Shown here: positions 1 through 64,000 of the stretch, one piece after another
Layout of the letters: the number at the start of each line of letters is the position of its first letter
Position numbering within the stretch: position 1 is the stretch's first letter
Virus genome (UHGV): UHGV-0036853
Origin: a virus
DNA: 64,000 bases
Direction: 5' to 3' (one strand)
Notes under the pieces: generated by a model
The model's database searches: none
Seen by the model: only the letters and a program-made list of their open reading frames with translations
What the model was told of the DNA's origin: nothing
Program-made: the position numbers and the translations under genes

Positions 1-648
1 AGCCTGTTCACGCAGCATATTCGCCTCAGCTTTACGCTGTTCAACTTCCTGTTGACGTTGCAGAGTACGCTGGTTAGCCGTTACTTTGGCGTTGATAGAT
101 TCAATGACGGTTTTTGGGTAATCAGGTTTTCCAACCCATGACAGGCTCAGTACCTCAATACCAACCGGAGACATCTCTTTCTGAATATCTTTCAGTGCGT
201 TGTCCAGCAATTGTGCCTTACCACCGTCGATAAATGAGTCAGTGGTCATACGGCTGGCCAAACGGTTTAGAGAGTCGGCAATTTTCTGACGCAGATCTGA
301 TTCGGTGATATCGTCTACGCCTTTGCGATAGGTCTGGAACACCGTCGTTACCTTGTCACGATTAACCAGATACGCAACGCCAATTTTGTGACCAATAGCA
401 GTACCGTCACTCATCTGGAATGTGAACGGCTCGTCGTAGGTCTTCATTTGTTTGAAGGTAGGGAATACGTAAAGTTCGGTGTTAAGACCTGTCCATTGGC
501 GACCAACGCCAACCACTTCACCAATCCCTTTGTCTTCACCTAATTTGTTTACTTTGATGCCAACGTATCCAGGCTCTACGCGATCACAGCCAGTAAGACC
601 CATTGTGCAAATAGCCGCCAGAGCAACTGCAAGTAAACCTTTCTTCAT
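1..648 (-). CDS. SPFH/band-7 family lipoprotein, 5' part only (gene runs off the left edge)
   Basis: Minus-strand translation from ATG at 646-648 gives MKKGLLAVALAAICTMGLTGC (lipobox LTGC) followed by SPFH-like sequence; no stop before position 1; RBS AGGGGA upstream. Not in ORF track because it is incomplete. Confidence 0.5.
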   Translation of the reverse strand, partial: MKKGLLAVALAAICTMGLTGCDRVEPGYVGIKVNKLGEDKGIGEVVGVGRQWTGLNTELYVFPTFKQMKTYDEPFTFQMSDGTAIGHKIGVAYLVNRDKVTTVFQTYRKGVDDITESDLRQKIADSLNRLASRMTTDSFIDGGKAQLLDNALKDIQKEMSPVGIEVLSLSWVGKPDYPKTVIESINAKVTANQRTLQRQQEVEQRKAEANMLREQA

Positions 649-651
649 TAC

Positions 652-852
652 TTATTTCCCCTTTGCTTTGATTAATGAGTTAATAAACTTACGACCAGCA
701 ATAAGACCGATTACAGGAGTACCAAAACCAACGATAACTCCAAGCATGACGGCCAAATCACTCTTTGCAGAAATCAGCGACGGAACCAGTAATCCGTAGA
801 TGAGAGCCACTGAAAGGCCTGTGGCTACTGCCAATAGATAGATTTTGATCAT
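652..852 (-). CDS. small hydrophobic membrane protein, possible NfeD-like partner of the SPFH protein
   Basis: 66-aa two-TM ORF whose stop lies 4 nt before the SPFH start; class I motif at 884-902 upstream. Confidence 0.4.
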   Translation of the reverse strand: MIKIYLLAVATGLSVALIYGLLVPSLISAKSDLAVMLGVIVGFGTPVIGLIAGRKFINSLIKAKGK

Positions 853-914
853 GTGTTTTCCTATGTGGTTGTTATGCGAAAATGATAAGTAAGTACTTAT
901 ATATTTTCAAGAGA

Positions 915-939
915 TAAAAAAGGCGTCCTGTGGACGCCT
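915..939 (-). terminator. rho-independent terminator after the RecA-like gene
   Basis: Hairpin aggcgtcc-tgt-ggacgcct (921-939) followed on the minus strand by a T-run (A-run 915-920 on plus). Confidence 0.6.
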
Positions 940-944
940 TGTGT

Positions 945-2018
945 TTACTCTTCTACTGACTCGGTGGGATTGTCTTTTGATCTCCGGTCGTCGATTGCCT
1001 GTAAAGCCGCAATGATTTCAGCTAGTGGCTTCTCCCGATACATCTCGACGATCTGTGATTTGGTGTATTTCTTGTCACCAATTTCTACGCGCCCGCTGGC
1101 GTTCTTTGGCAGGTATCCTTCATCCAGCATGTACTCGACGAGCGATTCGATAACGTCGAGGCCACGAGTAGGATCGAAGTAGAATTTCCAGGTGCACTTG
1201 CCATACGGTGGTGCAACTTTGTTTTTGATGCACTCTGCGCCTACGTCCTGACCGATCTTCTCTTTACCATCCTTCATCACCGATGCACCGAGACGGATGC
1301 GCACAGAAGCGTAAAACTTCGGTGAATCGCCGCCTGGTGACGTCGTAGGGTCGCCAAACATTACACCGATTTTTGTGCGAACCTGATTCAAGAAGATGAT
1401 GCAGGCGTTATATTTGCGTGCCCACAAAGCCAGAGTGGGGAAGTTCGCGCTCGTCGCACGAGCAAGCGCCGTATTGTCGTTCATGTTTAGCTGATCTTTG
1501 TCTTTGGCAGTGCCTTCAGCCATCTTTTCGAACTTCTCGGCTTTGGAGTTCGGAACCATAGACGCAAGTGAGTCAGCCACGATACAGATAGGTGCTGATT
1601 CAGGAATAAGCTCTTCATCACGTACCAATTTAAGTATTGTGCCGATCAACTCTACAGAGTCTTCGAAGGTATCTGGCTGCTTGTATACCCACTGACCGTC
1701 ATCCTCATCTGCATTCAAGCCATTGGCTACCGCCAGGCCAACGTCAAAACTGTTCTCATGATCGAGGAATACCGCCAGACCATCTTGTTTCTGAGCGGAG
1801 ATCATTGCTGCTGTTGCCAAAAAGGTTTTCCCCGCGCTTGGCGGGCCGAATACTTCTACGATACGACCACATGGGAAACCGCCATCGTAACGACCGGAAA
1901 TAGCTTTGTTTAACGGAGGAAAGCCTGTGTCAATCCAATGAGTTACTTTCTGAATTTCGTCGTTGCTACCGATTTTCTTTTTCAGAGCAAGTGCCAGTGC
2001 GGATTTTCCTTTTGCCAT
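945..2018 (-). CDS. RecA-like recombinase
   Basis: 357 aa; Walker A GPPSAGKT; overall RecA/UvsX-like layout. Confidence 0.75.
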   Translation of the reverse strand: MAKGKSALALALKKKIGSNDEIQKVTHWIDTGFPPLNKAISGRYDGGFPCGRIVEVFGPPSAGKTFLATAAMISAQKQDGLAVFLDHENSFDVGLAVANGLNADEDDGQWVYKQPDTFEDSVELIGTILKLVRDEELIPESAPICIVADSLASMVPNSKAEKFEKMAEGTAKDKDQLNMNDNTALARATSANFPTLALWARKYNACIIFLNQVRTKIGVMFGDPTTSPGGDSPKFYASVRIRLGASVMKDGKEKIGQDVGAECIKNKVAPPYGKCTWKFYFDPTRGLDVIESLVEYMLDEGYLPKNASGRVEIGDKKYTKSQIVEMYREKPLAEIIAALQAIDDRRSKDNPTESVEE

Positions 2019-2020
2019 GA

Positions 2021-2293
2021 TCAGGCTCCTTTTGTTTTGTTGATTCGTTTTAAAGCGGCGGATTCGTCGAATACAATCGCATCGTGGTTAAGGAGTCTGG
2101 ATACACGAGCGAGGATTTTTACGACCTGCTCGCTGACTAATCCAAACTCGCGATCTGTCGCTTTAATTCCGGCAGCGCCTAGAATTGACGGCAGTGCGAT
2201 GACAGCGTACTCACCGTGATAAAAGACAATCTCTTTTGCCAGTTGGGTAGGGGTGGTTGTAGCGCCATTAATAATCGATTTAAGCATTAGCAA
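2021..2293 (-). CDS. hypothetical protein
   Basis: 90-aa ORF tightly packed between the FEN and RecA-like genes. Confidence 0.4.
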   Translation of the reverse strand: MLMLKSIINGATTTPTQLAKEIVFYHGEYAVIALPSILGAAGIKATDREFGLVSEQVVKILARVSRLLNHDAIVFDESAALKRINKTKGA

Positions 2294-3282
2294 TACCTTT
2301 CGAATGGAAGAACAAACACTTCAAGGTCTTCAAGGAACGAACGGAAATTCAGCTCGTAGCACAGTTGCTCGAATGCTTTCACGTCACGATTGCCTTTGAT
2401 TGTTTCGATTTCGGTAGGCGGAAACTTCGTCTCAATCAGGTTCATTAGCGTGATGTTTCTCTTGAACGCTTCGAGCATTCGACAGCCTGTTTTCTCGTTG
2501 AAGGCATTCTTCGCTAGTTTGTTGAAGGCGGTCTTATGACGCCCTTTATTAACCACGATTGAGCCGTCGTTGATGCCGCGTACCATCGTTGCGACACTTC
2601 CCCATTCATGCAGCAGCTCTTTCGCGCCGCCAGCACCAATGCCACCAACACCGCTAATGTTGTCCGAGTTATCGCCTTGTAATGCTTTTGCTTCCAAAAA
2701 TGCGCGAGGCGTGGCGAATCCTGTCAGCTCCGCAAATTGCTCAAAATTAACCTGCTTGTTTTTGGCGTCTTCACGCAGGCTTACCCAGCTTACGTTTTCG
2801 CGAACTAACTGAAGCCAGTCGCTATCGCCTGTTAACAGATAGATGTGTTCAACGGTTGGCTGCGGTGCCATGCGGGATACCAGCAGCCCGGCCAGATCAT
2901 CCGCTTCTGCATCTTTTGCAATGATTTGGTTAACACCAAGCGCGGTCATCATTTTGAGGATGTATGGCTTCTGGACAGCAAAGCCTTCCTTCATCTTTTT
3001 CATATCAGGATCGTCGTCGCGATTTGCTTTGTAGTCCGGGTAAAAGTCGCGACGCTTGTCACTAAATCCATCCCAAAGAATCATAGGTCGGGCATGGAGG
3101 ATGGAGGCATAACGACGGACGTTCTTAACAAAGCCGAAAGCAGCCTGTACTTCCATTTCGCCGTTGTGCAATTTGTCAGATTGTTGGTGGTAATAACCCA
3201 GGCTATTGCCATCTACGAAGAGATAATTCACCGGTACATTCCTTCCAAAAAGTAAGGCGTCCGTAGACGCCTTACTGGTCAC
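2287..3282 (-). CDS. 5'-3' exonuclease / flap endonuclease (T5 D15 / Pol I N-terminal family)
   Basis: 331 aa; LLTGDSDWLQLV acidic metal-site motif and helix-hairpin-helix segment DNISGVGGIGAGGAKELL. Confidence 0.85.
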   Translation of the reverse strand: MTSKASTDALLFGRNVPVNYLFVDGNSLGYYHQQSDKLHNGEMEVQAAFGFVKNVRRYASILHARPMILWDGFSDKRRDFYPDYKANRDDDPDMKKMKEGFAVQKPYILKMMTALGVNQIIAKDAEADDLAGLLVSRMAPQPTVEHIYLLTGDSDWLQLVRENVSWVSLREDAKNKQVNFEQFAELTGFATPRAFLEAKALQGDNSDNISGVGGIGAGGAKELLHEWGSVATMVRGINDGSIVVNKGRHKTAFNKLAKNAFNEKTGCRMLEAFKRNITLMNLIETKFPPTEIETIKGNRDVKAFEQLCYELNFRSFLEDLEVFVLPFERYC

Positions 3283-3291
3283 GTAATGGGA

Positions 3292-4314
3292 TTACAGAGA
3301 GTCCAGCTCTCTCAGTAGGTCATCCAGACCTTCGTCTTCCGTCGCAGATGCGGCTGCTACAGATGTCGTTGCGTCTGCTTCAGACTCTTTGGCTGATGCG
3401 GCAGCAGAACTTGTTTCTGATTTAAATTCAGATTCCATTGCTCGCAGAACTTCTTCATCAACCAGACTGGTTGGTTCAGAAGCTGGAGTGTGGGCGGTTG
3501 CTACAGCCGTCGCTCCTTCCGTATGACCAGTGATCGAGCCAAATCCAGGCAGTGCAGAGGCCGATGTTTTCGCTGTTGAGGAAATTGCTGGTGCCGATGC
3601 AGTGGCAGTTGGTGCAGCGATGCCAATCAGACGACCCATAGTGCGAACTGTCGCAAGAAGGCGAGTTTCATCGGCCTGATTCACATAAGCAATCAGGTCA
3701 TGTTGGTTGTTCCAGAATTTATCTTCGATATCACCTTTGAAGACTTTACGTTTTGGTGAAACGTCATATTCTGTATCGCGACCAGAGCCTGTGCGCTTAA
3801 TTTGAAATGCGTAACCTTCCTCTTTGCTTAATGGATTGCCGATATCGTCAGCGATGTCTTCGGTGATTGCTTTGCAGATATCATCGAACACAGTGGAAGG
3901 CAGTTCGATTAACTGACATTTCTCTGCATCGGAGAAATCCTCACGAGTTGAAAGAATGCCGTTTACCAGGTAGCGAGGGGTTGCACGCATTTGACCGATG
4001 CGCTCTTCCATTGCTTTGTTACCCTTGTGACGAGCGCGACCTTCCATCACCATTTCGCATAGCTGACAAGCGCGACCGTGAGTATGTTGCTCACAAATAT
4101 AAGCATTGGTTGCTTCTTTACCTTCCTCGTTCTGATACTTAATGTAGTGCATACCAAAAGTCTGGAAGAACTTACCATTCGGGTCGTCTTTATTAGGGAA
4201 GATGCGGATATAGTTGATGCCGTCTTTTAAGCGGGTCAAATCAGTGTTTTTGCCACGTTTGGCGGCAATGTCTTCACGAGTTTTGTTAAGCAAATCAAGT
4301 AATGTCTTAGACAT
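3292..4314 (-). CDS. ssDNA-binding protein, gp32-like
   Basis: 340 aa; His/Cys zinc motif CEQHTHGRACQLC; Ala/Ser-rich linker; acidic C-terminal tail EDEGLDDLLRELDSL. Confidence 0.5.
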   Translation of the reverse strand: MSKTLLDLLNKTREDIAAKRGKNTDLTRLKDGINYIRIFPNKDDPNGKFFQTFGMHYIKYQNEEGKEATNAYICEQHTHGRACQLCEMVMEGRARHKGNKAMEERIGQMRATPRYLVNGILSTREDFSDAEKCQLIELPSTVFDDICKAITEDIADDIGNPLSKEEGYAFQIKRTGSGRDTEYDVSPKRKVFKGDIEDKFWNNQHDLIAYVNQADETRLLATVRTMGRLIGIAAPTATASAPAISSTAKTSASALPGFGSITGHTEGATAVATAHTPASEPTSLVDEEVLRAMESEFKSETSSAAASAKESEADATTSVAAASATEDEGLDDLLRELDSL

Positions 4315-4431
4315 GTGTTTCTCCTTGTTGTGATTTGGCCGATGGCGCTATGCGCGTTGGGCTTTCGTTCATTCGTGGCTCTTTCGAGCTGTTAAATGAT
4401 AGATCAGTACTTACTTATTATCTATCAAAAA

Positions 4432-4863
4432 TCAACGGGGAGTAATAAAGCGTTCAGAGCCTAATCGATCTAACTCAACGATGGCCATCTTCGACGCCTG
4501 AACGATCATGTCTCGGCGATGCGAAAAGGCGGCGACAGCATGTTTGTATATGTCTGCGATGTGCCGTGCTTCATCCAACTTCTGCCGTTTAGACAGATAC
4601 TGTGGGTTTGTTTTAACCTTAGCGTCCAGTACAGACTCGTTGAACTTAATGCCGTTCATACTCAAGTTCTTACGCTCTGTGTCGTATAGCTTTGCTTCAA
4701 CAGCTTCAAGGTTAAGTTTTGCCTCTGCGACACTTCTTTCTGCATGAGCGAGTTTTGAGCCATACTCCATTAAAAGGCGGGGTTGTCTACGCCAGACTTC
4801 CTCCAGATTGTCTCGGTCAAACTCGAGATCAGACATTATTTTCTCGTAAATATCGGTGATCAT
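4432..4863 (-). CDS. hypothetical coiled-coil protein
   Basis: 143-aa ORF, charged and helical. Confidence 0.4.
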   Translation of the reverse strand: MITDIYEKIMSDLEFDRDNLEEVWRRQPRLLMEYGSKLAHAERSVAEAKLNLEAVEAKLYDTERKNLSMNGIKFNESVLDAKVKTNPQYLSKRQKLDEARHIADIYKHAVAAFSHRRDMIVQASKMAIVELDRLGSERFITPR

Positions 4864-5239
4864 AGTGATATATCCATACTTATTTTTACGTATTAATTAT
4901 ATCAAAGAAAGGAGTGTTATTTTGTTTAGGAGAGAGTTTTATTAGGGTGCAATAGGTCGAATGTTACATGGTTCAGTGAGTCGTAAACTTTTGCTTCATG
5001 GAGTGGTTTTCAACCTGACAATTTTTTTGTTAATATCAATGAGCTACTTGCATTTTGCTCCGATGATGCAACGTTAGTTATTGAGTACCGCAGGACATGT
5101 GGGAATTAACGCCTGTGGAGAGAACGGTCAGATAGGATCACTCATGGAAGCAGGAACTCTTGTTCGTTAGTACATAGAGAATGTCAATACTGAAATTGAT
5201 TCGTAACTGCTCTTTTTCTATATAGTTGAGGATATTACG

Positions 5240-5572
5240 GTGAAAAAAGTATTAGGTGCTATTTTTGGTGGTTTGCTTCTTCTGCCAGTTGTAAGCAATG
5301 CAGCGGATGCACAAAAAGCCGTCGACAATAAAAAACCTGTTAACGCTTGGACCTGTGAAGATTTCTTGGCTGTGGACGAATCTTTCCAGCCTACAGTTGT
5401 AGGTTTTGCTGATGCTCTGAACAAGAAAGGCAAACCCGAAGATGCTGTTTTAGATATTCAGGGGGTTGCTACTGTAACTCCTGCGGTCATTCAGGCTTGC
5501 ACTCAGGATAAAAAAGCCAGCTTTAAAGATAAAGTTAAAGCCGAATGGGACAAAATTAAGAAAGATCTATAA
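5240..5572 (+). CDS. hdeA: periplasmic acid-stress chaperone HdeA
   Basis: 110 aa; signal peptide; near-colinear match to E. coli HdeA as I recall it (CEDFLAVDESFQP, VTPA..QACTQDK, EWDKIKKD), roughly 85 percent identical. Confidence 0.9.
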   Translation: MKKVLGAIFGGLLLLPVVSNAADAQKAVDNKKPVNAWTCEDFLAVDESFQPTVVGFADALNKKGKPEDAVLDIQGVATVTPAVIQACTQDKKASFKDKVKAEWDKIKKDL

Positions 5573-5646
5573 TTCATAGAGTACGTTTTATCGTATTCTT
5601 ATTGAATATTGAGCGAGTAAATCTCCTGTTAGGATGTTTTTCTTGA

Positions 5647-5985
5647 ATGGGGTGTAAAATGACAGTTTCATCTCTACGTAAGGCCATGATTTTTTTAGGT
5701 GCAGTAGCTGCTCTTTCGCTGGTGAATGCACAATCTGTGTTGGCTGCCGGTGGTTCAGCTAATGATATGACTTGTCAGGAATTTATTGACCTGAATCCAA
5801 AAGCGATGACGCCAGTTGCTTGGTGGATGCTCCATGAGAAAACAGTATATAAAGGCGGTGATACTGTAACTCTGACTGAAACGGATCAGACTCAGATTCC
5901 TGAAGTGGTTGAATACTGCAAGAAAAACCCACAAAAAAACTTGTATACCTTCAAAGATAAATTGGCAAATGTCCTGCCTAATTAA
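5647..5985 (+). CDS. hdeB: periplasmic acid-stress chaperone HdeB
   Basis: 112 aa; signal peptide then DMTCQEFIDLNPKAMTPVAWWMLHE..VYKGGDTVTL..EYCKKNPQKNLYTFK, matching E. coli HdeB as recalled; start could be the second ATG at 5659. Confidence 0.85.
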   Translation: MGCKMTVSSLRKAMIFLGAVAALSLVNAQSVLAAGGSANDMTCQEFIDLNPKAMTPVAWWMLHEKTVYKGGDTVTLTETDQTQIPEVVEYCKKNPQKNLYTFKDKLANVLPN

Positions 5986-5990
5986 CTAAT

Positions 5991-6017
5991 AAAACCCGCC
6001 AAATGGCGGGTTTTTTA
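5991..6017. terminator. bidirectional rho-independent terminator (hdeB on plus, dnaE-like on minus)
   Basis: Hairpin cccgccaaatggcggg flanked by an A-run and a T-run. Confidence 0.65.
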
Positions 6018-9000
6018 CTATGTCTTAATAGTTTCTGCTACGTCGGCTAATATCGCTTCTAGTCGTTCTCCCTCTTCAGGTCTGAAGTAAAGAATGTTGG
6101 GGTTAAACCCGTAAAAGACAGTAACGTCAAGGTCTGGAAGATACTCCTTCCTGCCGACTAAATCGGATGGCTTGTTTTTGTTGTTAAACATTGCCGTTGC
6201 CCGGCTGCCACACGTCAGCACATAGGTCGGACGCACCAGATTGATCTCTTCACGCATAAAGTCGGTGAACTGGCCGATCTCGTCTTTGGTGTAGTCCTTT
6301 TCTTTGTCTTTCACCTTTTTGCAAACGCCTGTGACATAGAGATCGCCCATGCGCAAATCCCCAGCCGTCAACAGCTTGGCCTTAAAATCGTCGTATCCGT
6401 TTTCCATAAAGTAACCGGTTCGAGCATCATTGCCGTTCGCATTGTCCAGAATGATCATGATTTTCGGCTTAATACCAATGCTGGGGCGGATTAGTTCATC
6501 ACCCAAGCCCATTTCAGCCGCCATCCGTGTCATGAGCACGTTAATCTCAGCCGAACGTTTGGGGTTCATCTCAAACGGACGTGAGGCTTTAACTGCATCT
6601 ATGACAAGGTTTCCCATCAATTCAGCCTGGTCGCGGAGGCGCTCTGGATCAGTTGCTGGCAGACTACCTGGCTCGATGGATGCAAACGCCCCTACTTTTT
6701 GCAGCGATTCGCGCACTCGACTATTACAGGCACGTTTCTCGACAGCTTCTTCGAATTGCGCAAGTGATTCGAATTTGCCGCCAACCTTTTCTCGCGCTCT
6801 CATGATGGCCAGGCAGCCATTCTCAGAACACCCTTTCACAGCAGAGAAGGGCGCATACAGCACCTGGCTACCATCTTCAAGCGTGCGGATCTCGATTCGG
6901 TTAGATGACACGTTAACGTCTGGTGGCAATACGCGAATACCATAGGTCAGCGCATCTTTAACCAGCCCCTGGTGTTTATCTTCGCCAAGAATAGTGAGAG
7001 CAGCAGCGAAAAACTCTGCGGGATAATGAGTTTTCAACCACATAGATTGATAACTGATTAAGGAGTAAGCAACAGAGTGTGATTTGTTGAACTGGTAGGC
7101 ACCATTCTTTTCGAATGCGGTCCAGATCTCCTTCGCTTTCATCTCTGATAGCCCTGGATGTGACGCTGTAACGCGTACTGCGTTTATAGGTAGTTTTGCG
7201 CCGTACTCAAGTGCCTCTTCGACAGTTTTCAGAGTTCCGTCTTCGCATTTAAAATGTTCCGCACGGTGAATGCGCTGTGTAGTGCCATCTTCCAGCTCAA
7301 CGTCTATCCAGCCAGCTTGAGCCTGAACGATGAACTTCTCGCCCATGCTCTTCATTTTTTCCATGTCTTTTTTGCCGATCGCTTTACGAACGCCGTCAGC
7401 TTCAGCCATTGTGAAGCCAGCAAGCAATCGAGTCGCGTTCATCGTCTGTTCCTGATAGAGAATCACGCCATTTGTTTCTGCGGTAAGTTCATCAAGAACG
7501 GGGTGTAATGATTCCGGCGTCATAAAGCCTTTGGCGACAGAAACATAATCATCCAACATGCCTGACTGAATTGGTCCCGGCCGGAAGAGCGCAGTCGTAG
7601 CAACGACCGTTTTAAAGCTCATTGGCTCAATTCCACCACCTAAATCTTTAAGCAGCTTGCGCATTGGGCCTGATTCAAGCTGGAAAACACCTTGAGTGTA
7701 CCCAGCAGCAAAACCATCCAGCACCTTGCGATCTTCAAGAGAAATGGCATCAAGATTGATATCTTCACCTCTGTTCTCTTTTATGTAGCGTTTTGCACTA
7801 TCGAGCAAATCGAGAGTTGCTAGGCCAAGCACGTCCAGCTTAATTAGGCCCATAGCCTCGCAGTAACGCTTGTCAAATGCGATACAACGCGCGTCACCAC
7901 GTCGTTCAACCGGTGTACGTTCTGTCAGAGGAACACCTGCTACGATCATCCCTGCCGCATGTCTACCAAAGCCACGCATAAGGCTTTGTAACTTGCAGGC
8001 TGCATTGAATGCATCAGGGTATTTTGTCGCGTATTTGTCGAGACTTGCCAGTTGTTCGCGCAGCTCCTCCAATGGAAGGCTATCATCCTCGACGTTCTTC
8101 AGTTCTTTTGATACCGCCATATCTGCGGACTCCACACCATAAATACGAGCGGTGTCACGTAGTGCAGAGGCCGCGCCCAGGTAGGTGAAGTTCGGAATGC
8201 CTGCAACGTAATCTTCGCCGTAGCGTTCATTCAGATACTCGATCACCTCATGGCGACGTGCCTGGCTGAAGTCCAAGTCCGCATCTGGCAAGTCGAGACG
8301 CTCAGGGTTGATGAAACGCTCAAACAGAAGACCGTGACGGATTGGGTCGACGTTGGTTATGCCTATGCACCACGCCACCAGAGAACCGGCAGAGGAACCA
8401 CGACCAGGCCCAACGGGAATGCCAGTTTCACGACTATGATTCATCAGATCGCGCACCATCAGGAAGTAACCACAGAATCCCAGGCGAGTAAGCGTGTCCA
8501 TTTCGTACTTTAGCCGCTCAACATAAACCCTGTTCTCAGAAGCTGGTGGTGTGTAGCCAAACTCTTTTGTGGTAAGACGTTTACGCAGCCCTGCAACAGC
8601 CAGTTTCATCAGCGTTGCAGGTTCGTCGTCTGCCATCTTGGGCAGTGCTGGTGGCAATTCATGCCAGCGCCATGTACAGGCTTCGATAATGGCGTCCTGC
8701 GTTGTTGAGGCCATTGCAGCTGTTACCGGCACATCCATGCGAACGGAGAAGGCTTTAAGCGCCTCAAGGAGATGGCGGCGACCATTGACGGCGTTATCTC
8801 GCTGGTGGGGGATACGCAGACGATGCGGCTGGTCGATTTTGATGTTGTTCGTAACCATGTGCGCAATGTCTTTAATGTCTGCATCGTCGATCGATTCGTA
8901 ATAAGCGGGATAAAACGCTACTGGCTCTATTTTCAGTGCGCTGGCGACTTTCATCGCCCGGAAGTTAATCTGGTCGTAGAATGGGGTAGGGTGCGGATAA

Positions 9001-9536
9001 ACCACACTATAGAAGTTGTCTTTTCCACCCGCTGTAATCAGTGTGCTTATAATTTTTGCAAAATCGTTGCGTTGGAACACGCTACCGATGTCGGAAGTGA
9101 GCAGGATGATGTTGCCTTTGGCATATGTAGAAACCAACTGTTCGAGCGAGAGACGCGGTACAAAGTAGAACTGTTCTCGTGTGTTGGCCACCGTCATTAG
9201 TTCGCAGATGTCGCGATATCCTTGCTCATTTTTAATTAGAGCGGTAAACGAGTAGTTACGTCCTCGCTCTAATGATTCCATACATCCCTTAGACTCTTTA
9301 GCAAGTTTAGCCCGGTACTCGTATGTGGGATCATCAACGATATTTAGTTTCACACCACAAATAACCGCCATGTCGTCACCAGCGGCACGTTGTAGTGGAA
9401 TAACACTCGCAATATTCATGCTATCTGCTGAAATTACAGCGGTGTAGCCAGCTTCTCTGGCAATCTTCACCGCGTTTTCCGCTTTTAACGCCGACTCCCC
9501 AAGTGAGAAGTCAGTTCGAACCATCAGTGCCTTCAT
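6018..9536 (-). CDS. DNA polymerase III alpha subunit homolog (DnaE-type replicative polymerase)
   Basis: 1172 aa; PHP-like N-terminus, catalytic region with LDLPDADLDF (PDxDxDF-type motif), C-terminal OB-like region. Confidence 0.85.
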   Translation of the reverse strand: MKALMVRTDFSLGESALKAENAVKIAREAGYTAVISADSMNIASVIPLQRAAGDDMAVICGVKLNIVDDPTYEYRAKLAKESKGCMESLERGRNYSFTALIKNEQGYRDICELMTVANTREQFYFVPRLSLEQLVSTYAKGNIILLTSDIGSVFQRNDFAKIISTLITAGGKDNFYSVVYPHPTPFYDQINFRAMKVASALKIEPVAFYPAYYESIDDADIKDIAHMVTNNIKIDQPHRLRIPHQRDNAVNGRRHLLEALKAFSVRMDVPVTAAMASTTQDAIIEACTWRWHELPPALPKMADDEPATLMKLAVAGLRKRLTTKEFGYTPPASENRVYVERLKYEMDTLTRLGFCGYFLMVRDLMNHSRETGIPVGPGRGSSAGSLVAWCIGITNVDPIRHGLLFERFINPERLDLPDADLDFSQARRHEVIEYLNERYGEDYVAGIPNFTYLGAASALRDTARIYGVESADMAVSKELKNVEDDSLPLEELREQLASLDKYATKYPDAFNAACKLQSLMRGFGRHAAGMIVAGVPLTERTPVERRGDARCIAFDKRYCEAMGLIKLDVLGLATLDLLDSAKRYIKENRGEDINLDAISLEDRKVLDGFAAGYTQGVFQLESGPMRKLLKDLGGGIEPMSFKTVVATTALFRPGPIQSGMLDDYVSVAKGFMTPESLHPVLDELTAETNGVILYQEQTMNATRLLAGFTMAEADGVRKAIGKKDMEKMKSMGEKFIVQAQAGWIDVELEDGTTQRIHRAEHFKCEDGTLKTVEEALEYGAKLPINAVRVTASHPGLSEMKAKEIWTAFEKNGAYQFNKSHSVAYSLISYQSMWLKTHYPAEFFAAALTILGEDKHQGLVKDALTYGIRVLPPDVNVSSNRIEIRTLEDGSQVLYAPFSAVKGCSENGCLAIMRAREKVGGKFESLAQFEEAVEKRACNSRVRESLQKVGAFASIEPGSLPATDPERLRDQAELMGNLVIDAVKASRPFEMNPKRSAEINVLMTRMAAEMGLGDELIRPSIGIKPKIMIILDNANGNDARTGYFMENGYDDFKAKLLTAGDLRMGDLYVTGVCKKVKDKEKDYTKDEIGQFTDFMREEINLVRPTYVLTCGSRATAMFNNKNKPSDLVGRKEYLPDLDVTVFYGFNPNILYFRPEEGERLEAILADVAETIKT

Positions 9537-9720
9537 GTGTTTTTACCTTTCTGGTTTTTTTGATTTTGTCATTGGGGAAGCCTACGAACTTCCCATGCAT
9601 CGAAATCGCAACTTCTTTTGCTGATTGGTGACAATCGGGCTTGTCTGGACACACCAGACAAGCCTTACCAGTTTCAGAAGCAGCGATAAGAGAGCCGAAA
9701 CATCCTTTACGCACGATCAA
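9511..9720 (-). CDS. small Cys-rich protein, possible zinc ribbon
   Basis: 69-aa ORF with CLVCPDKPDCH between the cobS-like and dnaE-like genes; overlaps the dnaE start. Confidence 0.3.
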   Translation of the reverse strand: MIVRKGCFGSLIAASETGKACLVCPDKPDCHQSAKEVAISMHGKFVGFPNDKIKKTRKVKTHEGTDGSN

Positions 9721-19354: not shown

Positions 19355-19517
19355 CCTTAATCTCCTTCACTGTGTGGGTTATTTCTACAATGCGATAAAT
19401 ACGACCGCGTCGTTCTATAACACCGCTTTTAATGTAGTCATTGATGCAACTGGACATCACCACAATACCGATTAAAAAACCAACCGCTAAAAATGCAATC
19501 ATCCAGCCGAGCATCAT
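19338..19517 (-). CDS. small membrane protein (below ORF-track length cutoff)
   Basis: Manual translation MMLGWMIAFLAVGFLIGIVVMSSC... (59 aa); its ATG overlaps the ligase stop as ATGA. Confidence 0.3.
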   Translation of the reverse strand: MMLGWMIAFLAVGFLIGIVVMSSCINDYIKSGVIERRGRIYRIVEITHTVKEIKDDRIK

Positions 19518-20836
19518 TCTTTATCTCCGATTCGATCTTCTGTATCGCGTAAGCAACGCGGCCATTTCAGTCGTGGGTGGCGTAAGCTGCCATCCGGCGT
19601 TTTCTCGTGACAATGAACCTCGACAATACGACCACGGTACTTCTCTTTATTGTTCCAGATCTCGTCCAGATATTTATGCTTAATGCCGCTCGCACGAACA
19701 ATCACACCGTTTTCAAGTCGAATAACAATTTTTCCAAGCGTGTTGGCAAAACCAGAGTCCGGGTCGCCCGGCTCAAAGTCGATAATTTCACCATCTTCTG
19801 AATCTTCGTCTTTTAACTTCCACCAGCTGCGGGTACGTTTAAACTCGTAAACAGAGTTCGGATCTTTGCCCATCTCCCCTTCTTCGTTATCGTCCAGGCG
19901 TTTCATGAAGCGTTCGATGAAGTCTTCGTGGCTATGGATGATGTAGAACGGATGTAGGTGAATGTCTTGCGCGTAGTCTTCACTGCGATCGTTTTTGAAC
20001 AACGCCACGAGAATAGCCAGGCGCTCTTTCAGCTTCATACCTGTCTTTGCATACTCTTTGGATTTAGCCTGTGCCCGCCATTCCGGTAGGAAGAAGTCGA
20101 AAACATGATAAATAGCGCCAATTGCCTGCACGTTCTTTTTGCGCAATGCAGATACGGACTGGTTAAATGAACCGGCTGTTCCTTCACCATCGAAGAAGAT
20201 GTGTTTGTGGCCTGAAAGTTTGCCTAATTCGAGCATGGCTGGCTTTAGGTGATCGAGAGACGTGATTGGATTACCAGTACGAGAAAGGAAGTTCACCTCT
20301 TCCTCGTCAACAATAACCTCGCAAATTACTCGCAAACCATCGAGCTTAAGGCTGCCAATCATCGGCCATTTTGCTTTAGGATTTGGCTTGAAGGGGTATT
20401 TGTCGCCTTTTTCTTTATACGGTGACGCCAGCTGCACCTCGAATTTCGGAATGGGATTTTCAAAAACCTTGTTGCATAGGCTAATCCCAACGCCAGCTTT
20501 CGGATCTTTTAAGAGGAAACGACGGAACACGTCCTGCCCATCGGCGCACATTGACGCCACGATAGACTCAACAGCAGCTATTGCTGCGTTCCCCGTCAGC
20601 TCGCGAGAGGCCAGCTTATTCAGTATATCAATGGCTTTTTCGTCACTTGGGACGGACTCACTAAGCGGCTCTGCCACTTTGTATTTCTTTACCCCAAAAC
20701 GGATGAAAGGGTTGAGCATCAATGAAACCATGCTTTGCTCGAAGTCATCCATGTTGGCCAATGCCTCTTTTTTTGCATTGGTTCCCATAGTTTTCATTTC
20801 GTCCAGCTTATGCTTAAGTGCGATCAACTTTTTCAT
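19514..20836 (-). CDS. ATP-dependent DNA ligase
   Basis: 440 aa; adenylation motif SLKLDGLR (KxDG). Confidence 0.8.
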   Translation of the reverse strand: MKKLIALKHKLDEMKTMGTNAKKEALANMDDFEQSMVSLMLNPFIRFGVKKYKVAEPLSESVPSDEKAIDILNKLASRELTGNAAIAAVESIVASMCADGQDVFRRFLLKDPKAGVGISLCNKVFENPIPKFEVQLASPYKEKGDKYPFKPNPKAKWPMIGSLKLDGLRVICEVIVDEEEVNFLSRTGNPITSLDHLKPAMLELGKLSGHKHIFFDGEGTAGSFNQSVSALRKKNVQAIGAIYHVFDFFLPEWRAQAKSKEYAKTGMKLKERLAILVALFKNDRSEDYAQDIHLHPFYIIHSHEDFIERFMKRLDDNEEGEMGKDPNSVYEFKRTRSWWKLKDEDSEDGEIIDFEPGDPDSGFANTLGKIVIRLENGVIVRASGIKHKYLDEIWNNKEKYRGRIVEVHCHEKTPDGSLRHPRLKWPRCLRDTEDRIGDKE

Positions 20837-21315
20837 TGTTGTTTTGCCTCCATATGTTGATCGATTTGCTCATGTGTTTCTTTTGTTGTTTCTTCAAGCA
20901 ACGCCGCATACACGTCAGTGATCGCTGTTTGTGATGTGGTGCTCTTCTTAACCATGCTATTAATCGTTACACTGTCACGTTTTCGTTTTATAGTTCTGGC
21001 TTGTTTATTCCGTTCTTCAACCTCCTTAATGAGCGCGGTCATATCTTCGAAATACAGAGATTCTCCTTTACGAATCTCTTCAACCATCATTTTTAACGCC
21101 TTGCATTTGCCTGCTTTGATAGCGGTTGCGCACGACTGGAATGAAGTTCGAGGAAGACGGTTTTCTTTGAAGGCAAGAATGGTGTGCTGGCAAACGGAGT
21201 AGCTGCAATATGCCGACTCACCGTTTATCTTTACTTCCTCACAACGAAGTGAATAACCATTATTTCCTGAAATAGAGGGGATTTTTGACAAATCAGCTTT
21301 CACAACTACCGCCAT
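20833..21315 (-). CDS. hypothetical Cys-rich protein
   Basis: 160-aa ORF with several Cys pairs, translationally coupled to the ligase gene. Confidence 0.4.
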   Translation of the reverse strand: MAVVVKADLSKIPSISGNNGYSLRCEEVKINGESAYCSYSVCQHTILAFKENRLPRTSFQSCATAIKAGKCKALKMMVEEIRKGESLYFEDMTALIKEVEERNKQARTIKRKRDSVTINSMVKKSTTSQTAITDVYAALLEETTKETHEQIDQHMEAKQQ

Positions 21316-21370
21316 AAATAATCTTGTACTTACCTATCGTTATTTGCGTAAAAAACGACGCGCGGAGAGA

Positions 21371-22153
21371 TTACCAACTTCCCCAGCTAACCATCTTGCG
21401 CTGATTGCTTTCTAAGCGATAGGGGACAAGAAGCTCTGTGACATGATTGGTGGCGTATGATTTAGCCTCTTGCTCTATCATCGGTAATTCGTTAGCAATC
21501 CTGACCATCTTCCCAGCAAATTCCGCCATTACGCCATCACATGCCTTCCCAGCATCAATAACGATATGCACCAGATCCAACTGGCTTTTGCACATGTCGC
21601 AAAGAGACGCATACTCACTCTCTCTGATTACATTTACGGCATCATTAGCCCCTTTATTAAGCAAGACTTCCAACAGGTTTGTCGGGGTAACAAAATCGGC
21701 TTTAAGTGACAATGTTCTCTCACCTTTTATCGACCGTAAGTACTCTTCGTAGTTTTGCTTGTCTTCCAGCAAAACTAAGCTATGCATAGTTAGAAGTGAT
21801 TCCTGAATAGCCTCTTCAATAATACTGTCGTTTGGCGCACAAAAAACGGTATTTGTGTAGATCACTTTTCCATCCATCCATGCACCAACCTGCACTTTAA
21901 GACTGAGCGGGTTTTCTTTGCTAATAAAAACAACTAATGCAGAACGCCGTGCACAAGAAGGTTCACCCCATACGTGTAACTCAACCTTCAGATAAGGTAG
22001 CCCTGGTAGCGGGATCTCAACCAAACGAGTGGCGATATGATCCATTGCCGTTTTTACCGCTTTTTCAATGATGTCTAGTCGATTGCTCTCGCTGATTTCT
22101 AAACCAGTTTTATCAATGATGTCGCAGGCTAATTTCTGAATTTCGTCTTTCAT
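21371..22153 (-). CDS. hypothetical protein (replication module)
   Basis: 260-aa ORF between primase and ligase genes. Confidence 0.4.
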   Translation of the reverse strand: MKDEIQKLACDIIDKTGLEISESNRLDIIEKAVKTAMDHIATRLVEIPLPGLPYLKVELHVWGEPSCARRSALVVFISKENPLSLKVQVGAWMDGKVIYTNTVFCAPNDSIIEEAIQESLLTMHSLVLLEDKQNYEEYLRSIKGERTLSLKADFVTPTNLLEVLLNKGANDAVNVIRESEYASLCDMCKSQLDLVHIVIDAGKACDGVMAEFAGKMVRIANELPMIEQEAKSYATNHVTELLVPYRLESNQRKMVSWGSW

Positions 22154-22228
22154 ACCAACTCCTAGCTAACAGATGAAAGTATTCTTACAGAAAGATAAGT
22201 AATCATCTACTTATTTTAGCGGCACTTG

Positions 22229-23482
22229 TTACGATAGCGCCTTAATGCCCAAAACCTTGCTTTGCAACTCCAACTGTTTGGTATACGGTTTTGCCCGATA
22301 ATAGGCTTTGATAATTTGTTCTGGCGTTGCACCGCCCGGGTCGAGTCCTTCCTCACCCAAACACGCAACTTTGACATTAAGACCGATACTGGTCAGTCGC
22401 CTGGCTGCGGCCATAGTGTTGCGTATAGCTTGCTTTTCACTATCCCACATCATGATCACATTACGTAACCCACGCGCCTTGAGCGTCAGGAACGCGCCTA
22501 ACTGATCTTCTGCATCCTGAGTGGTGTTACCAGATAGATGCATCCCGAACGTTCCTATCGGTTCCACGTAATCACGTAATGTTTCTTCATCAAAAATAGC
22601 TCGTTTAACCCCCATAACATCGAACGCCCCCTCACAGACAACTACAGTCTGTTTGCCGACCGCATTATGGCCGTTGTAGAGAAACTTACCTGAAGCTGGA
22701 AGCTGCATAGGAAAGAGGTAGCGGCGTTCTGCTGTACCGGTAATGTCTCGTCCCTGAAATGTCTTCATTACCCCATCCAGATCGTAAACCGGTATCAGTA
22801 TTCGCATATCGAATATCTGTCCTTTAACCTGATCTGTATACGGATCTACATAAGCGTGCTTGCCTTCGACGCAGTATCGTAGGTCAAAATACTTTGCCAT
22901 TTCAGGCGATATGTTTCGTTCAACCAGATAGTCTGGAAGACGGCCATCTATAGGAAGTTCGTAATGACGAGGGAGTGCAAGTGGTCCCTCTAACTCGACT
23001 GTGCTTGTAAGCACTATCTCTTCTTTCTTTGGTGCCCACCCCTGGGAAAGAAGAGCGTTCTGCACATATTCCTCGAACTGTCGTCGTGATTTACCGCTGT
23101 AGTGCTTGAGGAAGACCAGCTTATTGAACTGAATCTCTTCGGGATGATCACCAGCGAAGCATTTGCCGACGCCACTGGTCAGATTGAAATATACCTTCCA
23201 GTTGGAGCTGCCGCATACCGGACACTCCTTGATATTCACTTCACGACCGCGAGCACTCACGCCTCCACGTCGATAAACGATACCTTCAGTGTCCAACCAT
23301 TGTTCAAAATCTAATTCGGTAATTAGCTCTTTCAGCTCGCTCACGATAATTCCACTTTTAACAGGCAATATTGTGACCAACCTAAATGTTGATATAACAT
23401 AAAGGCTCATGTGTTTTTCTTTTGTGGTTTGGCAAAAGAAAAGTTGTTTCACCAATGAATCAAGCGTGGAGGTGTTCTCCAC
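22229..23482 (-). CDS. DNA primase (DnaG-like: zinc finger plus TOPRIM)
   Basis: 417 aa; zinc motif CPVCGSSNWKVYFN..GKCFAG; acidic TOPRIM-like region VVCEGAFDVMG. Confidence 0.75.
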   Translation of the reverse strand: MENTSTLDSLVKQLFFCQTTKEKHMSLYVISTFRLVTILPVKSGIIVSELKELITELDFEQWLDTEGIVYRRGGVSARGREVNIKECPVCGSSNWKVYFNLTSGVGKCFAGDHPEEIQFNKLVFLKHYSGKSRRQFEEYVQNALLSQGWAPKKEEIVLTSTVELEGPLALPRHYELPIDGRLPDYLVERNISPEMAKYFDLRYCVEGKHAYVDPYTDQVKGQIFDMRILIPVYDLDGVMKTFQGRDITGTAERRYLFPMQLPASGKFLYNGHNAVGKQTVVVCEGAFDVMGVKRAIFDEETLRDYVEPIGTFGMHLSGNTTQDAEDQLGAFLTLKARGLRNVIMMWDSEKQAIRNTMAAARRLTSIGLNVKVACLGEEGLDPGGATPEQIIKAYYRAKPYTKQLELQSKVLGIKALS

Positions 23483-23491
23483 GCTTATTTT

Positions 23492-24832
23492 TTAGGTAAC
23501 GTCTAAGATCCGCTCAATGAAGCGCATTTGTTCGAGGTTTTGTTTAACACGAATGCTGATCCCTCCCTGCTGGTTACGTGAACCAGCAAAGTAGAGACGA
23601 GCCTCTCCTTTCGCTTCTTCTTCTTCGGTTTTGTTGATCGTTATTACCAGGTCAGCAATACGTACTTTTTCGATGTTGTCGGCGGCGTGCATCATTGTGG
23701 CAACTTCTGACGCGCCACCTTCACGGTTTGTCTGCGATGCCGTGATTCCAGCAACGTTATGTTTGTCATAAAGAGCACGTAAATCGGTGTAGATACTACG
23801 AATGTTGGCGCGATCATCACGAAGGTCATAACTGGCACGCATCAAATCTGCGTAGTCGACAACAAGCATGTCAGGCACCATGCCATTGGCTTTCATACTG
23901 TTAAGCATACGGTCCAGATCTGCCGGTGACATACTTCCTGACGGACGCTCAACAACCCACAAACTACCAATCCCCTTAGTGGCTCCCAACTCTGCCAACT
24001 TACGATGAACTTCATCGCGCCGTTCCACCAGCTTGGACATTTCCGTCTCCGACAATCTTGCATCAAAGCGGTCGGACAAAATGTTGGTGTGAACCTCCAG
24101 CGAGAGATACAGAACATTGTAGCCAGCAAGCGTTGCGTTTATGGAAAACTCACCCATTGCGGTCGATTTACCGGATTTAGCGAACCCCATGAAGAGCACC
24201 ATTTCGCGCTTTGCCCAGCCTTTTTGGTACAGCAACCTATCGAGAAGAGGGAGTCCTGTTGTAATACTGTTTGGTACATACTCCTCTGAAGCCTCATATT
24301 CACGCGCTTTCAATCGCTCACTTGCGGAGGTGTAGTAGTCATAGATTCCGGTCGCTTCGTTCGATCCAATCTGCTGAACCTTGGCCATGATTGCCATCGC
24401 CCCCTGAAAGTCGCCTTTCTCTTTCAGTTCAGCAGCCTTAATCAGAGCATCATCAAACGCTACGCTTTTTGCGAAGGTTGATACCTGGTCAACCATGTAC
24501 GAGGTATCGGACAATTTTTCTGCAAGGATGCGCTTAAACGCAGCAACAACATCGGCGAATAGTTCCTCACGGATAGTCTTATCGCGTTTCGCACGCTTAA
24601 GCATATCCAGAATTGCAGATGAAGAGGGCGCGCTCTTGTACATACGGTAATAGCCCGAAACCATATTAACCAATATGGCATTGGCCGCATTGGCAAATTG
24701 GCTAGGTACAACAAGATCTCCCGCACGAGTAAGAAACTCGTGATCACGACAAAAATAGGCCGTCAATCTGTTCTGAAAATCTTCATCAAACTCTTCGGAC
24801 AGCCCGCGTCCTGTATGGCAAAGTTCTGTCAT
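23492..24832 (-). CDS. replicative DNA helicase (DnaB-like)
   Basis: 446 aa; Walker A GFAKSGKST; RecA-like C-terminal domain. Confidence 0.8.
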   Translation of the reverse strand: MTELCHTGRGLSEEFDEDFQNRLTAYFCRDHEFLTRAGDLVVPSQFANAANAILVNMVSGYYRMYKSAPSSSAILDMLKRAKRDKTIREELFADVVAAFKRILAEKLSDTSYMVDQVSTFAKSVAFDDALIKAAELKEKGDFQGAMAIMAKVQQIGSNEATGIYDYYTSASERLKAREYEASEEYVPNSITTGLPLLDRLLYQKGWAKREMVLFMGFAKSGKSTAMGEFSINATLAGYNVLYLSLEVHTNILSDRFDARLSETEMSKLVERRDEVHRKLAELGATKGIGSLWVVERPSGSMSPADLDRMLNSMKANGMVPDMLVVDYADLMRASYDLRDDRANIRSIYTDLRALYDKHNVAGITASQTNREGGASEVATMMHAADNIEKVRIADLVITINKTEEEEAKGEARLYFAGSRNQQGGISIRVKQNLEQMRFIERILDVT

Positions 24833-24875
24833 GTGCTTTCCTTTGTTTTTTAAACAAATTGTTTTCTAGTATTAG

Positions 24876-25625
24876 TTAATTAGATAGGGGATCAATAAAC
24901 CGCCGTGCTTCTTCCAGTTCTTCTGGAAAGTGGGCGGAAATAAGGCGCTCTGGAACTATTTCCATTAGCCAGATAGCGGAGAAAATTGCGCGTATGCGCT
25001 TGCTGCGGGGGATGGTGCGTAAACGCTCCAGAATCCACTCAAAATAGCTTTCCTGGATCGGGTTAAACTGCATGTCTCCCATATGCTTAAAACTAACCAG
25101 AGAGTCATCCAGACGGGTTGTTGCGCGTCTGGCTAATTTCTCTTCAAATATCTCAATCAGTTCTGGCTGCCACAAATGCTGTGGGCGAGGCAGCTTGTCC
25201 CACAGACGTCGTGCAGCTGCGGAAAGCACGGTGGAGATAAAGTAGTCGTATGAGCAGCAATAGCGGTCAGCAAACTGGCGTGCTTTCCATAGCGACGTTT
25301 TATTGGCAGTCGACAACTCCTGATAAGGCAGGCGTTTTAACCCGGTGGTGAACGGAGCTGTTTCAAAGTGTTCACGACCGTGCGTCAGCATAATATTTGA
25401 GTACTGACGTTTGTATGCCTCCGTAAAAAGACAGGTGGCCATCAGAGGATGCATGTCGCGGTAATCAAACCACTTCGTCTCGAAGAGTTCAGCCTCGTCT
25501 TTACAGCGCGACAAGCCAATGTTTTCAGCGACCCACTTGTCCATAACAGCGGTATTCCACTCTGTCATGAAGTCGTACTGGTCGTTGTCGATGGTATCGA
25601 AAAAGATTTGGCTCATGTGGCTCAC
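24876..25625 (-). CDS. hypothetical protein (possible replication accessory or initiator)
   Basis: 249-aa ORF at the head of the helicase/primase operon. Confidence 0.4.
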   Translation of the reverse strand: MSHMSQIFFDTIDNDQYDFMTEWNTAVMDKWVAENIGLSRCKDEAELFETKWFDYRDMHPLMATCLFTEAYKRQYSNIMLTHGREHFETAPFTTGLKRLPYQELSTANKTSLWKARQFADRYCCSYDYFISTVLSAAARRLWDKLPRPQHLWQPELIEIFEEKLARRATTRLDDSLVSFKHMGDMQFNPIQESYFEWILERLRTIPRSKRIRAIFSAIWLMEIVPERLISAHFPEELEEARRFIDPLSN

Positions 25626-25721
25626 CTGGTAGGTAGTTACTTACTTATCACAATGAGCGGATGATAGCGACTGGTGTCAGTTTTTGGAAGTGAAAACGGA
25701 AGGGAGTTGTTCTGGTGGGTG

Positions 25722-25812
25722 TCTTTTAAAAGACCTGCTTCCGTATATATATTTAATAAGTTACTTATTATTTAAATACAGAAACAGGTTCTGATTGAAG
25801 CTGCCAGACCGG
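25722..25812. repeat. AT-rich palindromic element, copy A
   Basis: cctgcttccgtatatat..ttaataagttacttattattta..cagaaacagg shared almost exactly with 48965-49018; arms form a long hairpin. Confidence 0.6.
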
Positions 25813-25818
25813 AAGTTG

Positions 25819-26178
25819 TCAGCCTTTTTTCATGAGTTCTCGCTTGATTTCATCGGTACGCATCGTTACATCGGCAGCTGTGATCGCCTCGTTAAGTTTC
25901 ACGATGTCCTCGATTTCCTGCGGTGTCTTCTCCGCAAGATGGAAAATAGCAGCACGAATCACATCAGAGCGGGTGAATTTCTCGAAGCGAGGGATGAACT
26001 TCATCATCTCCAGCAGTTCGAAGTATTCGTCTTCCAGTGACATTGTGCGGCTTTTAATTTTCTCTTTGCCACGAGTCGGGCGTCCCTGTGGTCTGACTGG
26101 TTGGCGCAAAGGAGTTGTGTTCTTAGCCGGTGCATCAGGCTCTTTGCGCTTTGCTAGGTCACCCATTTTCATGGACAT
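25819..26178 (-). CDS. small partition protein (ParG/ParB-like centromere-binding candidate)
   Basis: 119-aa basic ORF immediately downstream of parA with overlapping stop/start. Confidence 0.45.
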   Translation of the reverse strand: MSMKMGDLAKRKEPDAPAKNTTPLRQPVRPQGRPTRGKEKIKSRTMSLEDEYFELLEMMKFIPRFEKFTRSDVIRAAIFHLAEKTPQEIEDIVKLNEAITAADVTMRTDEIKRELMKKG

Positions 26179-26846
26179 TATTCTTCTTCCTCCAGACTCA
26201 ACAGATAATCTACAAATTCTTCAAACTCGGCTTCCGCCTTTTTGTCGCGCTCGCTACCGGTCATTTCAAAGATAGAACGACCAGACTCTTCCGCATCATC
26301 GTAGACGTTGCGGTTATATAGATTGACAGGCGCAGACTCGATGCCAAACGTCTCAACAATCTCTTTAGCCGCCAGAATGCGAGACACTTGTGATGGCAAA
26401 GCCGGGCACTGGTTCATGACCGCGCGGACCTTCACTTTATCGTTTACATTGCGAACATTGTCGATAATAGGATCGATGTCACGTAAAGATTTCAAATCAC
26501 GACGCTTAGGACGCAGCGGGATAATGATAACGTCGGCCATCAGCATCGCTTGTCGCTGAATTTCGGAGTCAAAGCCACCAGCATCTACCACTACAAACTC
26601 AGCTCTACCCTGAAGCGATTTTAGGTGCTTAATGATGTCATCCTGAACGTATGCAAAAGGAATCAGCTCAAGATCTTCGTTCTGTCGACGGTCTTCACAC
26701 CAGCTTGTTGTAGTGCGCTGAATATCTATATCAGTGATATAAACCTTCTTCTTCTTTTTGACTTTCAGGCAAACGGCAATTTGCTGGGCAACAGTAGATT
26801 TGCCAGGCCCGCCCTTTGTGCCGCCAACCACAAAGATCTTGGTCAT
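26178..26846 (-). CDS. parA: ParA-family partition ATPase
   Basis: 222 aa; deviant Walker A GGTKGGPGKST; ParA/Soj layout. Confidence 0.8.
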   Translation of the reverse strand: MTKIFVVGGTKGGPGKSTVAQQIAVCLKVKKKKKVYITDIDIQRTTTSWCEDRRQNEDLELIPFAYVQDDIIKHLKSLQGRAEFVVVDAGGFDSEIQRQAMLMADVIIIPLRPKRRDLKSLRDIDPIIDNVRNVNDKVKVRAVMNQCPALPSQVSRILAAKEIVETFGIESAPVNLYNRNVYDDAEESGRSIFEMTGSERDKKAEAEFEEFVDYLLSLEEEE

Positions 26847-26980
26847 TGGAGAGTTCCCTTTGCGTATATAATTATCGTCTGAAACAACTTGTTTTCTTAT
26901 ATGTGATATAGCCTAAATGCCTACGGCTGTGGTGTAAAGGTTTAATGATAGGTACATAGATTTGGTAAGGACTTAATAAC

Positions 26981-27000
26981 AAAAAACCCGCCGTAGCGGG
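26981..27000 (-). terminator. rho-independent terminator
   Basis: Hairpin cccgccgtagcggg with a T-run on the minus strand (A-run 26981-26986 on plus). Confidence 0.65.
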
Positions 27001-27008
27001 TTTAGGAA

Positions 27009-27785
27009 TTAGTGGTTGGTAGACCTGGCATCAAATGTTGTAACGCCCACTTCAATGTGGCGGTCTTCTTTGGAGATGATGGTGAGAATCTGACTAGATG
27101 GGTCTATGCTGACAGCCATAGGGTTCCAGTGACGTAACTGAGCCTCGCTGTTCAATAGCAGCGCATCCCACGGTTTGACGCCATTCTGCCCAATACCACC
27201 TTCAACAAGGACATCTATAAATTCTTTATTTAAATTGTCATAGATTTGGACACGCCCGACCAGAAGCATACCGACCGCCCAAATTCTGGCACCGTAAACC
27301 GTCTGATGGTCATCACATACCACATGGTCATGCCAATTGAGAAGGAAATTGTAAACTCTTCTAGCAAGTCCCTTTTGTTCCTTTGAAGGGGTTACAAATG
27401 CCCCTTTGATCTGGACCCCAAGGTGAGAGCCTTTTTGTGAGCGAAACTGGAAACGTTTGTAGACGAACCTGGCAATCTGAATGCCGTCATCATCTTCTTG
27501 TTCATCACCAACTAACTCACGAACACTATGAACTATCTCTGCTTCTGAATACCCCTGCTCGTCAAGATCCATTGCATGTTCTTGAAGCCAATCTGCATCA
27601 GGGTCGCCTACAAATGATACTGTCAAACAGTAATCATAATTAGATCCCGTCAAGGACCATTCTGTGAGCCGTAAAACAGAAAAATCAGAGTTAACCATGT
27701 AGCCAACTCTGATTTTTTCTCTTGTTTCACATTCAGGGAAATCAGACAGTACTTTTGAATACTCTGCTATGAATGATGGTGACAT
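27009..27785 (-). CDS. hypothetical protein
   Basis: 258-aa ORF. Confidence 0.4.
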   Translation of the reverse strand: MSPSFIAEYSKVLSDFPECETREKIRVGYMVNSDFSVLRLTEWSLTGSNYDYCLTVSFVGDPDADWLQEHAMDLDEQGYSEAEIVHSVRELVGDEQEDDDGIQIARFVYKRFQFRSQKGSHLGVQIKGAFVTPSKEQKGLARRVYNFLLNWHDHVVCDDHQTVYGARIWAVGMLLVGRVQIYDNLNKEFIDVLVEGGIGQNGVKPWDALLLNSEAQLRHWNPMAVSIDPSSQILTIISKEDRHIEVGVTTFDARSTNH

Positions 27786-28184
27786 TTAGTTCGCTAGCCG
27801 CATATCCGTAGGTGAATCCAGTTTCGCTATTTTAACATCTACGCGGTATTTATCTTTGATAAATTTAGCTATTTTGCTTTCAATCTCATAGAAAGCATCC
27901 GGTTCACAACGCACAACATCGGGAAACTGTTTTTCTGGCTTAACAAGGAAACGTAACCGATTGTTGAGCACCATCATTTCTGCAAACAATTTGATGGTAA
28001 ACTTGCCTTCTTCAACGTCACTTTTAAGGTTAACGATGAAACGCTGATCCTTAAGCATACCTGGTTTGTTCATTTCACGAATTTGGAGCGAGTCATCCCA
28101 GTACCGCAACGGAACCGATGCGATCATCTTGGTACAGTCTCTTATCGTCTGAATAGAACGAGATGCGTTAAGTGCAGTATGCAT
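27786..28184 (-). CDS. hypothetical protein
   Basis: 132-aa ORF contiguous with the downstream gene. Confidence 0.4.
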   Translation of the reverse strand: MHTALNASRSIQTIRDCTKMIASVPLRYWDDSLQIREMNKPGMLKDQRFIVNLKSDVEEGKFTIKLFAEMMVLNNRLRFLVKPEKQFPDVVRCEPDAFYEIESKIAKFIKDKYRVDVKIAKLDSPTDMRLAN

Positions 28185-28358
28185 GTTTCCACCTTAGCCG
28201 GTAATAACTTTATGTCATAGCGGCGACCTTGTCGGTTTAGAGGCTACGAGTATGCGTCGATTTATTAAAACAAGGTATGATTTACTTGACATCCATGCAT
28301 CAAATCTACCTTGTGCTCTAATAATATGCAAATTTTATGTTAGAAAACGCCACTTTTG

Positions 28359-28589
28359 TTATGGCACTTTTCTGCCCCATCCACACAATCGCTCCCCAAT
28401 CATATTGTGAAAAAGCACCTCTCTTTCAGTCTCTTCGGTCATGAGATCATCACGGCTGATGTATAGCGGTGTAGCCGCATCGCAGAAAAGCACACCAGCG
28501 GGTTGAGGCTTAATCACGCAACCACTTATTGTGCAACTCATGATGAACAGTAGAAGCATCCTTGCGCCGTAACTCATCAAGTGTTTCAT
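28359..28589 (-). CDS. o-spanin (Rz1-like outer-membrane lipoprotein), embedded in the i-spanin gene in another frame
   Basis: Internal start region MKHLMSYGARMLLLFIMSCTISGC (lipobox ISGC) within the 28359-28667 ORF. Confidence 0.5.
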   Translation of the reverse strand: MKHLMSYGARMLLLFIMSCTISGCVIKPQPAGVLFCDAATPLYISRDDLMTEETEREVLFHNMIGERLCGWGRKVP

Positions 28590-28761
28590 TTTTGACGTCC
28601 ACTGTGCTTTGAAGTCGTTTCCTGTCTTCCTGTTTTGCCTTCTCTTCCATTGCTCGTCGCGCCGCATTTCCGCCCATCGTGTAAGCGCCGACCAGAACGA
28701 AAAGAACGGCAGCCAGCGTAATCAAAGCAACTTTTAGCTTTGTCATCAGGCTGCCTAGCAT
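28510..28761 (-). CDS. i-spanin (Rz-like)
   Basis: 83 aa; N-terminal TM then charged helical periplasmic domain. Confidence 0.5.
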   Translation of the reverse strand: MLGSLMTKLKVALITLAAVLFVLVGAYTMGGNAARRAMEEKAKQEDRKRLQSTVDVKNETLDELRRKDASTVHHELHNKWLRD

Positions 28762-28762
28762 A

Positions 28763-29482
28763 TTAGACCATCCCTTTCTGGTGTCTTCTCACCTGCGACC
28801 AGGCGATAAATCCAGCCACAACAATAGTGGCAATACCGAAGATGATGCGTACTGTATCCCCGCTAGAGATATGACCTTGTGCTTTATCCATAGCAGCGGA
28901 AACCTGCGGCATAACATCGGCCAGCTGCGCCAGACCAATACCTGCTGTAACAGTTGCGCCTGCTGTTTCTTTAGTTACAGGAACAGCCTTCACGGTTTTC
29001 ACCGGCTTAACGACGCCAGCTCGACGCAGACCTTCCTCAATAACTTCTGCCGCATACCAGGTGTTCAGCGTTTTTAGCGGACCTCGCCCATTCTCATGGC
29101 GAATGATTGCCTCAACCAAAGGTCGAAGAATGTCGTAATCATGCAGATCGATAATCATGTCTGCGGTTACACCAACGGCTTTAGACACCTCATTAATGTA
29201 GGCGTCAGTGTTGTTTTCATTCGGCGGTGCCCAACGTTCAATAACTTCACGAATGGTATCGATACTTGAGCCGTCTTTTGCGCGACGTTTGTCGTGGTAG
29301 GTAATTAGAGTCACCGCCAGCGCACGAATCCCCCAAACAGGGTCTTTAAACGTGCAAAAGCGCGGTTCGTCTGGATTCGCAACCAGACCTTGCCACGGTG
29401 ATCCTTTATCAAGATTACCGGGGTTATTATTACGAATGCCTCTCGGAGTCTTCATCCTTGATCTCCTGTTATTGCAGTCCAT
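28763..29482 (-). CDS. putative peptidoglycan hydrolase (endolysin-like) with C-terminal membrane anchor
   Basis: 239 aa; motif GIRNNNPGNL recalled from phage muramidase-like proteins; C-terminal TM IIFGIATIVVAGFIAW; position in lysis cassette. Confidence 0.45.
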   Translation of the reverse strand: MDCNNRRSRMKTPRGIRNNNPGNLDKGSPWQGLVANPDEPRFCTFKDPVWGIRALAVTLITYHDKRRAKDGSSIDTIREVIERWAPPNENNTDAYINEVSKAVGVTADMIIDLHDYDILRPLVEAIIRHENGRGPLKTLNTWYAAEVIEEGLRRAGVVKPVKTVKAVPVTKETAGATVTAGIGLAQLADVMPQVSAAMDKAQGHISSGDTVRIIFGIATIVVAGFIAWSQVRRHQKGMV

Positions 29483-29804
29483 TTTTTACGCCATACGCGG
29501 CTAACCCCAAAAGCAGTGCAGTAATAATGAACGACGTTATTTTAGAAACAATGCCGCCAAAGAACCCACTGGAGATGGAATCTAACCGGTTAAGGAGCTT
29601 GTCCAGATTGGAGTGTTGAATACTATGTTGCGCCGGGGTCATATCACCAAAGTAGGTTTTCAGCTGATCATTGACCTCCTGGCCAATTTCTTCACGTAGC
29701 TCTTTACCTAATTTGCCAACAACCTCCCGAGCAACGATCGCGGCAATACGCTCAACTTGCTCTGTTGTAACGCCCGCCATCTCGTTCGACATGTTTTCCT
29801 CCAT
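29469..29804 (-). CDS. putative holin/antiholin
   Basis: 111 aa; C-terminal TM segment; directly upstream of the hydrolase. Confidence 0.4.
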   Translation of the reverse strand: MEENMSNEMAGVTTEQVERIAAIVAREVVGKLGKELREEIGQEVNDQLKTYFGDMTPAQHSIQHSNLDKLLNRLDSISSGFFGGIVSKITSFIITALLLGLAAYGVKNGLQ

Positions 29805-29873
29805 GAAAAGTCAAATCGGGATGGCGGATTTATATCACATTTCACCCTTTTGTTGTAGGTGTGTACTTACCTA

Positions 29874-30107
29874 TCATTCAGCATTGCAACGGACTGATGA
29901 GAAAGCACCTACTCCTACCCATCGCCAGTTATAGATGCTACCCGCTTTGTATAAGGTATAGTCGTTCACTTTTTTAACAGCATATATGGGTATGACTGTC
30001 TCCTGTCCACCAATGATAGCCTCACCATAACATATAGGTGTCGGCAATTTCTGGCAGCCAGTAAGAGAGAGAACAACAGCTATTGTTAGAAATAATCTTT
30101 TCATCAT
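29874..30107 (-). CDS. small lipoprotein (candidate Cor/Llp-type superinfection exclusion protein)
   Basis: 77 aa; lipoprotein signal MMKRLFLTIAVVLSLTGC; sits just downstream of the tail fiber genes. Confidence 0.55.
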   Translation of the reverse strand: MMKRLFLTIAVVLSLTGCQKLPTPICYGEAIIGGQETVIPIYAVKKVNDYTLYKAGSIYNWRWVGVGAFSSVRCNAE

Positions 30108-30114
30108 TTACTCA

Positions 30115-30723
30115 TCAGTTATACAGATTTCTATTTATTACCGGTACTCTGCCATTTACGCTAAAACTATGGCCGCCATTAAGTTGGTTTACGAATATCG
30201 AGCTAACAGTATTTCCATATGCCGCATATCCATAAACCATTGTCATGGCTCCGCCCGGTACTGGAACAGCGAACACATTCGCATATGTTGGGATTATCGC
30301 TGGTGGGTAATCAAAAACATGCCCTCCAGAGCTGTTCCACTCCGTATTATTAAGAAAGGTAAATGAAAGTGGGATATTTGCCGTATTATAGATTTCCTCC
30401 CCTTGTGCATTGAAAAAACTCATGCCCCAAGTTTCTTTTTTGGCTATACCTTTCGAAAATACGTATATCGTGGCACTAGAGTCGCTACCCTGACCTCCGA
30501 AACTGTAAATCACCTGGTTGTTACGCACTATTCTGTTGGCTATTAATGAAACAGCTTTCGAATAGGCAACAAAAATCATCGGTGAACGATCTGGAGATAT
30601 TTGGGTGTTAAACTCTGTCCCGCCGGACAAAGAAACAACCTGCTTTCTCTGAAAAACGATAGGAGACAAAGAAGGAGACATCCAGACCTTCCCGTCAGAT
30701 CGATATATCTTGCTTCCGTACAT
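30115..30723 (-). CDS. tail fiber-associated protein (distal fiber or assembly)
   Basis: 202-aa ORF coupled (TAATG) to the upstream 84-aa ORF, downstream of the side tail fiber. Confidence 0.35.
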   Translation of the reverse strand: MYGSKIYRSDGKVWMSPSLSPIVFQRKQVVSLSGGTEFNTQISPDRSPMIFVAYSKAVSLIANRIVRNNQVIYSFGGQGSDSSATIYVFSKGIAKKETWGMSFFNAQGEEIYNTANIPLSFTFLNNTEWNSSGGHVFDYPPAIIPTYANVFAVPVPGGAMTMVYGYAAYGNTVSSIFVNQLNGGHSFSVNGRVPVINRNLYN

Positions 30724-30977
30724 TATTTTTGAAAAACCAATATGTTTAAATTACCACTAGCTCCAGACCATGAAATGGTATTTCCAGAAACCGTAAGACT
30801 TGTGTATTTCCCATTGGTTACGTCCATTATGTAATAGTCGATTCCCAATCCCGCCTCAACATCATATGTTCTACTTCCAGAACCAGAGGGAGTAAAATAA
30901 TCGAGGTAATAAACAGGGGCCAACGCATCGACCATCTCCTGTCTTGATGGCGACCAAACCTGTGCACCATAGCTCAT
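30723..30977 (-). CDS. tail fiber-associated small protein
   Basis: 84-aa ORF. Confidence 0.35.
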   Translation of the reverse strand: MSYGAQVWSPSRQEMVDALAPVYYLDYFTPSGSGSRTYDVEAGLGIDYYIMDVTNGKYTSLTVSGNTISWSGASGNLNILVFQK

Positions 30978-31067
30978 AAATATATCCTTATAACTGCGGT
31001 TGTGAGGCCATATTTATCGACCTCACAACCATCTTATAAATTATCCTTATTAGAAATAATGTCTAAA

Positions 31068-34000
31068 TCAGTTGCTTGTTGCCCCAACAGTACCGGCAAA
31101 TTTCAGCCATTGACCTGACGGACTTCTATTACTACGGTAGTGATAAACGAGGATTGCGTTTGTCACTCCACCGTAGTCAGCTTTATGTGACGTTGTTAAA
31201 CGAATTGTATAATCACCGTTAGGTAGATTAAAAACTTCGATTATAGATTCTGCTAATTCTACAGCACCAAATCCCGTTATATTGTTGATACTGCCAGCAT
31301 TGAATCCCATAGCATCGCCAAAGCCAATCCAATAACTTTTGCTAAATGCCCCATTTGATTTAAGGTGGCTAATGAATGTGGACAAACTCATGCCCATATC
31401 CCCACCAGAAACAGAGGAAGTTCGCACAGTCATGCTTGGAAGAGAACTACTCTTCACATAGGAACTGAGAAGGTTTGTTACCTCTGTTTTCGTATAAGCA
31501 TTAAGGTTAGCCGCAGTCAAAGTTATATCGGCAGAGCCATCAAACGCCACACCAGCAATTTTCCTTGCTGTCTGCAATTTTGTGGCGGTTGCAGCATTAC
31601 CAGTAGTGTTCTGATTACCGGTCGTATTCACACCAGGTAAGTTAATATTGGCTGTACCGTTAAAACTAACACCACCGATAGTACGAGCCGTTTGTAACTT
31701 CGTGGCTGAAGCTGCGTTACCAGTCGTATTCTGATTACCCGCTATATTAACACCCGGCAAGTTAATATTGGCGGTACCATTAAACGACACACCTCCAATT
31801 GTTCTGGCTGTCTGCAACTTCGTTGCAGAGGCTGCGTTGCCAGTAGTGTTCTGATTACCGGTGGCATTGACACCTGGAATAGAGTCTTTGGACGTATAAA
31901 CTTGCGCCCATTCAGACCAACTGGATGCATCCGTATCTCGTCGCGAACGTACATGTACAGGCGCATGAGCACCACTTGTACCGCTCCAACCTATGAACAA
32001 CTCACCTTCACCAACGGCCGTTGCGCCCTTAAGATGAAGCACATTCCCGTAAGTCGAAGGGTAGCCATTGTTATATGCCTCGTACATCTGCAATCCAGTC
32101 GCAGCACCTTGTGTTGTACCGGTGAGCGCAGTAACGCGTCCTCTGGACGTAATTGTTGGTATTGAAATATTCGCAGAGCCGTTAAACGACACCCCGTTAA
32201 TAGTTCTAGCAGTTTGCAACTTGGTCGCTGTGGCCGCGTTACCGGTAGTGTTCTGATTACCGGCAGCATTAACACCAGGCAAATTAATATTCGCAGTGCC
32301 ATCGAAGCTAACACCACCGATGGTTCTTGCTGTCTGCAATTTAGTAGCTGTAGCAGCATTACCTGTGGTGCTTTGGTTGCCAGCTTTGTTAACTCCGGGC
32401 AAGTCGATGTTGGCAGTTCCGTTAAATGAAACGCCACCAATCGTTCTTGCCGTTTGAAGTTTTGTAGCGGTTGCGGCATTACCAGTAGTGCTCTGATTAC
32501 CTGCCGTGTTTACACCAGGCAAATTTATGTTCGCAGATCCATCGAAGGCCACGCCGCCGATAGTTCTTGCAGTCTGCAATTTCGTGGCGGTACTCGCATT
32601 GCCATTCAATGAACCAGTTAATCCACCAGTAACAGACAACGGACCTGAAACCGTCCCTCCTGATGTTGATAATGCACCTATATCCGATGGCGTAGGTTTG
32701 TATTTTGTATTGTAGTCTCGTCGCCAGCCTGGAGAATAATCTGTCCCGTGGTTAATATAAGTAAATTGAGCGTTAGCAGTACCACCACCGCTAGATGTTG
32801 TTGGTGTGGTAACGCGGATCGTCATTGCTGACTTTATCCCCATTACCTCAATTACTGCCCCGGCAAGATGAATATTGCCACAACCAGTATCAGTAATGAT
32901 TTTGTTGTTGCCATACGACCATGAGCCTTTACACATCCAGTACGGATGATTAAACGCCCCTTGAGAGTCCAACCATTCGACAAACTGTGCCGTAGTCCAG
33001 TTTCCTGCTGTTGTACTTACAGAGCCTCCAAATGCTCGCCCAGCGCCAATATTTTTCGTGAAGGTATCCTTACCTGGTATATCAGCACCATTCTGGTTCT
33101 TCGCCAATCGGCTATTCGCATTGTCATTCGCAGCTTTAACTGCCTTTGGAGTTGCAGCCAGTGATTCGCTGGTGCTATCGACAGCACTGCTAAGTTTCAC
33201 AACACCTTTAGTTGTAAGGCTTGCGTCTTCCATCGCAACTGCACCGGCAATCTCTTCAGCACGATCAGCGGCAGCTTCTGCACGGGTCGCAGCGGATTCA
33301 GCAGCAGTTTTGCTCTGAGATGCAGCCGTCGCACTGCCTGCCGCCTCTGTTGCTTTCGTGGATGCCGTTGAAGCACTACCCTTCGCAGCTGATGCCTGCT
33401 TGGTCGCCTCATCCTTTGAAGCAGACGCCGAGGTGGCTGATGCTGACGCAGAACTTGCAGATTCAGCAGCCGCAGTCTTAGAGGAAGCGGCATTGTCTTC
33501 TGAAGACTTTGCATTTGTTTCAGAGGTTTTCGCTGCTGATGCTGAATTTTTAGCGGCTGTAGCCTGATTCGTCGCCTCAGTCGCTTTTGCGGTAGCTGTT
33601 GCCGCTGATGACGACGCGCTTTCCGCAGATTTTCCTGCCGCAGTTGCACTTGATGAAGCACTATCCGCACTTGCTGAGGCTGCGCTTGCTGACGCTTCTG
33701 CCGCAGATTTCGAACTGTTTGCAGACGATGCACTCTGCCCGGCTGCCGTTTCAGATGCTTTTGCGTTTGTCTCTGACGCTTTTGCTGCCTTAGACGAATT
33801 TTCAGCTTCTGTTGCAAATGATGCCGCCGCGTTTGCACTCGATGAAGCGTTAGCCTCTGATGCTTTAGCCGCATCCTTAGATGCAGAGGCACTGGACGCA
33901 GATGTGGCCGCCTCCGATGCTTTAGTCGACGCTACAGATGCTGATTCTGCTGCCGCGACATATGCTGATTCTGCGTTCGTTTCAGATTTTTTCGCAGCAG

Positions 34001-34595
34001 TTGCACTCGCACTTGCAGCACTTTGTGAGGATTCCGCAGCGGATGCACTTTGAGACGCTTGAGAGGCTTTTTCTCCAGCGGTATTGGCGCTTTCTGCTGC
34101 TGCGGCAGCACTGGCCGCCGCCTCACGAGCTTTGTCGCCAGCAGCGTCAATCGCATCGGTGTTATTTTTATACCACTCAACGTTTTCGTTGTGCTCGTTG
34201 ACGATCTGCATCAGCGGCTTAACGGTCACTTCTGTACCGTCTTCACGCTCGATTGTCACCTCATCCAGCGCAGTCAACCAACTGCGCATGGACTTGGAAT
34301 CAGCCGACATACGCGACATTAGCGCAGTAAAGCGCGCGCTAAACTGTGTTAAGTCGCCTTCATAGGTCGTAATGATTCGGCACGGAACTTCAGACTGAGT
34401 TTCGCCGGTATAAGGTTCTGAGAGAACAATATTCGTATCGCTTGTTACGCGCTTGATCTCATACAGCTTATTGTCGGGGCCAATGACGATCATCCCCGGC
34501 AACACACCATTAGCTGTTACGTTCCAGGCTGTCCCAACCCCAACCAGAGTATTGCTACCCTGTGTAAATGTGATAGTACCTTCCCTGTACCACAT
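31068..34595 (-). CDS. side tail fiber protein with tandem ~38-aa repeats
   Basis: 1175 aa; Ala/Ser-rich coiled region; at least 8 repeats of GNQNTTGNAATATKLQTARTIGGVSFNGTANINLPGVN. Confidence 0.8.
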   Translation of the reverse strand: MWYREGTITFTQGSNTLVGVGTAWNVTANGVLPGMIVIGPDNKLYEIKRVTSDTNIVLSEPYTGETQSEVPCRIITTYEGDLTQFSARFTALMSRMSADSKSMRSWLTALDEVTIEREDGTEVTVKPLMQIVNEHNENVEWYKNNTDAIDAAGDKAREAAASAAAAAESANTAGEKASQASQSASAAESSQSAASASATAAKKSETNAESAYVAAAESASVASTKASEAATSASSASASKDAAKASEANASSSANAAASFATEAENSSKAAKASETNAKASETAAGQSASSANSSKSAAEASASAASASADSASSSATAAGKSAESASSSAATATAKATEATNQATAAKNSASAAKTSETNAKSSEDNAASSKTAAAESASSASASATSASASKDEATKQASAAKGSASTASTKATEAAGSATAASQSKTAAESAATRAEAAADRAEEIAGAVAMEDASLTTKGVVKLSSAVDSTSESLAATPKAVKAANDNANSRLAKNQNGADIPGKDTFTKNIGAGRAFGGSVSTTAGNWTTAQFVEWLDSQGAFNHPYWMCKGSWSYGNNKIITDTGCGNIHLAGAVIEVMGIKSAMTIRVTTPTTSSGGGTANAQFTYINHGTDYSPGWRRDYNTKYKPTPSDIGALSTSGGTVSGPLSVTGGLTGSLNGNASTATKLQTARTIGGVAFDGSANINLPGVNTAGNQSTTGNAATATKLQTARTIGGVSFNGTANIDLPGVNKAGNQSTTGNAATATKLQTARTIGGVSFDGTANINLPGVNAAGNQNTTGNAATATKLQTARTINGVSFNGSANISIPTITSRGRVTALTGTTQGAATGLQMYEAYNNGYPSTYGNVLHLKGATAVGEGELFIGWSGTSGAHAPVHVRSRRDTDASSWSEWAQVYTSKDSIPGVNATGNQNTTGNAASATKLQTARTIGGVSFNGTANINLPGVNIAGNQNTTGNAASATKLQTARTIGGVSFNGTANINLPGVNTTGNQNTTGNAATATKLQTARKIAGVAFDGSADITLTAANLNAYTKTEVTNLLSSYVKSSSLPSMTVRTSSVSGGDMGMSLSTFISHLKSNGAFSKSYWIGFGDAMGFNAGSINNITGFGAVELAESIIEVFNLPNGDYTIRLTTSHKADYGGVTNAILVYHYRSNRSPSGQWLKFAGTVGATSN

Positions 34596-34687
34596 GTTGA
34601 ATATGCTCCTTGATTTGGCGGGCTATCCTTGCCCGCCATTAAGTAAGTACATACTTATTTTTACCGATGTAAATATTTTTTTCTACA

Positions 34688-37600
34688 TTACAGAAGGCCA
34701 ATTCTTACTCGTAGGACGTTGTTATCGTCATAAACGTCAATCCGCTGACCATTTATGACCAGTCGCCCATTACCTCCGCTATTACCGTTGATCTCAAGCG
34801 TTCCATTTTTGCCGAACCGCCATCCAGATCTACCGCTAACAAAATTGGTAGATTGCAGATCGCCTACTTTTGCATTGGTGATTGTGCCATCCTTGATATA
34901 CGCACCATTCATATAGGCGATACTGTTTTCGATAACAAATGGCGTGGTGATCTTCCCGTTAACAGAGTTGACCAAACCAAATCTGTCCGCCTGCACCAAA
35001 AACTGAGAAAGACCGGTGGTGTCGATACCAAGCGCAATACCGGCAACATACTTCTGCCCTCCGCTCGTTGAAGTCTCCATTTTCAACGTCCACGCGGTTG
35101 AGACTTTTTTGTTGGTATCAGCAATGGCCGTTGCCTGCTGTTGAATTGTCGCGGTATTTCCATCCACCTCTGCTTTCAGAGTATCGATTCGCCCACTTAG
35201 AGCATTATCTGCCTGCGTTCTCGCTGTCGTTTCAGTTGTGACCGCCGCAGAAATGTTGGCTGCTGTTTGAGACTCTAAGTTTGTGATTTGAGTCGCCAGT
35301 GCCGCATCTTGCTCTGTACGCGTTTTCGTTTCGGTTGCTACAGCCGCTTTAATATCCTCTTTGTATTGAGAGGTCAGCTTGGTGATCTGAGATGACAACG
35401 CCGAGTCAGCATCAGTTCGAGCCTGCGTTTCAACTGCAACGGCCGCACTAATATCTTTCGCAGTCTGTGCTTTTAAACTTGAAACCTCTTTTGTTAAAGC
35501 GGTATCACCATCTGCACGAGCCGTTGTTTCTCTGGCAAGAGATGCCTCGAGATCATTAGCTTTTGCTGTAAGAGACGTAATCTGAGTGGACAATGCACTA
35601 TCGGCATCAGTCCTTGCCTTTGTCTCTACAGCAACCGCTGCGGCAATATCAGTTCCGGTCTGTGCTCGCAGGCTGTTAATTTCTCGTGAGAGCGCCTGGT
35701 CAGCACTTGCCCTGGCCTCCTGCTCCTGAGTGATGGCAGCGGATATATCACCGTCAACCTTTGACTGAAGCTGGTTTATTTGTTTGGCTAATGCAGAGTC
35801 CCCGCTTGCTCGAGCCTCCTGCTCACTACGTATTGCAGCAGAAATATCATCATCAACCTTTGCCTGAAGTTGGGTGATCTGACTTGCCAGAGCCGAATCT
35901 TCCGTTGCTCGGGCTTCTTGCTCTTCCTTAATAGCTGCGACGATATCGTTGCTTACTTTCGACTCAAGCTGAGTGATCTGTGTCGTCAGAGCTTCATCGG
36001 CAGATGTACGAGCCTCCTGCTCTGTACTAATCGCCGCGCTGATATCTCCTTCAAACTTAGATTGCAGCTGAGTGACACGCTTTGCCAACGCTTCATCGCC
36101 ATCGGCACGAGCGGTGGACTCTTCCAGAATACTGGCCTTAATGTCTTCGCCAATTTCTACGCGAATTTCCTCAACCTTCGTGGCCATTGCAGACATATCA
36201 TCAGCAAAGGTTTTCTGTGTTGTTGCGATCTTCGCGTTATTGACCATCTGCTTGTGCTGGTCTTCATCTTGACGAAGAGCCAGGTCAATATTTGTTTTGG
36301 CTAACGCCTCAATGTTCGTAGTCAGTTCTGCACTGGCACGATCGACCTCTGCAACCGTCTTTTTCATTTCTTCAACAGCAGCGGAGCTTTCCTCTACCGT
36401 TGACTGCAACACTTCCAGTTGTTTAGCGTTTGCAGCATCGCCTTCAACACGAGCCTCGCTTTCCTTAGCAATAAGAGCTGCTGCTTCATCTCTTGCAGCC
36501 TTTATTGCCTCGACTGTATTAGCGAGAGCTTTATCGTGTTCAGATACGGTGTTTTCGATTTCAACAATTGCAGCATCAGTAGCATCAATTTTTTCAAACG
36601 CTTCATTGACCTTGTCGATCGTTGCCGAAACCTCACCTTTAAGCTCGGTTTGTGCGTTCTCCAAAGCATCGCTACGCTCGTTGAATTTTATTTCAAAATC
36701 CGCGAGGTTATCGCTGAACTGCTTATCTAATTCAGCTATATCTTCCTTAACGTCGTTTACCGACCCCTCCAAAGATTCGACGCTCTGGTTGATATGCTCA
36801 TTTAACTCGTCAACTGCTTCTTGAGAGGCTTTGCTGTTGATGTCCTCAAGCAGAGCCTGACCAAGCTCAGACGATGTAATCTTACCTTCCAGGAACGACA
36901 GTACATCGCGAGTTGTCGCCTCTGTACCCAAGTTTGAGTTCGGAGGACTTAACATGCCGCGCTTGTTCGATGCTCGAACCCAGTAATACCACGTTTCACT
37001 ATCCCCAAGACCAGCATGTGTAAAGGTGGTGCTTGCAGACTCCGCGATCAGTTTCGCCGTATCCAGATTGTTGGTCTGGGATGCGTAAACATTAATGTGA
37101 TCAAGGTCTACCGAATCTGGATTAACCCAATTTAGTATCACATTACGATAGTCTCCAACGGCCGTTAATGACGTTGGTGCATCCGGCGGTGTCATTGTGC
37201 CCAGCACCTGATAAACGGTACTGATAATTTCTGTTTTTTTACCGTTGAATGAAACCGCATACAGTTGGAAGTCGTAGCGTCCATTCTCCGCGACATTAAC
37301 GATTTCGTATTGCTCTTCGGTTACACGCGCCGATTGCCAGTTCGATACATTGTTTTCATCAGAACGTCGCCAACTGATCCAATACTCTGGAGATTTCCCT
37401 TCCCATGTTGCAGTCAGTTTTACTGACAGGTTTCCCGGGCTTGAGAGATAAGTCCCTTCAGTGATTTGCAAATTAGATGGCTTGGAGTAAGTCGGGTCCA
37501 ATACCGTCGTATTCTGCGGGATAAGCGTTGCACCATTGTCGATTGCCTCATATTTAGACGGATTGTTCTCAACAGCGGTGATGTCAAAGCTACCCGGCGT

Positions 37601-39418
37601 TTCCCCCTGCGCGATGTTAACGATGCGAACGCGCATAGGTTCGAGATCTGGTTCTGTAATTGTCCAGACACCGTTCAAAACAGGCGTTTCCGCTGACGAC
37701 AGGGCTTTTGAAAACGTAACCTTTGTTATGTTTTCGCCAGTTTCAAGAACATCGCGTTCAACGATTTTGCCTTCCTGATTCAATATCCGAATAAAGCTGC
37801 CGCTTTTAGCTAACGACACAGGCGCATCGAGAGTGATGCTGTTTTTGGTAAACTCCACAATTCGACCGGAGTTACGTTTACCTGCACGATATTTGTTCTG
37901 AATCAGAACGGTTTCACCGGGCATCAGAAATGAGGCGTCTAAGCCGGCAGTAAATGTAATTACATCCGACTCCATTCTGGCGGTATACAAAAGCCACAAA
38001 CCAACTCGGTGAGCCTGGCCTCGGCTTGTACATCCAAATGCTACGACTTCTGTTTTACGCTCACCATAACGGCGCATTGCGTCCTGATCTTCAACGTACT
38101 CGATGTTTTGCTTATAACCGTCCTCCTTGTTGTTGTAGGTCACGAGCGCAACGGATGGGCGATCTTTACGCGCAGAACCTTTATAGGTAAACAGTCCATC
38201 TTTGACGTTGGAGTTGGTAAACATCATTACCGGATCTGATGGGCTATCCTGCATGATGTTAACCATGCCACCAGCCCAAAACACCATGCCGCGGAATGCA
38301 CCGGCAATATCCTGAATTAATCGGTATGCGTCTTGTCGACTGGTGATCTGCGTATTGATTGCAAAGCGTTTCTCTTTACCCCCAAAGCCATCATCGACCT
38401 CTTCGTCACAATATCGACCAATCAGGTAGAGCTGGCCGAGGTCAATCATGGATTCCGACACAAATTGCCCAAGACCATACCGAGTATTGGTAAGCAAATC
38501 GTAGAGAATCCACGCAGGGTTTGAAGAAGACAACAGCTTAAAAGTACCGTCCCATACGCCGACATAAGTATTGGTGTATTCGTTGTAGTTTGACGGCACT
38601 CGAATTTTGATACCGCGCACCAAATACGAACGAGAAGGCATTGTGCTACCAAACTGCTCTGAATTGACCTTTAAGCCAACAAGTGCAGAGTTAGGGTAGT
38701 TCATGGGTGTATCTACAATCTCACCTATGGAATCAACCCATGTGTCGTTGTAGAGGTACTGGCTACTGTTATCATCTGTAAGACGAATCACCCTAACCTT
38801 GTATGCACGACCAGGCTTAGGTAGTTTCAGCTCATAGCTACGGTAATACACTCCTGTTTTCTTTGCCGTTAGCGTGATATCAACGCTTTTCTCACCTTCT
38901 GCCACTACATCAGAAAATGTTGCGTCTCCGTTGGCGATCTGGAATTTGTACTTCACCGTAGTGCCATTTGTATCGCCAGAGCTTTTATCAACGCTACGTA
39001 AAGAGGGGAATTTCATGATGACACGAACGCGATCAGCTTCATCGTTATCGATTGAAACCGTAACGTCGTGTGTTTTTTTAAGCTGAATATTTACGGACTT
39101 AGGCGTTTCAACAAAATCAAAACCAGCCATTGGCGTCTGGTCTTGTGAGCCGTCACGAAAATCCCATGTAATACCGCTGAAGTTGGAAGAGCCATCTTCA
39201 TTCAAGATCGGTAAATCGTCGATGAAGATCGACTTTGCGCCATTTACCAGGCCACCGATAACCCCCTCACCAAGAAGGTCGAGGATGGCTGCCATAGCAC
39301 GAGAATTGACAGTATCATCAGCTTCAACCGGGGTACGGCTGGAGCTTTTACTTTTCTTGCCACCAGCACCGGCAATAAGAAGCGGTAATTTTTTCTTCTT
39401 GAACTGTTCCATGTCCAA
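34688..39418 (-). CDS. central tail fiber / host specificity protein J-like
   Basis: 1576 aa; lambda J-like N-terminus; fibronectin-like region; long tandem coiled-coil repeats. Confidence 0.8.
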   Translation of the reverse strand: MDMEQFKKKKLPLLIAGAGGKKSKSSSRTPVEADDTVNSRAMAAILDLLGEGVIGGLVNGAKSIFIDDLPILNEDGSSNFSGITWDFRDGSQDQTPMAGFDFVETPKSVNIQLKKTHDVTVSIDNDEADRVRVIMKFPSLRSVDKSSGDTNGTTVKYKFQIANGDATFSDVVAEGEKSVDITLTAKKTGVYYRSYELKLPKPGRAYKVRVIRLTDDNSSQYLYNDTWVDSIGEIVDTPMNYPNSALVGLKVNSEQFGSTMPSRSYLVRGIKIRVPSNYNEYTNTYVGVWDGTFKLLSSSNPAWILYDLLTNTRYGLGQFVSESMIDLGQLYLIGRYCDEEVDDGFGGKEKRFAINTQITSRQDAYRLIQDIAGAFRGMVFWAGGMVNIMQDSPSDPVMMFTNSNVKDGLFTYKGSARKDRPSVALVTYNNKEDGYKQNIEYVEDQDAMRRYGERKTEVVAFGCTSRGQAHRVGLWLLYTARMESDVITFTAGLDASFLMPGETVLIQNKYRAGKRNSGRIVEFTKNSITLDAPVSLAKSGSFIRILNQEGKIVERDVLETGENITKVTFSKALSSAETPVLNGVWTITEPDLEPMRVRIVNIAQGETPGSFDITAVENNPSKYEAIDNGATLIPQNTTVLDPTYSKPSNLQITEGTYLSSPGNLSVKLTATWEGKSPEYWISWRRSDENNVSNWQSARVTEEQYEIVNVAENGRYDFQLYAVSFNGKKTEIISTVYQVLGTMTPPDAPTSLTAVGDYRNVILNWVNPDSVDLDHINVYASQTNNLDTAKLIAESASTTFTHAGLGDSETWYYWVRASNKRGMLSPPNSNLGTEATTRDVLSFLEGKITSSELGQALLEDINSKASQEAVDELNEHINQSVESLEGSVNDVKEDIAELDKQFSDNLADFEIKFNERSDALENAQTELKGEVSATIDKVNEAFEKIDATDAAIVEIENTVSEHDKALANTVEAIKAARDEAAALIAKESEARVEGDAANAKQLEVLQSTVEESSAAVEEMKKTVAEVDRASAELTTNIEALAKTNIDLALRQDEDQHKQMVNNAKIATTQKTFADDMSAMATKVEEIRVEIGEDIKASILEESTARADGDEALAKRVTQLQSKFEGDISAAISTEQEARTSADEALTTQITQLESKVSNDIVAAIKEEQEARATEDSALASQITQLQAKVDDDISAAIRSEQEARASGDSALAKQINQLQSKVDGDISAAITQEQEARASADQALSREINSLRAQTGTDIAAAVAVETKARTDADSALSTQITSLTAKANDLEASLARETTARADGDTALTKEVSSLKAQTAKDISAAVAVETQARTDADSALSSQITKLTSQYKEDIKAAVATETKTRTEQDAALATQITNLESQTAANISAAVTTETTARTQADNALSGRIDTLKAEVDGNTATIQQQATAIADTNKKVSTAWTLKMETSTSGGQKYVAGIALGIDTTGLSQFLVQADRFGLVNSVNGKITTPFVIENSIAYMNGAYIKDGTITNAKVGDLQSTNFVSGRSGWRFGKNGTLEINGNSGGNGRLVINGQRIDVYDDNNVLRVRIGLL

Positions 39419-39429
39419 AAAATCCTTGA

Positions 39430-40020
39430 TTACATAAGCTGGTCGATGGTGATAGAAGAACTCACGACCTGTGAGCCAACTAAAATTTCCTCGCCATAGA
39501 TAAGCTGTACAGGGTTCCCCTGGTTTGTTGTGTTTTGAGGTCCATCAAAGTAATAAGAGTTCGAGTTATCCGCCTGCCTCACACTTTCGTTAGTGGCTTG
39601 CGGAGATATGATTTGCGCTATACCGCCCATCATCAGTGACAAACCGAGAGGCGCAAGAGCGGGCACCCATATCGAGGCAACCATTAATACTGCTCCAACA
39701 ACCGTCTGAAACCATCCAAAAGCAGATCCACCACTTCCTCGCGGAACAGGGGTAATGCGGATTTTTGCAATATTGTCAGACTGCCCCATCATCTGATATT
39801 CACTCTCGTCCACAGACCACTTGTGGCCCTGTTTATTGGTGATCTGGATGTGGTATCTGTCATAGGTTTTGATATTGCGCTTCATCCATGCTTTAAACCC
39901 AGGCTTGTTGGCCTCAATTAAATCCAGAGCCTGTTTTGTATTGCGCACCTTTAGATGCCAGTGGCGGCCAAAATGTTTGGCCATAGGGCCGCCAAGCTGC
40001 ACATGAACTAACTCAGACAC
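39430..40020 (-). CDS. tail assembly protein I-like
   Basis: 196 aa; position between K-like and J-like genes; C-terminal hydrophobic segment. Confidence 0.7.
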   Translation of the reverse strand: MSELVHVQLGGPMAKHFGRHWHLKVRNTKQALDLIEANKPGFKAWMKRNIKTYDRYHIQITNKQGHKWSVDESEYQMMGQSDNIAKIRITPVPRGSGGSAFGWFQTVVGAVLMVASIWVPALAPLGLSLMMGGIAQIISPQATNESVRQADNSNSYYFDGPQNTTNQGNPVQLIYGEEILVGSQVVSSSITIDQLM

Positions 40021-40832
40021 GTCTCATCTCCCTTGAGCAAGTCTTTGTGACGCAAGTGATGCGTCGTATGTTTCTGATACATCCCGCCGTAATAAGCACG
40101 ACAACTTAGGCGGTCGATCTGGTGATGAAGAATCATTCCATCACCGATATAAACCGCGCAGTGGTCAGGCATTTTCCCGTATTGGATAAAGAAGATGTCC
40201 CCACGTTGAGGCTCTGTTCCGGGTGCAAGCCGTACCAATCCTTCGTTTCGGTAGTTCTGGTCGAGAATGTCGTTATCGCCGGTGTACCATGATGGAATAT
40301 GCAGGTGTGCGTTCGGGTTTAGTTCGACGTTAAACTCACGCTTCAAATAGTCCCGACACAACATCCAGCAATCGAATACGCCAAATACATACGGTCTGCC
40401 CAGGTATGGCATTTCGAAACCATCAGGAGTGATCACATTCATCTCGCTAAAATGGAAAGGGGCATCTCCCTCAACATTCTTGCGAATAGCCAGAATCATC
40501 CACGGAACTTCCGTCGCTTCGCAGCCTGCACGATCGGCATCAGATGCTTCTGCTGATTCATCAGTATGTGAATGCCAGATTGCGATAACATCACCCGCAT
40601 CCTCTGCCGCCATAATGTCGTCAACGTGCATTACAAAAGTGTTCTGCGGGTTCTCCGAAACATTCCGCGCTTCCATAAAGCGATATTTGTCGCCATTAGT
40701 TCTAACCAGAAAGCCACACGCTTCATTAGGGTAGCGATTTATGGCGCAGAGATAGATTTGCTGCATAACGTCAGAGCCAAGCTCAGGGATTGCTTTATTA
40801 CCCATACCGCGTAGCTCCAATAAATCCGCCAA
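40008..40832 (-). CDS. tail tip assembly protein K-like (JAB/MPN plus NlpC/P60)
   Basis: 274 aa; JAMM-type motif IWHSHTDESAEASDAD; conserved order L-K-I-J. Confidence 0.75.
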   Translation of the reverse strand: MADLLELRGMGNKAIPELGSDVMQQIYLCAINRYPNEACGFLVRTNGDKYRFMEARNVSENPQNTFVMHVDDIMAAEDAGDVIAIWHSHTDESAEASDADRAGCEATEVPWMILAIRKNVEGDAPFHFSEMNVITPDGFEMPYLGRPYVFGVFDCWMLCRDYLKREFNVELNPNAHLHIPSWYTGDNDILDQNYRNEGLVRLAPGTEPQRGDIFFIQYGKMPDHCAVYIGDGMILHHQIDRLSCRAYYGGMYQKHTTHHLRHKDLLKGDETCLS

Positions 40833-41529
40833 AATGGATCACACCGTCGGCAAAATAATTCCGACGCGCATTACAGGCGTCATAACGTTTTGTGCAGTAA
40901 TCCGCACCAGACATAGACGTCTGCTGGTTATTTTTGTCGAAATATGGACCGGTATAGCCGCATTCTGGCCCTCGGTATTTCCACGGGCAGGTGTTTTTAA
41001 TGATCTGACGATACGGCAGTTGCACCCCCATCAAATCGAACACACTGGACAATTCAAACTCGACAACCTGATGAGTTTCGAGAGTTTTCTGTTCGATAAA
41101 CCACATTTCATCCGGGAAATGTTGGTTTGGATCTGCTGTTGGGTTGCCGTCTTTAAAATTAACGGCATCGAGGAAGCGAGCCAGCGTCATCTTGCGAATA
41201 ATGCGGCAGCCAACAAGATCGTCGTTTGCCTGAACTTCCGCAGAGACGGTTCCGGCAAAGTTCGATACCTGAATTTTTGGACGTGGCAACGTTCCCTGGC
41301 CAGTTTTATCAAAGCCTGATGCTTTGATTGGCCACGGCTCGTATGTCACTCCTTGCCAGACGACCGGTTGCATCAGTTCGTTTGTTCCGGCGTGGAAGAA
41401 TAGCTTCCCCCCTGAAGTTGTGTTCGACATATCCAGTACGAACAACTCAATGAGTGCAGAGGGAGATAAGCTCTGAATATCAGCTTTAATTCCCATTGTT
41501 TCATCCTTGAAATAAGTAGGCGCTAACAT
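40798..41529 (-). CDS. minor tail protein L-like
   Basis: 243 aa; C-terminal Cys cluster CPWKYRGPECGY. Confidence 0.7.
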   Translation of the reverse strand: MLAPTYFKDETMGIKADIQSLSPSALIELFVLDMSNTTSGGKLFFHAGTNELMQPVVWQGVTYEPWPIKASGFDKTGQGTLPRPKIQVSNFAGTVSAEVQANDDLVGCRIIRKMTLARFLDAVNFKDGNPTADPNQHFPDEMWFIEQKTLETHQVVEFELSSVFDLMGVQLPYRQIIKNTCPWKYRGPECGYTGPYFDKNNQQTSMSGADYCTKRYDACNARRNYFADGVIHFGGFIGATRYG

Positions 41530-41578
41530 CCTGTCAGCGCCACAATGATAGTAAATTAGTACTTACTTATCCAGATAC

Positions 41579-41914
41579 TTAAGCCTCAAATACTTGTCTG
41601 AATGGAGCGGTTAATACTGCGTACCCCTGATATCGCTTGACCGTATGACTGTCACATACAACTACAATCCGTTTTCCTCTTGGATTAACCCAATAGAACG
41701 ACTCAACGCCTGCTCGCTCAGTCAGGAAGTCATCGATTGCATTAATTTCGTTGTATGATCTGGTAAAGGTTAACGACCATTCTTCTTTAATACGATTAAG
41801 ACCTTGAGCTTGTCGCTGCTCGTAGTCATCACCAAAATTAAGTACCGTTACATTCGGTTTTACGCTTTTTTCAGATTCGTAATCTGGATACCAATTAAAC
41901 GTTTGTCTTTCCAT
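41579..41914 (-). CDS. minor tail protein M-like
   Basis: 111 aa; position upstream of the L-like gene. Confidence 0.6.
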   Translation of the reverse strand: MERQTFNWYPDYESEKSVKPNVTVLNFGDDYEQRQAQGLNRIKEEWSLTFTRSYNEINAIDDFLTERAGVESFYWVNPRGKRIVVVCDSHTVKRYQGYAVLTAPFRQVFEA

Positions 41915-41956
41915 CTCACATCCTTGTGAGACTGCCCCGGTCGGGGCAGTCGATAG

Positions 41957-42706
41957 TTAGTTACGTTGAGTGTTTGGGTTGAGTGATCCGCCAGGGCGTT
42001 TCTCTTGAGCGATAGTCTCAAGCGCGATTGCTTTCATCCGTTGAGCGGCATTGTTCCATATGCTTTCTGTATCGCCGGATTCAGTTGTGCTACCGTCACT
42101 ATGGACGTTGATCTCAATTGATACCGGAGAAAGAACATTTCCTCCTCCACTCATACCATCGGTACTGAGCGTTACAGGGATTGTTCGACCATCAGGCAAT
42201 GGAACATACGCCTCATTCATAGAACCTTCCCCAAACAACGCTAATTGAGGTGAGTTAGCAATACCGCCTTTCTGGTATGCCCGGAGCGGGATCACGCCGT
42301 CTTTTCCGAATATTCCTCCATTTGCAAACTTCGGGATTGCAGGAATGCCTTTAGTTCCGTCAGCCACACTGCTGGTTGCGGTTTTAGCAGAGCTTGATGT
42401 CACGCTGTCGAAACCACCGCCAGCCCAAGCTGAAACAAGACCAGATGCAACCGTTGCTCCAAAACTCAACCACTTATTACCAGAGCCGGAAGCATTAGCT
42501 CCAAGCATTGCAAACGCGGCAGACAGCGCGCCGGTAACAGAGCTGAGGTTCTGCATCGAGAAGATGGAGTCCTTCACGGCTTTTGTCTCGGCATCTTTGG
42601 CTTCAGTGCTATCAAATAGCCCTGATACCCAGCTACCAATCGCATTTGTTGCTGTGCCAATTGCGCTGGTGGTCTGCTGTGTTGTTTGCCCCAATCCAGT
42701 TCCCAA
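41957..42706 (-). CDS. tape-measure-protein C-terminal-like fragment
   Basis: 249 aa; Gly/Ser/Ala-rich with FANGGIFGKDGVIPLRAYQKGG...EAYVPLPDG typical of TMP C-termini; far too short for a full tape measure. Confidence 0.45.
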   Translation of the reverse strand: MGTGLGQTTQQTTSAIGTATNAIGSWVSGLFDSTEAKDAETKAVKDSIFSMQNLSSVTGALSAAFAMLGANASGSGNKWLSFGATVASGLVSAWAGGGFDSVTSSSAKTATSSVADGTKGIPAIPKFANGGIFGKDGVIPLRAYQKGGIANSPQLALFGEGSMNEAYVPLPDGRTIPVTLSTDGMSGGGNVLSPVSIEINVHSDGSTTESGDTESIWNNAAQRMKAIALETIAQEKRPGGSLNPNTQRN

Positions 42707-43473
42707 GTAACGGTTTTATTTGTTGCTCCTGCCGGCTCGACATTTGCGGTCAGCTGAACAGTTTTGTTTGCCTCAACGGTTGTGCTATTTGGGTCGATTT
42801 CGACGCCGGTAACAGCCACAACAGGCGCAGTTACTTCCACCGTTGCAGTTGCCTTTTTGCTGCCATCTTGGGAAACGATCTCAATCGTCGCAGTGCCAAC
42901 TTCTACACCAGTAACGTTCCCGCTCTGGTCTACCGTTGCCTTATCTTCATTTTTGGAAGACCAGGTAACAGCCTTATTCGTCGCATTTGACGGCTGAACA
43001 TTCGCTTTCAGACTGACTGATTTCCCTTTCTCAACAGAGGTTGAGTCTGGCGTTACCGTTACGGATTGAACGGCTACCGGATTTACGGTGACTTCCACTG
43101 AAGCGGAAAGCTGGGTTTCCTGATCAGTTGCAGTAATTTTTACTTTGCCTGGTGCTACGCCAGTTACTAATCCAGTGCCGTTAACGGTTGCAATTTGATC
43201 ATTGGCTGACTTCCAGGTGAATGAACTGGCACTCTTACCCATACTAATACCTGCACTAAGTTGAACAGTTTTCCCAACCAAAACTGACGGTGAAGCCGGG
43301 GTTATGTTTACGGATTGGGAGAGGGGAACCGCCTGCAAACAAGCAGATAGCTGACTTTGTTGCCGCTCGGTTAAAGGTTCATCGGAGATAGAATTGGTAA
43401 ATCCGGCGCGACACATATGCCCCGTAAAATCCGAAAATGCCTCTTCCGTAATCTTCATCTTTTGTTCTGGCAT
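42574..43473 (-). CDS. Ig-like (Big_2) domain protein; decoration or tail protein
   Basis: 299 aa; two Big_2-like repeats (VTGVAPGKVKITAT, VTGVEVGTATIEIV); 3' end overlaps the next ORF in another frame. Confidence 0.55.
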   Translation of the reverse strand: MPEQKMKITEEAFSDFTGHMCRAGFTNSISDEPLTERQQSQLSACLQAVPLSQSVNITPASPSVLVGKTVQLSAGISMGKSASSFTWKSANDQIATVNGTGLVTGVAPGKVKITATDQETQLSASVEVTVNPVAVQSVTVTPDSTSVEKGKSVSLKANVQPSNATNKAVTWSSKNEDKATVDQSGNVTGVEVGTATIEIVSQDGSKKATATVEVTAPVVAVTGVEIDPNSTTVEANKTVQLTANVEPAGATNKTVTWELDWGKQHSRPPAQLAQQQMRLVAGYQGYLIALKPKMPRQKP

Positions 43474-43494
43474 TTCTTGCTCCTACAAAAAGGG

Positions 43495-43522
43495 TGGGCG
43501 TATAGCCCACCCTTAAACTTAG
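43495..43522 (-). terminator. rho-independent terminator after the major capsid gene
   Basis: Hairpin agggtgggcgtatagcccaccct with a T-run on the minus strand. Confidence 0.6.
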
Positions 43523-43546
43523 ATAATTACTTATCTACCGCACTGA

Positions 43547-44422
43547 TTAAATTTTTACATTGGTCAGTGCAGCGATAGCCTTATCGTGCTTATTCGCCAG
43601 AGAGCAGTACCACTTCACACGGGTACGTACTGCGTCTTTGTTCTGTACAGTACCAATGTTTTCAACAACGATACCTGCGTTATCGCCGCCATACAGACCA
43701 GTAACGCCGTTCTCTTCTGACAGATGCAAGCAGTAGATGCTTGCTTTGCCAGCATCGGTCGGGATGAAGTCGTTGATGATGAACGGAACGCCGTTATGAC
43801 ACAGCATCGGACGACCGAAGTTCTCCATCATGATTTCAGACGGACCTACATTTACTGTACGCAGCAGCGCACGGTAAGCACGAAGGTGCTCTGAACGCAT
43901 CATGATGCAGTCAGCACCAAGATCTTTCACCGCATCGACCAGTTCGTCGAACATAGAGAAAGTCATAGATGCACCGGCGATATCGATCTTCTGATCTGCG
44001 TGCATCAGGCGTGGAATACCGTCGAACGCTTTGTTGTTGGAGCTGGAGTCACCCAAAATCAGGTTGCGGCGGAACGCACGAGCCAGACCTTTAACTTTCT
44101 GACGAACCTGAATAGCCAACTGGTTATTGGTGTCGGCCATAGTGGTTGCCAGGAATTTATCAACGTCTACGTCACCAGCCAGAATACGCAGTTTCGCAAC
44201 GCATTCTTCGAAGGTTGCTGCACCTTCAGGGATGGTGTCGTTAACGTCGATGAAGGTAGCTTCACTCAGCGTTTTTTCACGGTTGTACAGATATGCCTTT
44301 GAATTAATTTTCATAAAAGGCAGGATGGCAAACAGGTCATCGCGATCGATGATAGTTTCGATCACACCCTGTTCAAGTTCGTTGTTAGACAGCTTTTCAG
44401 CTTCTTCACGCAGTAATGGCAT
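43547..44422 (-). CDS. major capsid protein
   Basis: 291 aa; follows the scaffold gene and precedes a strong terminator. Confidence 0.65.
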   Translation of the reverse strand: MPLLREEAEKLSNNELEQGVIETIIDRDDLFAILPFMKINSKAYLYNREKTLSEATFIDVNDTIPEGAATFEECVAKLRILAGDVDVDKFLATTMADTNNQLAIQVRQKVKGLARAFRRNLILGDSSSNNKAFDGIPRLMHADQKIDIAGASMTFSMFDELVDAVKDLGADCIMMRSEHLRAYRALLRTVNVGPSEIMMENFGRPMLCHNGVPFIINDFIPTDAGKASIYCLHLSEENGVTGLYGGDNAGIVVENIGTVQNKDAVRTRVKWYCSLANKHDKAIAALTNVKI

Positions 44423-44447
44423 CTATCAATTCCCTTTGATTTAGATG

Positions 44448-45335
44448 TTACTTAAGTCCAATTTTCCCCAGACCGGAGGCCAACTTATCCATAGTCGACT
44501 TGTTCTTCGGTTGGGATATTGTGTAGGTCGATTTGGAATGTGAGCCTACACCCTGCTTGGCTTCGCTACGCATCAATGCGTCAGCTTCCGGATCTGCCCG
44601 CACAATGCGTTCAATCGCGGATTCAAACGGCAACGGCTTACCTTCACCGTCAACCAGAACAGCTCGTTCTTTATGACCTGCCGGTTTGTCATAACCCACT
44701 ACGCTACCGTCTTCACCCACTTCAAAATGAGAACCGTAGATCACGCGGGCTTTTGCCGGAGTCATCAGAACTTTGTCACGTAGGAAGAGAGAGTTACTGA
44801 AGGAAGCGCCCACGGTCATCTCGACTAATTGAGATTTCAGTGATGCGTTTTCACTTTCCAGTGCTGCATAACGTTCGTCACGCTGTGCCAGCTCTGCCTG
44901 GTGTGCTTCGATCATCTGTTTTTTAACAGCATCGAACTCACCACGACGCTCCAGTTCAGCTTGCTCCGCCTCACGACGTGCGTTTTCTGCGGCCTGTTCA
45001 GCTTCTAAAAGCTGGCGAGCACGCGCCGGGTCGATATCACCGTACTGAGCAAGCTGATCGGCCAATGTGCGCTCTTTCTCTTTGCGCTTCATGTTCTCTT
45101 TCAGCAGTTCAGCACCAGCTTTCTTGGTTTTGCGAAGTTCGACCAGTAACTCTTCATGAGTCATGCCAGCGTATTCGTCATCACCCTTCGGCTGCTCTTT
45201 TTGTTCACCCTGCTTGTCAGGATCTTGTGTACTCTGCTCATTATCAGCAGCTACACCGCCAGCGCCCCCACGCTCATGCGCTTCAGCAACATCCATCAGA
45301 CCACGACGGGCCAAAAGCATTTGCCACAGTTTCAT
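44448..45335 (-). CDS. scaffolding protein
   Basis: 295 aa; charged coiled-coil (Ala/Glu/Gln/Arg-rich) between portal and capsid genes. Confidence 0.55.
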   Translation of the reverse strand: MKLWQMLLARRGLMDVAEAHERGGAGGVAADNEQSTQDPDKQGEQKEQPKGDDEYAGMTHEELLVELRKTKKAGAELLKENMKRKEKERTLADQLAQYGDIDPARARQLLEAEQAAENARREAEQAELERRGEFDAVKKQMIEAHQAELAQRDERYAALESENASLKSQLVEMTVGASFSNSLFLRDKVLMTPAKARVIYGSHFEVGEDGSVVGYDKPAGHKERAVLVDGEGKPLPFESAIERIVRADPEADALMRSEAKQGVGSHSKSTYTISQPKNKSTMDKLASGLGKIGLK

Positions 45336-45356
45336 AAAAATTCCCTTTGTTACTTA

Positions 45357-46931
45357 TCACTCGTTCTCTTGAGTAGATGAGTCCCCATTCCCTCGGGGTT
45401 GATCTTGCCCGCTTTCTTGGGCCACACCACGATCATAAGTAAGTACTGACTTATTTTCAAGGGTATTTAGATCATTTTTTGGCGGAAAATTCAAGAGATC
45501 TTTATCAAATTCCTTTTTCATCGCCTCAGTAATGTTCGGGAAAATCTTCTCAATAAGCATTTCCATCTGGTGACGACGTACAGAGTCCGGTGCCTGAAGT
45601 AATGACAGTTTCTCGGCAACAGAAAATTCATCTGTAAGGCCACGAATATCGAAACTTTCTGGATACGCAATTAAAGAGTGGTCTTCGTCCAGATCTACCC
45701 CCATCCATTTCGCAACCAGTAGCATGATTTGGCGTTCAGCCCTTTCCAGACGCTCTGCTTTTGTGACAAGCAAGCTATTTACACGCTGGAAGTCATACAT
45801 TTTTGCGGCACCAGATGAGTTATCGATTCCCTGTGCGTTGTCCTGCTTCGTTCGCTCACCAGCTACACCAACTGAATGGTAGATTTCGTTAATCACCGTC
45901 TTAATCGTAGTGATGATCATCTGAGCTTGTTTCGGGTCTGGTGACAGATAAAACGGCTGGTTTCCACCTTCAGAATCGTAGGTGAAGACTCGCTTTGTGC
46001 CCATTTCAAGCACTTTAGTGTGGTTTTCATCACCAGGTAAAAGCGACTGTACCGGTATAGCCAACTGGCTAAATGTCTGATCCTGAATAATGGCATCAAG
46101 GTTTGACAGATAGTTTGCAACCGCACGATCAAGATAAGCGATATCATCGATCAACGATGGGCTGAAATACGGTGATTCACTTTCTCCAATACAATCAACA
46201 GGAAACACAGGAACTACGCCGAGATTATGCTCACCGCTATCCTCTAAAATAACTTTTGCCTGACGGCGACCTGCTCCACCAGCGCCCTTCTTCACTTCCT
46301 CACGGAACAGATACCACTCGTTTTGTGTCCACAGACGATAACGTTGGTATTCCTGACCTGTAGAAGTAAAAGGATCTGCGTCATCACGAGCGACTTCCAC
46401 AATTAACGCCCACAACATATTCCCGTCGTCGTCCCATGCCACATCCAGCATTTGCTGAGGTGAAATCCAGTAGGCGTAGGCGCGAGCATCTTTCTTTTTC
46501 TCGTCAGCTACTGACTCAACATCACCACTCATCGTGCTATCGACAACAACCCATATGCGACCGTAAATAGACGACTGCAAATCAATAGCGGCCATAAATG
46601 AGTCAATAGAGGCATTCTGGCGAGTCGCACGTTTCCAGAAATTGCGGATCTGCTCTGGTGCCTCTTCGATATTTCTATGAATGTCTTCTTTAAAGAGATA
46701 TTTGTTGATGAGGTTTACCACCTCACGAGTGTGGTTGAAGCGATAAGCACGTTCAACTCGCTCCTTAAACTCCTGATCTCCCTCTTTAAAGTAACGAAAG
46801 ATATTGTCTGTAAACCAACCACGCCCGCCAGCGTAAGTGCTGGCGAGGAAGTCCCAATGTTCTTTTTTCTTTTCGTATTCCGGGTGGCGTCGCGCCACCA
46901 GATCCTTAATTTGTTTGTCGTTCAATTCCAT
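45357..46931 (-). CDS. portal protein
   Basis: 524 aa; immediately downstream of the large terminase. Confidence 0.7.
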   Translation of the reverse strand: MELNDKQIKDLVARRHPEYEKKKEHWDFLASTYAGGRGWFTDNIFRYFKEGDQEFKERVERAYRFNHTREVVNLINKYLFKEDIHRNIEEAPEQIRNFWKRATRQNASIDSFMAAIDLQSSIYGRIWVVVDSTMSGDVESVADEKKKDARAYAYWISPQQMLDVAWDDDGNMLWALIVEVARDDADPFTSTGQEYQRYRLWTQNEWYLFREEVKKGAGGAGRRQAKVILEDSGEHNLGVVPVFPVDCIGESESPYFSPSLIDDIAYLDRAVANYLSNLDAIIQDQTFSQLAIPVQSLLPGDENHTKVLEMGTKRVFTYDSEGGNQPFYLSPDPKQAQMIITTIKTVINEIYHSVGVAGERTKQDNAQGIDNSSGAAKMYDFQRVNSLLVTKAERLERAERQIMLLVAKWMGVDLDEDHSLIAYPESFDIRGLTDEFSVAEKLSLLQAPDSVRRHQMEMLIEKIFPNITEAMKKEFDKDLLNFPPKNDLNTLENKSVLTYDRGVAQESGQDQPRGNGDSSTQENE

Positions 46932-46957
46932 TTGAATAACCTTAGATAATTACTTAC

Positions 46958-48214
46958 CTATCGAGAACCACCAAGAATAACACGGTTTTTGACTGGATAC
47001 CTACGATGTACTGGATAGCCCAATGCGTCTGCACTATGCTCAATGCCACCTGTCTTATCCATATCTCGTGTTCCAGGCTTGTAGATGACTTTTTCCAGTG
47101 AATCAATCAAATGCTTGCACTTCGGATCGATATACAACCGGATATCTCCAGATGCGGTCATCAGCATTCGGTTAACAGCATTAACACGATCCGCAATTGG
47201 CGGGTGCTTTTTCGAATAATCGACACGTAAGAATCCCTTCTCTTTGAAAATGTCGACGTCAGACTCCCCGCGAGCATGTTGGCGATAAGCACCTGCCGGA
47301 TCTGGAAATACCGTTATCTGTGATTTCCAGCGCCAGAAGCGTCTCTCAAGCTCATCACAAACCTCTGCCGTGTTAGAGGAAAAGAGCACCAATTCATCAA
47401 TTGCCCATAGCTCGCCGTTTGGCTGAGGTTGCAAAATTACGGAAGACATCGGGTCAATGTTGAAGTCCTGTCCTACCCATATAGGCAACCGAGGGTTGAA
47501 TTGAAGCGGTTTAACATGCACGTTACGATCGAACGGGTAGTAAACGCGACCGGACATGTTCTCAAAGCTGGCTAGGTACTCCTGAGCGAACGATTTGGGG
47601 TCCATATCGTTCTTAGCAGCTTCAATTTCCGCCGTAGGTACAAACGGAGAATCGGCAGTTACAAACTGCCAGCTCTTCCACTGTCCCTTTCGTTGCAGCT
47701 CTACGTTCTGACCTATAGTCCACAGTTTGTGAAATTCCGAGAAGCCTTTTGGCGTTCCAATGATCAGTGCACCGCCGCGTGTCGATGAAAGAGTTGGTCG
47801 TAGTACCTTGTACCAGGTATCAGCCTTCATATCCTGAAATTCATCAAGCACTACAAAATGCAACGCAACGCCGCGCAGAGTGTCAGGCTTATCAGCACCT
47901 TTAAGGGCGATCTCCGAACCGTTCTTCAACACGATTGTCATCGTGGTGTCGTTCTTTTTCCTAACCCACTTACGAGGCAGAACTTCCTGTAGATCGTCCC
48001 ACAAAATCTGACGAGCCATCTGATAAGTCGGGGCGACATACCAGACCCTTTGCTTTTTTTCCTTTGCAGCCGCACGAATAATAGTTGAGATCGACAACCG
48101 GGATTTCCCCCAGCGTCGACCAGCACAAACAACTTTAAATCGATGCGGTGACTGGAAGACTTTCATCTGTCCAGAATGCAACTGCACAAGACTTAGAGAG
48201 GACGGGATTGCCAT
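46958..48214 (-). CDS. terminase large subunit
   Basis: 418 aa; Walker A-like VVCAGRRWGKS; ATPase then nuclease layout. Confidence 0.85.
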   Translation of the reverse strand: MAIPSSLSLVQLHSGQMKVFQSPHRFKVVCAGRRWGKSRLSISTIIRAAAKEKKQRVWYVAPTYQMARQILWDDLQEVLPRKWVRKKNDTTMTIVLKNGSEIALKGADKPDTLRGVALHFVVLDEFQDMKADTWYKVLRPTLSSTRGGALIIGTPKGFSEFHKLWTIGQNVELQRKGQWKSWQFVTADSPFVPTAEIEAAKNDMDPKSFAQEYLASFENMSGRVYYPFDRNVHVKPLQFNPRLPIWVGQDFNIDPMSSVILQPQPNGELWAIDELVLFSSNTAEVCDELERRFWRWKSQITVFPDPAGAYRQHARGESDVDIFKEKGFLRVDYSKKHPPIADRVNAVNRMLMTASGDIRLYIDPKCKHLIDSLEKVIYKPGTRDMDKTGGIEHSADALGYPVHRRYPVKNRVILGGSR

Positions 48215-48846
48215 TATTCGTCCTCCCCTTCACTTCCATCATCTGTCGCATCAAATTCGCTTAGAGCTTCTTCTTCCAAAGTCTCAAGCAATTCGTCATC
48301 GATGATTTCAGGCTCGTCGTCTTCCTGACGTAATTTCGCCACCTGGGAAGGTGTAAGCTCACCAAATACCAAGTTCGGAATTTCTTCCTCGTCATTTTCT
48401 GCATGATCCATACCCAACGCTTTGGACGAAACTTCAAAGCATTTTGCAAGGGTATTACTTGCTCTCTGTAAGCTCTTGAGAGAATCCTCAATCGCCCCTA
48501 AAGGCTTACCCTCACGTTTGGCCGTAGTGACTTCGACCATCACCATCTGCCCCAACGCATACGCCCAGCCGTCATAACGTGTACGACGTTCTTCTATCTT
48601 TTCCGCACGGGCTTTAGCGCGAAGCTCTGCGTCAGATTTAAGAGACTCACGAACCATCTTCCCAACAGAGTCCGCGCCTTTCTCTAATCCTCGCTTTTTG
48701 AAATGTCTGGAGAGTGTTTCACGACGAATGCCGTACTCTTCCTCCAGCTTTGAGAGTGTATATTCGCCTGACGTCCATTTGGCTTCAGCTTCGGCCCACT
48801 CAGCTGGTGTCAGGCGAGTTTTTACCTCGTCTTTTTCGACCGTCAT
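48214..48846 (-). CDS. terminase small subunit
   Basis: 210 aa; N-terminal HTH-like segment, acidic C-terminus, stop overlaps the large-terminase start. Confidence 0.6.
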   Translation of the reverse strand: MTVEKDEVKTRLTPAEWAEAEAKWTSGEYTLSKLEEEYGIRRETLSRHFKKRGLEKGADSVGKMVRESLKSDAELRAKARAEKIEERRTRYDGWAYALGQMVMVEVTTAKREGKPLGAIEDSLKSLQRASNTLAKCFEVSSKALGMDHAENDEEEIPNLVFGELTPSQVAKLRQEDDEPEIIDDELLETLEEEALSEFDATDDGSEGEDE

Positions 48847-48940
48847 AGATCCCTCTAAAACACACAGAGCGCGTCCATGCGCTCTAAAACAACTTGTTTA
48901 CTGCATCTGCTAACCAACTTGTTTTCTGGGGTGTTTAATT

Positions 48941-49030
48941 AGGTCTGGGCATATCTTACTAAGCCTGCTTCCGTATATATTTAATAAGTTACTTATTATT
49001 TATATATACAGAAGCAGGTCTTTAAATAAG
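48941..49030. repeat. AT-rich palindromic element, copy B (nested inverted repeats)
   Basis: Core cctgcttccgtatatatttaataagttacttattatttatatatacagaagcaggtc matches 25722-25812; outer arms ggtctggg / cccagacc. Confidence 0.6.
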
Positions 49031-49042
49031 CTCCCAGACCGA

Positions 49043-49309
49043 TTACATCACCAGTAACTTCGCTTTGGCTCGACCTAAAGTGGTTAACCCAAGAGTCCGG
49101 CGGTGATAGCGATTGTCACTGCGTTGGCGCGTATGCCCTTTCTCCACCAGCCCCTTTTTTATCAGAGCGCGAATTGAGAACTGGATACTTTGCTTGGTTG
49201 TCTTGTACGGCAAAACTTCAAGCAATTCGTCCAGATCAAGTAGATGACCTCGCTCATAACCGAGATTGAGCGTTTTGATGATGTCCTTTTGTTTATCGGT
49301 TAACGTCAT
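49043..49309 (-). CDS. small basic DNA-binding protein (winged-helix-like)
   Basis: 88-aa ORF, Lys/Arg-rich. Confidence 0.4.
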   Translation of the reverse strand: MTLTDKQKDIIKTLNLGYERGHLLDLDELLEVLPYKTTKQSIQFSIRALIKKGLVEKGHTRQRSDNRYHRRTLGLTTLGRAKAKLLVM

Positions 49310-49318
49310 GGCAAATCC

Positions 49319-50209
49319 TTATGCCGGTAAAGCAATTTCTAACGGTTTATCCAAAGGTTGTTTGTCGAATGCCAGCAGTGGCAGCGTGTCAGGCAGTCGA
49401 CGGCCAAAGTCAGGGTTTCGGTACACACCATACAACGGAGACGTAAAGCTCAGGTTGTGAATGTCCTTGAGCAGCTTCACAATGCTGGCCTCGTCCACCA
49501 GACTGTCGGCAATGTCCTGAATCGTCGTGCCACGATTCCGCCCAGCTTTTGCCAGGGAACTGTTCTTGTGGTAGTCCGCCACCAGATCACGCAGTGCACG
49601 GCGACGACGAGACTCGCTCATTGCGAACAACTCTTTGACGATCGCCTCGTTATCACCCGGGTCAGAACGGAAATGGCGCTGGAATACACGCAGTGCACTT
49701 TCATAGCTCTTCGGTCGCTCAGGGCGGATGAACTTAAACCCTGCTTTCATGGCGAAGGGATTGTATTTGCTCATCGAGGACTGGATCTCAATGATTGGCC
49801 GGTCATGCATCCTGCTAACCAGGTTAATCATTCGATAAGAGACGCCTACGCCACGATACTGAGTATCCACAACTGAGCGACTGATCACCGCAAAGTTGTT
49901 ATTCACGTACCGACCCCAGTACTGGTTAGCCACGGTGGTATTAGTGGTTGGTTTCAACTTAGGAAACATGCGGTGGCGAGGTGCCAACAGTAGTTTCGGG
50001 TAAGCCATAACCACGACGCCCACCAGACGGTCATCAAGTTCGCAGCGATAGTAAGTTGGCGCGAAAGGTTTGCCGTCTGTTTTGTAGTGAAGCGACTTAA
50101 GAGCGTGCCAGTCCTCTACAGTTCCCTTTGTAACAGTCATTCGCTCCAGAAAGTCCAGATGACGCGGAAACTCTTCAGGGCGGTAGCGTTTAATGATGAT
50201 GTCCGTCAT
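49319..50209 (-). CDS. GNAT-like acetyltransferase-fold protein with C-terminal extension
   Basis: 296 aa; VGVVVMAY strand and motif-A-like RSVVDTQYRGVGVSYRMI; start overlaps upstream stop. Confidence 0.4.
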   Translation of the reverse strand: MTDIIIKRYRPEEFPRHLDFLERMTVTKGTVEDWHALKSLHYKTDGKPFAPTYYRCELDDRLVGVVVMAYPKLLLAPRHRMFPKLKPTTNTTVANQYWGRYVNNNFAVISRSVVDTQYRGVGVSYRMINLVSRMHDRPIIEIQSSMSKYNPFAMKAGFKFIRPERPKSYESALRVFQRHFRSDPGDNEAIVKELFAMSESRRRRALRDLVADYHKNSSLAKAGRNRGTTIQDIADSLVDEASIVKLLKDIHNLSFTSPLYGVYRNPDFGRRLPDTLPLLAFDKQPLDKPLEIALPA

Positions 50210-50871
50210 GAATGGACCTCATCGTGACTACCATTGTGATATTCCACCTTCACGCGTTCTTTGTAGTGCTTGGTGATCTGCATATCCGGGCGCAGCGCGT
50301 TCTTCAGGTCTTCGTGAGTCGTCGCCACCATTACCGTCGCACCAACCTTTCGAGCGGCACGCTGGAGGTTAGACGCCACAACCTGAGCGGTTACACGGTC
50401 GAGAACAGCGCCGAACTCGTCAGCAGCCCACACTTTAGCGCCTGACTCAATCAGTTTGGCAATCTTGAGACGATATTTCTGGCCGTCTGACATTTCAGAA
50501 GGCTTGCGAACAAACAGATATGCATCGTTCAGACCAGCCATAGATAACAACCCAAGCGCATCACTGGTCGTTTTGCCCAACTGATCGATGACGTTAACCT
50601 CATTATCGAAGGTAAAATCATCGATGGAGGCTACAGACAGCCCTTCATCCTTCATCTGTCGTTGCAACTCGCGCAGCACAACGGATTTGCCGGAACCGGA
50701 TTGGCCGGTGATGTACACCACATCGCCCTGCTTCACTTCCAGCTCCAGATTGTCGTAAAGCGTCCACTCTTTTTCGTCCAGGCCAAGCCCGAACGACTCA
50801 GCGATTTCCAACGTGCGCGTGGTTTTATTTACGCGTGTCTGAAACGATACGTTGATGATGTATTTGCTCAT
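50206..50871 (-). CDS. stand-alone ABC-type ATPase
   Basis: 221 aa; Walker A GQSGSGKS; signature-like SDGQKYRL; Walker B VWAADEF; H-loop TTHEDL. Confidence 0.65.
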   Translation of the reverse strand: MSKYIINVSFQTRVNKTTRTLEIAESFGLGLDEKEWTLYDNLELEVKQGDVVYITGQSGSGKSVVLRELQRQMKDEGLSVASIDDFTFDNEVNVIDQLGKTTSDALGLLSMAGLNDAYLFVRKPSEMSDGQKYRLKIAKLIESGAKVWAADEFGAVLDRVTAQVVASNLQRAARKVGATVMVATTHEDLKNALRPDMQITKHYKERVKVEYHNGSHDEVHS

Positions 50872-51536
50872 GCAGCCATCTCCCCGGAAGAGATCTTCTC
50901 CGCATATGCCACAAATGCGTCTACCCCGCTTTCTCCCGTCATTTCTTCCATGTGGGCAAGCAAATCACCAACAACAATGGCAGAGCCAGCAGGGAGCGTT
51001 TTAAAGCCCAATACGTCGACAACACGTACTTCTTCCGCTGCAACTTCACGACTGATCTCGGTGTGTTCATCCTTCTGTCGTTTAGTTTCTTCGCCAAGAT
51101 CGATAACTAGCGAGTCGGTGTCCATTTCTTCTGTCATACTGCCAACGAGAACATTCAACTCACGCTCTTCAAAGCCGAAAACCTCGATATCGTCCAGAAC
51201 AAGCGACTCAAGCTCTTTCTGTAGCTTAATTGCATCGTAATCAATGCTGGCAAGTCGGTTATCTTCAAGGCGCTTCGCACGAACCTCGTCATCACTGAGA
51301 TCATCGCGAACAATAACCGGTACGCGCTCAAGTCCAGCAAAAATTGCAGCCTCACGGCGGCCGTGGCCAGTAATAATTACGTCGTTCTTATCGACCGTAA
51401 TTGGCTGGTCAAATCCGCGCTTTTTAATGGCTGCGGCTAGATCTCGGATCTGCTGTTCATCATGCTTTTTGGCATTCATCTCATAGGGAATAAGATCTGC
51501 CGGGTCGCGATATACGATTTCAAACTTTTTGGTCAT
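50868..51536 (-). CDS. ParB/Srx-fold (ParB N-terminal domain) protein 2
   Basis: Motif ITGHGRREAAIFAGLERVPVIV; start set to the internal ATG that overlaps the upstream stop (track ORF extends to 51569). Confidence 0.6.
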   Translation of the reverse strand: MTKKFEIVYRDPADLIPYEMNAKKHDEQQIRDLAAAIKKRGFDQPITVDKNDVIITGHGRREAAIFAGLERVPVIVRDDLSDDEVRAKRLEDNRLASIDYDAIKLQKELESLVLDDIEVFGFEERELNVLVGSMTEEMDTDSLVIDLGEETKRQKDEHTEISREVAAEEVRVVDVLGFKTLPAGSAIVVGDLLAHMEEMTGESGVDAFVAYAEKISSGEMAA

Positions 51537-52234
51537 TACATACGCTCCTTGTAGTAGTCGACCAGCCACACCAGAGCCTCACCAGCGTTCTCCATTTCAT
51601 TACCGGTGTTAATAGCCTGTTCTTTGATGATGTTTTTTATGGTTTCTGCAACACGATCTGACGCATCGAAAGTTACTTTGAAGCGCATGGTCTGATGTTC
51701 CGCACCCACACGTTCGGTTTTCTCCCGTTTGTCGGTATCGACAGGCTCATCACTACCACGAGACAACGCCTCCAGTGCTTCAAGGTCGATTGCCGCCTCT
51801 TTTGCTAAAACCATCGAGATTTCGTCGTCATACGGGGCGATTTCAGACAGTTGATAGTCAAGTTCTGACTGAATTTCTTCAATGAAGCGTTGCAATGCGA
51901 TTTGGTCGTCTTCACCGTATCGCTCGTTGTCCACCAGTGACATCTGTTTAGCTACGACATCGCTAATTTTGCCCACAGAAAGCACTGGAACCGTTGAAAT
52001 TCCTTGCTCAATAGCGGCACGCCAGCGATGTTCACCGCCGAGGATTTCAAAAAATCCATCTTCAAGTTCACGAGCCAAAATTGGCTTAAAAAAGCCCAAT
52101 TTTTCGATAGAACCTTTCAGTTTTTCAAAATTCTGCGCACCAACCGAATTGGTGTTCCAGGTATTCGGGCGAAGGTTGGCAACATCAACCTGCAAAATCG
52201 TGATTTTTACATCCATTTTATTGCTACAATCCAC
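51536..52234 (-). CDS. ParB/Srx-fold (ParB N-terminal domain) protein 1
   Basis: 232 aa; motif ILGGEHRWRAAIEQGISTVPV. Confidence 0.6.
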   Translation of the reverse strand: MDCSNKMDVKITILQVDVANLRPNTWNTNSVGAQNFEKLKGSIEKLGFFKPILARELEDGFFEILGGEHRWRAAIEQGISTVPVLSVGKISDVVAKQMSLVDNERYGEDDQIALQRFIEEIQSELDYQLSEIAPYDDEISMVLAKEAAIDLEALEALSRGSDEPVDTDKREKTERVGAEHQTMRFKVTFDASDRVAETIKNIIKEQAINTGNEMENAGEALVWLVDYYKERM

Positions 52235-52298
52235 TAAGTAATCACTTACTTATTATAATAGCCAAATAACATACAAAAGGCACTAAGGAAAGAGGTTT

Positions 52299-53858
52299 AT
52301 GACTGTTCGGATTGTATCTAACGCAGTAAATGCGCTTATTTCTGGCGCAGATGACAAGGTAAAGCAACTGGTGCAGCAAATGTTGAGCTACGAAGTCGAG
52401 ACTGGCGACTGGAAGGGCACAAGCACGATGTTCAACTGGAGTAAAAACTCGTTCCCTGCTGGCTTTGCCAAGCCTGTAGCGGCGAACTTGAACAAGGCGG
52501 GCATCAAATGTGTTCATATCCGCAAAGACAAAGCCCCGGCGCTTGGTAAACCAAATCCGGCGGTTAACCCATTCCCATACAATCCTGATTATGCGTATCA
52601 GGATCAGACTGTGGAAACACTGGTTCGAGAGGGAATGATGATTGCGCAGATCGCTACTGGTGGCGGGAAATCTAACGTTGCCTGCAAAGCAGCTGCACGT
52701 ATCGGTCGAATGACATTATTTTTAACAACCCGCTCTGTTCTGATGTTTCAAATGGCCGAAAACTTCCAGAGATCCATCGACTACCGCGCCGAAAATGGCG
52801 AACCGTGGTTAAAAGACCAAAAGGTTGGAGTCATTGGCTCGGGTGAGTTCCAGGTATCACGACATATCAACGTCGCTACAGTTCAAACTCTTGCAAGTTT
52901 CCTCGAAGAACCACCACGCGATGCAACACCAGATAAGAAAAGCTACCACCTCAAACGTCGGGAGTTGGTGAAACGCTTCCTTTCAAGTGTCTCTCTTCTT
53001 ATTCTGGAAGAGGCGCATGAGTCTTCAGGCTCAAATTTCTATGACATCGCCAGATTATGTGTGAACGCAGACTATCGTCTGGCGCTTACAGCCACGCCGT
53101 TCATGAAGGATTCGACGGAAGCCAACATGCGCCTGATGGCGGTGGCCGGGCGAATTGAAATTAAAGTCACAGAAAAGTACCTGATTGATCGAGGCATTCT
53201 GGCAAAGCCGTACTTCCTTTATCATAAAGTTGCCTACAAGCCAGACGAGGCCAGAATCAAGGCCGAACTTGCCAACAAACACCTAAATTTTAGAGTAGGT
53301 ATGAGCACTGCCTACCAAAAGGCTTATCAGCTGGGCATCGTGTATAATTTGGGACGTAACGAGGCCATAGTACGAGATGCATTGCTCTATAAGCAACATT
53401 CTCTCAATTGTATGACTCTGGTTCGTCTTAAACGCCACGGGCAAATCCTGATGGAAATGATGAAAGAGTCCGGCCTTAGAGTTGACTTCATCTATGGGGA
53501 ATCTAACCAGGCCACAAGGCAAGCAAAGCTGAACAGTTTAGCGTCTGGAGAAATAGATGTTTTAATAGGCTCGACTATTCTGGATGTCGGTGTTGATGTG
53601 CCAAGCGTTGGCGCGGTCATTCTTGCTGGTGGTGGGAAAGCAGAAGTTGAAATGAGGCAGCGTGTCGGTCGTGGCTTACGAGCCAAGAAGAATCAGGCAA
53701 ACGTATGTTTTATCACTGATTTTATTGACATTAGCAACAAATATCTGTTGTCTCACTCTTATGAGCGAAAACACATCATCGACACCACACCTGGCTTTGC
53801 AGAAGGTGTATTGCCTATTGATGGCGCATTCGATTTTGGAGTTCTGAAACGAGATTAG
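52299..53858 (+). CDS. superfamily 2 DNA/RNA helicase (DEAH-like)
   Basis: 519 aa; Walker A ATGGGKS; motif II LLILEEAH; motif III LTATP; motif VI VGRGLR. Confidence 0.8.
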   Translation: MTVRIVSNAVNALISGADDKVKQLVQQMLSYEVETGDWKGTSTMFNWSKNSFPAGFAKPVAANLNKAGIKCVHIRKDKAPALGKPNPAVNPFPYNPDYAYQDQTVETLVREGMMIAQIATGGGKSNVACKAAARIGRMTLFLTTRSVLMFQMAENFQRSIDYRAENGEPWLKDQKVGVIGSGEFQVSRHINVATVQTLASFLEEPPRDATPDKKSYHLKRRELVKRFLSSVSLLILEEAHESSGSNFYDIARLCVNADYRLALTATPFMKDSTEANMRLMAVAGRIEIKVTEKYLIDRGILAKPYFLYHKVAYKPDEARIKAELANKHLNFRVGMSTAYQKAYQLGIVYNLGRNEAIVRDALLYKQHSLNCMTLVRLKRHGQILMEMMKESGLRVDFIYGESNQATRQAKLNSLASGEIDVLIGSTILDVGVDVPSVGAVILAGGGKAEVEMRQRVGRGLRAKKNQANVCFITDFIDISNKYLLSHSYERKHIIDTTPGFAEGVLPIDGAFDFGVLKRD

Positions 53859-53860
53859 TT

Positions 53861-54139
53861 ATGAGCGAAAAGAAAACAACTTATTGTCAGGTGGCATTGT
53901 CTGATAAGGCCAATGACAAACTTGGAAAGTTTCAAATGAAACTAAAAGAAAAAAACATCAAAATGTCTAAGGCTGAAGTTATCAATACCATCCTAGAGGC
54001 GATGACGATGGCTGAGTTTGATAAAGTTTCCTCTGCCGTTGGAGTCTCTGCTAAGGCTCGTGAGAAAATCATGCGCATCTATGAAAACTCTAATATGACA
54101 AAGGAAGACCTAGAACAAATTCTAAGCAAACTGCCATAA
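53861..54139 (+). CDS. hypothetical small protein coupled to the helicase
   Basis: 92-aa ORF starting 3 nt after the helicase stop. Confidence 0.4.
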   Translation: MSEKKTTYCQVALSDKANDKLGKFQMKLKEKNIKMSKAEVINTILEAMTMAEFDKVSSAVGVSAKAREKIMRIYENSNMTKEDLEQILSKLP

Positions 54140-54393
54140 CATTTCGCATTCCCTCCATCCGCCAATTCCAAGATGTGCTTACTTGTAAAAGGAGCACATC
54201 AATTGATGCGGCCTAGAGAATGAATTTAATCAAGACAAACATTGAATGATTAATAGACTACGATAGTGTCCAACAGGGCATTCTCATGTGACATTTGTCA
54301 CATTTTTAACCGCATAAGTCTCCGGCTGAAAAAAGTTCTTGATTGGCTGAATGATATTTGTAGGCTTATCAATGTTTATAGCCGGAGGTGTGA

Positions 54394-54936
54394 ATGGGTG
54401 TACTTGACATTGATAGTAATTACTTAAGTGCAAGGCGAATAAAGGAATGTGTTCATATCTATTGTAAATCAAAGCAGTCTTGTTTAGAAAAGCAGGCGTA
54501 CCTAACATCTTCTCAAAAAGGAGAGCACAAACTCATCAAATATAAACTAAAGGCTTCGCGCAAAGATCGTTATGAGCACTATATATACGTAAAGGATATT
54601 GAAGGTACCAAGACAAATTGCGGTATTATCTTTTATCCCTATGATATATCAAGACTGTTCTCCATTATGAAATCCTGTGTCGGCGTAGCTCCAGGTAAAT
54701 TAGAGTTGCATTCAAACTTATACGATTACCCAAATGCTCAAAAACTGATAAACGATAGCACTTCGTCCTATGGATTTTCGTTTCTCTTTAAGAATCATCT
54801 CGCATTGAAAGATTTCATCGAAAAATACAATGAAGGAATAATATCAGGCGAATTAAATTTCAACAAAATCTGCGGAGATATAAAAAGGGACGACCTCTTA
54901 ATAGATATTTACAACAGAACCCAAGTTAACGTGTAA
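54394..54936 (+). CDS. hypothetical protein (AT-rich island)
   Basis: 180 aa; strong RBS GGAGG; AT-rich codon usage. Confidence 0.55.
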   Translation: MGVLDIDSNYLSARRIKECVHIYCKSKQSCLEKQAYLTSSQKGEHKLIKYKLKASRKDRYEHYIYVKDIEGTKTNCGIIFYPYDISRLFSIMKSCVGVAPGKLELHSNLYDYPNAQKLINDSTSSYGFSFLFKNHLALKDFIEKYNEGIISGELNFNKICGDIKRDDLLIDIYNRTQVNV

Positions 54937-54963
54937 CCATCCATTAATCATAGCCAGACAAAT

Positions 54964-55383
54964 ATGAAAGTAACAAACCTAATTATTTTAACACTAGCCA
55001 CATCACTAATTGGGTGTTCATCTTCATCTATATCTGTTTCAAAGGCAAAGTATGCACCTCAAAGCAGAATATTTAAATATCAAACACCACATGAGTCTAG
55101 TCTAACAATAGTTAGAGACAAAGGGCTGGTTGGTTCTGGATGTAACGCTTCCATATTCATCAATGGAGAAACGGCAGCAAAATTGGAACCTGGTGAAAAA
55201 GCAACTTTCTATCTTAATGAAGGAGATTGGATCGTTGGGACATCAATTGAAAGTTCAGGTCTTTGCGCATTTAACCCCTCTAGGATGGAGCGAGAAATAA
55301 AACTAAAGCAAGGCGACGCGAAAACATATCGGGTTTTCACTACCTGGGATGGTACAATGGATATATTGCCAACCACTTTATAA
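54964..55383 (+). CDS. lipoprotein (AT-rich island)
   Basis: 139 aa; signal with lipobox LIGC. Confidence 0.55.
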   Translation: MKVTNLIILTLATSLIGCSSSSISVSKAKYAPQSRIFKYQTPHESSLTIVRDKGLVGSGCNASIFINGETAAKLEPGEKATFYLNEGDWIVGTSIESSGLCAFNPSRMEREIKLKQGDAKTYRVFTTWDGTMDILPTTL

Positions 55384-55387
55384 TGAT

Positions 55388-55912
55388 ATGACGACGAAAG
55401 ACATCACCTACGGTGTGCCAGCAGAAGTCTGGCCTCGAGATTACACTAACGTTGAAAAACTACTGATGTTCTGGCGCAGAGAACAAATTCCTGTAAGGGC
55501 CACTCTCGAAGATGGTCAGGCGTTTTGCATGTACGTTTATGGCCTCATGCCATCTCGTAACAAAGTTGACCTTTGCCCAGCCCCTTTTGACAAAGAAAAT
55601 CGTATAAGGCTCCCAATTGAACGCATTAGTACAATTGAATCAGGTGTGGTTGACAGTATCGCTCACGATTTCAAAGGTCGACTAACAGTTCACCCTGATT
55701 ATGTCGATAATCGGCCATCACGCCGCGATTTTTTTGCAATTTGCAACCAAGCCTACAAAGCAAACAAATCTATAAGGGTGTACATGGCGGATGGCCGTGA
55801 AATTGAGGGGGTGTCAGCAGGCGCAGATGCTTGTCAGGTTACACTACGTGTCGAGAACGGTAGAAAAATAGTTGTTTTGTTCGATTGGGTTGAACGAATT
55901 TTGCCTTTTTGA
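55388..55912 (+). CDS. hypothetical protein (AT-rich island)
   Basis: Start set to ATG at 55388 (MTTKD...) just after the upstream stop; track ORF begins at 55349. Confidence 0.5.
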   Translation: MTTKDITYGVPAEVWPRDYTNVEKLLMFWRREQIPVRATLEDGQAFCMYVYGLMPSRNKVDLCPAPFDKENRIRLPIERISTIESGVVDSIAHDFKGRLTVHPDYVDNRPSRRDFFAICNQAYKANKSIRVYMADGREIEGVSAGADACQVTLRVENGRKIVVLFDWVERILPF

Positions 55913-55915
55913 GTT

Positions 55916-56224
55916 ATGAAATCGATATTGTTACCACCATTATTTTTACTTTGCTCAGTTGCGGCAAATGCAATGGACTATAAGCCTGTCATTCAGTCGC
56001 TGATGAATGACGTGTGCTCAACGTCTCAGAATGTATCAGTTTGCATGTATCAATTTTCGGCAGCCGTAAAAGCAGGAAAAGCGATAGGTGAGAATGTGGA
56101 ACTGTGTAAGAAAGTGGCAAATGAAGAACGAGCAATGTTGGATTGCGAATCTAGCGAGTCATCGGCACAGTTCGTTGATGCGCTATTTGACACCAATCGT
56201 AAGGCTGTAGAGTCTGTCCAATAA
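55916..56224 (+). CDS. secreted Cys-containing small protein
   Basis: 102 aa; signal peptide MKSILLPPLFLLCSVAANA; 6 Cys in mature part. Confidence 0.5.
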   Translation: MKSILLPPLFLLCSVAANAMDYKPVIQSLMNDVCSTSQNVSVCMYQFSAAVKAGKAIGENVELCKKVANEERAMLDCESSESSAQFVDALFDTNRKAVESVQ

Positions 56225-56237
56225 ATCTATAAGGTTA

Positions 56238-56262
56238 ATAACCGGCTAAGTCCGGTTATTAT
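56238..56262 (+). terminator. rho-independent terminator
   Basis: Hairpin ataaccggctaagtccggttat followed by tatttttc. Confidence 0.6.
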
Positions 56263-56507
56263 TTTTCACATCACTTCTTTATATCTATAAATCAAATAAT
56301 CTAAATATATATAAGGTCGAAAGCCGTAATCGATTATTTATTTAGGGAACACCTTCGACGATCTCGCTTTTATTTCTAGGACTTTCATCCCTGCAAAAAA
56401 TTTTAAAAAAACACTTGCAATCTTTTTTCGCGTATCGATAATTGAACTCGTCGAAAGCGAAGACGCTAACGACAATAAATTTTAAATTTACATAAGGAAA
56501 AATTATC

Positions 56508-57158
56508 ATGGCTAACATTATCATTTCTAAAAAATCCATCATTGAAGCTGCTTCCATTGTATCCGATGAACTGCGCGAAAAAGCAGATCTGGCAACTCAA
56601 ACATATAACGAACATTATAAAAATGGTACGCACACTAAAGCAGACAAAGCAAATATGCAAGCTGCGACCACTAAACTTGCTTACTTCATCAACAACGTCG
56701 TAAACGCAGTAGAAGACGAAAAATTATGCTCTGTTTTCTACTATGCGATTAAAGCAAGCAAACAAGCGCCAGAAGTATTTTTCCGTGATGCAATGACTAA
56801 TAGTTATTCACTGGAAAAACTGGTTTATCTGGTTAAATCCATTAAAGCTGGTAAATGCGTTTATTCCGTCGCTGATATGTCAGGATCTCGTGTATTCGCT
56901 TTAATCGATATGATTAACGACGAGATCGACACGTTCACTAATGGCGCTGTTTTCGATTTAATGAATGAAGCTAAAAAAGCGTGCGAAATTAAATTGGACG
57001 CTGGCTATACTCAAGCCAACCAGTTGATCAATCTTTGCGAACGTCTCGGACTTGTTGAGAAAGTCAAAGGAGCTGGGAGCGCAAAAGCTGGTACTCAGCA
57101 ATATCGCTTCATTAAAAATGATTTCTACAATTATTTAGCTGATGCTTTCAAAGCGTAA
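56508..57158 (+). CDS. hypothetical protein
   Basis: 216-aa ORF with upstream AT-rich promoter region. Confidence 0.5.
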   Translation: MANIIISKKSIIEAASIVSDELREKADLATQTYNEHYKNGTHTKADKANMQAATTKLAYFINNVVNAVEDEKLCSVFYYAIKASKQAPEVFFRDAMTNSYSLEKLVYLVKSIKAGKCVYSVADMSGSRVFALIDMINDEIDTFTNGAVFDLMNEAKKACEIKLDAGYTQANQLINLCERLGLVEKVKGAGSAKAGTQQYRFIKNDFYNYLADAFKA

Positions 57159-57206
57159 TTAATGGAATCAAGCGCCCACTATGGGCGCTTTAAAGGAGCT
57201 TTAAAA

Positions 57207-57410
57207 ATGGTCAGCTATGACAAGATCCGCGCAGAATATCGCGCAAAGTATCGCGCTTATAAACTGGAATTAATCGATGATTTGATCGCGCAACGCGACC
57301 AATTAAATTTTACGTTTTCTGATTTGCTTAACAGCAAGCGAGATTGCAAGCGCAAACGTGAATACTTACGTTTAAGCACATTAATCGGAAAACTTCAAAA
57401 TTCTATTTAA
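57207..57410 (+). CDS. hypothetical small basic protein
   Basis: Start set to MVSYDK... because the track ORF start (57162) overlaps an upstream hairpin. Confidence 0.4.
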   Translation: MVSYDKIRAEYRAKYRAYKLELIDDLIAQRDQLNFTFSDLLNSKRDCKRKREYLRLSTLIGKLQNSI

Positions 57411-57431
57411 TTTTTTTTAAGGAGCTTAATC

Positions 57432-57662
57432 ATGTTTGTTCTTATCGCTGGCGTTAACGTCCATAATGAATATTATGTTAATCGCATCGCTGGGATCGCT
57501 GGTTACGCTGGGCGCTCAGTCGAGCTTATAGATGAAACGACGCGCAAAATTGACTTATTGAGCGACCAGGAGCGAAAAAAAGCAGACGTGAACGACGCTG
57601 ATATATTTTTAATGTTAAAAGCGTTTGTAGAAATGGGATTTGAAATCAGTTTACATAAATAA
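57432..57662 (+). CDS. hypothetical small protein
   Basis: 76-aa ORF followed by a strong terminator. Confidence 0.4.
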   Translation: MFVLIAGVNVHNEYYVNRIAGIAGYAGRSVELIDETTRKIDLLSDQERKKADVNDADIFLMLKAFVEMGFEISLHK

Positions 57663-57667
57663 AATCG

Positions 57668-57694
57668 AGCGCCCACTATGGGCGCTTTTTTCGT
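57668..57694 (+). terminator. rho-independent terminator (same hairpin repeated at 57171-57189)
   Basis: agcgcccactatgggcgct followed by ttttttcg. Confidence 0.7.
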
Positions 57695-58150
57695 TTCCAA
57701 TACTTCCACCATAACGCGCCATCATTGGCGCGTTTTTTATTGTCTTTGACTCACTCCAACAACATAAAAATAAGCGCCAAAATAACGCCATAGACGCGCT
57801 TTTATATCCTTGCCAGTACATACCCATTACTTAACGCATTAACGCGCTTAAAACGCGTTATATTGCGCTATAACGTATGGCTAATCATTAATTTTTATTC
57901 TTGCTATGTGATCCGCGTTTATTTGTCGGCGCGGATCGGCATTTTGTGTTGTTCTGTGTCCGCTCGCGTATTATGTGCGCGTGATTTTTCACATAATCAC
58001 ACCACTTAATCACGTATGTGATTACGCTACGAAAGAAATCTGGATGTCTCAGGCGACGAAAGTCATCATGATTTTCCCCGCTCGCCTGTCCGACAACCGC
58101 TGGTTGGATTCCACCAGCTTCCCGATGTTTTTTCTACATAAAGGCGAATG

Positions 58151-58266
58151 CAGCCGTTTCCCGAAAAAATCCTGGCCGTTTCCCGTCGGCTCATGAATAC
58201 GTTCCTCGCCGTTTCTGAAAATTTCCCTGCGGCAGCTGGTGGCTATAGAGAAAGGGCCGTTTCTGG
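58151..58266. repeat. iteron-like direct repeats GCCGTTTC(C/T), four copies
   Basis: cagccgtttcccg (58151), tggccgtttcccg (58173), cgccgtttctg (58207), gggccgtttctgg (58254). Confidence 0.5.
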
Positions 58267-58278
58267 CCCTCTTCTCAG

Positions 58279-58761
58279 TTACACGCCATCAAGGATGTGG
58301 ATGCGGTTGCTTGTGTATACATTCAACATAAAGTTAGCGCAAAACAGTTTCCATGTATCAACGCCAGCGGTATACGTAATGTTTTTGCATTTAATTGCAT
58401 TGTTGGCGATCCGCATCCCCTGCGATACTGCTTCATCGTCGGAAAATTTGAACGACGATTGAGTTTTAATCCAGACAGAAATCTGCGTAGCGAACTCAAT
58501 CAGCTTGGACTGGCAGAATCGCCCGGAGCGCACCGGAAAGACGAACGTTCCGAATCCAGAATTTACCACATACGCTTTCTCAAATACCCGCGAGTAACGA
58601 CGATTGCCAATGATGTCGCGTGCAATAATGCATTTTTCTTGTGCTGACAGTTCTACCGTCTCATTGTCGCGCCATGCACCAAGTACTCGTTTTTCAATGT
58701 CAGAGAACGTTACAGCGATATTGCCATGTGCGGGTGCGTTTACAGTAGCGATAAAATTCAT
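58279..58761 (-). CDS. hypothetical protein (right-end small-gene array)
   Basis: 160 aa; RBS AAGGA; class II motif at 58781-58816 upstream. Confidence 0.5.
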   Translation of the reverse strand: MNFIATVNAPAHGNIAVTFSDIEKRVLGAWRDNETVELSAQEKCIIARDIIGNRRYSRVFEKAYVVNSGFGTFVFPVRSGRFCQSKLIEFATQISVWIKTQSSFKFSDDEAVSQGMRIANNAIKCKNITYTAGVDTWKLFCANFMLNVYTSNRIHILDGV

Positions 58762-58965
58762 GATTAATTCCTTATAGTAAATAACAAATTGTTTTCTTGT
58801 TGGTGTTAATTATCGTTGTACGAATAAGGCGTCAAAGTGGAAAGTTGCGGTAGCCGGACGGGAACAGGTGGGTTTGTCGGTTGCCTGGAGGTAAGAGGTT
58901 GGTGTTTTTAGCCTGCGGGAAACAGGATGGTCATTTAAGGCCACCAGCATTGGTGACCTTATTCT

Positions 58966-59253
58966 TCAGTGGAGCAGACCGATGTCGATGGTATCCCCTG
59001 AATCATCCACACGGATCATCAGCATGGCGAAGGCGTTTAGTGGATAGCTTGCGTGCCATTCAGGGAAGCGGTCATCTCGCATGAAGTCGGCAATGTCGTA
59101 AACGATGCCCTCAAAGTGAAAGAATCTCGTGCTTACCTGCTCGTCATATTCCACATGATCCATTTCTTGCTGTTCTGTTTCCGGCAAGTCCAGCCATGAT
59201 TCGAGTAATACATTTTGTGCTTTGGTGGTAATGGTGAAATCAGTCATGAGCAT
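58966..59253 (-). CDS. hypothetical acidic small protein
   Basis: Start set to an internal ATG (MLMTDF...) because the class II motif (59262-59300) lies inside the longer track ORF. Confidence 0.4.
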   Translation of the reverse strand: MLMTDFTITTKAQNVLLESWLDLPETEQQEMDHVEYDEQVSTRFFHFEGIVYDIADFMRDDRFPEWHASYPLNAFAMLMIRVDDSGDTIDIGLLH

Positions 59254-59582
59254 ATCCTCACTGCGTAAACATGTTGTTTTCTTGTTGGTGTAATTATCGC
59301 AGTGTAGATAAGGCATAAAAGAAGTTAATACAGGCTGAATACACAAGAAAGGTTCTCGAAGTTGATAGCCAGGTTTCAAACTAACCTTCGGTTATTAAAA
59401 GTCATTTAAGACCACCAATGCTGGTGGCCTTAATAATTATCGCCCGATTACGCTAAGGATCTTTTCCTCAACTGATTTGTTGTTGCGACTAAACTGCCTT
59501 GCGTATCTAATGACAGAAGAGGCGTTTCGCTTTCTGACCATTTCGGCTCTTTCCTTCAGGCGTTTCTTGAAATCGCCCATAT

Positions 59583-59999
59583 TTACCACCAGGCGCAGAA
59601 CGTCAGTCTGTTATTGTGAAAGTCGTGGTTCCTGATCAGGTCTTCCACAAGTTTTTTCAGCTTGTCCACGTCATGCCAGTAACCTTCATCGTACTCCTGA
59701 CTGCCGAAGAAAAAACCTTCCCGGGTAGGCAAGTACTCTTCGCAATTACTTTCGTTTATGTGCATCAAATGAGCCTTCAGAAAACAAATGTCATTCATCG
59801 TTAATTCTAAAAGCTCACAATTTTCGACTTCACCTACGTTGCGCTCCATCCACCCAACGAGCGCATTGAACTTACGGAAGTAAGCAACCCGCTTTCTGGA
59901 TGCCTCATTATTCAGATCGTTTTTTGGCTGCGTCTCAATGTAAATATCAAGCCCCATGATGGTTTCCTTATTAAGTTGCTTCAGTGAAATCATTTTCAC
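59583..59999 (-). CDS. hypothetical protein
   Basis: 138-aa ORF (track start is GTG; ATG alternatives at 59993 and 59957); class II motif at 60008-60030. Confidence 0.45.
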   Translation of the reverse strand: MKMISLKQLNKETIMGLDIYIETQPKNDLNNEASRKRVAYFRKFNALVGWMERNVGEVENCELLELTMNDICFLKAHLMHINESNCEEYLPTREGFFFGSQEYDEGYWHDVDKLKKLVEDLIRNHDFHNNRLTFCAWW

Positions 60000-60074
60000 A
60001 AATCAGATAAGGCAGAAAACAAATTGTTATCGGGTATAAGAAAATGGCGCGGTTTACGCGCCATTTAAAGAGGA

Positions 60075-60470
60075 TTAAGCGAATACGCTTTCAGGGATTA
60101 AGGTGTCAGCAGGAATGCCGGAGGTAATACGCAGACCGTACTGACCAATCCAGGTGGTGCTGGTGTTCAGGCTGGAGGTGAATACGGAATTAACCATATT
60201 CATCATGGTTTCAAACACCTCTTCATCAACCTGGCGGAAGTAGTTCTCGATTTTCAGCAGCAGCGGGTCAGTTGCATCGAGAATGGACTGGTATTGAGTC
60301 GCGTACTCGCCGCCGGAGGCATCACCTTTACGCACGATCGTACTGGCCTGTACTTCGGCACCAGTTTCGGTGTTGTACGTAACAACGGTGATTTTTGCCA
60401 CATTCTTACCTTCGGCGGTTTCAGAGGCATAGTAAACATCAACTGTCAGTTTTTCGCGTTTAACGGTCAT
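60075..60470 (-). CDS. hypothetical protein
   Basis: 131 aa; RBS GGAGAG; class I motif at 60514-60530 upstream. Confidence 0.5.
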   Translation of the reverse strand: MTVKREKLTVDVYYASETAEGKNVAKITVVTYNTETGAEVQASTIVRKGDASGGEYATQYQSILDATDPLLLKIENYFRQVDEEVFETMMNMVNSVFTSSLNTSTTWIGQYGLRITSGIPADTLIPESVFA

Positions 60471-60534
60471 TTCACTCTCCGTAGTGTCTTGGTTATTTTT
60501 CTATTTTATAGTCGTAGGTATGTACTTACAATAC

Positions 60535-60561
60535 AAAAAAGCCCCGTAATGATGGCGGGGC
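60535..60561 (-). terminator. rho-independent terminator
   Basis: Hairpin gccccgtaatgatggcggggc with a T-run on the minus strand. Confidence 0.6.
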
Positions 60562-60596
60562 TGTCGTACTGTCGACTAATTACCACTTGCACATTA

Positions 60597-60908
60597 TCAG
60601 GCTATTGCCATCACTGATGCTCTCTGAATTTCTTGCTGGGCCACGCGGTTAACTTCCATCAAAGCCAGTTCGAGCTGATGTTCCGGCCACATTCTTTGAA
60701 ATGCCACCCAGCCTTTTCCACGCTGGCGACGAACATTCATTACATAACGAGTAAAGGTGTTTTTATCGAAAGACACCGCTGTTTCACGGAACAGACGAAT
60801 AGAGGTTCCATTGGCAACGATGTCCAGCAAAGTTAATTGAGCAACCAGCGCAGGCTTCTCTTTTCTCTTCTGGTCTTTGTCCAGACCAAGAACCAATGAT
60901 TTTTTCAT
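60597..60908 (-). CDS. hypothetical basic small protein
   Basis: Start set to MKKSL... with RBS GGAG; class II motif at 60915-60935. Confidence 0.45.
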   Translation of the reverse strand: MKKSLVLGLDKDQKRKEKPALVAQLTLLDIVANGTSIRLFRETAVSFDKNTFTRYVMNVRRQRGKGWVAFQRMWPEHQLELALMEVNRVAQQEIQRASVMAIA

Positions 60909-61062
60909 CACAACTCCGTAAACAACTTGTTTTCTCAATGGCGTAAATAATACCAGTGAGAAAACGGCTACAAAGCATATTGATCAGGTACATGAGCGAT
61001 ATGCAGGTTCTTCCCTGCGGCTACAGATGAAGTTAAGCCAGCATTGCTGGCTTTGGTTGGGT

Positions 61063-61392
61063 TTACTCGAATACTTCAAGAAACTCCTGAACATCCCAAT
61101 GCTGGACAAGGTGAAGATAGACCTTAGAAATCACGTCATTCTCGCTATCGCATGTGAAGTAGTACTTCTGGCTGCGGTTGTATGTGTCCACACAAAATTC
61201 GCTCATATCCATAAAGTCAGCATCTTCACCCATGTCGCAAATCATCAAAGCAGGTGCATCATCACGAGTCATCAGCTCAAGCACCCACCGCGAATTGATC
61301 AGAGTGGAAGACCAACCTTCTAACTCATAAAACTGATCAAACTCTTTTTGAGTCAATTTCTTGATTTGGTTGATGTCGATATGTGCAAACAT
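61063..61392 (-). CDS. hypothetical acidic small protein
   Basis: Start set to MFAHIDIN... with RBS AAGGA; class II motif at 61411-61445. Confidence 0.45.
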   Translation of the reverse strand: MFAHIDINQIKKLTQKEFDQFYELEGWSSTLINSRWVLELMTRDDAPALMICDMGEDADFMDMSEFCVDTYNRSQKYYFTCDSENDVISKVYLHLVQHWDVQEFLEVFE

Positions 61393-61780
61393 AAAGCAAT
61401 CCTTAAACAACATGTTTTCTTATTGGTGTTATTATCGCAATAACACACAGGCGAAAAAGGATTTTATTCCGGTGAATGTGGTTTTGGCAGTGAGTTTTCA
61501 GGTTCAGTACCGAGTACAATTTTTACATTATTCTGATTTAGTGGCCGAAGATGGCTGGTGGGCAGAATAATCCTCTCCCCGAAAACCTACTGAAATCGAT
61601 TGTGACCCGCTGGCTGTCTGGCACAATTACGCTGTAGCTGGGCATTCAGAGGGAATCCAGCGGTAAGTAAGTCCGCCTGCACGTGAGCGTCTCTCTCCTT
61701 CCCGCACATTACAGGTGGGCAGCCGCAACTCTCCCTCACGCTATACCGGTACGCCACCGTTCCTGAACCGGCATCGAACC

Positions 61781-61900
61781 TTTTCCCGAAATCCACACAG
61801 GCAACTCGACCGTTTCCCTGAAAACCTCCAGCCGTTCCCCGAAGGCAACCCAGCCGTTTCTGTAGCGGGATGCAGCCTTTTCCCTGTATGGACCGAAGGC
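61781..61900. repeat. degenerate ~22-bp tandem repeats CC(G/T)TTTCCC(T)GAA, about six copies
   Basis: ccttttcccgaaa, ccgtttccctgaaaa, ccgttccccgaagg, ccgtttctgtagcg, ccttttccctgtatg read directly. Confidence 0.5.
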
Positions 61901-62965
61901 TGACCGTAGGGGTGTTACGGGGGATAAAATCAGGAGTTGAATAAATACGAAAAAGGAGGCGACACCCCTCCTTCCCTCCCCACTTATACATACCTGGCTT
62001 CTTCGCTATACATGTTGTGTTTTATTCGTGTTTTATCTGTCTCAACCTCTCTATAGGCGTTAATGCTCACTCCTTCCAGAGCGTTCTATACGGCGACTAT
62101 TCCTGTTGGTGAATTGGGTGTGTTGTTCTCTCTGTCGGTGTAAATGGTTTCGTTCGTTTTGCGGTGGTTCTTCTGTGGGGGTGTTCTCGTCGTTTTGGTG
62201 ATTGTTCTTCTCCGTGTATGGAGTAATGGCAGGTGGGCGATTCCTTTCGTTATTGTGTTTGAGTTGTTTGTCTGGAGTGCGTGAAGGGCTTTTGTAGTTA
62301 TTCGTGTATTGGGTAATGGCGTTTCCCGTGATTGTTATGTTTCGTGTCTTTTGGGATTGAGAGAATCCTTGCGGTTACAGGCTTCGTTGGGTTTTCAGTG
62401 ATTCTGGTGTTCTTCGCTGTTTGGGGAATGGCGTGTCGTGGGTATCGCGCGTGTGAATGTTTTCGGATTGCCTGTGAAAGTTAGGTTGGTTGTCCGGTAG
62501 CCTGGGAAGAAGAGGTGGGTCTTTTCGGTGGCCTGCCATAAAGAGGTTGGTTGTTTTTGGGAATGGCATGTGTGTTATTTAGTTGTTTTGTTATGCCTGA
62601 AAATAAGTTGTTTATATGGTTGTGTAACGCAACGGGAGCGATTTTGAGCGTGTGTTTTTGTTGGTAGTGTGTTGAGTTGTCTGTGGTGAAAATTGGACGC
62701 TGTGGAGCTGTCTGCTGCGTAGGATTACGGGTATAAGAAGTGATGTGTGAAAACGTCAATTTTTTAGACCAAATCGGGTGAAAGCGTTGACGTTTCGTTG
62801 ATCTGTTATTCAGTTGTTTTCTTGTTTGTATAAACAACTATAACCTATTGATATTTAAGGATGTGATTGCAGGCATGGAAGGGGAGTAGTGGCGATCAAC
62901 GGATTCTTATAGAAAAGAATCAAATTGTGACCGCCATTATCAACGGTTTGAATATGTTTTCAGAT

Positions 62966-63265
62966 TTACCAGTTCCAGCACTCTAGCCCTTCAACGACTG
63001 GTGCACCACAATCAAAATGTACAGAGTCAAAGCCTACATCAAGTACCTTCTGAATGTTAGCAATCGCGCCTTCGGATATACCATATCGACGCAAGTTGTC
63101 TTTCCAGACATCATCCTGTAACCCGGCGTGGACAATACAACCGCCGTCAATTTGCGAAACCCAATCCAGCTCATTGCTTGCGATCATGAACCGGCGAGCA
63201 TCTTCCTCTGATGTATGAGATGAACTGATCAATGCCACCTGGTAGGCTTGGGTAATGTTCAACAT
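62966..63265 (-). CDS. hypothetical small protein
   Basis: Start set to first ATG (MLNITQ...) with RBS GGAG; class II motif copies at 63279-63310 and 63325-63345. Confidence 0.45.
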   Translation of the reverse strand: MLNITQAYQVALISSSHTSEEDARRFMIASNELDWVSQIDGGCIVHAGLQDDVWKDNLRRYGISEGAIANIQKVLDVGFDSVHFDCGAPVVEGLECWNW

Positions 63266-63381
63266 TTCAACCACTCCGAAACAATTTGTTTTCTTATATG
63301 GCTTATTATCTCAATTAACAAAAGTCAGAAAACAAATTGTTTTAGGCATATGTAAATCAGAAGGGATTGCGTCTATATGAA

Positions 63382-63406
63382 AATGCCCAGCGTGTTGCCG
63401 GGCATT
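63382..63406 (-). terminator. hairpin after the metG stop (probable metG terminator)
   Basis: aatgcccagcgtgttgccgggcatt immediately 3' of the metG stop on the minus strand. Confidence 0.5.
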
Positions 63407-63425
63407 GCGAACAGAGGTTGTTTAG

Positions 63426-64000
63426 TTACTTAACCTGGTGGCCTGGTTTAGCGCCAGCATCCGGGCTTAACAGGAAGATATCTTTCCCGCCAGGGCCAGC
63501 AGCCATCACCATGCCTTCGGAGATACCGAAGCGCATTTTACGCGGAGCCAGGTTAGCCACCATAATGGTGTGACGACCAATCAGTGCCTGTGGGTCTGGA
63601 TAAGCAGAACGGATGCCTGAGAAGACATTGCGTTTTTCACCACCGAGATCCAGTGTCAGACGCAACAGTTTGTCAGAACCTTCAACAAACTCCGCGTTTT
63701 CAATCAGCGCCACACGCAGGTCAACTTTGGCGAAGTCGTCAAAGGTGATGGTTTCCTGAATCGGGTCGTCAGCCAGTGGGCCAGTTACCGGTGCGGCTGT
63801 GGCTTTCACTTCTTCTTTGGATGCTTCCACCAGTGCTTCCACCTGTTTCATATCGATACGGTTATACAGTGCTTTGAACGGATTCACTTTATGGCTCAAC
63901 AGCGGTTGCTGAATACCATCCCAGGTCAGTTCTGTATTCAGGAATGCTTCTGCACGTTCAGTCAGTTTCGGCAGTACCGGTTTCAGGTAAGTCATCAGCA
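63426..64000 (-). CDS. metG: methionyl-tRNA synthetase, C-terminal portion (gene continues beyond the right edge)
   Basis: Translation ...[122 protein letters not shown] matches the E. coli MetG C-terminus as recalled. Confidence 0.85.

What the first reader, a model, noticed from the sequence alone, without database searches (positions are those of the whole stretch)
884..60530. Element-wide class I motif GATAAGTAAGTACTTACTTATC, at least 15 copies
A near-palindromic ~20-bp motif recurs mostly 20-60 bp upstream of minus-strand genes: 884-902, 4398-4426, 11011-11035, 15729-15753, 18672-18694, 22194-22215, 25630-25650, 29856-29877, 34628-34648, 41547-41572, 43521-43537, 45435-45456 (inside the portal 3' end), 46944-46962, 52234-52255, 60514-60530, and inside both palindromic elements. 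It does not resemble a canonical sigma-70 promoter, so it may be a phage-specific promoter or a regulator binding site.
Basis: seen in the sequence. Interest (0 to 1): 0.5.

Follow-up and report, generated by a model that had tools for sequence, protein, structure and literature searches.

The report
Dispersed repressor-type operator sites, phage-plasmid
A 22-bp palindrome repeated about 16 times between the lytic genes of this SSU5/pHCM2-type E. coli phage-plasmid is real and is most likely the docking site of the element's own helix-turn-helix repressor, marking the boundaries of the gene blocks that must stay silent while the phage lives as a plasmid.

Summary
The window is an SSU5/pHCM2-like E. 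coli phage-plasmid. It carries 16 copies of RATARGTA-N6-TACYTATY (consensus GATAAGTAAGTACTTACTTATC); 15 lie between genes, all within the arrays transcribed in the lytic direction. The motif is conserved at the same gene boundaries in SSU5, Cyrano, pHCM2, Klebsiella plasmids and Y. pestis pMT1, with lineage-specific variants in K. oxytoca and Acinetobacter relatives.

It is not a canonical sigma-70 promoter: no -35 or -10 sits at a fixed register in the gene direction. It is not a selected hairpin either, because the two arms vary independently.

A core copy (GGTAAGCACTTACC) sits on the start site of the conserved promoter of the XRE-type HTH gene at 13719-14105. That gene is Cyrano's annotated repressor. 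SSU5, isolated as a phage, is pHCM2 minus a 7.5-kb segment holding this gene, yet keeps 24 sites.

Published lysogen RNA-seq places the sites at transcription-unit boundaries, though not significantly more than other gaps.

Best reading (about 0.55): these are dispersed operators of the prophage repressor, comparable to P1 C1 operators or mycobacteriophage L5 stoperators. The main rival is an activator-dependent lytic promoter of the P1 Lpa type.

I found no description of the motif in the literature I could search. I rate it a new member of a known kind, of moderate interest.

The parts
884..905 (.). class I site. It follows an intrinsic terminator (920-940) and lies 31 nt before the start of a 66-aa membrane-protein gene at 852.
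   Evidence: At the orthologous Cyrano site (CYRAN_55 to 56) expression steps up 3.6 log2 at 6 h in macrophages.
4398..4419 (.). class I site between the UvsY-like gene (4432-4863) and the gp32-like SSB gene (3292-4314)
11010..11031 (.). weak or irregular class I site between the CobT-like and AAA-ATPase genes
   Evidence: score 13.8, at the edge of the null range
13645..13687 (+). promoter of the HTH gene: -35 TTTACA (13645-13650), -10 TAATAT (13667-13672), then the class-I-like core palindrome GGTAAGCACTTACC (13674-13687) over the predicted start site
   Evidence: Conserved in Klebsiella, Y. pestis pMT1 and pHCM2.
13719..14105 (+). XRE-type HTH protein, 128 aa. This is the candidate repressor that binds the motif. 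It is 98% identical to CYRAN_45, annotated 'putative repressor'.
   Evidence: PMC9928086
15729..15750 (.). class I site in the divergent gap between the glutaredoxin gene (-) and the 302-aa ORF (+)
18672..18693 (.). best-scoring class I site, upstream of the non-coding stretch and tRNA cluster (16923-17924, minus strand)
21317..21338 (.). class I site abutting the start codon of the 160-aa gene. In Cyrano the equivalent gap (CYRAN_34 to 35) shows a 2.4-4.3 log2 drop in expression, and I saw no strong terminator there.
22194..22215 (.). class I site between the primase gene and the 260-aa gene. In Cyrano expression steps up here by 1.9-3.4 log2 (CYRAN_33 to 34).
25628..25649 (.). class I site between the ParA-type partition operon and the replication genes. 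In Cyrano expression drops 3-7.7 log2 across this boundary (CYRAN_30 to 31).
29854..29875 (.). class I site (TAGGTA/TACCTA variant) upstream of the lysis genes
34638..34659 (.). class I site between the tail protein J gene and the tail fibre gene, followed by a GC hairpin
41550..41571 (.). class I site upstream of the minor tail protein L gene, followed by a terminator-like hairpin (41519-41541)
43514..43539 (.). short-spacing variant site after the major capsid gene, upstream of a strong terminator (43496-43512)
45434..45455 (.). class I site inside the portal 3' end, about 100 nt before the scaffold and capsid genes. It is conserved in SSU5, Cyrano and loci with 69% portal identity.
46941..46962 (.). 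variant site between the large terminase and portal genes, 9 nt before the portal start codon
52233..52254 (.). class I site in the divergent gap between the ParB-like gene (head of the late array) and the DEAD-box helicase gene
60513..60534 (.). weak class I site directly after a terminator, upstream of the 131-aa gene

Best explanation
The motif is a symmetric, two-half-site protein-binding operator, RATARGTA-N6-TACYTATY. About 25 copies per complete element mark the boundaries of the lytic transcription units: morphogenesis, lysis, replication and nucleotide metabolism.

The most likely binding protein is the element's own XRE/Cro-CI-type helix-turn-helix protein (window 13719-14105; Cyrano CYRAN_45). 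In this model a dimer of that protein occupies the sites while the element lives as a plasmid. It blocks initiation where a site overlaps a promoter, and blocks read-through from genes that are expressed in the lysogen. It also limits its own synthesis through the weaker core-only copy on its own promoter.

Shown here: the sites, their placement, their conservation, their symmetry without arm-to-arm covariation, the related site on the HTH promoter, and the absence of the HTH gene from the isolate SSU5.

Inferred: that this HTH protein is the binder, and that binding represses.
For: (1) The sites are real and almost entirely intergenic. They occur only in the arrays transcribed in the lytic direction. 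None lies in the opposite-strand block at 52299-58462 or in the accessory part.

(2) Copy numbers are 27 (PWM at least 13; 24 at 15 or more) in the complete relative NZ_CP031294, 24 in SSU5 and 23 in Cyrano, at orthologous boundaries. The motif is also present in Klebsiella, in pMT1, and in loci with only 69-72% portal identity.

(3) The arms vary independently: 75.4% of cells pair, against 75.8 +/- 0.8 in shuffles. This points to protein half-sites rather than a hairpin.

(4) The HTH gene's promoter, TTTACA-16-TAATAT, is followed at once by GGTAAGCACTTACC. The only exact match to the 12-mer GTAAGYACTTAC in 64 kb lies within it. The arrangement is conserved in E. coli, Klebsiella, Yersinia and pHCM2. 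Variant lineages carry their own motif variant at that same position.

(5) The motif variant tracks the HTH lineage and its predicted recognition helix: NANNLSLIKSGK with ATAAGTA; NVNTLSIIKAGK with ATATGTA; NQNMVSFIVRGK with TATTAGTAAG.

(6) The predicted fold of the HTH protein matches dimeric operator binders: P22 C2, 434 cI and Cro, C-proteins, HigA and Stl. Its homologues come almost only from roughly 100-116-kb contigs.

(7) SSU5 equals pHCM2 minus 7.5 kb that holds this gene.

(8) The Cyrano authors list this gene as the putative repressor, expressed about 10-fold above background in the lysogen.

(9) In Cyrano RNA-seq, all five genes that are expressed in the lysogen and followed by a site show a 2.6-7.7 log2 drop across it. 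The two largest step-ups specific to 6 h in macrophages are at sites.

(10) The syntenic Pseudomonas phage nickie, in the 50 kb examined, has no HTH-integrase module at the syntenic position and no sequence-conserved dispersed motif. The same search on the window recovers ATAAGTAAGT in 13 of 58 gaps.
Against: There is no binding experiment, so the link between protein and site is circumstantial.

Everything diverges in the variant lineages, so the covariation between helix and motif is weak evidence.

The motif is unusually conserved across genera for an immunity operator.

A 22-bp footprint is long for one XRE dimer.

The RNA-seq boundary effects are not significantly different from those at other intergenic gaps (p 0.18-0.45), and many sites adjoin intrinsic terminators that could explain the drops.

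CYRAN_34 is expressed in the lysogen although a site lies just upstream of it.

I did not verify from a paper that SSU5 is unable to lysogenise.
Confidence: 0.55

Rival explanations
1. Activator-dependent lytic promoters. A phage protein made early in lytic growth binds the palindrome and recruits host RNA polymerase to promoters that lack a -35 element. This is how P1 Lpa works at its 11 late promoters, each of which carries a 9-bp inverted repeat. The copy on the HTH promoter would then shut off repressor synthesis during lytic growth.
For: Sites lie at the upstream end of each gap, leaving 9-98 nt before the start codon. Four or five of the 14 sigma-70-like matches on the minus strand within the lytic array fall on the motif in one register, with TATCAT at positions 19-24. 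Sigma-70-like promoters are otherwise depleted: 17 found against 32 expected, 10 against 28, and 22 against 30. Inducible step-ups occur at the Cyrano sites 55 to 56, 59 to 60 and 11 to 12. The motif is strongly conserved across genera, as expected for core transcription signals. The P1 precedent is described in PMC10695390. The syntenic gaps of nickie carry -10-like hexamers.
Against: The flanks show no directional asymmetry: T24 occurs at 0.61 against the mirrored A(-1) at 0.59, and -10-like hexamers occur at 23% forward against 26% reverse. No other fixed -10 or -35 element was found. Three or four sites are followed directly by terminator-like hairpins, after the capsid gene and before nrdA for example. 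The portal site leaves only 9 nt before the start codon. No candidate activator or sigma factor was identified. Neither the 70-aa divergent gene nor the HTH gene can be the activator, since SSU5 lacks both.
Confidence: 0.22
2. An RNA-level element. In the mRNA the palindrome would form a hairpin used for processing, stability or translational repression, for instance by the FljA-family protein encoded at 55349-55912.
For: Sites lie in co-directional intercistronic gaps, several within 20 nt of the ribosome-binding site. An FljA-family protein (PF03614, E = 1e-83) is encoded in the opposite-strand block and is conserved in SSU5. One such FljA homologue (fljA-z66 of plasmid pBSSB1) is described as acting post-transcriptionally on fliC (PMC2652032).
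Against: Pairing is no higher than column composition predicts: 75.4% against 75.8%, with 357 of 500 shuffles at least as high. Changes on both sides are fewer than in shuffles. In that 80-sequence set 27 of 80 rows are unpaired at the pair of motif positions 5 and 18; in the 47-site set, 8 sites have an A-C mismatch there. There is no Rfam match. The related site on the HTH promoter lies on the other strand, at a transcription start.
Confidence: 0.06
3. Sites with a DNA-level role that is not transcriptional: parS/KorB-like loading sites for the two ParB-N-domain proteins (50868-52234), or sites for DNA organisation or recombination.
For: The motif is a dispersed palindrome. Two ParB_N proteins are encoded next to site 52233. 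By my recollection, KorB of plasmid RK2 binds about 12 dispersed palindromic operators.
Against: The ParB-like genes are also present in nickie, which has no such motif. The sites are confined to gene boundaries of the lytic-direction arrays. The related site sits exactly on the HTH promoter. The motif variants follow the HTH lineage.
Confidence: 0.05

Closest known systems
Bacteriophage P1 C1 repressor with its dispersed operators
   Same: Both are enterobacterial phage-plasmids. In both, one repressor would control many lytic operons through many operator copies spread around the genome, some of them overlapping promoters. The P1 C1 details are from my own knowledge. [quoted passage not shown]
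   Different: By my recollection P1 operators are asymmetric 17-mers, and C1 is unrelated to XRE-type HTH proteins. In P1 the late operons are controlled by Lpa rather than directly by C1. Here the same palindrome also precedes structural and lysis genes.
Mycobacteriophage L5 (Cluster A) repressor gp71 with operators and 'stoperators'
   Same: L5 has 20-30 repressor sites throughout the genome, mostly in short intergenic gaps of the lytic gene arrays. A few are true operators at promoters; most block elongation. The motif and the repressor co-vary between lineages (PMC6550527). The number, placement and lineage covariation here are alike, and expression drops across sites lying downstream of lysogen-expressed genes.
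   Different: L5 sites are asymmetric 13-14-mers bound by a monomer, and they are oriented with transcription. The motif here is a symmetric 22-bp palindrome with no orientation. Blocking of elongation has not been shown here.
P1 late promoters with the Lpa-binding 9-bp inverted repeat
   Same: P1 has about 11 dispersed copies of an inverted repeat upstream of lytic operons in a phage-plasmid (PMC10695390). In one possible register the dyad here would lie about 20 bp before a start site.
   Different: No conserved directional -10 element accompanies the dyad here. No Lpa-like gene was identified. The motif also precedes replication genes.
Operators of Cro/CI-type (XRE) phage repressors such as 434 cI/Cro and P22 C2
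   Same: The predicted fold of the candidate binding protein matches these proteins. The target is palindromic, and there is a copy over the protein's own promoter.
   Different: By my recollection those phages have a few clustered operators of 14-18 bp in one immunity region. Here there are about 25 dispersed 22-bp sites.

Membership tests
Canonical sigma-70 promoter | -35 and -10 hexamers at a fixed spacing, oriented toward the gene | tested here: not met
   At any register tied to the motif, -35 scores equal random expectation. The -10-like TATCAT at positions 19-24 is equally frequent in the mirrored orientation, 23% against 26%. About a third of sites have some -10-like hexamer 24-60 nt downstream, against about 10% in reverse, which is not significant.
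Intrinsic terminator or selected RNA/DNA hairpin | Base pairing kept through compensatory changes; a GC-rich stem followed by a T run | tested here: not met
   75.4% of cells pair, against 75.8 +/- 0.8 in shuffles, and changes on both sides are fewer than in shuffles. None of the terminator-like hits coincides with the motif itself; they are neighbouring hairpins.
Operator of a dimeric HTH repressor (Cro/CI/XRE type) | Two-fold symmetric site with independently varying half-sites | tested here: met
Operator of a dimeric HTH repressor (Cro/CI/XRE type) | A copy overlapping the regulator's own promoter (autoregulation) | tested here: met
   The core palindrome at 13674-13687 lies directly after the -10 of the HTH promoter and is conserved in four lineages. 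Variant lineages carry their own variant at that position.
Operator of a dimeric HTH repressor (Cro/CI/XRE type) | Physical binding of the protein to the site, and repression | not testable with these tools
   This needs gel-shift, footprinting, ChIP-seq and reporter assays.
L5-type stoperator system | Many repressor sites in intergenic gaps of the lytic arrays, most not associated with promoters | tested here: inconclusive
   The number and placement fit, and no fixed promoter elements were found. However, the RNA-seq shows starts at some sites, and the drops are confounded by adjacent terminators.
L5-type stoperator system | Asymmetric site, oriented with transcription, bound by a monomer | tested here: not met
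   The motif is a symmetric palindrome. The upstream half is only slightly better conserved than the downstream half (9.6 against 9.1 matches; 24 sites against 15).
P1 Lpa-type late promoter | An inverted repeat at a fixed distance upstream of a conserved -10 element, plus an Lpa-like activator gene | tested here: not met
   There is no directional -10 element. No activator gene was recognised among about 48 proteins scanned. Lpa itself was not used as a query.
Promoter of a phage-encoded RNA polymerase or sigma factor | A polymerase or sigma gene in the element, and an oriented conserved promoter | tested here: not met
   None was found in the annotations or in the Pfam and PHROG scans. The sigma-70-family gene of the Acinetobacter relative has no homologue in the enterobacterial elements. 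The motif has no orientation.
ParB/KorB-type dispersed sites | Sites co-occur with the ParB-like protein across relatives | tested here: not met
   Nickie encodes the ParB-like gene but has no conserved dispersed motif.

The most novel reading that the evidence does not exclude
SSU5/pHCM2/pMT1-type phage-plasmids would silence almost their whole co-directional lytic genome through about 25 copies of one palindromic site. A single small XRE protein bound there would act both as a promoter operator and as an elongation roadblock or insulator against read-through from plasmid-maintenance and accessory genes. That would be an enterobacterial, symmetric-site counterpart of the mycobacteriophage stoperator system. 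It would extend to relatives in Acinetobacter and to the Y. pestis pMT1 remnant.
Probability: 0.25. Interest if true: 0.6.

Novelty: new member of a known kind. Interest (0 to 1): 0.45.

Why it matters
SSU5-like phage-plasmids are very common. Over a thousand PLSDB plasmids matched the first 20 kb of this window (170 over at least 80% of it), and 961 carry a homologue of the HTH gene. They include S. Typhi pHCM2 and Y. pestis pMT1/pFra, and members of the group carry resistance genes (PMC9600943). How they control lysogeny is essentially undescribed.

A defined operator motif together with a candidate repressor would give three things: a map of the lytic transcription units, a way to predict immunity groups from motif and repressor variants, and direct experiments on induction and curing. 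If the sites also act as roadblocks, a mechanism so far described mainly in mycobacteriophages would extend to enterobacterial elements.

Tried and rejected
**Literature.** Four full-text searches, including the motif sequence itself, found no description of this motif. The P1 genome paper (PMC523184) is not held.

**Sigma-70 promoter in a fixed register.** Rejected by mirror and random controls.

**RNA or DNA hairpin.** Rejected by the covariation test and by Rfam.

**Phage sigma factor or RNA polymerase.** None was found in the enterobacterial elements. The Acinetobacter sigma gene has no homologue there.

**FljA-family protein as the binder.** It is retained in the isolate SSU5, and a homologue (fljA-z66) is described as acting post-transcriptionally. 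I kept it only as a minor rival.

**ParB-like proteins as binders.** Disfavoured by the comparison with nickie.

**Host factor.** The half-site TACYTAT resembles the NarL heptamer as I recall it, but the arrangement is the reverse of the 7-2-7 layout, and the lineage-specific variants argue for a phage-encoded factor. I did not pursue this.

**Exact 16-mer scan of IMG/VR.** It returned 56 stretches, mostly single hits near the chance level. It showed nothing about breadth beyond one SSU5-like contig and a few unrelated contigs with paired copies.

**De novo k-mer counting on whole loci.** This was swamped by low-complexity words. Restricting the count to intergenic gaps worked.

**Cyrano RNA-seq step analysis.** Suggestive, but not significant against other gaps.

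Full report
**Identity of the window.** The window is about 96-98% identical over long stretches to many E. coli IncFIB plasmids of roughly 110 kb and to Escherichia phage Cyrano. It is about 82% identical to Salmonella phage SSU5. It is therefore an SSU5/pHCM2-type phage-plasmid. Almost all lytic genes lie on the minus strand: morphogenesis, lysis, replication, and T4-like gp32, UvsY and recombinase genes. A block on the opposite strand occupies 52299-58462.

**The observation.** The consensus GATAAGTAAGTACTTACTTATC occurs far above chance. With up to 5 mismatches there are 10 sites against 0.03 expected; with up to 6, 13 against 0.3. A PWM scores 15 sites at 14 bits or more, against 0.06 expected (that PWM was built from these same sites). 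I count 16 sites, listed in the parts section. Fourteen of 16 are scored intergenic against a 12% intergenic fraction (P about 1e-11). The fifteenth overlaps only a + strand ORF from my crude gene caller that the plasmid gene table of the relative does not list, so only the site in the portal 3' end is truly in coding sequence. The two long palindromic elements hold only a shortened core.

**Anatomy.** Aligned on the gene strand, the information lies in positions 2-21, giving RATARGTA-N6-TACYTATY. It extends weakly to aATGATA...TATCATt. The motif is essentially symmetric. The upstream half matches the consensus at 9.6 positions against 9.1 for the downstream half, and T at position 24 (0.61) is mirrored by A at position -1 (0.59). 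On 80 distinct sites from six elements and the window, the two arms pair in 75.4% of cells, against 75.8 +/- 0.8 when the 3' arms are shuffled among sites. The half-sites therefore vary independently. That is what a dimeric DNA-binding protein predicts, and not what a selected hairpin predicts. Rfam finds only the tRNAs.

**Is it a promoter?** The simple sigma-70 scan finds fewer promoter-like sites than shuffles do: 17 against 32, 10 against 28, and 22 against 30. Four or five of the 14 minus-strand hits within the lytic array fall on the motif in one register, with the -10 as TATCAT at positions 19-24. That hexamer, however, is part of the extended palindrome. It scores as a -10 in 23% of sites forward and 26% in reverse. 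Scores for a -35 at 16-18 bp from any motif-anchored -10 equal random expectation. Other downstream -10-like hexamers are only mildly and non-significantly commoner in the gene direction. Several sites directly follow an intrinsic terminator (884, 60513, and SSU5 55694, 57745, 93164). Several others are directly followed by a hairpin: 43514 after the capsid gene, 41550, 34638, and SSU5 67774 before nrdA. No phage RNA polymerase or sigma factor was found in the enterobacterial elements. The motif is not a self-sufficient oriented promoter.

**Conservation.** The complete relative NZ_CP031294 has 27 sites at a PWM score of at least 13 (24 at 15 or more), SSU5 has 24, and Cyrano has 23 in its first 100 kb. 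All lie at orthologous boundaries of the arrays transcribed in the lytic direction. The motif persists in Klebsiella plasmids, in Y. pestis pMT1/pFra, in pHCM2, and in viral contigs with only 69-72% portal identity. Variant lineages have variant motifs. A K. oxytoca plasmid, and contigs such as L082, use ATATGTA...TACATAT. Acinetobacter plasmids of about 110 kb use TATTAGTAAGCACTTACTAATA.

**Link to a protein.** The gene at 13719-14105 (+) encodes a 128-aa XRE-type HTH protein. It has a sub-threshold Pfam HTH_19 hit and matches PHROG 8, 'transcriptional regulator'. RefSeq records name its homologues XRE family regulators. An AlphaFold model has pLDDT of about 87 over residues 10-90. It matches P22 C2, 434 cI and Cro, C-proteins, HigA and Stl, with target-normalised TM-scores of 0.7-0.8 but weak E-values.

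The protein is 98% identical to CYRAN_45. The Cyrano authors list that gene as the putative repressor, expressed about 10-fold above background in the lysogen.

Its promoter reads TTTACA-16-TAATAT and is followed at once by GGTAAGCACTTACC (13674-13687). The only exact match to GTAAGYACTTAC in the window lies within it. The whole arrangement is conserved in Klebsiella, Yersinia and pHCM2, and each variant lineage carries its own motif variant at the same place. The same factor therefore probably reads both the dispersed sites and this promoter. Negative autoregulation by the adjacent HTH protein is the simplest reading. The predicted recognition helix changes along with the motif type. Homologues of the protein come almost exclusively from contigs of roughly 100-116 kb, and 961 PLSDB plasmids carry one, usually next to a site-specific integrase gene.

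**SSU5.** SSU5 has 24 sites but no homologue of this HTH protein or of the integrase. Aligning pHCM2 with SSU5 shows 96-98% identity on both sides of a 7.5-kb pHCM2 segment that SSU5 lacks. That segment holds the 70-aa divergent gene, the HTH gene and the integrase gene. That is consistent with the HTH protein being the lysogeny repressor: the one member in hand that was isolated as a phage lacks exactly this module. It also shows that neither the HTH protein nor the 70-aa protein is needed for lytic growth, so neither can be an essential activator.

**Expression data.** I used the per-gene RNA-seq table for the LF82 lysogen (PMC9928086). All five genes that are expressed in the lysogen and followed by a class I site show a 2.6-7.7 log2 drop across the site: 16 to 17, 30 to 31, 34 to 35, 64 to 65, and 71 to 72. 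The two largest step-ups specific to 6 h in macrophages, 4.6 and 4.5 log2, are at class I sites (55 to 56 and 59 to 60), and 11 to 12 rises by 2.7. The sites therefore sit at transcription-unit boundaries, and some coincide with inducible starts. Compared with other intergenic gaps, however, the effects are not significant (p 0.18-0.45), and neighbouring terminators confound the drops.

**Comparison with a relative isolated as a phage.** Pseudomonas phage nickie has 50% portal identity and the same gene order. In the 50 kb examined it has no HTH-integrase module at the syntenic position. A de novo word search that recovers ATAAGTAAGT in 13 of 58 gaps of the window finds nothing comparable in nickie; its best words are T runs in 5 of 24 gaps. 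Nickie's gaps carry diverse hairpins and -10-like hexamers instead. This is a single distant comparison.

**Conclusion.** The motif is a protein-binding operator at the boundaries of about 25 lytic transcription units (confidence about 0.8). It is most likely bound by the XRE-type prophage repressor (about 0.55). The closest known systems are the P1 C1 operator network and the mycobacteriophage L5 operator and stoperator system (PMC6550527). The main rival is an activator-dependent promoter of the P1 Lpa type (PMC10695390). I found no description of this motif in the literature available to me.

Noticed in passing
window 42700 (junction); relative L002 12592-20685: Compared with complete relatives, the window lacks 8.1 kb. 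The missing stretch runs from inside the tape-measure gene to inside the Ig-like protein gene, and removes the head-tail connector genes, the major tail gene and one class I site. This copy is probably a defective prophage-plasmid.
   Followed up: yes
window 15232-15247: A LexA-box-like CTGT-N8-ACAG overlaps the -10 of the promoter of the integrase gene (14100-15203, minus strand). It is conserved in E. coli, Klebsiella, pMT1, pHCM2 and a second Klebsiella lineage. The integrase gene converges on the HTH repressor gene and overlaps its 3' end by 6 nt. In Cyrano the integrase gene rises about 25-fold inside macrophages. This may be an SOS input to the switch.
   Followed up: partly
window 13255-13467 (minus strand): A conserved 70-aa gene is transcribed divergently from the HTH gene, in a Cro-like position. 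Its Cyrano orthologue CYRAN_46 rises about 90-fold at 6 h in macrophages, while the next gene (CobT-like) stays about 30-fold lower. This suggests a strong stop after the gene. Its function is unknown (PHROG 2627).
   Followed up: partly
window 55349-55912 (+): A full-length FljA-family protein ('repressor of phase-1 flagellin', PF03614, E = 1e-83) lies in the opposite-strand block. It is conserved in SSU5 at 81% identity. It might repress host flagellin as a form of lysogenic conversion.
   Followed up: partly
window 5240-5572 and 5647-5985 (+): Two HdeA/HdeB-family acid-stress chaperone ORFs occupy the locus where SSU5 and pMT1 carry a DNA-binding or excisionase-like gene.
   Followed up: no
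window about 25733-25792 and 48963-49021; relative L003 about 22240-22300: Palindromes of about 60 bp are framed by CCTGCTTC...GAAGCAGG with an AT-rich centre. Two are nearly identical, one after the par operon and one upstream of the small terminase gene. A third, in the relative, has a different centre. Their function is unknown.
   Followed up: partly
window 16923-17924 (minus strand): A tRNA cluster (Ser, Thr, Tyr, Asn) lies downstream of class I site 18672. A conserved stretch, TATAAGAT...tttgttttcgttgagacgcgac, follows that site in E. coli, SSU5 and pMT1.
   Followed up: no
whole window: Pairs of sigma-70-like hexamers are depleted relative to dinucleotide shuffles in all three 20-kb blocks scanned: 17 against 32, 10 against 28, and 22 against 30.
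   Followed up: no
window, e.g. 10964, 13183, 24859, 26889, 58789, 63286 (minus strand): The A-rich word AGAAAACAA is enriched (22 matches against 6.9 expected). It lies mostly on the gene strand, often 10-30 nt before start codons. It is probably a feature of leader or ribosome-binding-site composition.
   Followed up: partly
L089 (Acinetobacter baumannii plasmid NZ_CP143347) 15101-15766: The syntenic Acinetobacter relatives encode a sigma-70-family sigma factor between the MoxR-type ATPase gene and dnaE. The enterobacterial elements have no homologue. These relatives also carry a variant dispersed palindrome, TATTAGTAAGCACTTACTAATA.
   Followed up: partly
L149 (Pseudomonas phage nickie) gaps at 9424, 41939, 43738, 45355, 47547: The intergenic gaps of this syntenic relative hold inverted repeats that differ in sequence from one another. 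Their loops are -10-like hexamers, for example CAGCGCG-TATACT-CGCGCTG and GCGCTTG-TACAAT-GCAAGCGC.
   Followed up: no
L096/L131 1628-1670; L100 11623-11700; L093, L126, L138, L145, L147: Unrelated environmental viral contigs carry two or three nearby copies of GTAAGTAAGTACTTACTTAC-like palindromes, 21 or 55 bp apart in two cases. They look like operator pairs from other phages. The contigs were selected through the exact 16-mer, so their ascertainment is biased.
   Followed up: partly
L092 (pHCM2) 7505-15044 against SSU5 42639-42673: SSU5 is essentially pHCM2 with a 7.5-kb deletion. The deletion removes the 70-aa gene, the HTH repressor gene, the integrase gene, and the glutaredoxin, PhoH and neighbouring genes.
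   Followed up: yes

Follow-up and report, generated by a model that had tools for sequence, protein, structure and literature searches.

The stretch of DNA analysed here (UHGV virus genome UHGV-0036853, 64,000 nucleotides, hereafter the window) carries a cargo cassette with the acid-chaperone genes hdeA and hdeB at positions 4913–6016. It is likely that this cassette belongs to a mobile hdeAB clade, is driven from its own leader and provides lysogens with a differently regulated supply of the chaperones. Newly recognised are the separate mobile clade, a breakpoint of homology to the chromosomal locus at -52 from hdeA and purifying selection within the clade. The proteins themselves are ordinary orthologues, and the finding refines known biology: the hdeAB pair is a rare yet unsurprising phage cargo, stress-gene morons being familiar. 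The searchable phage-plasmid surveys make no mention of hde or acid-resistance cargo, and no relevant report on hdeAB in phage-plasmids or plasmids was found in titles and abstracts, with subscription journals outside the coverage.

By its sequence, the element belongs to the SSU5-like temperate phage-plasmids of Escherichia. Over its first 15.4 kb, the window is 99.4% identical to plasmid pECOPRAWN_FPGL2, a near-identical relative in which the RepB initiator is encoded just beyond the window, and the backbone is matched by 580 PLSDB plasmids as well as by SSU5-type phages. The dnaE gene is 82.8% identical to that of phage SSU5, while the region 3292–8000 (gp32-like SSB, uvsY-like gene and the 3′ part of dnaE) has 95–96% identity to Escherichia phages CMS-2020a and PhiR41_1. 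Among the genes in the window are those for portal, terminase, major head, scaffold and tail fibre. The chaperone pair lies on the plus strand between two minus-strand backbone genes, as described previously: the gene of a uvsY-like recombination mediator on the left (4432–4863, 143 aa) and dnaE, coding for DNA polymerase III alpha, on the right (6018–9536, 1172 aa), both outside the cargo. The uvsY-like product matches phrog_2058 (E 7e-69), and its homologue in phage Cyrano is annotated as UvsY; Pfam and NCBIfam searches with it gave no match. Further to the left follow the gp32-like SSB and a 5′-3′ exonuclease. The intergenic backbone DNA at 4864–4912 (minus strand) is common to all slot variants in the alignment, the conservation reaching to ca. 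4912 in the empty, DUF4365 and hicAB variants. An extended -10-like motif found there by eye, TGATATAAT (minus strand, 4904–4896), is a candidate promoter that might serve the leftward uvsY, gp32 and exonuclease genes.

In the relatives of this element, the slot between uvsY and dnaE is either empty, with a 127-bp spacer, or occupied by DUF4365, hicAB + cspG, IS100 or HNH genes. The hdeAB genes are carried by 7 of the 580 backbone-matching PLSDB plasmids, and a single one of 5,426 complete E. coli genomes has them in this slot. No deposited phage genome in a set of 50,697 records has the cassette, neither megablast with the cassette nor tblastn with HdeA giving any match. The presence and absence of cargo at the same site (an empty site plus four other cargo types) supports the pair as accessory cargo, a moron, within the replication/recombination module. 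The G + C content of the cargo is 39.6% versus 45.8% in the window and 49.5% in dnaE; chromosomal hdeAB is likewise AT-rich (40–43%). Some E. albertii plasmids keep the cassette intact despite the loss of morphogenesis genes (about 24 kb) and the gain of IS elements.

The two genes are hdeA (5240–5572, plus strand, 110 aa, GTG start) and hdeB (5659–5985, plus strand, 108 aa), both encoding acid-activated periplasmic chaperones by homology. The hdeB reading frame is listed as 5647–5985 (112 aa, with an in-frame upstream ATG at 5647); its start was taken at the ATG at 5659, since this agrees with the K-12 start and the RefSeq annotation. The preliminary description had stated a full-length similarity to E. 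coli HdeA and HdeB of roughly 85% identity, and global alignment to the K-12 proteins gave very close values, with 93 of 110 residues identical in HdeA (84.5%; 94 of 110 if the GTG is read as Met) and 90 of 108 in HdeB (83.3%). At the nucleotide level, the identity to K-12 is 86% for hdeA and 81% for hdeB. Pfam family PF06411 matches both products (97.6 bits for HdeA and 85 bits for HdeB, cutoff 22), and both score above the cutoffs of their NCBIfam equivalogs (HdeA, NF007576, 132.6 versus 85 bits; HdeB, NF008599, 172.8 versus 124 bits). Residues 22–110 of HdeA align to residues 1–89 of PDB 1bg8 (E 1e-48) and residues 31–108 of HdeB to residues 2–79 of PDB 2myj (E 3.5e-43); the alignment to the mature crystallised chain places the HdeA signal peptide at residues 1–21. 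In HdeA, the cysteine pair in WTCEDF and QACTQD (Cys18–Cys66 in mature numbering) is kept, and so are the acid-sensing residues Asp20 and Asp51 (mature numbering). HdeB retains its cysteine pair (MTCQEF and EYCKKN) and the WW motif (AWWML). These comparisons confirm the pair as true, full-length orthologues of HdeA and HdeB. In RefSeq, both proteins are already labelled hdeA and hdeB.

The closest known system is the chromosomal acid fitness island (hdeD, hdeA-hdeB-yhiD), which has the same gene pair in the same order and orientation and with the same product lengths, and for which structures are available (HdeA, PDB 1bg8, 1dj8 and 5wyo; HdeB, PDB 2myj and 2xuv). Signal peptides, cysteine pairs, Asp20/Asp51, the WW motif, the 5′ untranslated region and the Shine-Dalgarno sequence are all alike. 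However, the phage-plasmid copy has neither the flanking genes of the island (hdeD, yhiD, gadE or other island genes) nor its promoter region, it is carried by a phage-plasmid, it falls outside all sampled Escherichia alleles in the tree (see below) and its hdeA starts with GTG instead of ATG. A GTG start is expected to lower translation initiation. The spacer between the two genes (5573–5658, plus strand) is 86 nt long compared to 115 nt in K-12; with an identity of 54% to K-12 and 69–74% within the mobile clade, it appears to drift roughly neutrally, the Shine-Dalgarno-proximal GAATGGGGTGTAAAATG excepted.

Downstream of hdeB, the bidirectional terminator proposed earlier corresponds to a real hairpin, its function in termination being predicted. 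It occupies 5991–6016 with a stem of 5991–6000/6005–6014, a GC core CCCGCC/GGCGGG and flanking A- and T-runs, and lies within the 32 nt separating the hdeB stop codon (5983–5985) from that of dnaE (6018–6020). The sequence 5991–6014 together with the T-run folds at -16.5 kcal/mol on the plus strand and at -18.7 kcal/mol on the minus strand, and none of 200 shuffled sequences folded as well. The hairpin is a putative bidirectional intrinsic terminator common to the convergent hdeB and dnaE genes. A near-identical hairpin is present at the same place in the hicAB + cspG variants, and other hairpins in the empty and DUF4365 variants. The terminator scan program did not call the structure at 5991–6014, probably (this is a guess) since the A/T extension of the stem consumes part of the T-run. 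The only matches in an Rfam search over 4400–6400 were sub-threshold ones at the terminator hairpin and a single chance one to a miRNA.

The 376-bp region upstream of hdeA was correctly delimited in the preliminary description (4864–5239), but it is not an hdeA regulatory region, as homology to the chromosomal locus begins only at 5188, i.e., at -52 from the start codon. It begins with some 50 bp of backbone, followed by junction DNA (84 bp) and by about 190 bp common to other mobile hdeAB copies, among which are three sister copies from other E. coli contexts (L084 in GCA_041341215.1, L085 in GCA_016856565.1 and L086 in ERR3328571). The junction DNA (4913–4996) is confined to hdeAB-carrying phage-plasmids: it is shared neither with the other slot variants nor with L084 and L085, and searches with the whole leader found it in this lineage only. 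The last part before hdeA is the 5′ untranslated region (5188–5239, plus strand, Shine-Dalgarno GAGGA at 5228–5232), which is 88–92% identical within the mobile clade; to the hdeA leaders of Escherichia chromosomes, the identity of 84–90% is limited to the final 48–56 nt. In K-12, the transcription start +1G is located about 51 nt upstream of the hdeA ATG (PMC3658693, with alignment) and corresponds to 5189, so that the homology ends roughly 1 nt upstream of the point where transcription starts in K-12. The sites of H-NS, GadE, GadX/W and MarA/SoxS have been mapped upstream of the K-12 hdeA promoter (PMC3658693). Since the homology stops at -52, the phage-plasmid copy lacks the native promoter together with these sites, and searching for native acid-responsive sites upstream, as suggested previously, is moot. 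Global alignment of the upstream region to K-12 gave 46.6% identity, taken as about background. A GAD-box consensus had no match in the window, and none in the K-12 control either.

The conserved part of this upstream DNA starts with leader part A (4997–5107, plus strand), which is 74–81% identical to L084 and L085 and, along 66 nt, shares 86% identity with an intergenic region close to the faeA/papI genes of large E. coli plasmids. It contains a block that is conserved in the multi-copy alignment and in plasmid debris; the extended -10 in this block at 5028–5036 (TG at 5028–5029 and -10 TAATAT at 5031–5036, with a -35-like TTTTCA at 5007–5012) is a candidate promoter matching 8 of 12 consensus positions plus the TG. 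A sigma-70 scan of 4400–6400 with a threshold of 9 of 12 gave no site. A sigma-S-like -10, TCAATACT (5184–5191), was rejected as the main promoter, being not conserved in L084 (TCGATGCT). Between part A and the 5′ untranslated region lies a putative, decayed remnant of an IS200/IS605 element (5108–5187, plus strand), made up of a tnpB 3′ tail and a right end; it ends with GAGAATGTCAA, the right-end terminus being GGAGGATGTCAA. The link to this IS family goes through debris on pZH177-3, to which the window is 71% identical over ca. 153 nt (5005–5157; E 7e-9 with 28 Gb searched) and which in turn shares 96% identity with an InsQ/TnpB pseudogene in its tail and right end. The right end finishes at TCAA (aligned as ATGTCAA) in three loci with differing flanks (L080, L082 and L083). 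A direct comparison of the window with tnpB gave a weak match (72% over 47 nt, E 0.078), and neither the translated leader against NCBIfam nor tblastn against plasmids matched TnpB, so the IS-remnant assignment is based on DNA similarity of about 70%. As for leader RNA, Rfam found no known family at 4950–5250, including RF03064 (RAGATH-18) with E values up to 10; the related debris in L080 scored 29.5 bits for RAGATH-18, below the gathering score of 44.9. The predicted fold of the 218-nt leader was no more stable than that of shuffled sequences (z = +0.96).

The sister copies align to 4997–6007 of the window at 84–87% DNA identity and share the whole module from leader to hdeB, the junction of IS remnant and 5′ untranslated region and the GTG start of hdeA, which is found in all members of the mobile clade; in them the 3′ hairpin is degenerate. 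Their flanks are not phage genes, but pef-like fimbrial genes, faeA, the TacAT toxin-antitoxin, IS110, MarR and an autotransporter; the HdeB relatives with 90 and 87% identity are situated beside the pef-like fimbrial genes and TacAT, or beside IS110, MarR and the autotransporter. In a neighbor-joining tree with unrooted bipartitions, the mobile clade was recovered in 100% of 300 bootstrap replicates, and the chromosomal Escherichia alleles formed a clade without mobile copies in 99.7%. The mobile clade is the sister group of all chromosomal Escherichia alleles sampled and is distant from Citrobacter. The dS between the phage-plasmid copy and the chromosomal alleles is 0.69–0.88, compared to 0.47 between E. 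coli and E. albertii, with a dN/dS of about 0.1. Within the mobile clade, dS is 0.30–0.51 and dN/dS 0.08–0.24, and such low values argue that the function has been kept. Among 13 phage-plasmid copies, no amino-acid change affects the mature proteins, all changes being located in the HdeB signal peptide; with such a low diversity, selection since entry into the slot is not separately measurable. Decay does happen in the mobile clade, as evident from L085, where HdeA Cys18 is replaced by Arg and dN/dS is raised to 0.24.

Several other explanations of the cassette have to be weighed. That host chromosomal hdeAB was wrongly joined to a phage-plasmid contig has a negligible probability, although the locus is nearly universal in E. 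coli chromosomes (5,419 of 5,426 complete genomes); nothing else was found in its favor. The identity to the chromosomal copies, which would be expected to be complete in a chimera, is just about 79% for the whole locus and 83% for the coding sequences, so the pair is clearly diverged, as the preliminary description held, and this difference excludes assembly chimerism. Moreover, identical junctions are present in complete circular plasmids of E. albertii and E. coli, and HdeA of exactly this sequence is present in 213 sample blocks, from which 10 of 10 sampled independent assemblies had the same slot context. A recent capture directly from an unsampled Escherichia-like chromosome, the divergence being that of the donor and not the result of a mobile history, is rather improbable as well. 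It would agree with the sister position of the clade to the sampled Escherichia alleles and its distance from Citrobacter, and a search of 185,579 species representatives for the nearest chromosomal allele gave none closer than the sampled Escherichia, which leaves room for such a donor. On the other hand, three genetic contexts have the same IS-remnant junction and GTG start while their DNA differs by 13–16%, which implies that the module moved and diversified after the junction had formed. Typical plasmid DNA flanks one sister copy, the sister contigs are 4.4–16.9 kb in size and no member of the clade, including those in the 213 blocks, was found on a contig above 200 kb. Overall, a direct origin of the pair from a host chromosome is improbable.

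A silent passenger, i.e., a recently arrived and intact but untranscribed pair without gain to the lysogen, is unlikely, but a bit less so than direct capture. The lack of a consensus promoter in the scan, the loss of the native one, the GTG start, the very low diversity among the phage-plasmid copies, which fits a recent arrival, and the decay in L085 (Cys to Arg) would all be in line with it. In addition, the hosts already have chromosomal hdeAB, the E. albertii type strain (L017) included, so that the added benefit of a second copy is not obvious. However, the promoter-less junction is present in all clade members, and these have nevertheless diverged under constraint (see the dS and dN/dS values above), which means that selection acted after the native promoter was lost. 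Furthermore, conservation is higher in the 5′ untranslated region (88–92%) and in the leader block than in the spacer (69–74%), which looks neutral, and the cassette is intact in the E. albertii plasmids without morphogenesis genes and with gained IS elements. It is very improbable that the chaperones serve the phage itself, for instance by shielding functions of the envelope or the periplasm while the phage grows lytically or infects cells in acidic gut compartments. The position inside the replication module of an apparently complete phage speaks for this, together with distant hdeA homologues located between the Q antiterminator and lysis genes, a late-gene position, in lambdoid-type IMG/VR contigs. 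The cassette is, however, opposite in strand to all neighboring phage genes and has its own putative terminator; the same module is found outside phages, and defective derivatives without morphogenesis genes keep it.

The favored reading, a leader-driven cargo of a mobile clade, would work as follows. The cassette occupies the slot that is bounded by the end of dnaE and by the candidate promoter for the leftward genes (uvsY, gp32 and exonuclease), and the moving unit comprises the leader, hdeA and hdeB (4997–6007), from which the native promoter and every upstream regulator site have been removed and which now resides in plasmid-type contexts and in the phage-plasmid slot. Transcription would most likely run from the leader, with the candidate extended -10 near 5028–5036, to the hairpin shared with dnaE. 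HdeA and HdeB would be exported via their Sec signal peptides to the periplasm, where, by homology, these ATP-independent chaperones would bind acid-denatured proteins at low pH and release them upon neutralization. A lysogen would thereby obtain periplasmic acid chaperones from a second source under different regulation. The analysis shows the identity, integrity and location of the genes, the variability of the slot, the structure of the clade, the homology breakpoint and the purifying selection, whereas the promoter, the transcription of the pair in lysogens and a possible benefit in acid are inferred. That lysogenic conversion might improve survival in acid, as proposed from the first inspection, is plausible.

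A more specific scenario is possible but doubtful: an IS200/IS605 insertion at the transcription start of hdeA may have uncoupled the lineage from the acid fitness island with its GadE, H-NS and RpoS control, and the resulting self-contained cassette, spreading among plasmids and phage-plasmids and driven by a promoter in the IS-derived leader, may give lysogens acid protection. If so, the protection might be constitutive or otherwise non-canonical, e.g., acting in the exponential phase when the chromosomal operon is silenced, and would represent a transmissible gastric-passage trait for E. coli, E. marmotae and E. albertii. Promoter displacement by IS200/IS605 (TnpB/omega-RNA) elements would leave a TCAA-ending right end abutting the transcribed region of a gene, as seems to be the case here, with the putative remnant ending at 5187 and the hdeA homology starting at 5188. 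A retro-transfer (mRNA-derived) origin was also considered, since the homology starts at the transcription start; it was set aside because the abutting, putative IS right end explains the breakpoint more simply. In intact IS200/IS605 elements, the tnpB tail forms the guide-RNA scaffold, and the putative remnant includes that tail; guide RNAs derived from RAGATH-18 have been described (PMC11061315). In contrast to an intact element, the window has only a decayed fragment of about 80–190 nt, without a tnpA or tnpB gene.

Survival in gastric acid helps to set the infectious dose of enteric Escherichia, and at very low pH it is mainly HdeA and HdeB that protect the periplasm. An operon for them that passes from cell to cell and escapes the regulatory circuit of the chromosome would amount to a fitness trait that is transmissible. 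The cassette also shows the junction between uvsY and dnaE in SSU5-like elements to be a recombination slot sampling cargo as different as toxin-antitoxins, a cold-shock protein, DUF4365 and acid chaperones, and as such it is useful to watch in surveillance. SSU5, the pHCM2-type elements, Cyrano, CMS-2020a and PhiR41_1 have the same backbone and the same slot, which in these other members is empty or filled with DUF4365, hicAB + cspG, IS100 or an HNH endonuclease in place of hdeAB. As in the window, cargo in this slot runs opposite in strand to the backbone genes, and a hairpin closes it ahead of the dnaE stop.

The plus-strand pair consists of hdeA (5240-5572, GTG start, 110 aa) and hdeB, which ends at 5985 and starts at 5647 or 5659 (112 or 108 aa); the ATG at 5659 agrees with the K-12 start and the RefSeq call. 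It lies among minus-strand genes for a 5'-3' exonuclease (2287-3282), a gp32-like single-strand DNA-binding protein (3292-4314) and a 143-aa product (4432-4863; phrog_2058, labelled UvsY recombination mediator in phage Cyrano), with dnaE (6018-9536, minus strand) as the convergent neighbour of hdeB. Both products matched Pfam PF06411 and scored above the NCBIfam equivalog cutoffs (132.6 against 85 for HdeA, 172.8 against 124 for HdeB), and the mature part of each could be aligned over its whole length with a crystallised E. coli protein (1bg8 for HdeA, 2myj for HdeB). Compared to K-12, the global protein identity was 93/110 and 90/108, and the nucleotide identity 86% and 81%, for HdeA and HdeB, respectively. 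The Cys pairs of both proteins, Asp20 and Asp51 of HdeA and the Trp-Trp motif of HdeB, all of which have functional roles described in the literature, were kept. The window proteins are ordinary HdeA and HdeB orthologues and are labelled so by RefSeq in public plasmids. Between the hdeB and dnaE stops, a hairpin with A- and T-runs at its flanks (5991-6014) was far more stable than shuffled sequences on both strands. The preliminary description of a diverged plus-strand hdeA-hdeB pair among minus-strand genes with a bidirectional terminator hairpin was therefore borne out in every particular. Over an unchanged stem, the terminator loop (6002-6003; same positions in loci L001, L071, L073, L074 and L077) varies between AAAT and ATTT among copies; such variants among near-identical cassettes fit hairpin flipping or replacement.

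Portal, large terminase, major head, scaffold and tail-fibre genes are all within the window, and the backbone region was matched by 580 PLSDB plasmids (Escherichia, Klebsiella, Enterobacter, Yersinia pMT1-type, Salmonella and others) and by phages SSU5, Cyrano, CMS-2020a and PhiR41_1. Judged from gene content and these matches, the element is an SSU5-like phage-plasmid. The 110-kb circular plasmid pECOPRAWN_FPGL2, from an E. coli of prawn origin, is 99.4% identical over the first 15.4 kb of the window, and its hdeAB is 100% identical. The two are collinear at 97-99%, save window 15352-17386 against L002 30113-33239, where only short pieces aligned; this is another variable region, beside integrase, glutaredoxin and tRNA genes. 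The window's four tRNA genes (Ser-TGA, Thr-TGT, Tyr-GTA, Asn-GTT; 16923-17924, minus strand) recur as the same set in pECOPRAWN_FPGL2, and insertion of bla-TEM transposons close to tRNA loci has been reported for SSU5-group phage-plasmids. In some relatives, a NUMOD4/HNH homing-endonuclease gene splits dnaE (L001 14344-15039; L071 7968-8663; L074 7945-8679) and recA contains an intein (Intein_splicing + LAGLIDADG, 779 aa; L071-L074 433-2779); the window recA (945-2018) and dnaE are both uninterrupted.

In SSU5-like phage-plasmids, the uvsY-dnaE junction acts as a hot spot for cargo. In close relatives, the slot (window 4864-6017; L004 2073-2199; L005 2222-3205; L006 2334-3727; L007 2332-3180) either is empty, with a 127-bp spacer (p13P484A-3), or contains DUF4365, hicA-hicB with cspG (also in phage Cyrano), IS100 or a gene for an HNH endonuclease. 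In alignments, the variable DNA begins at about 4912, just beyond the conserved minus-strand motif TGATATAAT, and extends to the dnaE stop, where every variant carries a hairpin of its own. Without exception, cargo and backbone genes are on opposite strands. The hdeAB pair occupied the slot in 7 of the 580 PLSDB matches, all seven being 62-64-kb E. albertii plasmids (several from wild birds), in 1 of 5426 complete E. coli genomes and in none of 50,697 phage records. The exact HdeA sequence was present in 213 sample blocks of public assemblies, in 122 of which the longest contig was of 50-200 kb and in none of which it was above 200 kb; all 10 contexts shown were the uvsY-dnaE slot, and the cluster names suggest E. 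coli, E. marmotae and E. albertii as hosts. Assembly chimerism is excluded by the variable slot, the recurrence of hdeAB at the same place in public assemblies and plasmids and the lack of contigs above 200 kb among these blocks, and the same observations support the reading as a moron.

In a set of 185,579 species-representative genomes, all of the nearest chromosomal HdeA proteins came from Escherichia (84-87% identity), and the next nearest (Kluyvera, Citrobacter and others) reached at most 67%. Against every Escherichia chromosomal allele the cassette had a dN/dS of about 0.1, with dS of 0.69-0.88, above the E. coli-E. albertii value of 0.47. An HdeB search of a 5.8-billion-protein set gave two intermediate clusters (90% and 87% identity), whose contigs are not phage-plasmids. 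One sister contig carries a pef-like usher/chaperone fimbrial operon, two faeA and a TacA-acetyltransferase toxin-antitoxin, then hdeAB; its flanks are typical plasmid DNA, the toxin-antitoxin alone matching 2259 plasmid records, mostly conjugative. In the second, hdeAB has an IS110 transposase on one side and MarR plus an autotransporter on the other. For both we infer a plasmid-type replicon. They aligned at 84-87% to window 4997-6007, and therefore the shared unit is leader, hdeA, spacer and hdeB. All mobile-clade copies have the GTG start of hdeA. In a neighbour-joining tree of concatenated coding sequences (600 columns, 300 bootstrap replicates), the sister copies and the phage-plasmid alleles formed one clade in 100% of replicates, and the chromosomal Escherichia alleles a clade without mobile copies in 99.7%. 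The intermediate clusters and these neighbour-joining clades argue that the cassette is a member of a mobile hdeAB lineage, either split from the chromosomal alleles around or before the sampled Escherichia radiation or evolving faster.

Upstream of the coding sequence, homology to chromosomal hdeA loci reached only 48-56 nt from the start codon. The "+1G" and construct sizes in PMC3658693, together with the alignment made here, place the start of K-12 hdeA transcription some 51 nt before the ATG, at the equivalent of window 5189. The 376-bp upstream region noted in the preliminary description begins with about 50 bp of backbone (4864-4912) and 84 bp without assigned origin (4913-4996), followed by leader part A (4997-5107), 86% identical over 66 nt to DNA beside faeA/papI genes of large E. 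coli plasmids, and by a stretch (5108-5187) resembling an IS200/IS605-family tnpB tail and right end. In a search of 28 Gb, window 5005-5157 matched unannotated debris in pZH177-3 and one other plasmid (70-71%, E 7e-9), the 3' half of which is 94-96% identical to an InsQ/TnpB pseudogene end plus right end. This right end terminates at ...GGAGGATGTCAA and adjoins a different flank at each of three places; in the window and both sister contigs (L084, L085), the hdeA 5'UTR comes after the corresponding ...GAG(A/G)ATGTC(A/G)A in every case. The simplest reading, moderately supported, is one ancestral insertion with its right end 1 nt before the hdeA transcription start, which would have taken away the -10, the -35 and every regulator site further upstream. 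The direct match of the window to tnpB is weak, protein searches with the translated leader found no TnpB match, and the RAGATH-18 model matched related debris only, below threshold, and not the window. Leader debris and its relatives occupy window 4997-5187, L080 2501-2720, L082 2501-2720 and L083 1167-1283. In pZH177-3, similar debris with a sub-threshold RAGATH-18 (guide-RNA scaffold) match lies directly upstream of a hok toxin gene; if the remnant still served as guide RNA, the guide would be the hdeA 5'UTR.

Mobile-clade members differ by dS of 0.30-0.51 with dN/dS of 0.08-0.24, and the promoter-less junction is common to all; the shared junction and the low dN/dS indicate that purifying selection went on after loss of the native promoter. 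Identity within the clade was 88-92% in the 5'UTR (5188-5239), 76-88% in the IS tail, 74-81% in leader part A and 69-74% in the hdeA-hdeB spacer (5573-5658). A block of leader part A kept in four diverged copies, TTTTC-N-CTGA...TTTTTTG(T/C)TAA(T/A)ATCAAT, is a candidate extended -10 promoter (TG 5028-5029, TAATAT 5031-5036). A consensus promoter scan found no promoter, and folding of the leader RNA revealed no special structure. Across 13 phage-plasmid copies the cassette was nearly invariant, with just three amino-acid changes, all in the signal peptide of HdeB. Defective derivatives of the phage-plasmid are represented by the 62-64-kb E. albertii plasmids (NZ_CP034165.1 and six similar; L001, L087, L088), which lack window 29-53 kb (about 24 kb, with all morphogenesis genes). 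In these plasmids dnaE is split by an HNH gene, IS911 and ISEc20 have inserted, and chromosomal-type metG and apbC are present, but hdeAB has stayed intact. The mobile clade is not free of decay: in L085 (2750-3082), replacement of HdeA Cys18 by Arg (WTREDF), several other changes and a dN/dS of 0.24 suggest loss of function.

With identity, integrity, context, breakpoint and selection established, we infer promoter, expression, regulation and phenotype of the cassette as follows. In a lysogen, transcription from the leader would cover hdeA and hdeB and end at the shared hairpin, and the exported products would be holdases activated by acid, like their E. coli counterparts. With the upstream GadE, GadX/W, H-NS and MarA sites absent, expression would be expected to depart from the programme of the acid fitness island, and the cassette would add chaperone supply when the chromosomal operon is off. 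We regard the cassette as a stress-protection moron, distinguished by its separate mobile clade and the probable displacement of its promoter by an IS; the lysogenic conversion proposed in the preliminary description is plausible.

Carriage of hdeAB on mobile elements is rare. HdeA homologues were found in 21 of 72,556 plasmid records, three being 4.8-4.9-Mb E. coli sequences, evidently chromosomes filed as plasmids, and several more 0.8-1.3-Mb replicons; none occurred in the 50,697 phage records. A literature search, with most subscription journals outside it, found nothing linking hdeA or hdeAB to phage-plasmids, SSU5 or plasmid carriage. Distant homologues (43-59% identity) occur on five IMG/VR contigs. 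In the two examined, both lambdoid-type (L066 3336-8276, 59%; L068 3279-8678, 43%), the hdeA homologue lies between the Q antiterminator and lysis genes, the position classically held by toxin morons; in L068 it is flanked by two DUF1440 genes. Short contigs with E. coli-type hdeA (85-87% identity) in a Mucilaginibacter MAG and in Aromatoleum diolicum (381 bp, coverage 0.7) (L015, L040) are most likely assembly contamination.

Follow-up and report, generated by a model that had tools for sequence, protein, structure and literature searches.

The Cor family consists of small phage lipoproteins that lie beneath the bacterial outer membrane and disable a receptor used by phages; the classical target is the iron transporter FhuA. 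Genetic evidence that Cor inactivates FhuA is available for phi80, N15, HK022 and mEp167 (bioRxiv 10.64898/2026.03.26.714494; PMC9311878), and the FhuA-exclusion phenotype is also known for the Cor of T1 (PMC13164509, among other sources). Structural evidence for receptor jamming comes from Llp of phage T5 (PMC9586334), the only protein of this kind for which the mechanism has been proven structurally, and Cor and Llp have been described as having a common fold and a disulfide that constrains the termini (PMC9586334; bioRxiv 10.64898/2026.03.26.714494). The three-gene cassette that contains cor has already been described, and the KanT1 paper of 2026 (PMC13164509), with reference to Wietzorrek 2006, ties it to phages that depend on FhuA. 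Downstream of gpJ, the hypervariable locus has been read as coding for a non-covalently attached receptor-binding protein together with accessory or exclusion proteins (BASEL, PMC8594841; bioRxiv 10.64898/2026.04.02.716166). As recent literature treats them, the first two genes of the cassette would form a tail-tip receptor-binding or accessory module, with cor as the cognate exclusion protein. Rtp45 of phage Rtp (PDB 9RPS) follows the same logic, being an exclusion protein in the receptor-binding locus downstream of gpJ that acts on the cognate receptor.

The window analyzed here, a 64,000-nucleotide stretch catalogued as UHGV-0036853, is an SSU5-like E. coli phage-plasmid. In the holin and endolysin genes the DNA agrees with phage Cyrano (pLF82) at 99.6% and with SSU5 at 85%, while the region of the cassette is 99.8% identical to the E. 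coli plasmid p009_B (NZ_CP048306), a non-mobilizable element of 110 kb. The host element of this cor gene is a circular phage-plasmid of ~110 kb, unlike the lambdoid and linear-plasmid phages phi80, HK022, N15 and mEp167. On the minus strand the genes are ordered J, lateral tail fibre, an 84-aa gene, a 202-aa gene, cor, holin, endolysin, Rz/Rz1, ParA and a DnaB-like helicase. Taken as a whole, our analysis makes it probable that the gene at 29874-30107 is the cor of an SSU5-like E. coli phage-plasmid, coding for a Cor-family exclusion lipoprotein whose target is most likely FhuA.

The cor precursor is encoded at 29874..30107 on the minus strand by an ATG-initiated open reading frame of 77 codons, with the product MMKRLFLTIAVVLSLTGCQKLPTPICYGEAIIGGQETVIPIYAVKKVNDYTLYKAGSIYNWRWVGVGAFSSVRCNAE; its lead part is MMKRLFLTIAVVLSLTGC, which continues with QKLP after the cleavage point. 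A first-pass annotation had reported at this place a 77-aa frame with an LTGC lipoprotein signal, and both are borne out by the sequence. RefSeq WP_000977750.1, named phage exclusion lipoprotein Cor, has exactly this sequence (100% identity), so public annotation already has the gene under its correct name; the SSU5 homologue is called Cor-like in its GenBank record. Two consecutive ATGs are found at the start of the gene (30102-30107). Since all homologues align from the second Met (30104), and the first ATG is ACG in the close allele of NZ_CP070135, the sequence comparison indicates that the true start is probably the second ATG, which would give a precursor of 76 aa; the mature product is identical with either start codon. 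Differences among close cor alleles are mostly synonymous codon changes (7:2, 6:1 and 2:2), a pattern that, at the level of these alleles, shows purifying selection on cor. Full-length matches to Cor profiles, 277 relatives, the RefSeq identity and these mostly synonymous differences argue that the frame did not arise by chance.

By its sequence, the product of 29874-30107 is a member of the Cor family, and an ordinary one. The NCBIfam equivalog model NF047972, 'phage exclusion lipoprotein Cor', matches residues 2-75 over positions 1-77 of its 78 with 80.7 bits against a cutoff of 31, and PHROG 1119, 'Cor superinfection exclusion protein', matches residues 2-76 (E=2.3e-30). A tblastn search of 50,697 phage records gave 193 matched records, in each of which the match spans 80% or more of the query. 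The best match, and the closest relative in the searched collection, was SSU5_025 of Salmonella phage SSU5 (59%), annotated as a 'Cor-like superinfection exclusion protein' and likewise of predicted function, followed by Cor of the Stx2 phage 86 (58%), those of HK022 and the mEp phages (47%) and those of N15 and phi80 (42%). A homologue search with the single sequence found 4 proteins; with a profile, 277 relatives were recovered, and the sources of many of these call them Cor. In an alignment of 91 of these 277 relatives, Cys18, Cys26, Gly56 and Cys74 are invariant and G33, G34, A55, W61, W63, V64 and F69 are nearly so, with an AGxPFxWxWV core. The Cors of phi80, HK022, N15 and mEp167 are homologous to the window protein over its full length (42-49% identity), with the same size (76-78 aa), a lipoprotein signal, three invariant Cys and an AGxxF(N/S)WxWV motif. 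The window protein also has the lipobox Cys, a precursor of 76-77 aa (~75-80 in the family) and a mature part of 60 aa (~60 in the family). PADLOC gave no match for any of the three cassette proteins, and Pfam holds no Cor-specific model, the lipoprotein family LPAM_1 being its sole match.

The signal peptide occupies residues 1-17 (30057..30107, minus strand) and was assigned from a reading of the sequence, from LPAM_1 and from the invariant Cys18. Its n-region is basic (K3, R4) and is followed by a hydrophobic core and by the lipobox L15-T16-G17-C18 (30054-30065), with cleavage predicted before Cys18. LPAM_1 scored 17.3 bits on residues 2-19, slightly below its cutoff of 20. The precursor would be exported, receive its lipid on Cys18 and be cut after Gly17 by signal peptidase II, as the lipobox suggests, and established lipoprotein biogenesis points to Lgt, LspA and Lnt as the enzymes that would process it at Cys18; the phi80 cor is annotated with the same lipoprotein processing in its phage record. 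The mature lipoprotein (29877..30056, minus strand; 60 aa, 6.6 kDa) has Gln at position +2, a conserved Cys26/Cys74 pair and an AG(S/Y)xxNWRWV motif. Because the +2 residue is Gln and not Asp, Lol would be expected under the +2 rule to take the protein to the outer membrane.

An AlphaFold2 model built on the 91-sequence alignment (mean pLDDT 86.5) predicts a signal-peptide helix followed by five beta strands. In BFVD the top match to this model was a Dhillonvirus super-infection exclusion protein (E 3.4e-5), and the next were proteins of the T5-like phages DT571/2 (unnamed) and slur09 (named lipoprotein). The predicted fold is nearest to that of T5 Llp as seen bound to FhuA, and its Llp-like character agrees with the published statements on the Cor and Llp fold. 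A Foldseek search of the model against the PDB returned nothing significant and missed the relationship with Llp, a phmmer search of Cor against all PDB chains gave no Llp match at E up to 10, and sequence searches of the PDB with Cor and its 202-aa and 84-aa partners gave chance matches only. Mature Cor would be a small beta domain of 60 residues stapled by a Cys26-Cys74 disulfide, a bond suggested by the invariant Cys pair and by Cys11-Cys58 of Llp. T5 Llp (PDB 8A60, 7QJF) is alike in that it is a small lipoprotein of the outer membrane whose termini are tied together by a disulfide, is expressed in lytic growth from a gene beside receptor-binding genes, and acts from the periplasm to block the receptor that its own phage uses. 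It differs in having no detectable sequence similarity to Cor (15% in a structural alignment; no phmmer match), and its gene is an early gene beside pb5.

The gene was first described as lying directly downstream of the tail fiber genes, but two other genes intervene. The lateral tail fibre gene (31068..34595, minus strand; an open reading frame of 1175 aa) is immediately upstream of the cassette, whose first gene codes for the 84-aa protein (30723..30977, minus strand) and whose middle gene codes for the 202-aa protein (30115..30723, minus strand). The stop codon of the former overlaps the start of the latter by 1 nt, and the stop of the 202-aa gene lies 7 nt before the cor ATG. By profile the 84-aa protein is N15 gp22-like (PHROG 557, E=1.7e-24, the family of N15 and phi80 gp22 and T1 ST32; 69% identical to SSU5_023), and the 202-aa protein is a homologue of N15 gp23, phi80 gp23 and T1 ST31 (PHROG 425, E=4.5e-49; 75% identical to its SSU5 homologue). 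The order 84 aa, 202 aa, cor is common to N15, phi80, T1 and SSU5, so that in the lambdoid phages and N15, as in the window, cor is the third gene after the homologues of gp22 and gp23. The likeness in gene position to cor that the first-pass annotation had drawn is therefore confirmed in this three-gene arrangement, and its comparison with Cor and Llp proves stronger than stated, the product being a sequence homologue of Cor with a predicted fold nearest to that of T5 Llp. The cassette of the window lies between the lateral tail fibre and holin genes, whereas that of the lambdoid phages and N15 follows J directly. In SSU5 the cassette and holin genes have the same order as in the window, with an extra Gp38-like adhesin gene upstream.

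The 202-aa protein is a candidate tail-tip receptor-binding or accessory protein. Neither it nor the 84-aa protein has a signal peptide, a transmembrane or a hydrophobic segment (maximum Kyte-Doolittle over 19 residues 1.24 and 0.54), and searches of Pfam and PADLOC returned nothing for either. The 202-aa gene is called as 188 aa in RefSeq and in the SSU5 record, the extra N-terminus being coded by 30682-30723. The annotated start is probably too far downstream, judging from the alignment of residues 1-14 with the invariant M1, G3, I6 and G11 of N15 gp23, phi80 gp23 and T1 ST31 and from the 1-nt overlap with the preceding stop.

Directly downstream of cor lies a lysis cassette (28359..29804, minus strand) recognized by PHROG matches and by synteny with SSU5 and Cyrano. 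It codes on the minus strand for a holin (29469-29804), an endolysin (28763-29482), an Rz-like i-spanin (28510-28761) and an overlapping Rz1-like o-spanin within 28359-28667, the Rz/Rz1 pair corresponding to PHROG 1026 and 1275. Between cor and the holin gene downstream are 69 nt, the gap to the preceding 202-aa gene is 7 nt, and no promoter of its own was found for cor. This position would also suit a lipoprotein with a role in lysis or virion assembly in place of exclusion, such as an additional o-spanin or one that chaperones the upstream tail-tip proteins. We regard such a role as extremely improbable: the same lysis genes occur in Cyrano without cor, the T1 cor is on the opposite strand from both of its partner genes, and an exported lipoprotein is unlikely to serve as a cytoplasmic tail-assembly chaperone. 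An Rz1-type o-spanin was considered specifically and ruled out, since a separate Rz/Rz1 pair is present at 28359-28761 and Cor matches no spanin profile.

SSU5-like phage-plasmids that are otherwise near-identical may carry the cassette or lack it. Cyrano lacks all three genes, with one break at the 84-aa start codon and the other at the cor stop codon (window 29874-30977 compared with 9394-9595 of the Cyrano record, L004), while its J matches that of the window at 97.9% in full and at 99.9% in the distal 700 residues, and the lysis genes show 99-100% identity. In PhiR41_1 other small genes take the position of the cassette. Near-identical cor DNA was found in 67 of 5,426 complete E. coli genomes (~1.2%), always on a plasmid and never on the chromosome, and the genome matches that were inspected carry the RefSeq annotation 'cor: phage exclusion lipoprotein Cor'. 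An SSU5-like holin was found in 216 complete E. coli genomes, in all cases on plasmids, and among them the window cor allele is present in 67 and the cassette-less junction of the Cyrano type in 69, about a third each. Compared with SSU5 or an SSU5-like contig (L011), backbone proteins of the window are 91-96% identical, whereas the cassette proteins are far more diverged (Cor 59-65%, the 84-aa protein 67-69%, the 202-aa protein 72-75%; 59-75% against SSU5 as a group), and so is the distal part of J (61-64%). The clean presence or absence and the divergence above that of the backbone lead us to regard the cassette as one mobile, fast-diverging unit, and this divergence fits a module that may interact with the host surface. 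The cassette is not tied to a particular J tip. Virions of Cyrano are produced, but the Cyrano paper reports no indicator host (PMC9928086), and for that reason it cannot establish infectivity for a phage without the cassette. Literature searches on SSU5 with Cor or phage-plasmids, and on PhiR41, gave nothing useful.

These observations allow a broader proposal, which we offer tentatively and with considerable doubt. In SSU5-like phage-plasmids the 84-aa gene, the 202-aa gene and cor may form an optional and self-contained plug-in, made of a receptor-binding module and its own exclusion protein, that is gained or lost while the J tip stays unchanged. Such a cassette would add to the phage, and not replace, a protein receptor, either FhuA or, in this diverged clade, another transporter, and cor would belong to the late operon as a gene of lytic conversion and would not be a prophage moron.

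As to the receptor itself, FhuA takes up the larger part of the probability in our assessment. It is favored because the mature window Cor is 45-47% identical to the lambdoid Cors proven to block FhuA, which are themselves 29-34% identical to the FhuA-directed Cor of T1, and because the full cassette is present. The alternative in which this SSU5-type clade has an exclusion lipoprotein of the Cor family that jams BtuB or another TonB-dependent transporter from the periplasm in the same manner is unlikely in our judgement, although several observations speak for it. The Cors of the window, SSU5 and the Stx2 phage 86 form a subclade of their own (54-62% mutual identity, against 43-49% with the lambdoid Cors), and the 202-aa partner is just 19-31% identical to its homologues in FhuA phages. 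Cor profile searches also pick up proteins of the BtuB-targeting Tempevirinae and Markadamsvirinae (PMC13164509), and Rtp45, likened to Cor here by description and absent among the matches of all our Cor searches, does the analogous task on LptD, being LptDE-directed. SSU5, moreover, has no known protein receptor: the sole receptor reported for it (PMC12312913, citing Kim 2014) is the LPS core bound by the lateral-fibre adhesin, and FhuA use by the SSU5 lineage is for this reason unproven. Against such a shift of target, the NF047972 equivalog score is far above its cutoff, the window Cor falls inside the sequence range of proven FhuA-blocking Cors, and the full three-gene cassette has to date been reported for FhuA-dependent siphophages (PMC13164509).

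In Stx podophages, homologues of both partner genes are found with no cor next to them, and together with the Cor-like matches in BtuB phages this means that neither membership in the Cor family nor the cassette guarantees FhuA as the target. Cyrano, cassette-less in spite of a distal J that is 99.9% identical, likewise counts against the preferred reading. In the Stx2-converting podophage 86 (L008) cor (4986-5213) comes directly after a tail fibre adhesin gene, and the PHROG 557 and 425 homologues lie 3 kb away from it, beside lom (8441-9345); a PHROG 425 homologue is present in many Stx2a phages. From the arrangement in the Stx podophage it follows that the three cassette genes are separable and that the partners are not confined to FhuA-dependent siphophages.

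With FhuA as the preferred target, homology and the predicted fold suggest that mature Cor would bind this TonB-dependent outer-membrane transporter from the periplasmic side. The bound transporter would then be locked in a state useless to phage receptor-binding proteins, its surface loops being unusable, with the outcome that FhuA-dependent phages would be excluded and progeny virions would not be wasted on cell debris, at the cost of a lower ferrichrome uptake. [quoted passage not shown] Interactions of mEp167 Cor with these proteins were reported by Arguijo-Hernandez et al. 2018, according to the summary in PMC9311878, and a 2026 preprint on Llp calls the molecular mechanism of Cor still unsettled (bioRxiv 10.64898/2026.03.26.714494). 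We consider indirect action very unlikely, since the fold of Cor is nearest to that of Llp and Llp touches the FhuA plug directly.

The expression of cor seems to set the window apart from its lambdoid relatives. The phi80 cor is an annotated moron with its own -35 and -10 elements, transcription start and terminator, set in a gap of ~110 nt, the HK022 cor is labelled a moron, and the N15 cor has a similar gap and a downstream terminator, whereas the window cor follows its neighbor after 7 nt, with neither promoter nor terminator found. A consensus scan gave no sigma-70-like site ahead of cor, nor any terminator-like site in the interval before the holin gene; the scan was a simple one, which an internal promoter could escape. 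The gene therefore does not take the lambdoid moron form of a unit with its own promoter and terminator. As the 7-nt gap leaves no room for an intergenic promoter and the scan found none, we infer, if weakly, that cor is most likely co-transcribed with the late tail and lysis genes and expressed in the lytic cycle, in a lytic conversion of the Llp style. With no promoter of its own found, the expression of cor in the plasmid-prophage state is uncertain.

If this allele acts like other Cors, its carriers, about 1.2% of complete E. coli genomes, would resist phages of the T1, T5 and phi80 types as well as colicin M and would take up less ferrichrome, and such a resistance, if true, bears on phage therapy and on the prediction of host range. 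The polymorphism of the cassette on near-identical phage-plasmids is in addition a natural experiment that could reveal the roles of the partner proteins and whether or not Cor moves together with its cognate receptor-binding protein. The biology left open lends itself to reasonable experiments and does not point to a new kind of system, and the locus carries little weight as a discovery.

Some features of the neighboring genes deserve mention in their own right. The J-like central tail fibre or host specificity protein (34688..39418, minus strand; ~1575 aa), identified as an open reading frame and by homology, is 30% identical to N15 gp21 and, over its C-terminal 167 aa, 40% identical to the J of HK022; this end was considered as a guide to the receptor and set aside as not diagnostic, since it is 30-40% identical to many J proteins, including those of HK022 (FhuA) and of Klebsiella, Burkholderia and Pseudomonas phages. 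Repeats of 99 nt lie within a long coiled-coil insertion of the J gene (35715-35923). The N- and C-terminal parts of the lateral tail fibre are 85% and 97% (96.8%) identical to the Cyrano tail fibre, and its middle differs. Two arrays of 120-nt (40-aa) tandem repeats are found in the lateral tail fibre gene, at 31537-31874 and 32200-32604, with the motif GNQxTTGNAAxATKLQTARTIGGVSFNGTANINLPGVN. Finally, the endolysin (PHROG 873; an open reading frame of 239 aa, annotated elsewhere as 230 aa; 28763-29482) has a strongly hydrophobic segment near its C-terminus, aa 213-231, IIFGIATIVVAGFIAWSQV, which is an unusual place for the membrane anchor of an endolysin.

Follow-up and report, generated by a model that had tools for sequence, protein, structure and literature searches.

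The closest described relatives of the element that we discuss here are Escherichia phage Cyrano and Salmonella phage SSU5. Cyrano (pLF82, OV696614) is induced by genotoxic stress, with virion DNA measured by qPCR above the plasmid background, and electron microscopy showed siphovirus particles, their tails about 259 nm long, that have been attributed to it (PMC9928086). Loss of the phage way of life is also documented, as P1-like phage-plasmids have become plain plasmids by gene loss and, in the conclusion of the authors, cannot complete the phage cycle (Pfeifer and Rocha 2024, PMC10879196).

The stretch of DNA that we analysed, referred to below as the window, is 64,000 nucleotides long and, judged from its sequence, belongs to an E. 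coli phage-plasmid of the SSU5/Cyrano type. Its head module has 98.5% DNA identity with that of Cyrano and 82.4% with that of SSU5, and the records of these two phages, which begin upstream of the small terminase gene, each hold a second matching place that covers the tail-tip side. More than 200 E. coli plasmids of about 100-115 kb match the region at 95-99.8% identity, and positions 6358-79141 of NZ_JBLWMF010000003.1, an E. coli phage-plasmid of 110,799 bp, are collinear with the whole window, the collinearity being interrupted by a few mosaic cassettes and one large gap (8.1 kb). It is this collinear homology to SSU5-type genomes, in both the structural and the replication modules, that places the window among the SSU5-type phage-plasmids. 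The element is not an integrated prophage; among complete E. coli records the window matches plasmids and never a chromosome.

The likeness to Cyrano and SSU5 extends to gene order, which is the same in the window as in an annotated intact plasmid locus (L001) that served as our reference for the gene content of the lost interval, and to the partition genes of ParB type that adjoin the packaging genes; two genes annotated in L001 as ParB-type have collinear counterparts in the window, the ORFs at 50868-51569 and 51536-52234. A RepB/Rep3_N initiator is seen in a sibling and in the reference plasmid at positions beyond the window. The differences lie in the tail. The tape measure of Cyrano has 1,525 aa, whereas the window is without 84% of its tape measure, and in contrast to both phages it is without the neck, terminator, tube-candidate and chaperone-position genes. 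Our reading, to which we give a probability of about 0.88, is that an SSU5/Cyrano-type phage-plasmid has been made defective by one recent illegitimate deletion of about 8.1 kb that took out the tail-shaft genes.

Some other features of the window and its relatives can be recorded here. A cluster of four tRNA genes (Ser-tga, Thr-tgt, Tyr-gta and Asn-gtt) lies at 16923-17924 on the minus strand, and is likewise present in the reference plasmid. Two genes of the HdeA/HdeB family of acid-stress chaperones, at 5240-5572 and 5647-5985 on the plus strand, form a cargo cassette amid replication genes; sibling L008 and L009 both have the cassette, which the reference plasmid does not. The reference plasmid also lacks a variable cassette at 54201-56226, in which a 187-aa ORF (55349-55912, plus strand) matches Pfam Flag1_repress (FljA-like, phase-1 flagellin repressor) with E = 1e-83. 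Beside its cor-like gene the reference plasmid has an IS2 copy (L002 35405-36633) that is missing from the window at 30057-30069. Complete SSU5-type modules from capsid to J were found on two very large contigs, of 1.24 Mb (L023, GCA_949281625.1) and 369 kb (L026, GCA_006232215.1), which points to either integration into a chromosome or misassembly; the genes that come after J in L026 (AAA_5, DUF5682) are unrelated. A 15-kb contig labelled 'MAG: Bacillota bacterium' (L088, JAEWTL010000011.1) has an exact 31-nt match, extending to at least 55 nt, to SSU5-type tape-measure sequence from E. coli plasmids, and is probably misbinned.

The structural genes of the window are all on the minus strand. 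Those that are retained, all of them intact, are as follows.

48846-48214, minus strand: DNA-binding protein at the small-terminase position, by family match
48214-46958, minus strand: large terminase, by family match
46931-45357, minus strand: portal, by family match
45335-44448, minus strand: scaffold (DUF6651), by family match
43547..44422, minus strand: major capsid protein (phrog_212, E = 2e-105), of the same length as in L001
41579..41914, minus strand: minor tail protein, lambda M-like (PF05939, E = 4e-34)
40798..41529, minus strand: minor tail protein L (PF05100, E = 1e-96)
40008..40832, minus strand: K-like tail-tip protein with JAB and NlpC/P60 domains (PF14464, PF00877)
39430..40020, minus strand: I-like tail assembly protein, with no Pfam match but collinear with the 'tail assembly protein' gene of L001
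34688..39418, minus strand: J-like tail tip protein of about 1574 aa (PF24801, PF13550, PF09327)
31068..34595, minus strand: tail fibre, 1175 aa

In the block from scaffold to small terminase (44448..48846, minus strand) the gene lengths equal those of L001. The other structural genes that are retained likewise have the lengths found in intact relatives, and they are identical to those of the sibling. The lambda-type tail tip module M, L, K, I, J is present in that order, as shown by Pfam signatures and, for the I-like gene, by position and the reference annotation. A protein identical to the M protein of the window occurs in 2876 blocks of a public collection. Two of the tail proteins are repetitive: the fibre contains a long low-complexity stretch rich in Ala and Ser, along with many tandem repeats of a motif resembling GNQ(S/N)TTGNAA(T/S)ATKLQTARTIGGV, and the J-like protein has a long run of repeats resembling 'DISAAI..EQEAR..AD.AL..QI..L'.

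What the intact relatives have between the Ig-like gene that follows the capsid gene and the M gene is well conserved, in that nine intact loci fetched by means of the M protein all have the same ten genes between capsid and M. The interval lost from the window comprises eight of these genes whole, together with the 3' end of the Ig-like gene and the 5' part of the tape-measure gene.

Ig-like gene, 306 aa in relatives: last 48 codons lost
Genes for proteins of 144, 277 and 114 aa, no assigned function, at the adaptor/head-closure position: lost whole
Neck1/tail-completion protein of 157 aa (phrog_927): lost whole
Tail terminator of 127 aa (PF12691): lost whole
Tube candidate of 248 aa, with a C-terminal Big_2 domain, matches to major-tail families and the position of a tube gene: lost whole
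ORFs of 105 and 74 aa at the chaperone position: lost whole
Tape-measure gene, 1532 codons in L001: codons 1-1279 lost (about 84%), including the TMP_3 and Tape_meas_lam_C domains

The siphovirus morphogenesis module of the window is thus incomplete, with eight genes and tape-measure codons 1-1279 absent. The initial annotation, made from the window alone, had given the order as terminase, portal, scaffold, capsid, Ig-like, tape-measure-like, M, L, K, I and J, which family scans reproduce, and its claim that the tail tube, chaperones, terminator and most of the tape measure are absent is borne out by tblastn over the window and by the gene content of relatives. It had also listed the head-tail connector as absent, and here a distinction is needed: the portal, which is labelled 'Head-Tail connector' in the Cyrano record, is present, but the genes between the Ig-like and tape-measure genes are indeed missing. 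Tail tube or tape-measure genes elsewhere in the element had been named as the finding that would speak against a deletion; a tblastn search of the 64-kb window with the proteins of an intact relative gave no second copy of any of the eight missing genes, the only hits being cross-matches between Ig domains.

The point of loss can be placed to the nucleotide. In blastn alignments to intact relatives the match breaks at window 42700/42701: window 33111-42701 aligns to L001 2270-11881, and window 42700-54201 to L001 20001-31506. The missing stretch is 8,121 nt by comparison with L001 or NZ_JBLWMF010000003.1, and by our arithmetic about 8.09 kb by comparison with other intact relatives, whose tape-measure genes are slightly shorter. 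The same break is seen against Cyrano, SSU5 and the more than 200 E. coli plasmids. In a base-by-base comparison, agreement on the left flank extends through ...CCAATCCAGTT and on the right flank begins at TTCCCAAGTAACGG..., with TT (AA in the sense of the genes) the only 2 nt exactly common to both parental flanks; the gene-sense similarity around the joint is imperfect, at 5 of 7 positions (TTGGGAA and TCGGTAA). As the flanks of the joint share so little homology we attribute the deletion to illegitimate recombination. Homologous or repeat-mediated deletion was rejected, there being no direct repeats of at least 8-10 nt at the parental breakpoints and only the 2 nt of exact identity, and the deletion is not site-specific either.

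Three features lie at or across the joint.

42574..43473, minus strand: chimeric ORF of 299 aa with an ATG start, in which residues 1-258 are native Ig-like sequence and the last 41 are from tape-measure DNA read out of frame
41957..42706, minus strand: ORF of 249 aa with a TTG start
41957..42701, minus strand: 3' remnant of the tape-measure gene, its last 248 codons, corresponding to residues 1280-1532 of the 1532-aa L001 protein

Much of what was first noticed at this place stands. A deletion junction had been proposed near 42700, and the alignment to intact relatives suggested as a check gives one single clean deletion of about 8.1 kb at the position given above. The 133-nt out-of-frame overlap of the two ORFs is confirmed at 42574-42706 and arises because the deletion joint fuses the two genes, and the 249-aa ORF was correctly seen as no more than a tape-measure C-terminus, since it matches positions 1274-1523 of 1523 in phrog_1292 (E = 1.4e-130). 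By tblastn, residues 1-258 of the 306-aa Ig-like protein map to window 43473-42700 at 100% identity and tape-measure residues 1280-1532 map to window 42700-41960. The 299-aa ORF has three Pfam Big_2 matches and a match to phrog_215, the Ig-like gene having been cut within its third Big_2 domain.

The TTG start of the 249-aa ORF, at 42706-42704, is built from Ig-side bases at the joint, so we regard this start as accidental; no obvious ribosome-binding site is present upstream of it. For the source contig QRLO01000012.1 (L005) no product is called over the interval of the chimera and the remnant, and an exact look-up of both ORFs among about 15 billion proteins gave no match. At GTGA, window 42577-42574 on the minus strand, the TGA of the chimera overlaps an in-frame GTG of the tape-measure remnant, and it is conceivable, purely on the arrangement of these codons, that a C-terminal piece of the tape measure, of about 206 aa, could by chance be made through coupled translation.

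A search for homologues of the remnant gave short or partial proteins (five named 'partial', most on contigs of less than 10 kb), which are uninformative on breakpoints. One of the matches, a Yersinia pestis 'hypothetical protein' of 158 aa, may be a plasmid-borne tape-measure remnant; it has 70% identity with the remnant of the window over the C-terminal two thirds of the latter. It covers 67% of the remnant query, so its breakpoint differs from that of the window. The plasmid pMT1 has a backbone in common with pHCM2/SSU5-type elements.

The age of the deletion can be judged from near-identical elements. The exact tail-fibre protein of the window is on just four public contigs, and on three of these there is a full-length tape-measure gene. 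Over 23.5 kb that take in the joint, contig QRLO01000012.1 of assembly GCA_003472255.1 (96,913 bp) and the window are 100% identical, window position x being position x + 32,000 of this contig. Two siblings, GCA_028314645.1 (108,126 bp) and a Logan contig (104,138 bp), have 9-10 differing positions in 21.6 kb, one of which is the base beside the joint, and both carry a tape-measure gene of 1519 aa. Since siblings that are 99.95% identical keep the full tape-measure gene, the deletion must be recent. There are no differences between window 31068-42701 and sibling L004, and the orphaned tail-tip genes therefore show no decay yet; the J-like protein gene, taken separately, is the same as in L004 and has one difference in L006.

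Megablast searches of 5,426 complete E. coli genomes, PLSDB and a phage collection did not find the joint, nor did searches of GTDB representatives, IMG/VR and JGI metagenomes with exact patterns of 25-40 nt; among the collections searched one public assembly carries it, GCA_003472255.1, which is a draft. As a rule the module is conserved: the 10.1-kb interval is covered to at least 80% in one place by 218 of the 236 complete E. coli records that match, and a 1-kb query centred on the tape-measure breakpoint is covered to at least 80% in all but two of 198 matching PLSDB plasmids (196/198). Among fetched loci the site has the intact reading in 61 of 63 copies, and a longer left-flank pattern found 18 further contigs, with the site intact in all. 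Eight matches in IMG/VR to a pattern that allowed any non-intact base were set aside as chance, as none was similar to the window and by our own estimate about 9 would be expected for 17 specified bases. A different deletion, of 2,350 nt and inside the tape-measure gene, is present in another SSU5-type element (L027, GCA_045109255.1 JBJGTL010000017.1, at about 7752-10001), which retains just the final 168 nt of the gene and has no called product there.

One element, the plasmid pYLPI6a (NZ_CP074043.1) of E. coli PI6, from a pig in Cuba, has a tape-measure breakpoint that coincides to the nucleotide with that of the window. Its joint, at L028 10165-10176, reads ...CCAATCCAGTT(A) and then, on the other side, TTGGAACCAG..., that is, tape-measure remnant followed by a scaffold fragment. 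Like the window it is a decayed SSU5-type plasmid that has kept M, L, K and I. However the deletion in pYLPI6a is larger and composite, with the remnant joined to a 219-nt scaffold fragment, with the portal, terminases, capsid and Ig-like gene gone, and with J truncated and an IS3-family element beside the fibre gene. PGAP labels its tape-measure remnant a pseudogene. Over M-J pYLPI6a and the window have 88.9% identity, and as the window in addition has intact siblings, the two deletions must be independent.

At the shared breakpoint the intact site is a perfect 7-bp palindrome, TCCAGTT-ACCG-AACTGGA (-6.0 kcal/mol), with the break at the boundary of arm and loop; the other breakpoints of the window and pYLPI6a differ. 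By our rough estimate, for about 20 cross-element endpoint pairs over about 15 kb, such a coincidence has a chance of about 0.4%. However the hairpins at the breakpoints (-6.0 to -7.8 kcal/mol) are not exceptional in local folding energy against a background of -5.4 +/- 2.5, and positions within 1 nt of the stem/loop boundary of a perfect 6-bp hairpin make up about 1.5% of the region, which leaves the palindrome no more than suggestive. About 60 further copies of the site yielded no third case of the tape-measure breakpoint. That the arm/loop boundary of the palindrome is a true deletion hot spot is thus a tentative suggestion that we would sooner doubt than accept. If it is true, breakage specific to the sequence or structure of this site would be a favoured way for a widespread family to lose its tail and turn into plain plasmids, and should the breakpoint common to pYLPI6a and the window recur in larger surveys it would be a sign that the tape-measure gene has a specific fragile site.

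The confinement of the joint to one draft (WGS) assembly, and its absence from the other collections searched, would be expected if the deletion were an artefact of assembly, library or culture and the plasmid in the isolate were intact. However the flanks share 2 nt and no repeat, which leaves a graph assembler without reason to collapse them, and QRLO01000012.1, which is reported in two samples, is 7-11 kb shorter than its near-identical siblings, as fits a real loss. There are moreover real deletions in the same module in the finished plasmid pYLPI6a and in L027, and we consider an artefact improbable. The shorter contig, its shortfall against the siblings being put at more than the deletion itself, also counts against the proposal that the tail-shaft genes have been relocated in the element or the genome, or are supplied in trans by a helper, so that tailed virions are still made. 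What can be said for this proposal is that the source contig, of 96.9 kb, extends beyond the window that was searched, by 32,000 nt at its start and 913 nt at its end, and that the remaining genome lies beyond it too. But the window itself gave no copy by tblastn, and in sibling L008 the first 10 kb past the left end of the window has only replication and maintenance genes, among them those for an SMC-like ATPase, a metallophosphoesterase and RepB (Rep3_N); on the remaining left side, the reference plasmid has nucleotide-metabolism and replication genes, with no tail genes. A helper plasmid of the same type would be expected to be incompatible. Relocation or a helper is in our judgement very improbable.

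The two ORFs at the joint overlap in the -1 frame, and some phages add Ig-like domains to structural proteins by frameshifting, so one could propose that the arrangement is native, either to a tail-less or short-tailed lineage or as the outcome of programmed frameshifting, with the Ig-like protein fused to a short tape-measure-like one. However the overlap is in none of the more than 200 related plasmids and phages, nor in the other fetched loci that carry the site, and the ten genes from capsid to M are the same in nine of nine intact loci. The flanks are 98-100% identical to elements with the full module, and the Ig-like gene breaks off inside its third Big_2 domain. A native architecture is hardly credible on this evidence.

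The reading that we prefer is thus the recent illegitimate deletion. Recombination at the level of microhomology fused the Ig-like gene at codon 258 to the tape-measure gene at codon 1280, out of frame, with loss of the eight whole genes and about 84% of the tape measure. Replication and partition as a plasmid are presumably retained, and heads may still be filled. With no terminator, tube, chaperones or tape measure the tail should be unable to polymerise, and hence the element should be non-infectious; with no tail polymerised, it would make no infectious virions unaided. From its gene content, then, the element probably no longer makes infectious particles, and its inheritance would be vertical, as a plasmid, which would be the first step in the decay of a phage-plasmid to a plasmid.

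We suggest that in annotation the element be described as a defective phage-plasmid with two pseudogenes, the Ig-like/tape-measure chimera and the tape-measure remnant, and that it not be counted as an inducible phage in surveys of prophages or phage-plasmids. Together with its near-identical intact siblings it makes a clean natural pair for study of what is gained and lost when horizontal transfer is abolished, and it offers a snapshot of the very first step in conversion of phage-plasmid to plasmid in the SSU5 group.

With regard to known systems, the window is a defective derivative of the SSU5 group in which the rest of the backbone is otherwise intact, the loss of function being what its gene content predicts. 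A deletion that yields a defective phage-plasmid is an ordinary kind of event that was already known, and is here mapped to the nucleotide. As in the P1-like cases (PMC10879196), key virion genes have been lost while plasmid maintenance persists. However the P1-like cases are in another family and are older and more eroded, some of them having gained conjugation functions, whereas the window has a single fresh deletion and no other visible decay.

Follow-up and report, generated by a model that had tools for sequence, protein, structure and literature searches.

Organization of the locus

The window (the whole stretch of 64,000 nucleotides of virus genome UHGV-0036853 that was analyzed) is, as read from its sequence, an SSU5/pHCM2-like phage-plasmid: the region of interest shares 98–99% identity with E. 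coli members of the SSU5/pHCM2 phage-plasmid group, for example pLF82 (phage Cyrano), and 786 plasmid records from Klebsiella, Escherichia, Enterobacter, Yersinia, Salmonella and other genera matched it. Phage-plasmids of the SSU5 type, some of them bearing resistance genes, are common in E. coli, Salmonella, Klebsiella and Yersinia, and next to nothing has been described of how they regulate their genes or package their DNA. The element considered here occupies an intergenic region amid minus-strand genes. The features of this region, in window coordinates, are as follows:

49043-49309, minus strand: gene for an 88-aa winged-helix protein, the last gene of the upstream unit
49031-49040, minus strand: outer inverted-repeat arm, 5′ side of the coding strand, GGTCTGGGAG; kept in B copies
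48964-49018, no strand assigned: core palindrome, copy B; 55 bp, AT-rich with a GC clamp, nearly invariant in 46 distinct relatives
48944-48951, minus strand: outer inverted-repeat arm, 3′ side of the coding strand, CCCAGACC
48887-48928, minus strand: two 13-bp palindromic motifs, AAACAAGTTGKTT, candidate sites for a dimeric protein
48855-48886, minus strand: small GC hairpin GAGCGC-ATGGAC-GCGCTC (terminator scan), then UGUGUGUUUUAG, leading into the terS ribosome-binding site
48214-48846, minus strand: terS, putative small terminase gene, overlapping the start of terL
46958-48214, minus strand: terL, of the Terminase_6N/6C type
45357-46931, minus strand: portal gene

Structural models give a MarR-like winged helix for the 88-aa protein (Foldseek probability 1.0, TM 0.7–0.76) and, for TerS, an N-terminal helix-turn-helix followed by a long coiled coil. 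The TerS model returned no significant structural match in Foldseek, and the putative small-terminase assignment is based on position and architecture. A sequence search of the PDB returned nothing for TerS, the 88-aa protein or the 249-aa protein whose gene lies beside a second copy of the element (see below).

The genes upstream also deserve mention. Two ParB-like genes precede a cluster encoding an ABC-type ATPase, both in the window and in Klebsiella pJN2-26. The ABC-type ATPase, an ATPase-acetyltransferase fusion and the small gene before terS (49319-52234 in the window) are kept in Pseudomonas phage nickie (5011-7187); since nickie is strictly lytic, the conserved part of the cluster points to a phage function rather than one in plasmid partition. 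Three database proteins (P0067, P0077 and P0078) combine a ParB-like nuclease domain (PF02195) with a segment 84–85% identical to the TerS of the window; they may be fusions of the ParB-like genes with terS, or the product of frameshifted gene calls that join them.

Copy B is predicted to form a nested hairpin

The 88-aa gene and terS are separated by 196 bp which contain, in coding-strand order, a nested palindrome, the two 13-bp motifs and the small GC hairpin. A preliminary description of this DNA had reported an AT-rich palindrome between the winged-helix gene and terS, and that report was borne out (core 48964-49018, both genes on the minus strand); its placement of the palindrome upstream of terS holds when the region is read on the minus strand, and not otherwise. 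On the plus strand the core reads cctgcttccgtatatatttaataagttacttattatttatatatacagaagcagg. A 10-bp GC clamp (coding strand CCTGCTTCTG / CGGAAGCAGG) encloses a 35-bp centre composed solely of A and T, within which lies a conserved asymmetric internal loop. Around the core is the outer inverted repeat noted previously, ggtctggg at 48944-48951 and cccagacc at 49033-49040 on the given strand; the second arm falls 3–10 nt beyond position 49030, where the element had been taken to end. On the coding strand the first outer arm, GGTCTGGGAG, begins 2 nt past the stop codon of the 88-aa winged-helix gene, and the other, CCCAGACC, is followed by TAATTAAAC, which is devoid of a U-tract.

Secondary structure predictions show that the region 48935-49045, as a single strand, forms one nested hairpin of ∼100 nt. 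As RNA its folding energy is −50.6 kcal/mol (z = −9.9) and as DNA its z-score is −7.6; not one of 200 shuffled sequences folded as well. The core hairpin by itself reaches −30.8 kcal/mol (z = −9.1) and provides the stable, GC-closed stem expected of an intrinsic terminator. Over all hairpins tested, folding z-scores ranged from −4.1 to −9.9. The predicted fold of copy B consists of 17 contiguous pairs, an internal loop and a further 7 pairs, plus the lower stems: a double-stranded stem of about two helical turns or more, interrupted by internal loops, as at RNase III-type sites.

A search of Rfam with the element gave nothing above any gathering score, the sub-threshold hits being microRNA-precursor look-alikes only. 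A scan for sigma-70 promoters found none at copy B and, at copy A, weak plus-strand matches only. The element, which comes in three copies per genome, appears to be undescribed.

A family of three copies per genome

A second copy (copy A) is located in the same window:

25734-25788, no strand assigned: core palindrome, copy A; 109 nt upstream of the 249-aa gene, the first of a helicase/primase module
25721-25733, minus strand: tail of copy A, coding strand TCTTTTAAAAGAC, with a U-tract directly after the clamp

That copies A and B have a common core, as the preliminary description had it, is evident from exact matches of 17 and 22 nt. The 17-mer CCTGCTTCCGTATATAT is found at 25734 and 48964, with a one-mismatch match on the opposite strand at 49002-49018 (chance expectation 0.12); the 22-mer TTAATAAGTTACTTATTATTTA is found at 25753 and 48981 and nowhere else in the window (expectation 0.00). 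No shuffled sequence yielded these matches. Similarity between the two copies extends over ∼80–130 bp and includes GCTSCCAGACCG.

Salmonella SSU5, Klebsiella pJN2-26 and E. coli Cyrano each contain three copies, in characteristic positions. Copy B lies between the winged-helix gene and terS, ahead of the packaging and structural genes; copy A lies 107–130 nt upstream of the 249-aa gene, which heads a helicase/primase/ligase module; copy C, outside the window, directly follows an adenine methyltransferase gene. Every copy starts a few bases past a stop codon and lies ∼95–190 nt upstream of the gene that opens the next module. Together the three copies cut the SSU5 circle into segments of 33, 45 and 25 kb.

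Repeated, sequence-conserved intergenic palindromes bring to mind the REP/BIME elements of enterobacteria, which sit at operon 3′ ends and have been connected with mRNA stability. In contrast to these, the present element is much longer, has two to three copies, belongs to one phage-plasmid lineage and is absent from E. coli chromosomes. A survey of 5426 complete E. coli genomes put 1041 of its 1043 matches on SSU5-like plasmids, with 2–3 sites each; the many copies across the host genome that are typical of REP-like sequences were thus not seen.

Copy A differs among genomes in what precedes it. In the window it follows parA and a 119-aa gene, while in other genomes up to 1.3 kb of cargo lies in between. 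Between 71 and 1300 nt separate the core from the parA / 119-aa operon upstream, depending on which cargo genes lie directly against the upstream edge of the core; the downstream side is constant. Such junctions are found in the window (25789-25818) and at loci L096, L099, L144 and L168. The palindrome of copy A therefore marks an insertion and recombination junction, and the arrangement is as expected if genes were inserted ahead of an existing terminator. The 119-aa gene itself (25819-26178) is a RelE/ParE toxin in the Cyrano annotation and is without a Pfam hit; by its position and our own reading of its sequence, the protein looks more like a candidate small ribbon-helix-helix partition protein than a toxin.

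T-runs distinguish copies A and C from copy B

The tails of the copies were compared in 36 IMG/VR contigs carrying both A and B, in which 33 A copies were found. In the 8 nt after the clamp the A copies average 5.2 T, with runs of 3–5 T in 33/33 and seven different tails. The corresponding stretch of the B copies (in the window the tail after the core is CTTAGTAA) averages 3.2 T and the longest run is at most two in 36/36, across 12 different tails. C copies have T4–T5 in the tail after the clamp, the tails being CTTTTTAAGAC (CTTTTT), CTTTTCC and CTGTTTTAT (CTGTTTT); one C copy (L112) is without a T-run whichever way it is read.

The predicted anatomy of copies A and C is that of complete intrinsic terminators oriented with transcription, and that of B, in this lineage, is not. 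With a U-tract right after the GC clamp, A and C should act as intrinsic terminators. Copy B, like A and C, follows a stop codon at the 3′ end of a transcription unit and on the transcribed strand, but it has no U-tract immediately 3′ of the stem. The earlier suggestion of a terminator or attenuator is thus apt for A and C, where hairpin, T-run and unit end coincide; at B, with no U-tract after either stem, the defining feature is absent and termination is not supported. In some other lineages B does have T3–T4 after the outer stem (TTTT in SSU5-type genomes), and the tail that follows the clamp at the B position is CTTTT in a relative whose TerS is 68% identical.

Signs of selection on base pairing and on sequence

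Few non-coding stretches of the B intergenic region are as well conserved as the core; the surrounding spacers diverge. Where the stem does vary, changes on its two sides tend to compensate. Clamp position 9 passes through the series C-G / U-G / U-A; copies C and A of pJN2-26 carry paired double changes (CCTGCTTTCG/CGAAAGCAGG and CCTGTTTC/GAAACAGG, respectively); the pair flanking the clamp is GC, AU or UA among 20 B copies; and a pair of the B outer stem has changed from GC to AU in three sequences. The relative with 68% TerS identity has kept the clamp, and its inner helix is different yet still pairs. The fact that the three clamps within a single genome differ, each being self-complementary, implicates base pairing as a target of selection and argues against one protein reading all three. 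The core sequence, above all the terS-proximal arm (ATATATACGGAAGCAGG in 32/36 B copies) and the internal loop, is conserved beyond the needs of a hairpin, a hint that it is read by a protein as well.

Single-sided changes might indicate in which nucleic acid the hairpin is read. In A and B nearly all are C-to-T changes in the 5′ arm, giving on the coding strand ∼58 U·G cells versus one C·A cell, a tally made by hand in related sequences and reflecting few independent events. This bias fits a hairpin read in coding-strand RNA. It is, however, reversed (C·A on the coding strand) in SSU5-type C copies and in one Klebsiella B variant and, being contradicted in C, is suggestive at most of an RNA as opposed to a DNA role.

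These patterns bear on the idea that the palindromes are double-stranded DNA sites of a dimeric protein, serving either as operators through which a global regulator controls three lytic modules or as dispersed centromere or organizer sites. There is precedent for the latter: the plasmid-prophage N15 has palindromic partition sites scattered around its genome, some among phage genes, and the present element likewise consists of several palindromic sites dispersed on a plasmid-prophage genome. Conservation beyond structural need would be accounted for, as would the dispersal of three copies, the fact that A directly follows the parA / 119-aa operon in the simplest arrangement, the winged-helix gene and two ParB-like genes adjoining B, and the absence of the element from nickie, a lytic relative with no plasmid lifestyle. 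On the other hand, clamps that differ and are nonetheless self-complementary, as in pJN2-26, are hard to square with a single protein, and in N15 terms the copies are unlike centromeres in just this respect: they differ within a genome, each matching itself. The predicted partition protein here is small (119 aa) and not of the SopB/ParB type. Moreover, where cargo has been inserted A is found beside the replication genes and away from par, the placement of T-runs follows the direction of transcription, and 55 bp is long for an operator. We regard a protein-binding site of this kind as quite improbable.

Inversion and possible exchange at the palindromes

In some copies the centre or the arms are inverted relative to B: examples are copy A of Cyrano (L201, 14160-14212) and copy C of SSU5 (L203, record 78304-78360). 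A flipped centre suggests recombination between the arms or hairpin-templated repair, and fits the dynamics of a DNA hairpin or cruciform as well as it fits RNA. IMG/VR contigs also include mosaic genomes in which an E. coli-type A accompanies an SSU5-type B, or the reverse. Copies A and B have identical cores in 6/33 contigs, pointing to exchange of modules or to gene conversion there.

It is conceivable, if very improbable in our judgment, that the element functions in DNA replication or recombination: as an unwinding element, as a single-strand initiation hairpin, or simply as a palindrome prone to recombination, its copies held alike by gene conversion, at which modules are exchanged. The mosaic genomes and identical cores, the flipped centres and the cargo junctions at the core edge are in keeping with such a role, as are the position of A at the head of the helicase/primase module and the division of the SSU5 circle into three segments. 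Class-specific T-runs and starts just past stop codons would nevertheless go unexplained, an unwinding element needs no complementarity between arms, and the plasmid RepA is encoded elsewhere (SSU5 59428-60492).

A target of a protelomerase or recombinase was also considered and rejected: as direct repeats the copies would delete whole modules, and the arms have neither the size nor the spacer of known core sites.

Candidate signals between copy B and terS

The two 13-mers that follow copy B, AAACAAGTTGKTT, are candidate sites for the winged-helix protein or for TerS. The terS-proximal 13-mer is almost invariant in relatives, and Pseudomonas phage nickie, whose TerS is 33% identical, likewise has an inverted pair of ACAAGTTGTT upstream of terS.

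The small GC hairpin at 48855-48886 shows compensatory variation (GAGCGC/GCGCTC, GAGCAC/GTGCTC and CGGCGC/GCGCCG), and in nickie an analogous hairpin with a T-run stands ahead of terS. Judging by these features it resembles an intrinsic terminator and is a likely attenuator or antitermination target of the late operon, and a better attenuator candidate than copy B. The preliminary description had raised attenuation for B itself; the smaller hairpin with its U-run, 80 nt downstream, fits that role instead.

Is copy B a packaging site?

The position of copy B invites a further interpretation, also anticipated in the preliminary description, namely that B is a cos or pac site at which packaging begins. 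Terminase would assemble on the AAACAAGTTG repeats and cut the AT-rich core; copies A and C, with no flanking sites, would be left uncut. We consider this rather unlikely, though the chief rival to the explanation given below. Copy B offers a precise site at which to ask where the packaging signal lies and, should it prove to be one, the answer would bear on the prediction of transduction and on engineering.

The layout is reminiscent of lambda cosN-cosB-Nu1: B is immediately upstream of terS, with the two palindromic 13-mers in between, so that a partly symmetric site precedes terS and repeated candidate protein-binding motifs separate the two. Unlike lambda cos, the element is present in three copies, its arms pair with compensatory changes, and the TerL belongs to a different family. 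B is also the most conserved copy, its terS-proximal arm being nearly invariant, and it alone has no T-run, a feature that a DNA site does not need. Set against these points, the compensatory changes indicate base pairing, for which terminase recognition has no need. Nor is the core unique: each genome has three, and those of A and B can be identical (the 6/33 contigs above). The flanks do differ, so that a larger composite site may yet be unique.

The way in which genome records open is equally two-sided. The GenBank record of SSU5 ends with ...GACTTATTA and begins with AATATATACGG, inside the terS-proximal arm; the Cyrano record opened 1 nt from the SSU5 opening; and the SSU5 start was not copied from pHCM2. 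But ordinary contigs from isolates and metagenomes also start inside the palindrome, at offsets of 0, 7, 17, 22, 22, 32 and 59 nt, and one of them starts at the same base as the Cyrano record. Because ordinary assemblies break inside the palindrome with no physical DNA end, the opening of a record is weak evidence. Furthermore, across its junction the SSU5 record permutes the plasmid sequence exactly, and no overhang bases are lost or duplicated. Of the packaging-initiation claim there thus stand the adjacency to terS and the opening of the SSU5 and Cyrano records inside the element; the three copies per genome and the ordinary contigs that start there count against it.

Related terminases were also compared. 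The lytic phage nickie has a homologous TerS/TerL module and the same gene order (ABC ATPase, ATPase-acetyltransferase, small gene, terS, terL, portal), yet no AT-rich palindrome. Rather than being kept wherever the terminase is homologous, the palindrome can be traced as far as relatives with 68% TerS identity, and a similar arm turns up in Photobacterium (47%); Xenorhabdus and Morganella (TerS 53%) and nickie (33%) lack it. The TerL, of the Terminase_6N/6C type, has relatives in T5-, T1- and Jersey-like phages, and we know of no cohesive-end packagers among these. At ∼24–30% identity to such characterized relatives, TerL is not decisive as to packaging type. In the searchable literature we found no account of genome ends, cos, headful packaging or palindromes for SSU5-like phages, and the Cyrano paper gives no termini.

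A composite of the packaging and terminator readings is that B is a packaging site cut in its AT-rich centre, and that the core has been re-used, with a U-tail, as terminators at two module boundaries. This we hold to be unlikely. If it were so, one sequence would serve as a DNA signal at one place and as an RNA signal at two others.

A proposed role at the boundaries of transcription units

The best explanation, and one to which we would give about an even chance, is that the copies constitute a family of long terminator or insulator hairpins at the boundaries of transcription units, of which B is a nested variant that is leaky or a site of processing. The genome appears to be transcribed almost wholly in one direction, and the hairpins would separate its modules. 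Copies A and C would halt transcription arriving from upstream, such as that of the partition operon before it enters the lytic replication genes, and C would shield the module that follows the methylase gene. If so, the element marks a probable insulation of lysogenic transcription, such as that of the partition genes, from the lytic modules, along with places at which cargo inserts.

The likeness to intrinsic terminators lies in a GC-closed hairpin placed after the last gene of a unit, a covarying stem and, in A and C, a T-run. The element departs from them in its stem, which is ∼25 bp long, AT-rich and interrupted by an internal loop, in a sequence that is kept across genera and copies, and in the absence of a U-tract from B. 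We infer an action in RNA, with termination at A and C and with read-through or processing at B. Since B has no U-tract, polymerase is expected to pause there and largely to read through; the outer stem would then extend the same core to the hairpin of ∼100 nt. The resulting long double-stranded RNA could be a 3′ stabilizer of the winged-helix operon message, an RNase III-type processing site, or both. Entry into terS would be controlled by the two AAACAAGTTG motifs and by the small GC hairpin, whose U-run precedes the ribosome-binding site.

Arrangements of this kind are familiar. Lambda tI/sib and the RNase III sites of T7 are long intergenic hairpins with internal loops in polycistronic phage transcripts, and at lambda tI/sib the extended stem forms only on read-through. 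Similarly, the outer stem of B would form only once polymerase passes the core. There is no sequence similarity to the lambda or T7 sites, and in contrast to these the present element is known from sequence alone.

The palindromes also explain why short-read assemblies break at the same places in these plasmids. Many records of the 88-aa protein are ‘partial’, contigs start in the core, and 20–50 kb is the most frequent size of the longest terS-bearing contig. In Photobacterium ganghwense a 148-kb contig (L226) ends within a similar arm, ATATATATTGGAAGCAAGG, ∼250 nt upstream of a gene homologous to terS (47% identity), so that elements related to this one may occur well beyond the Enterobacterales.
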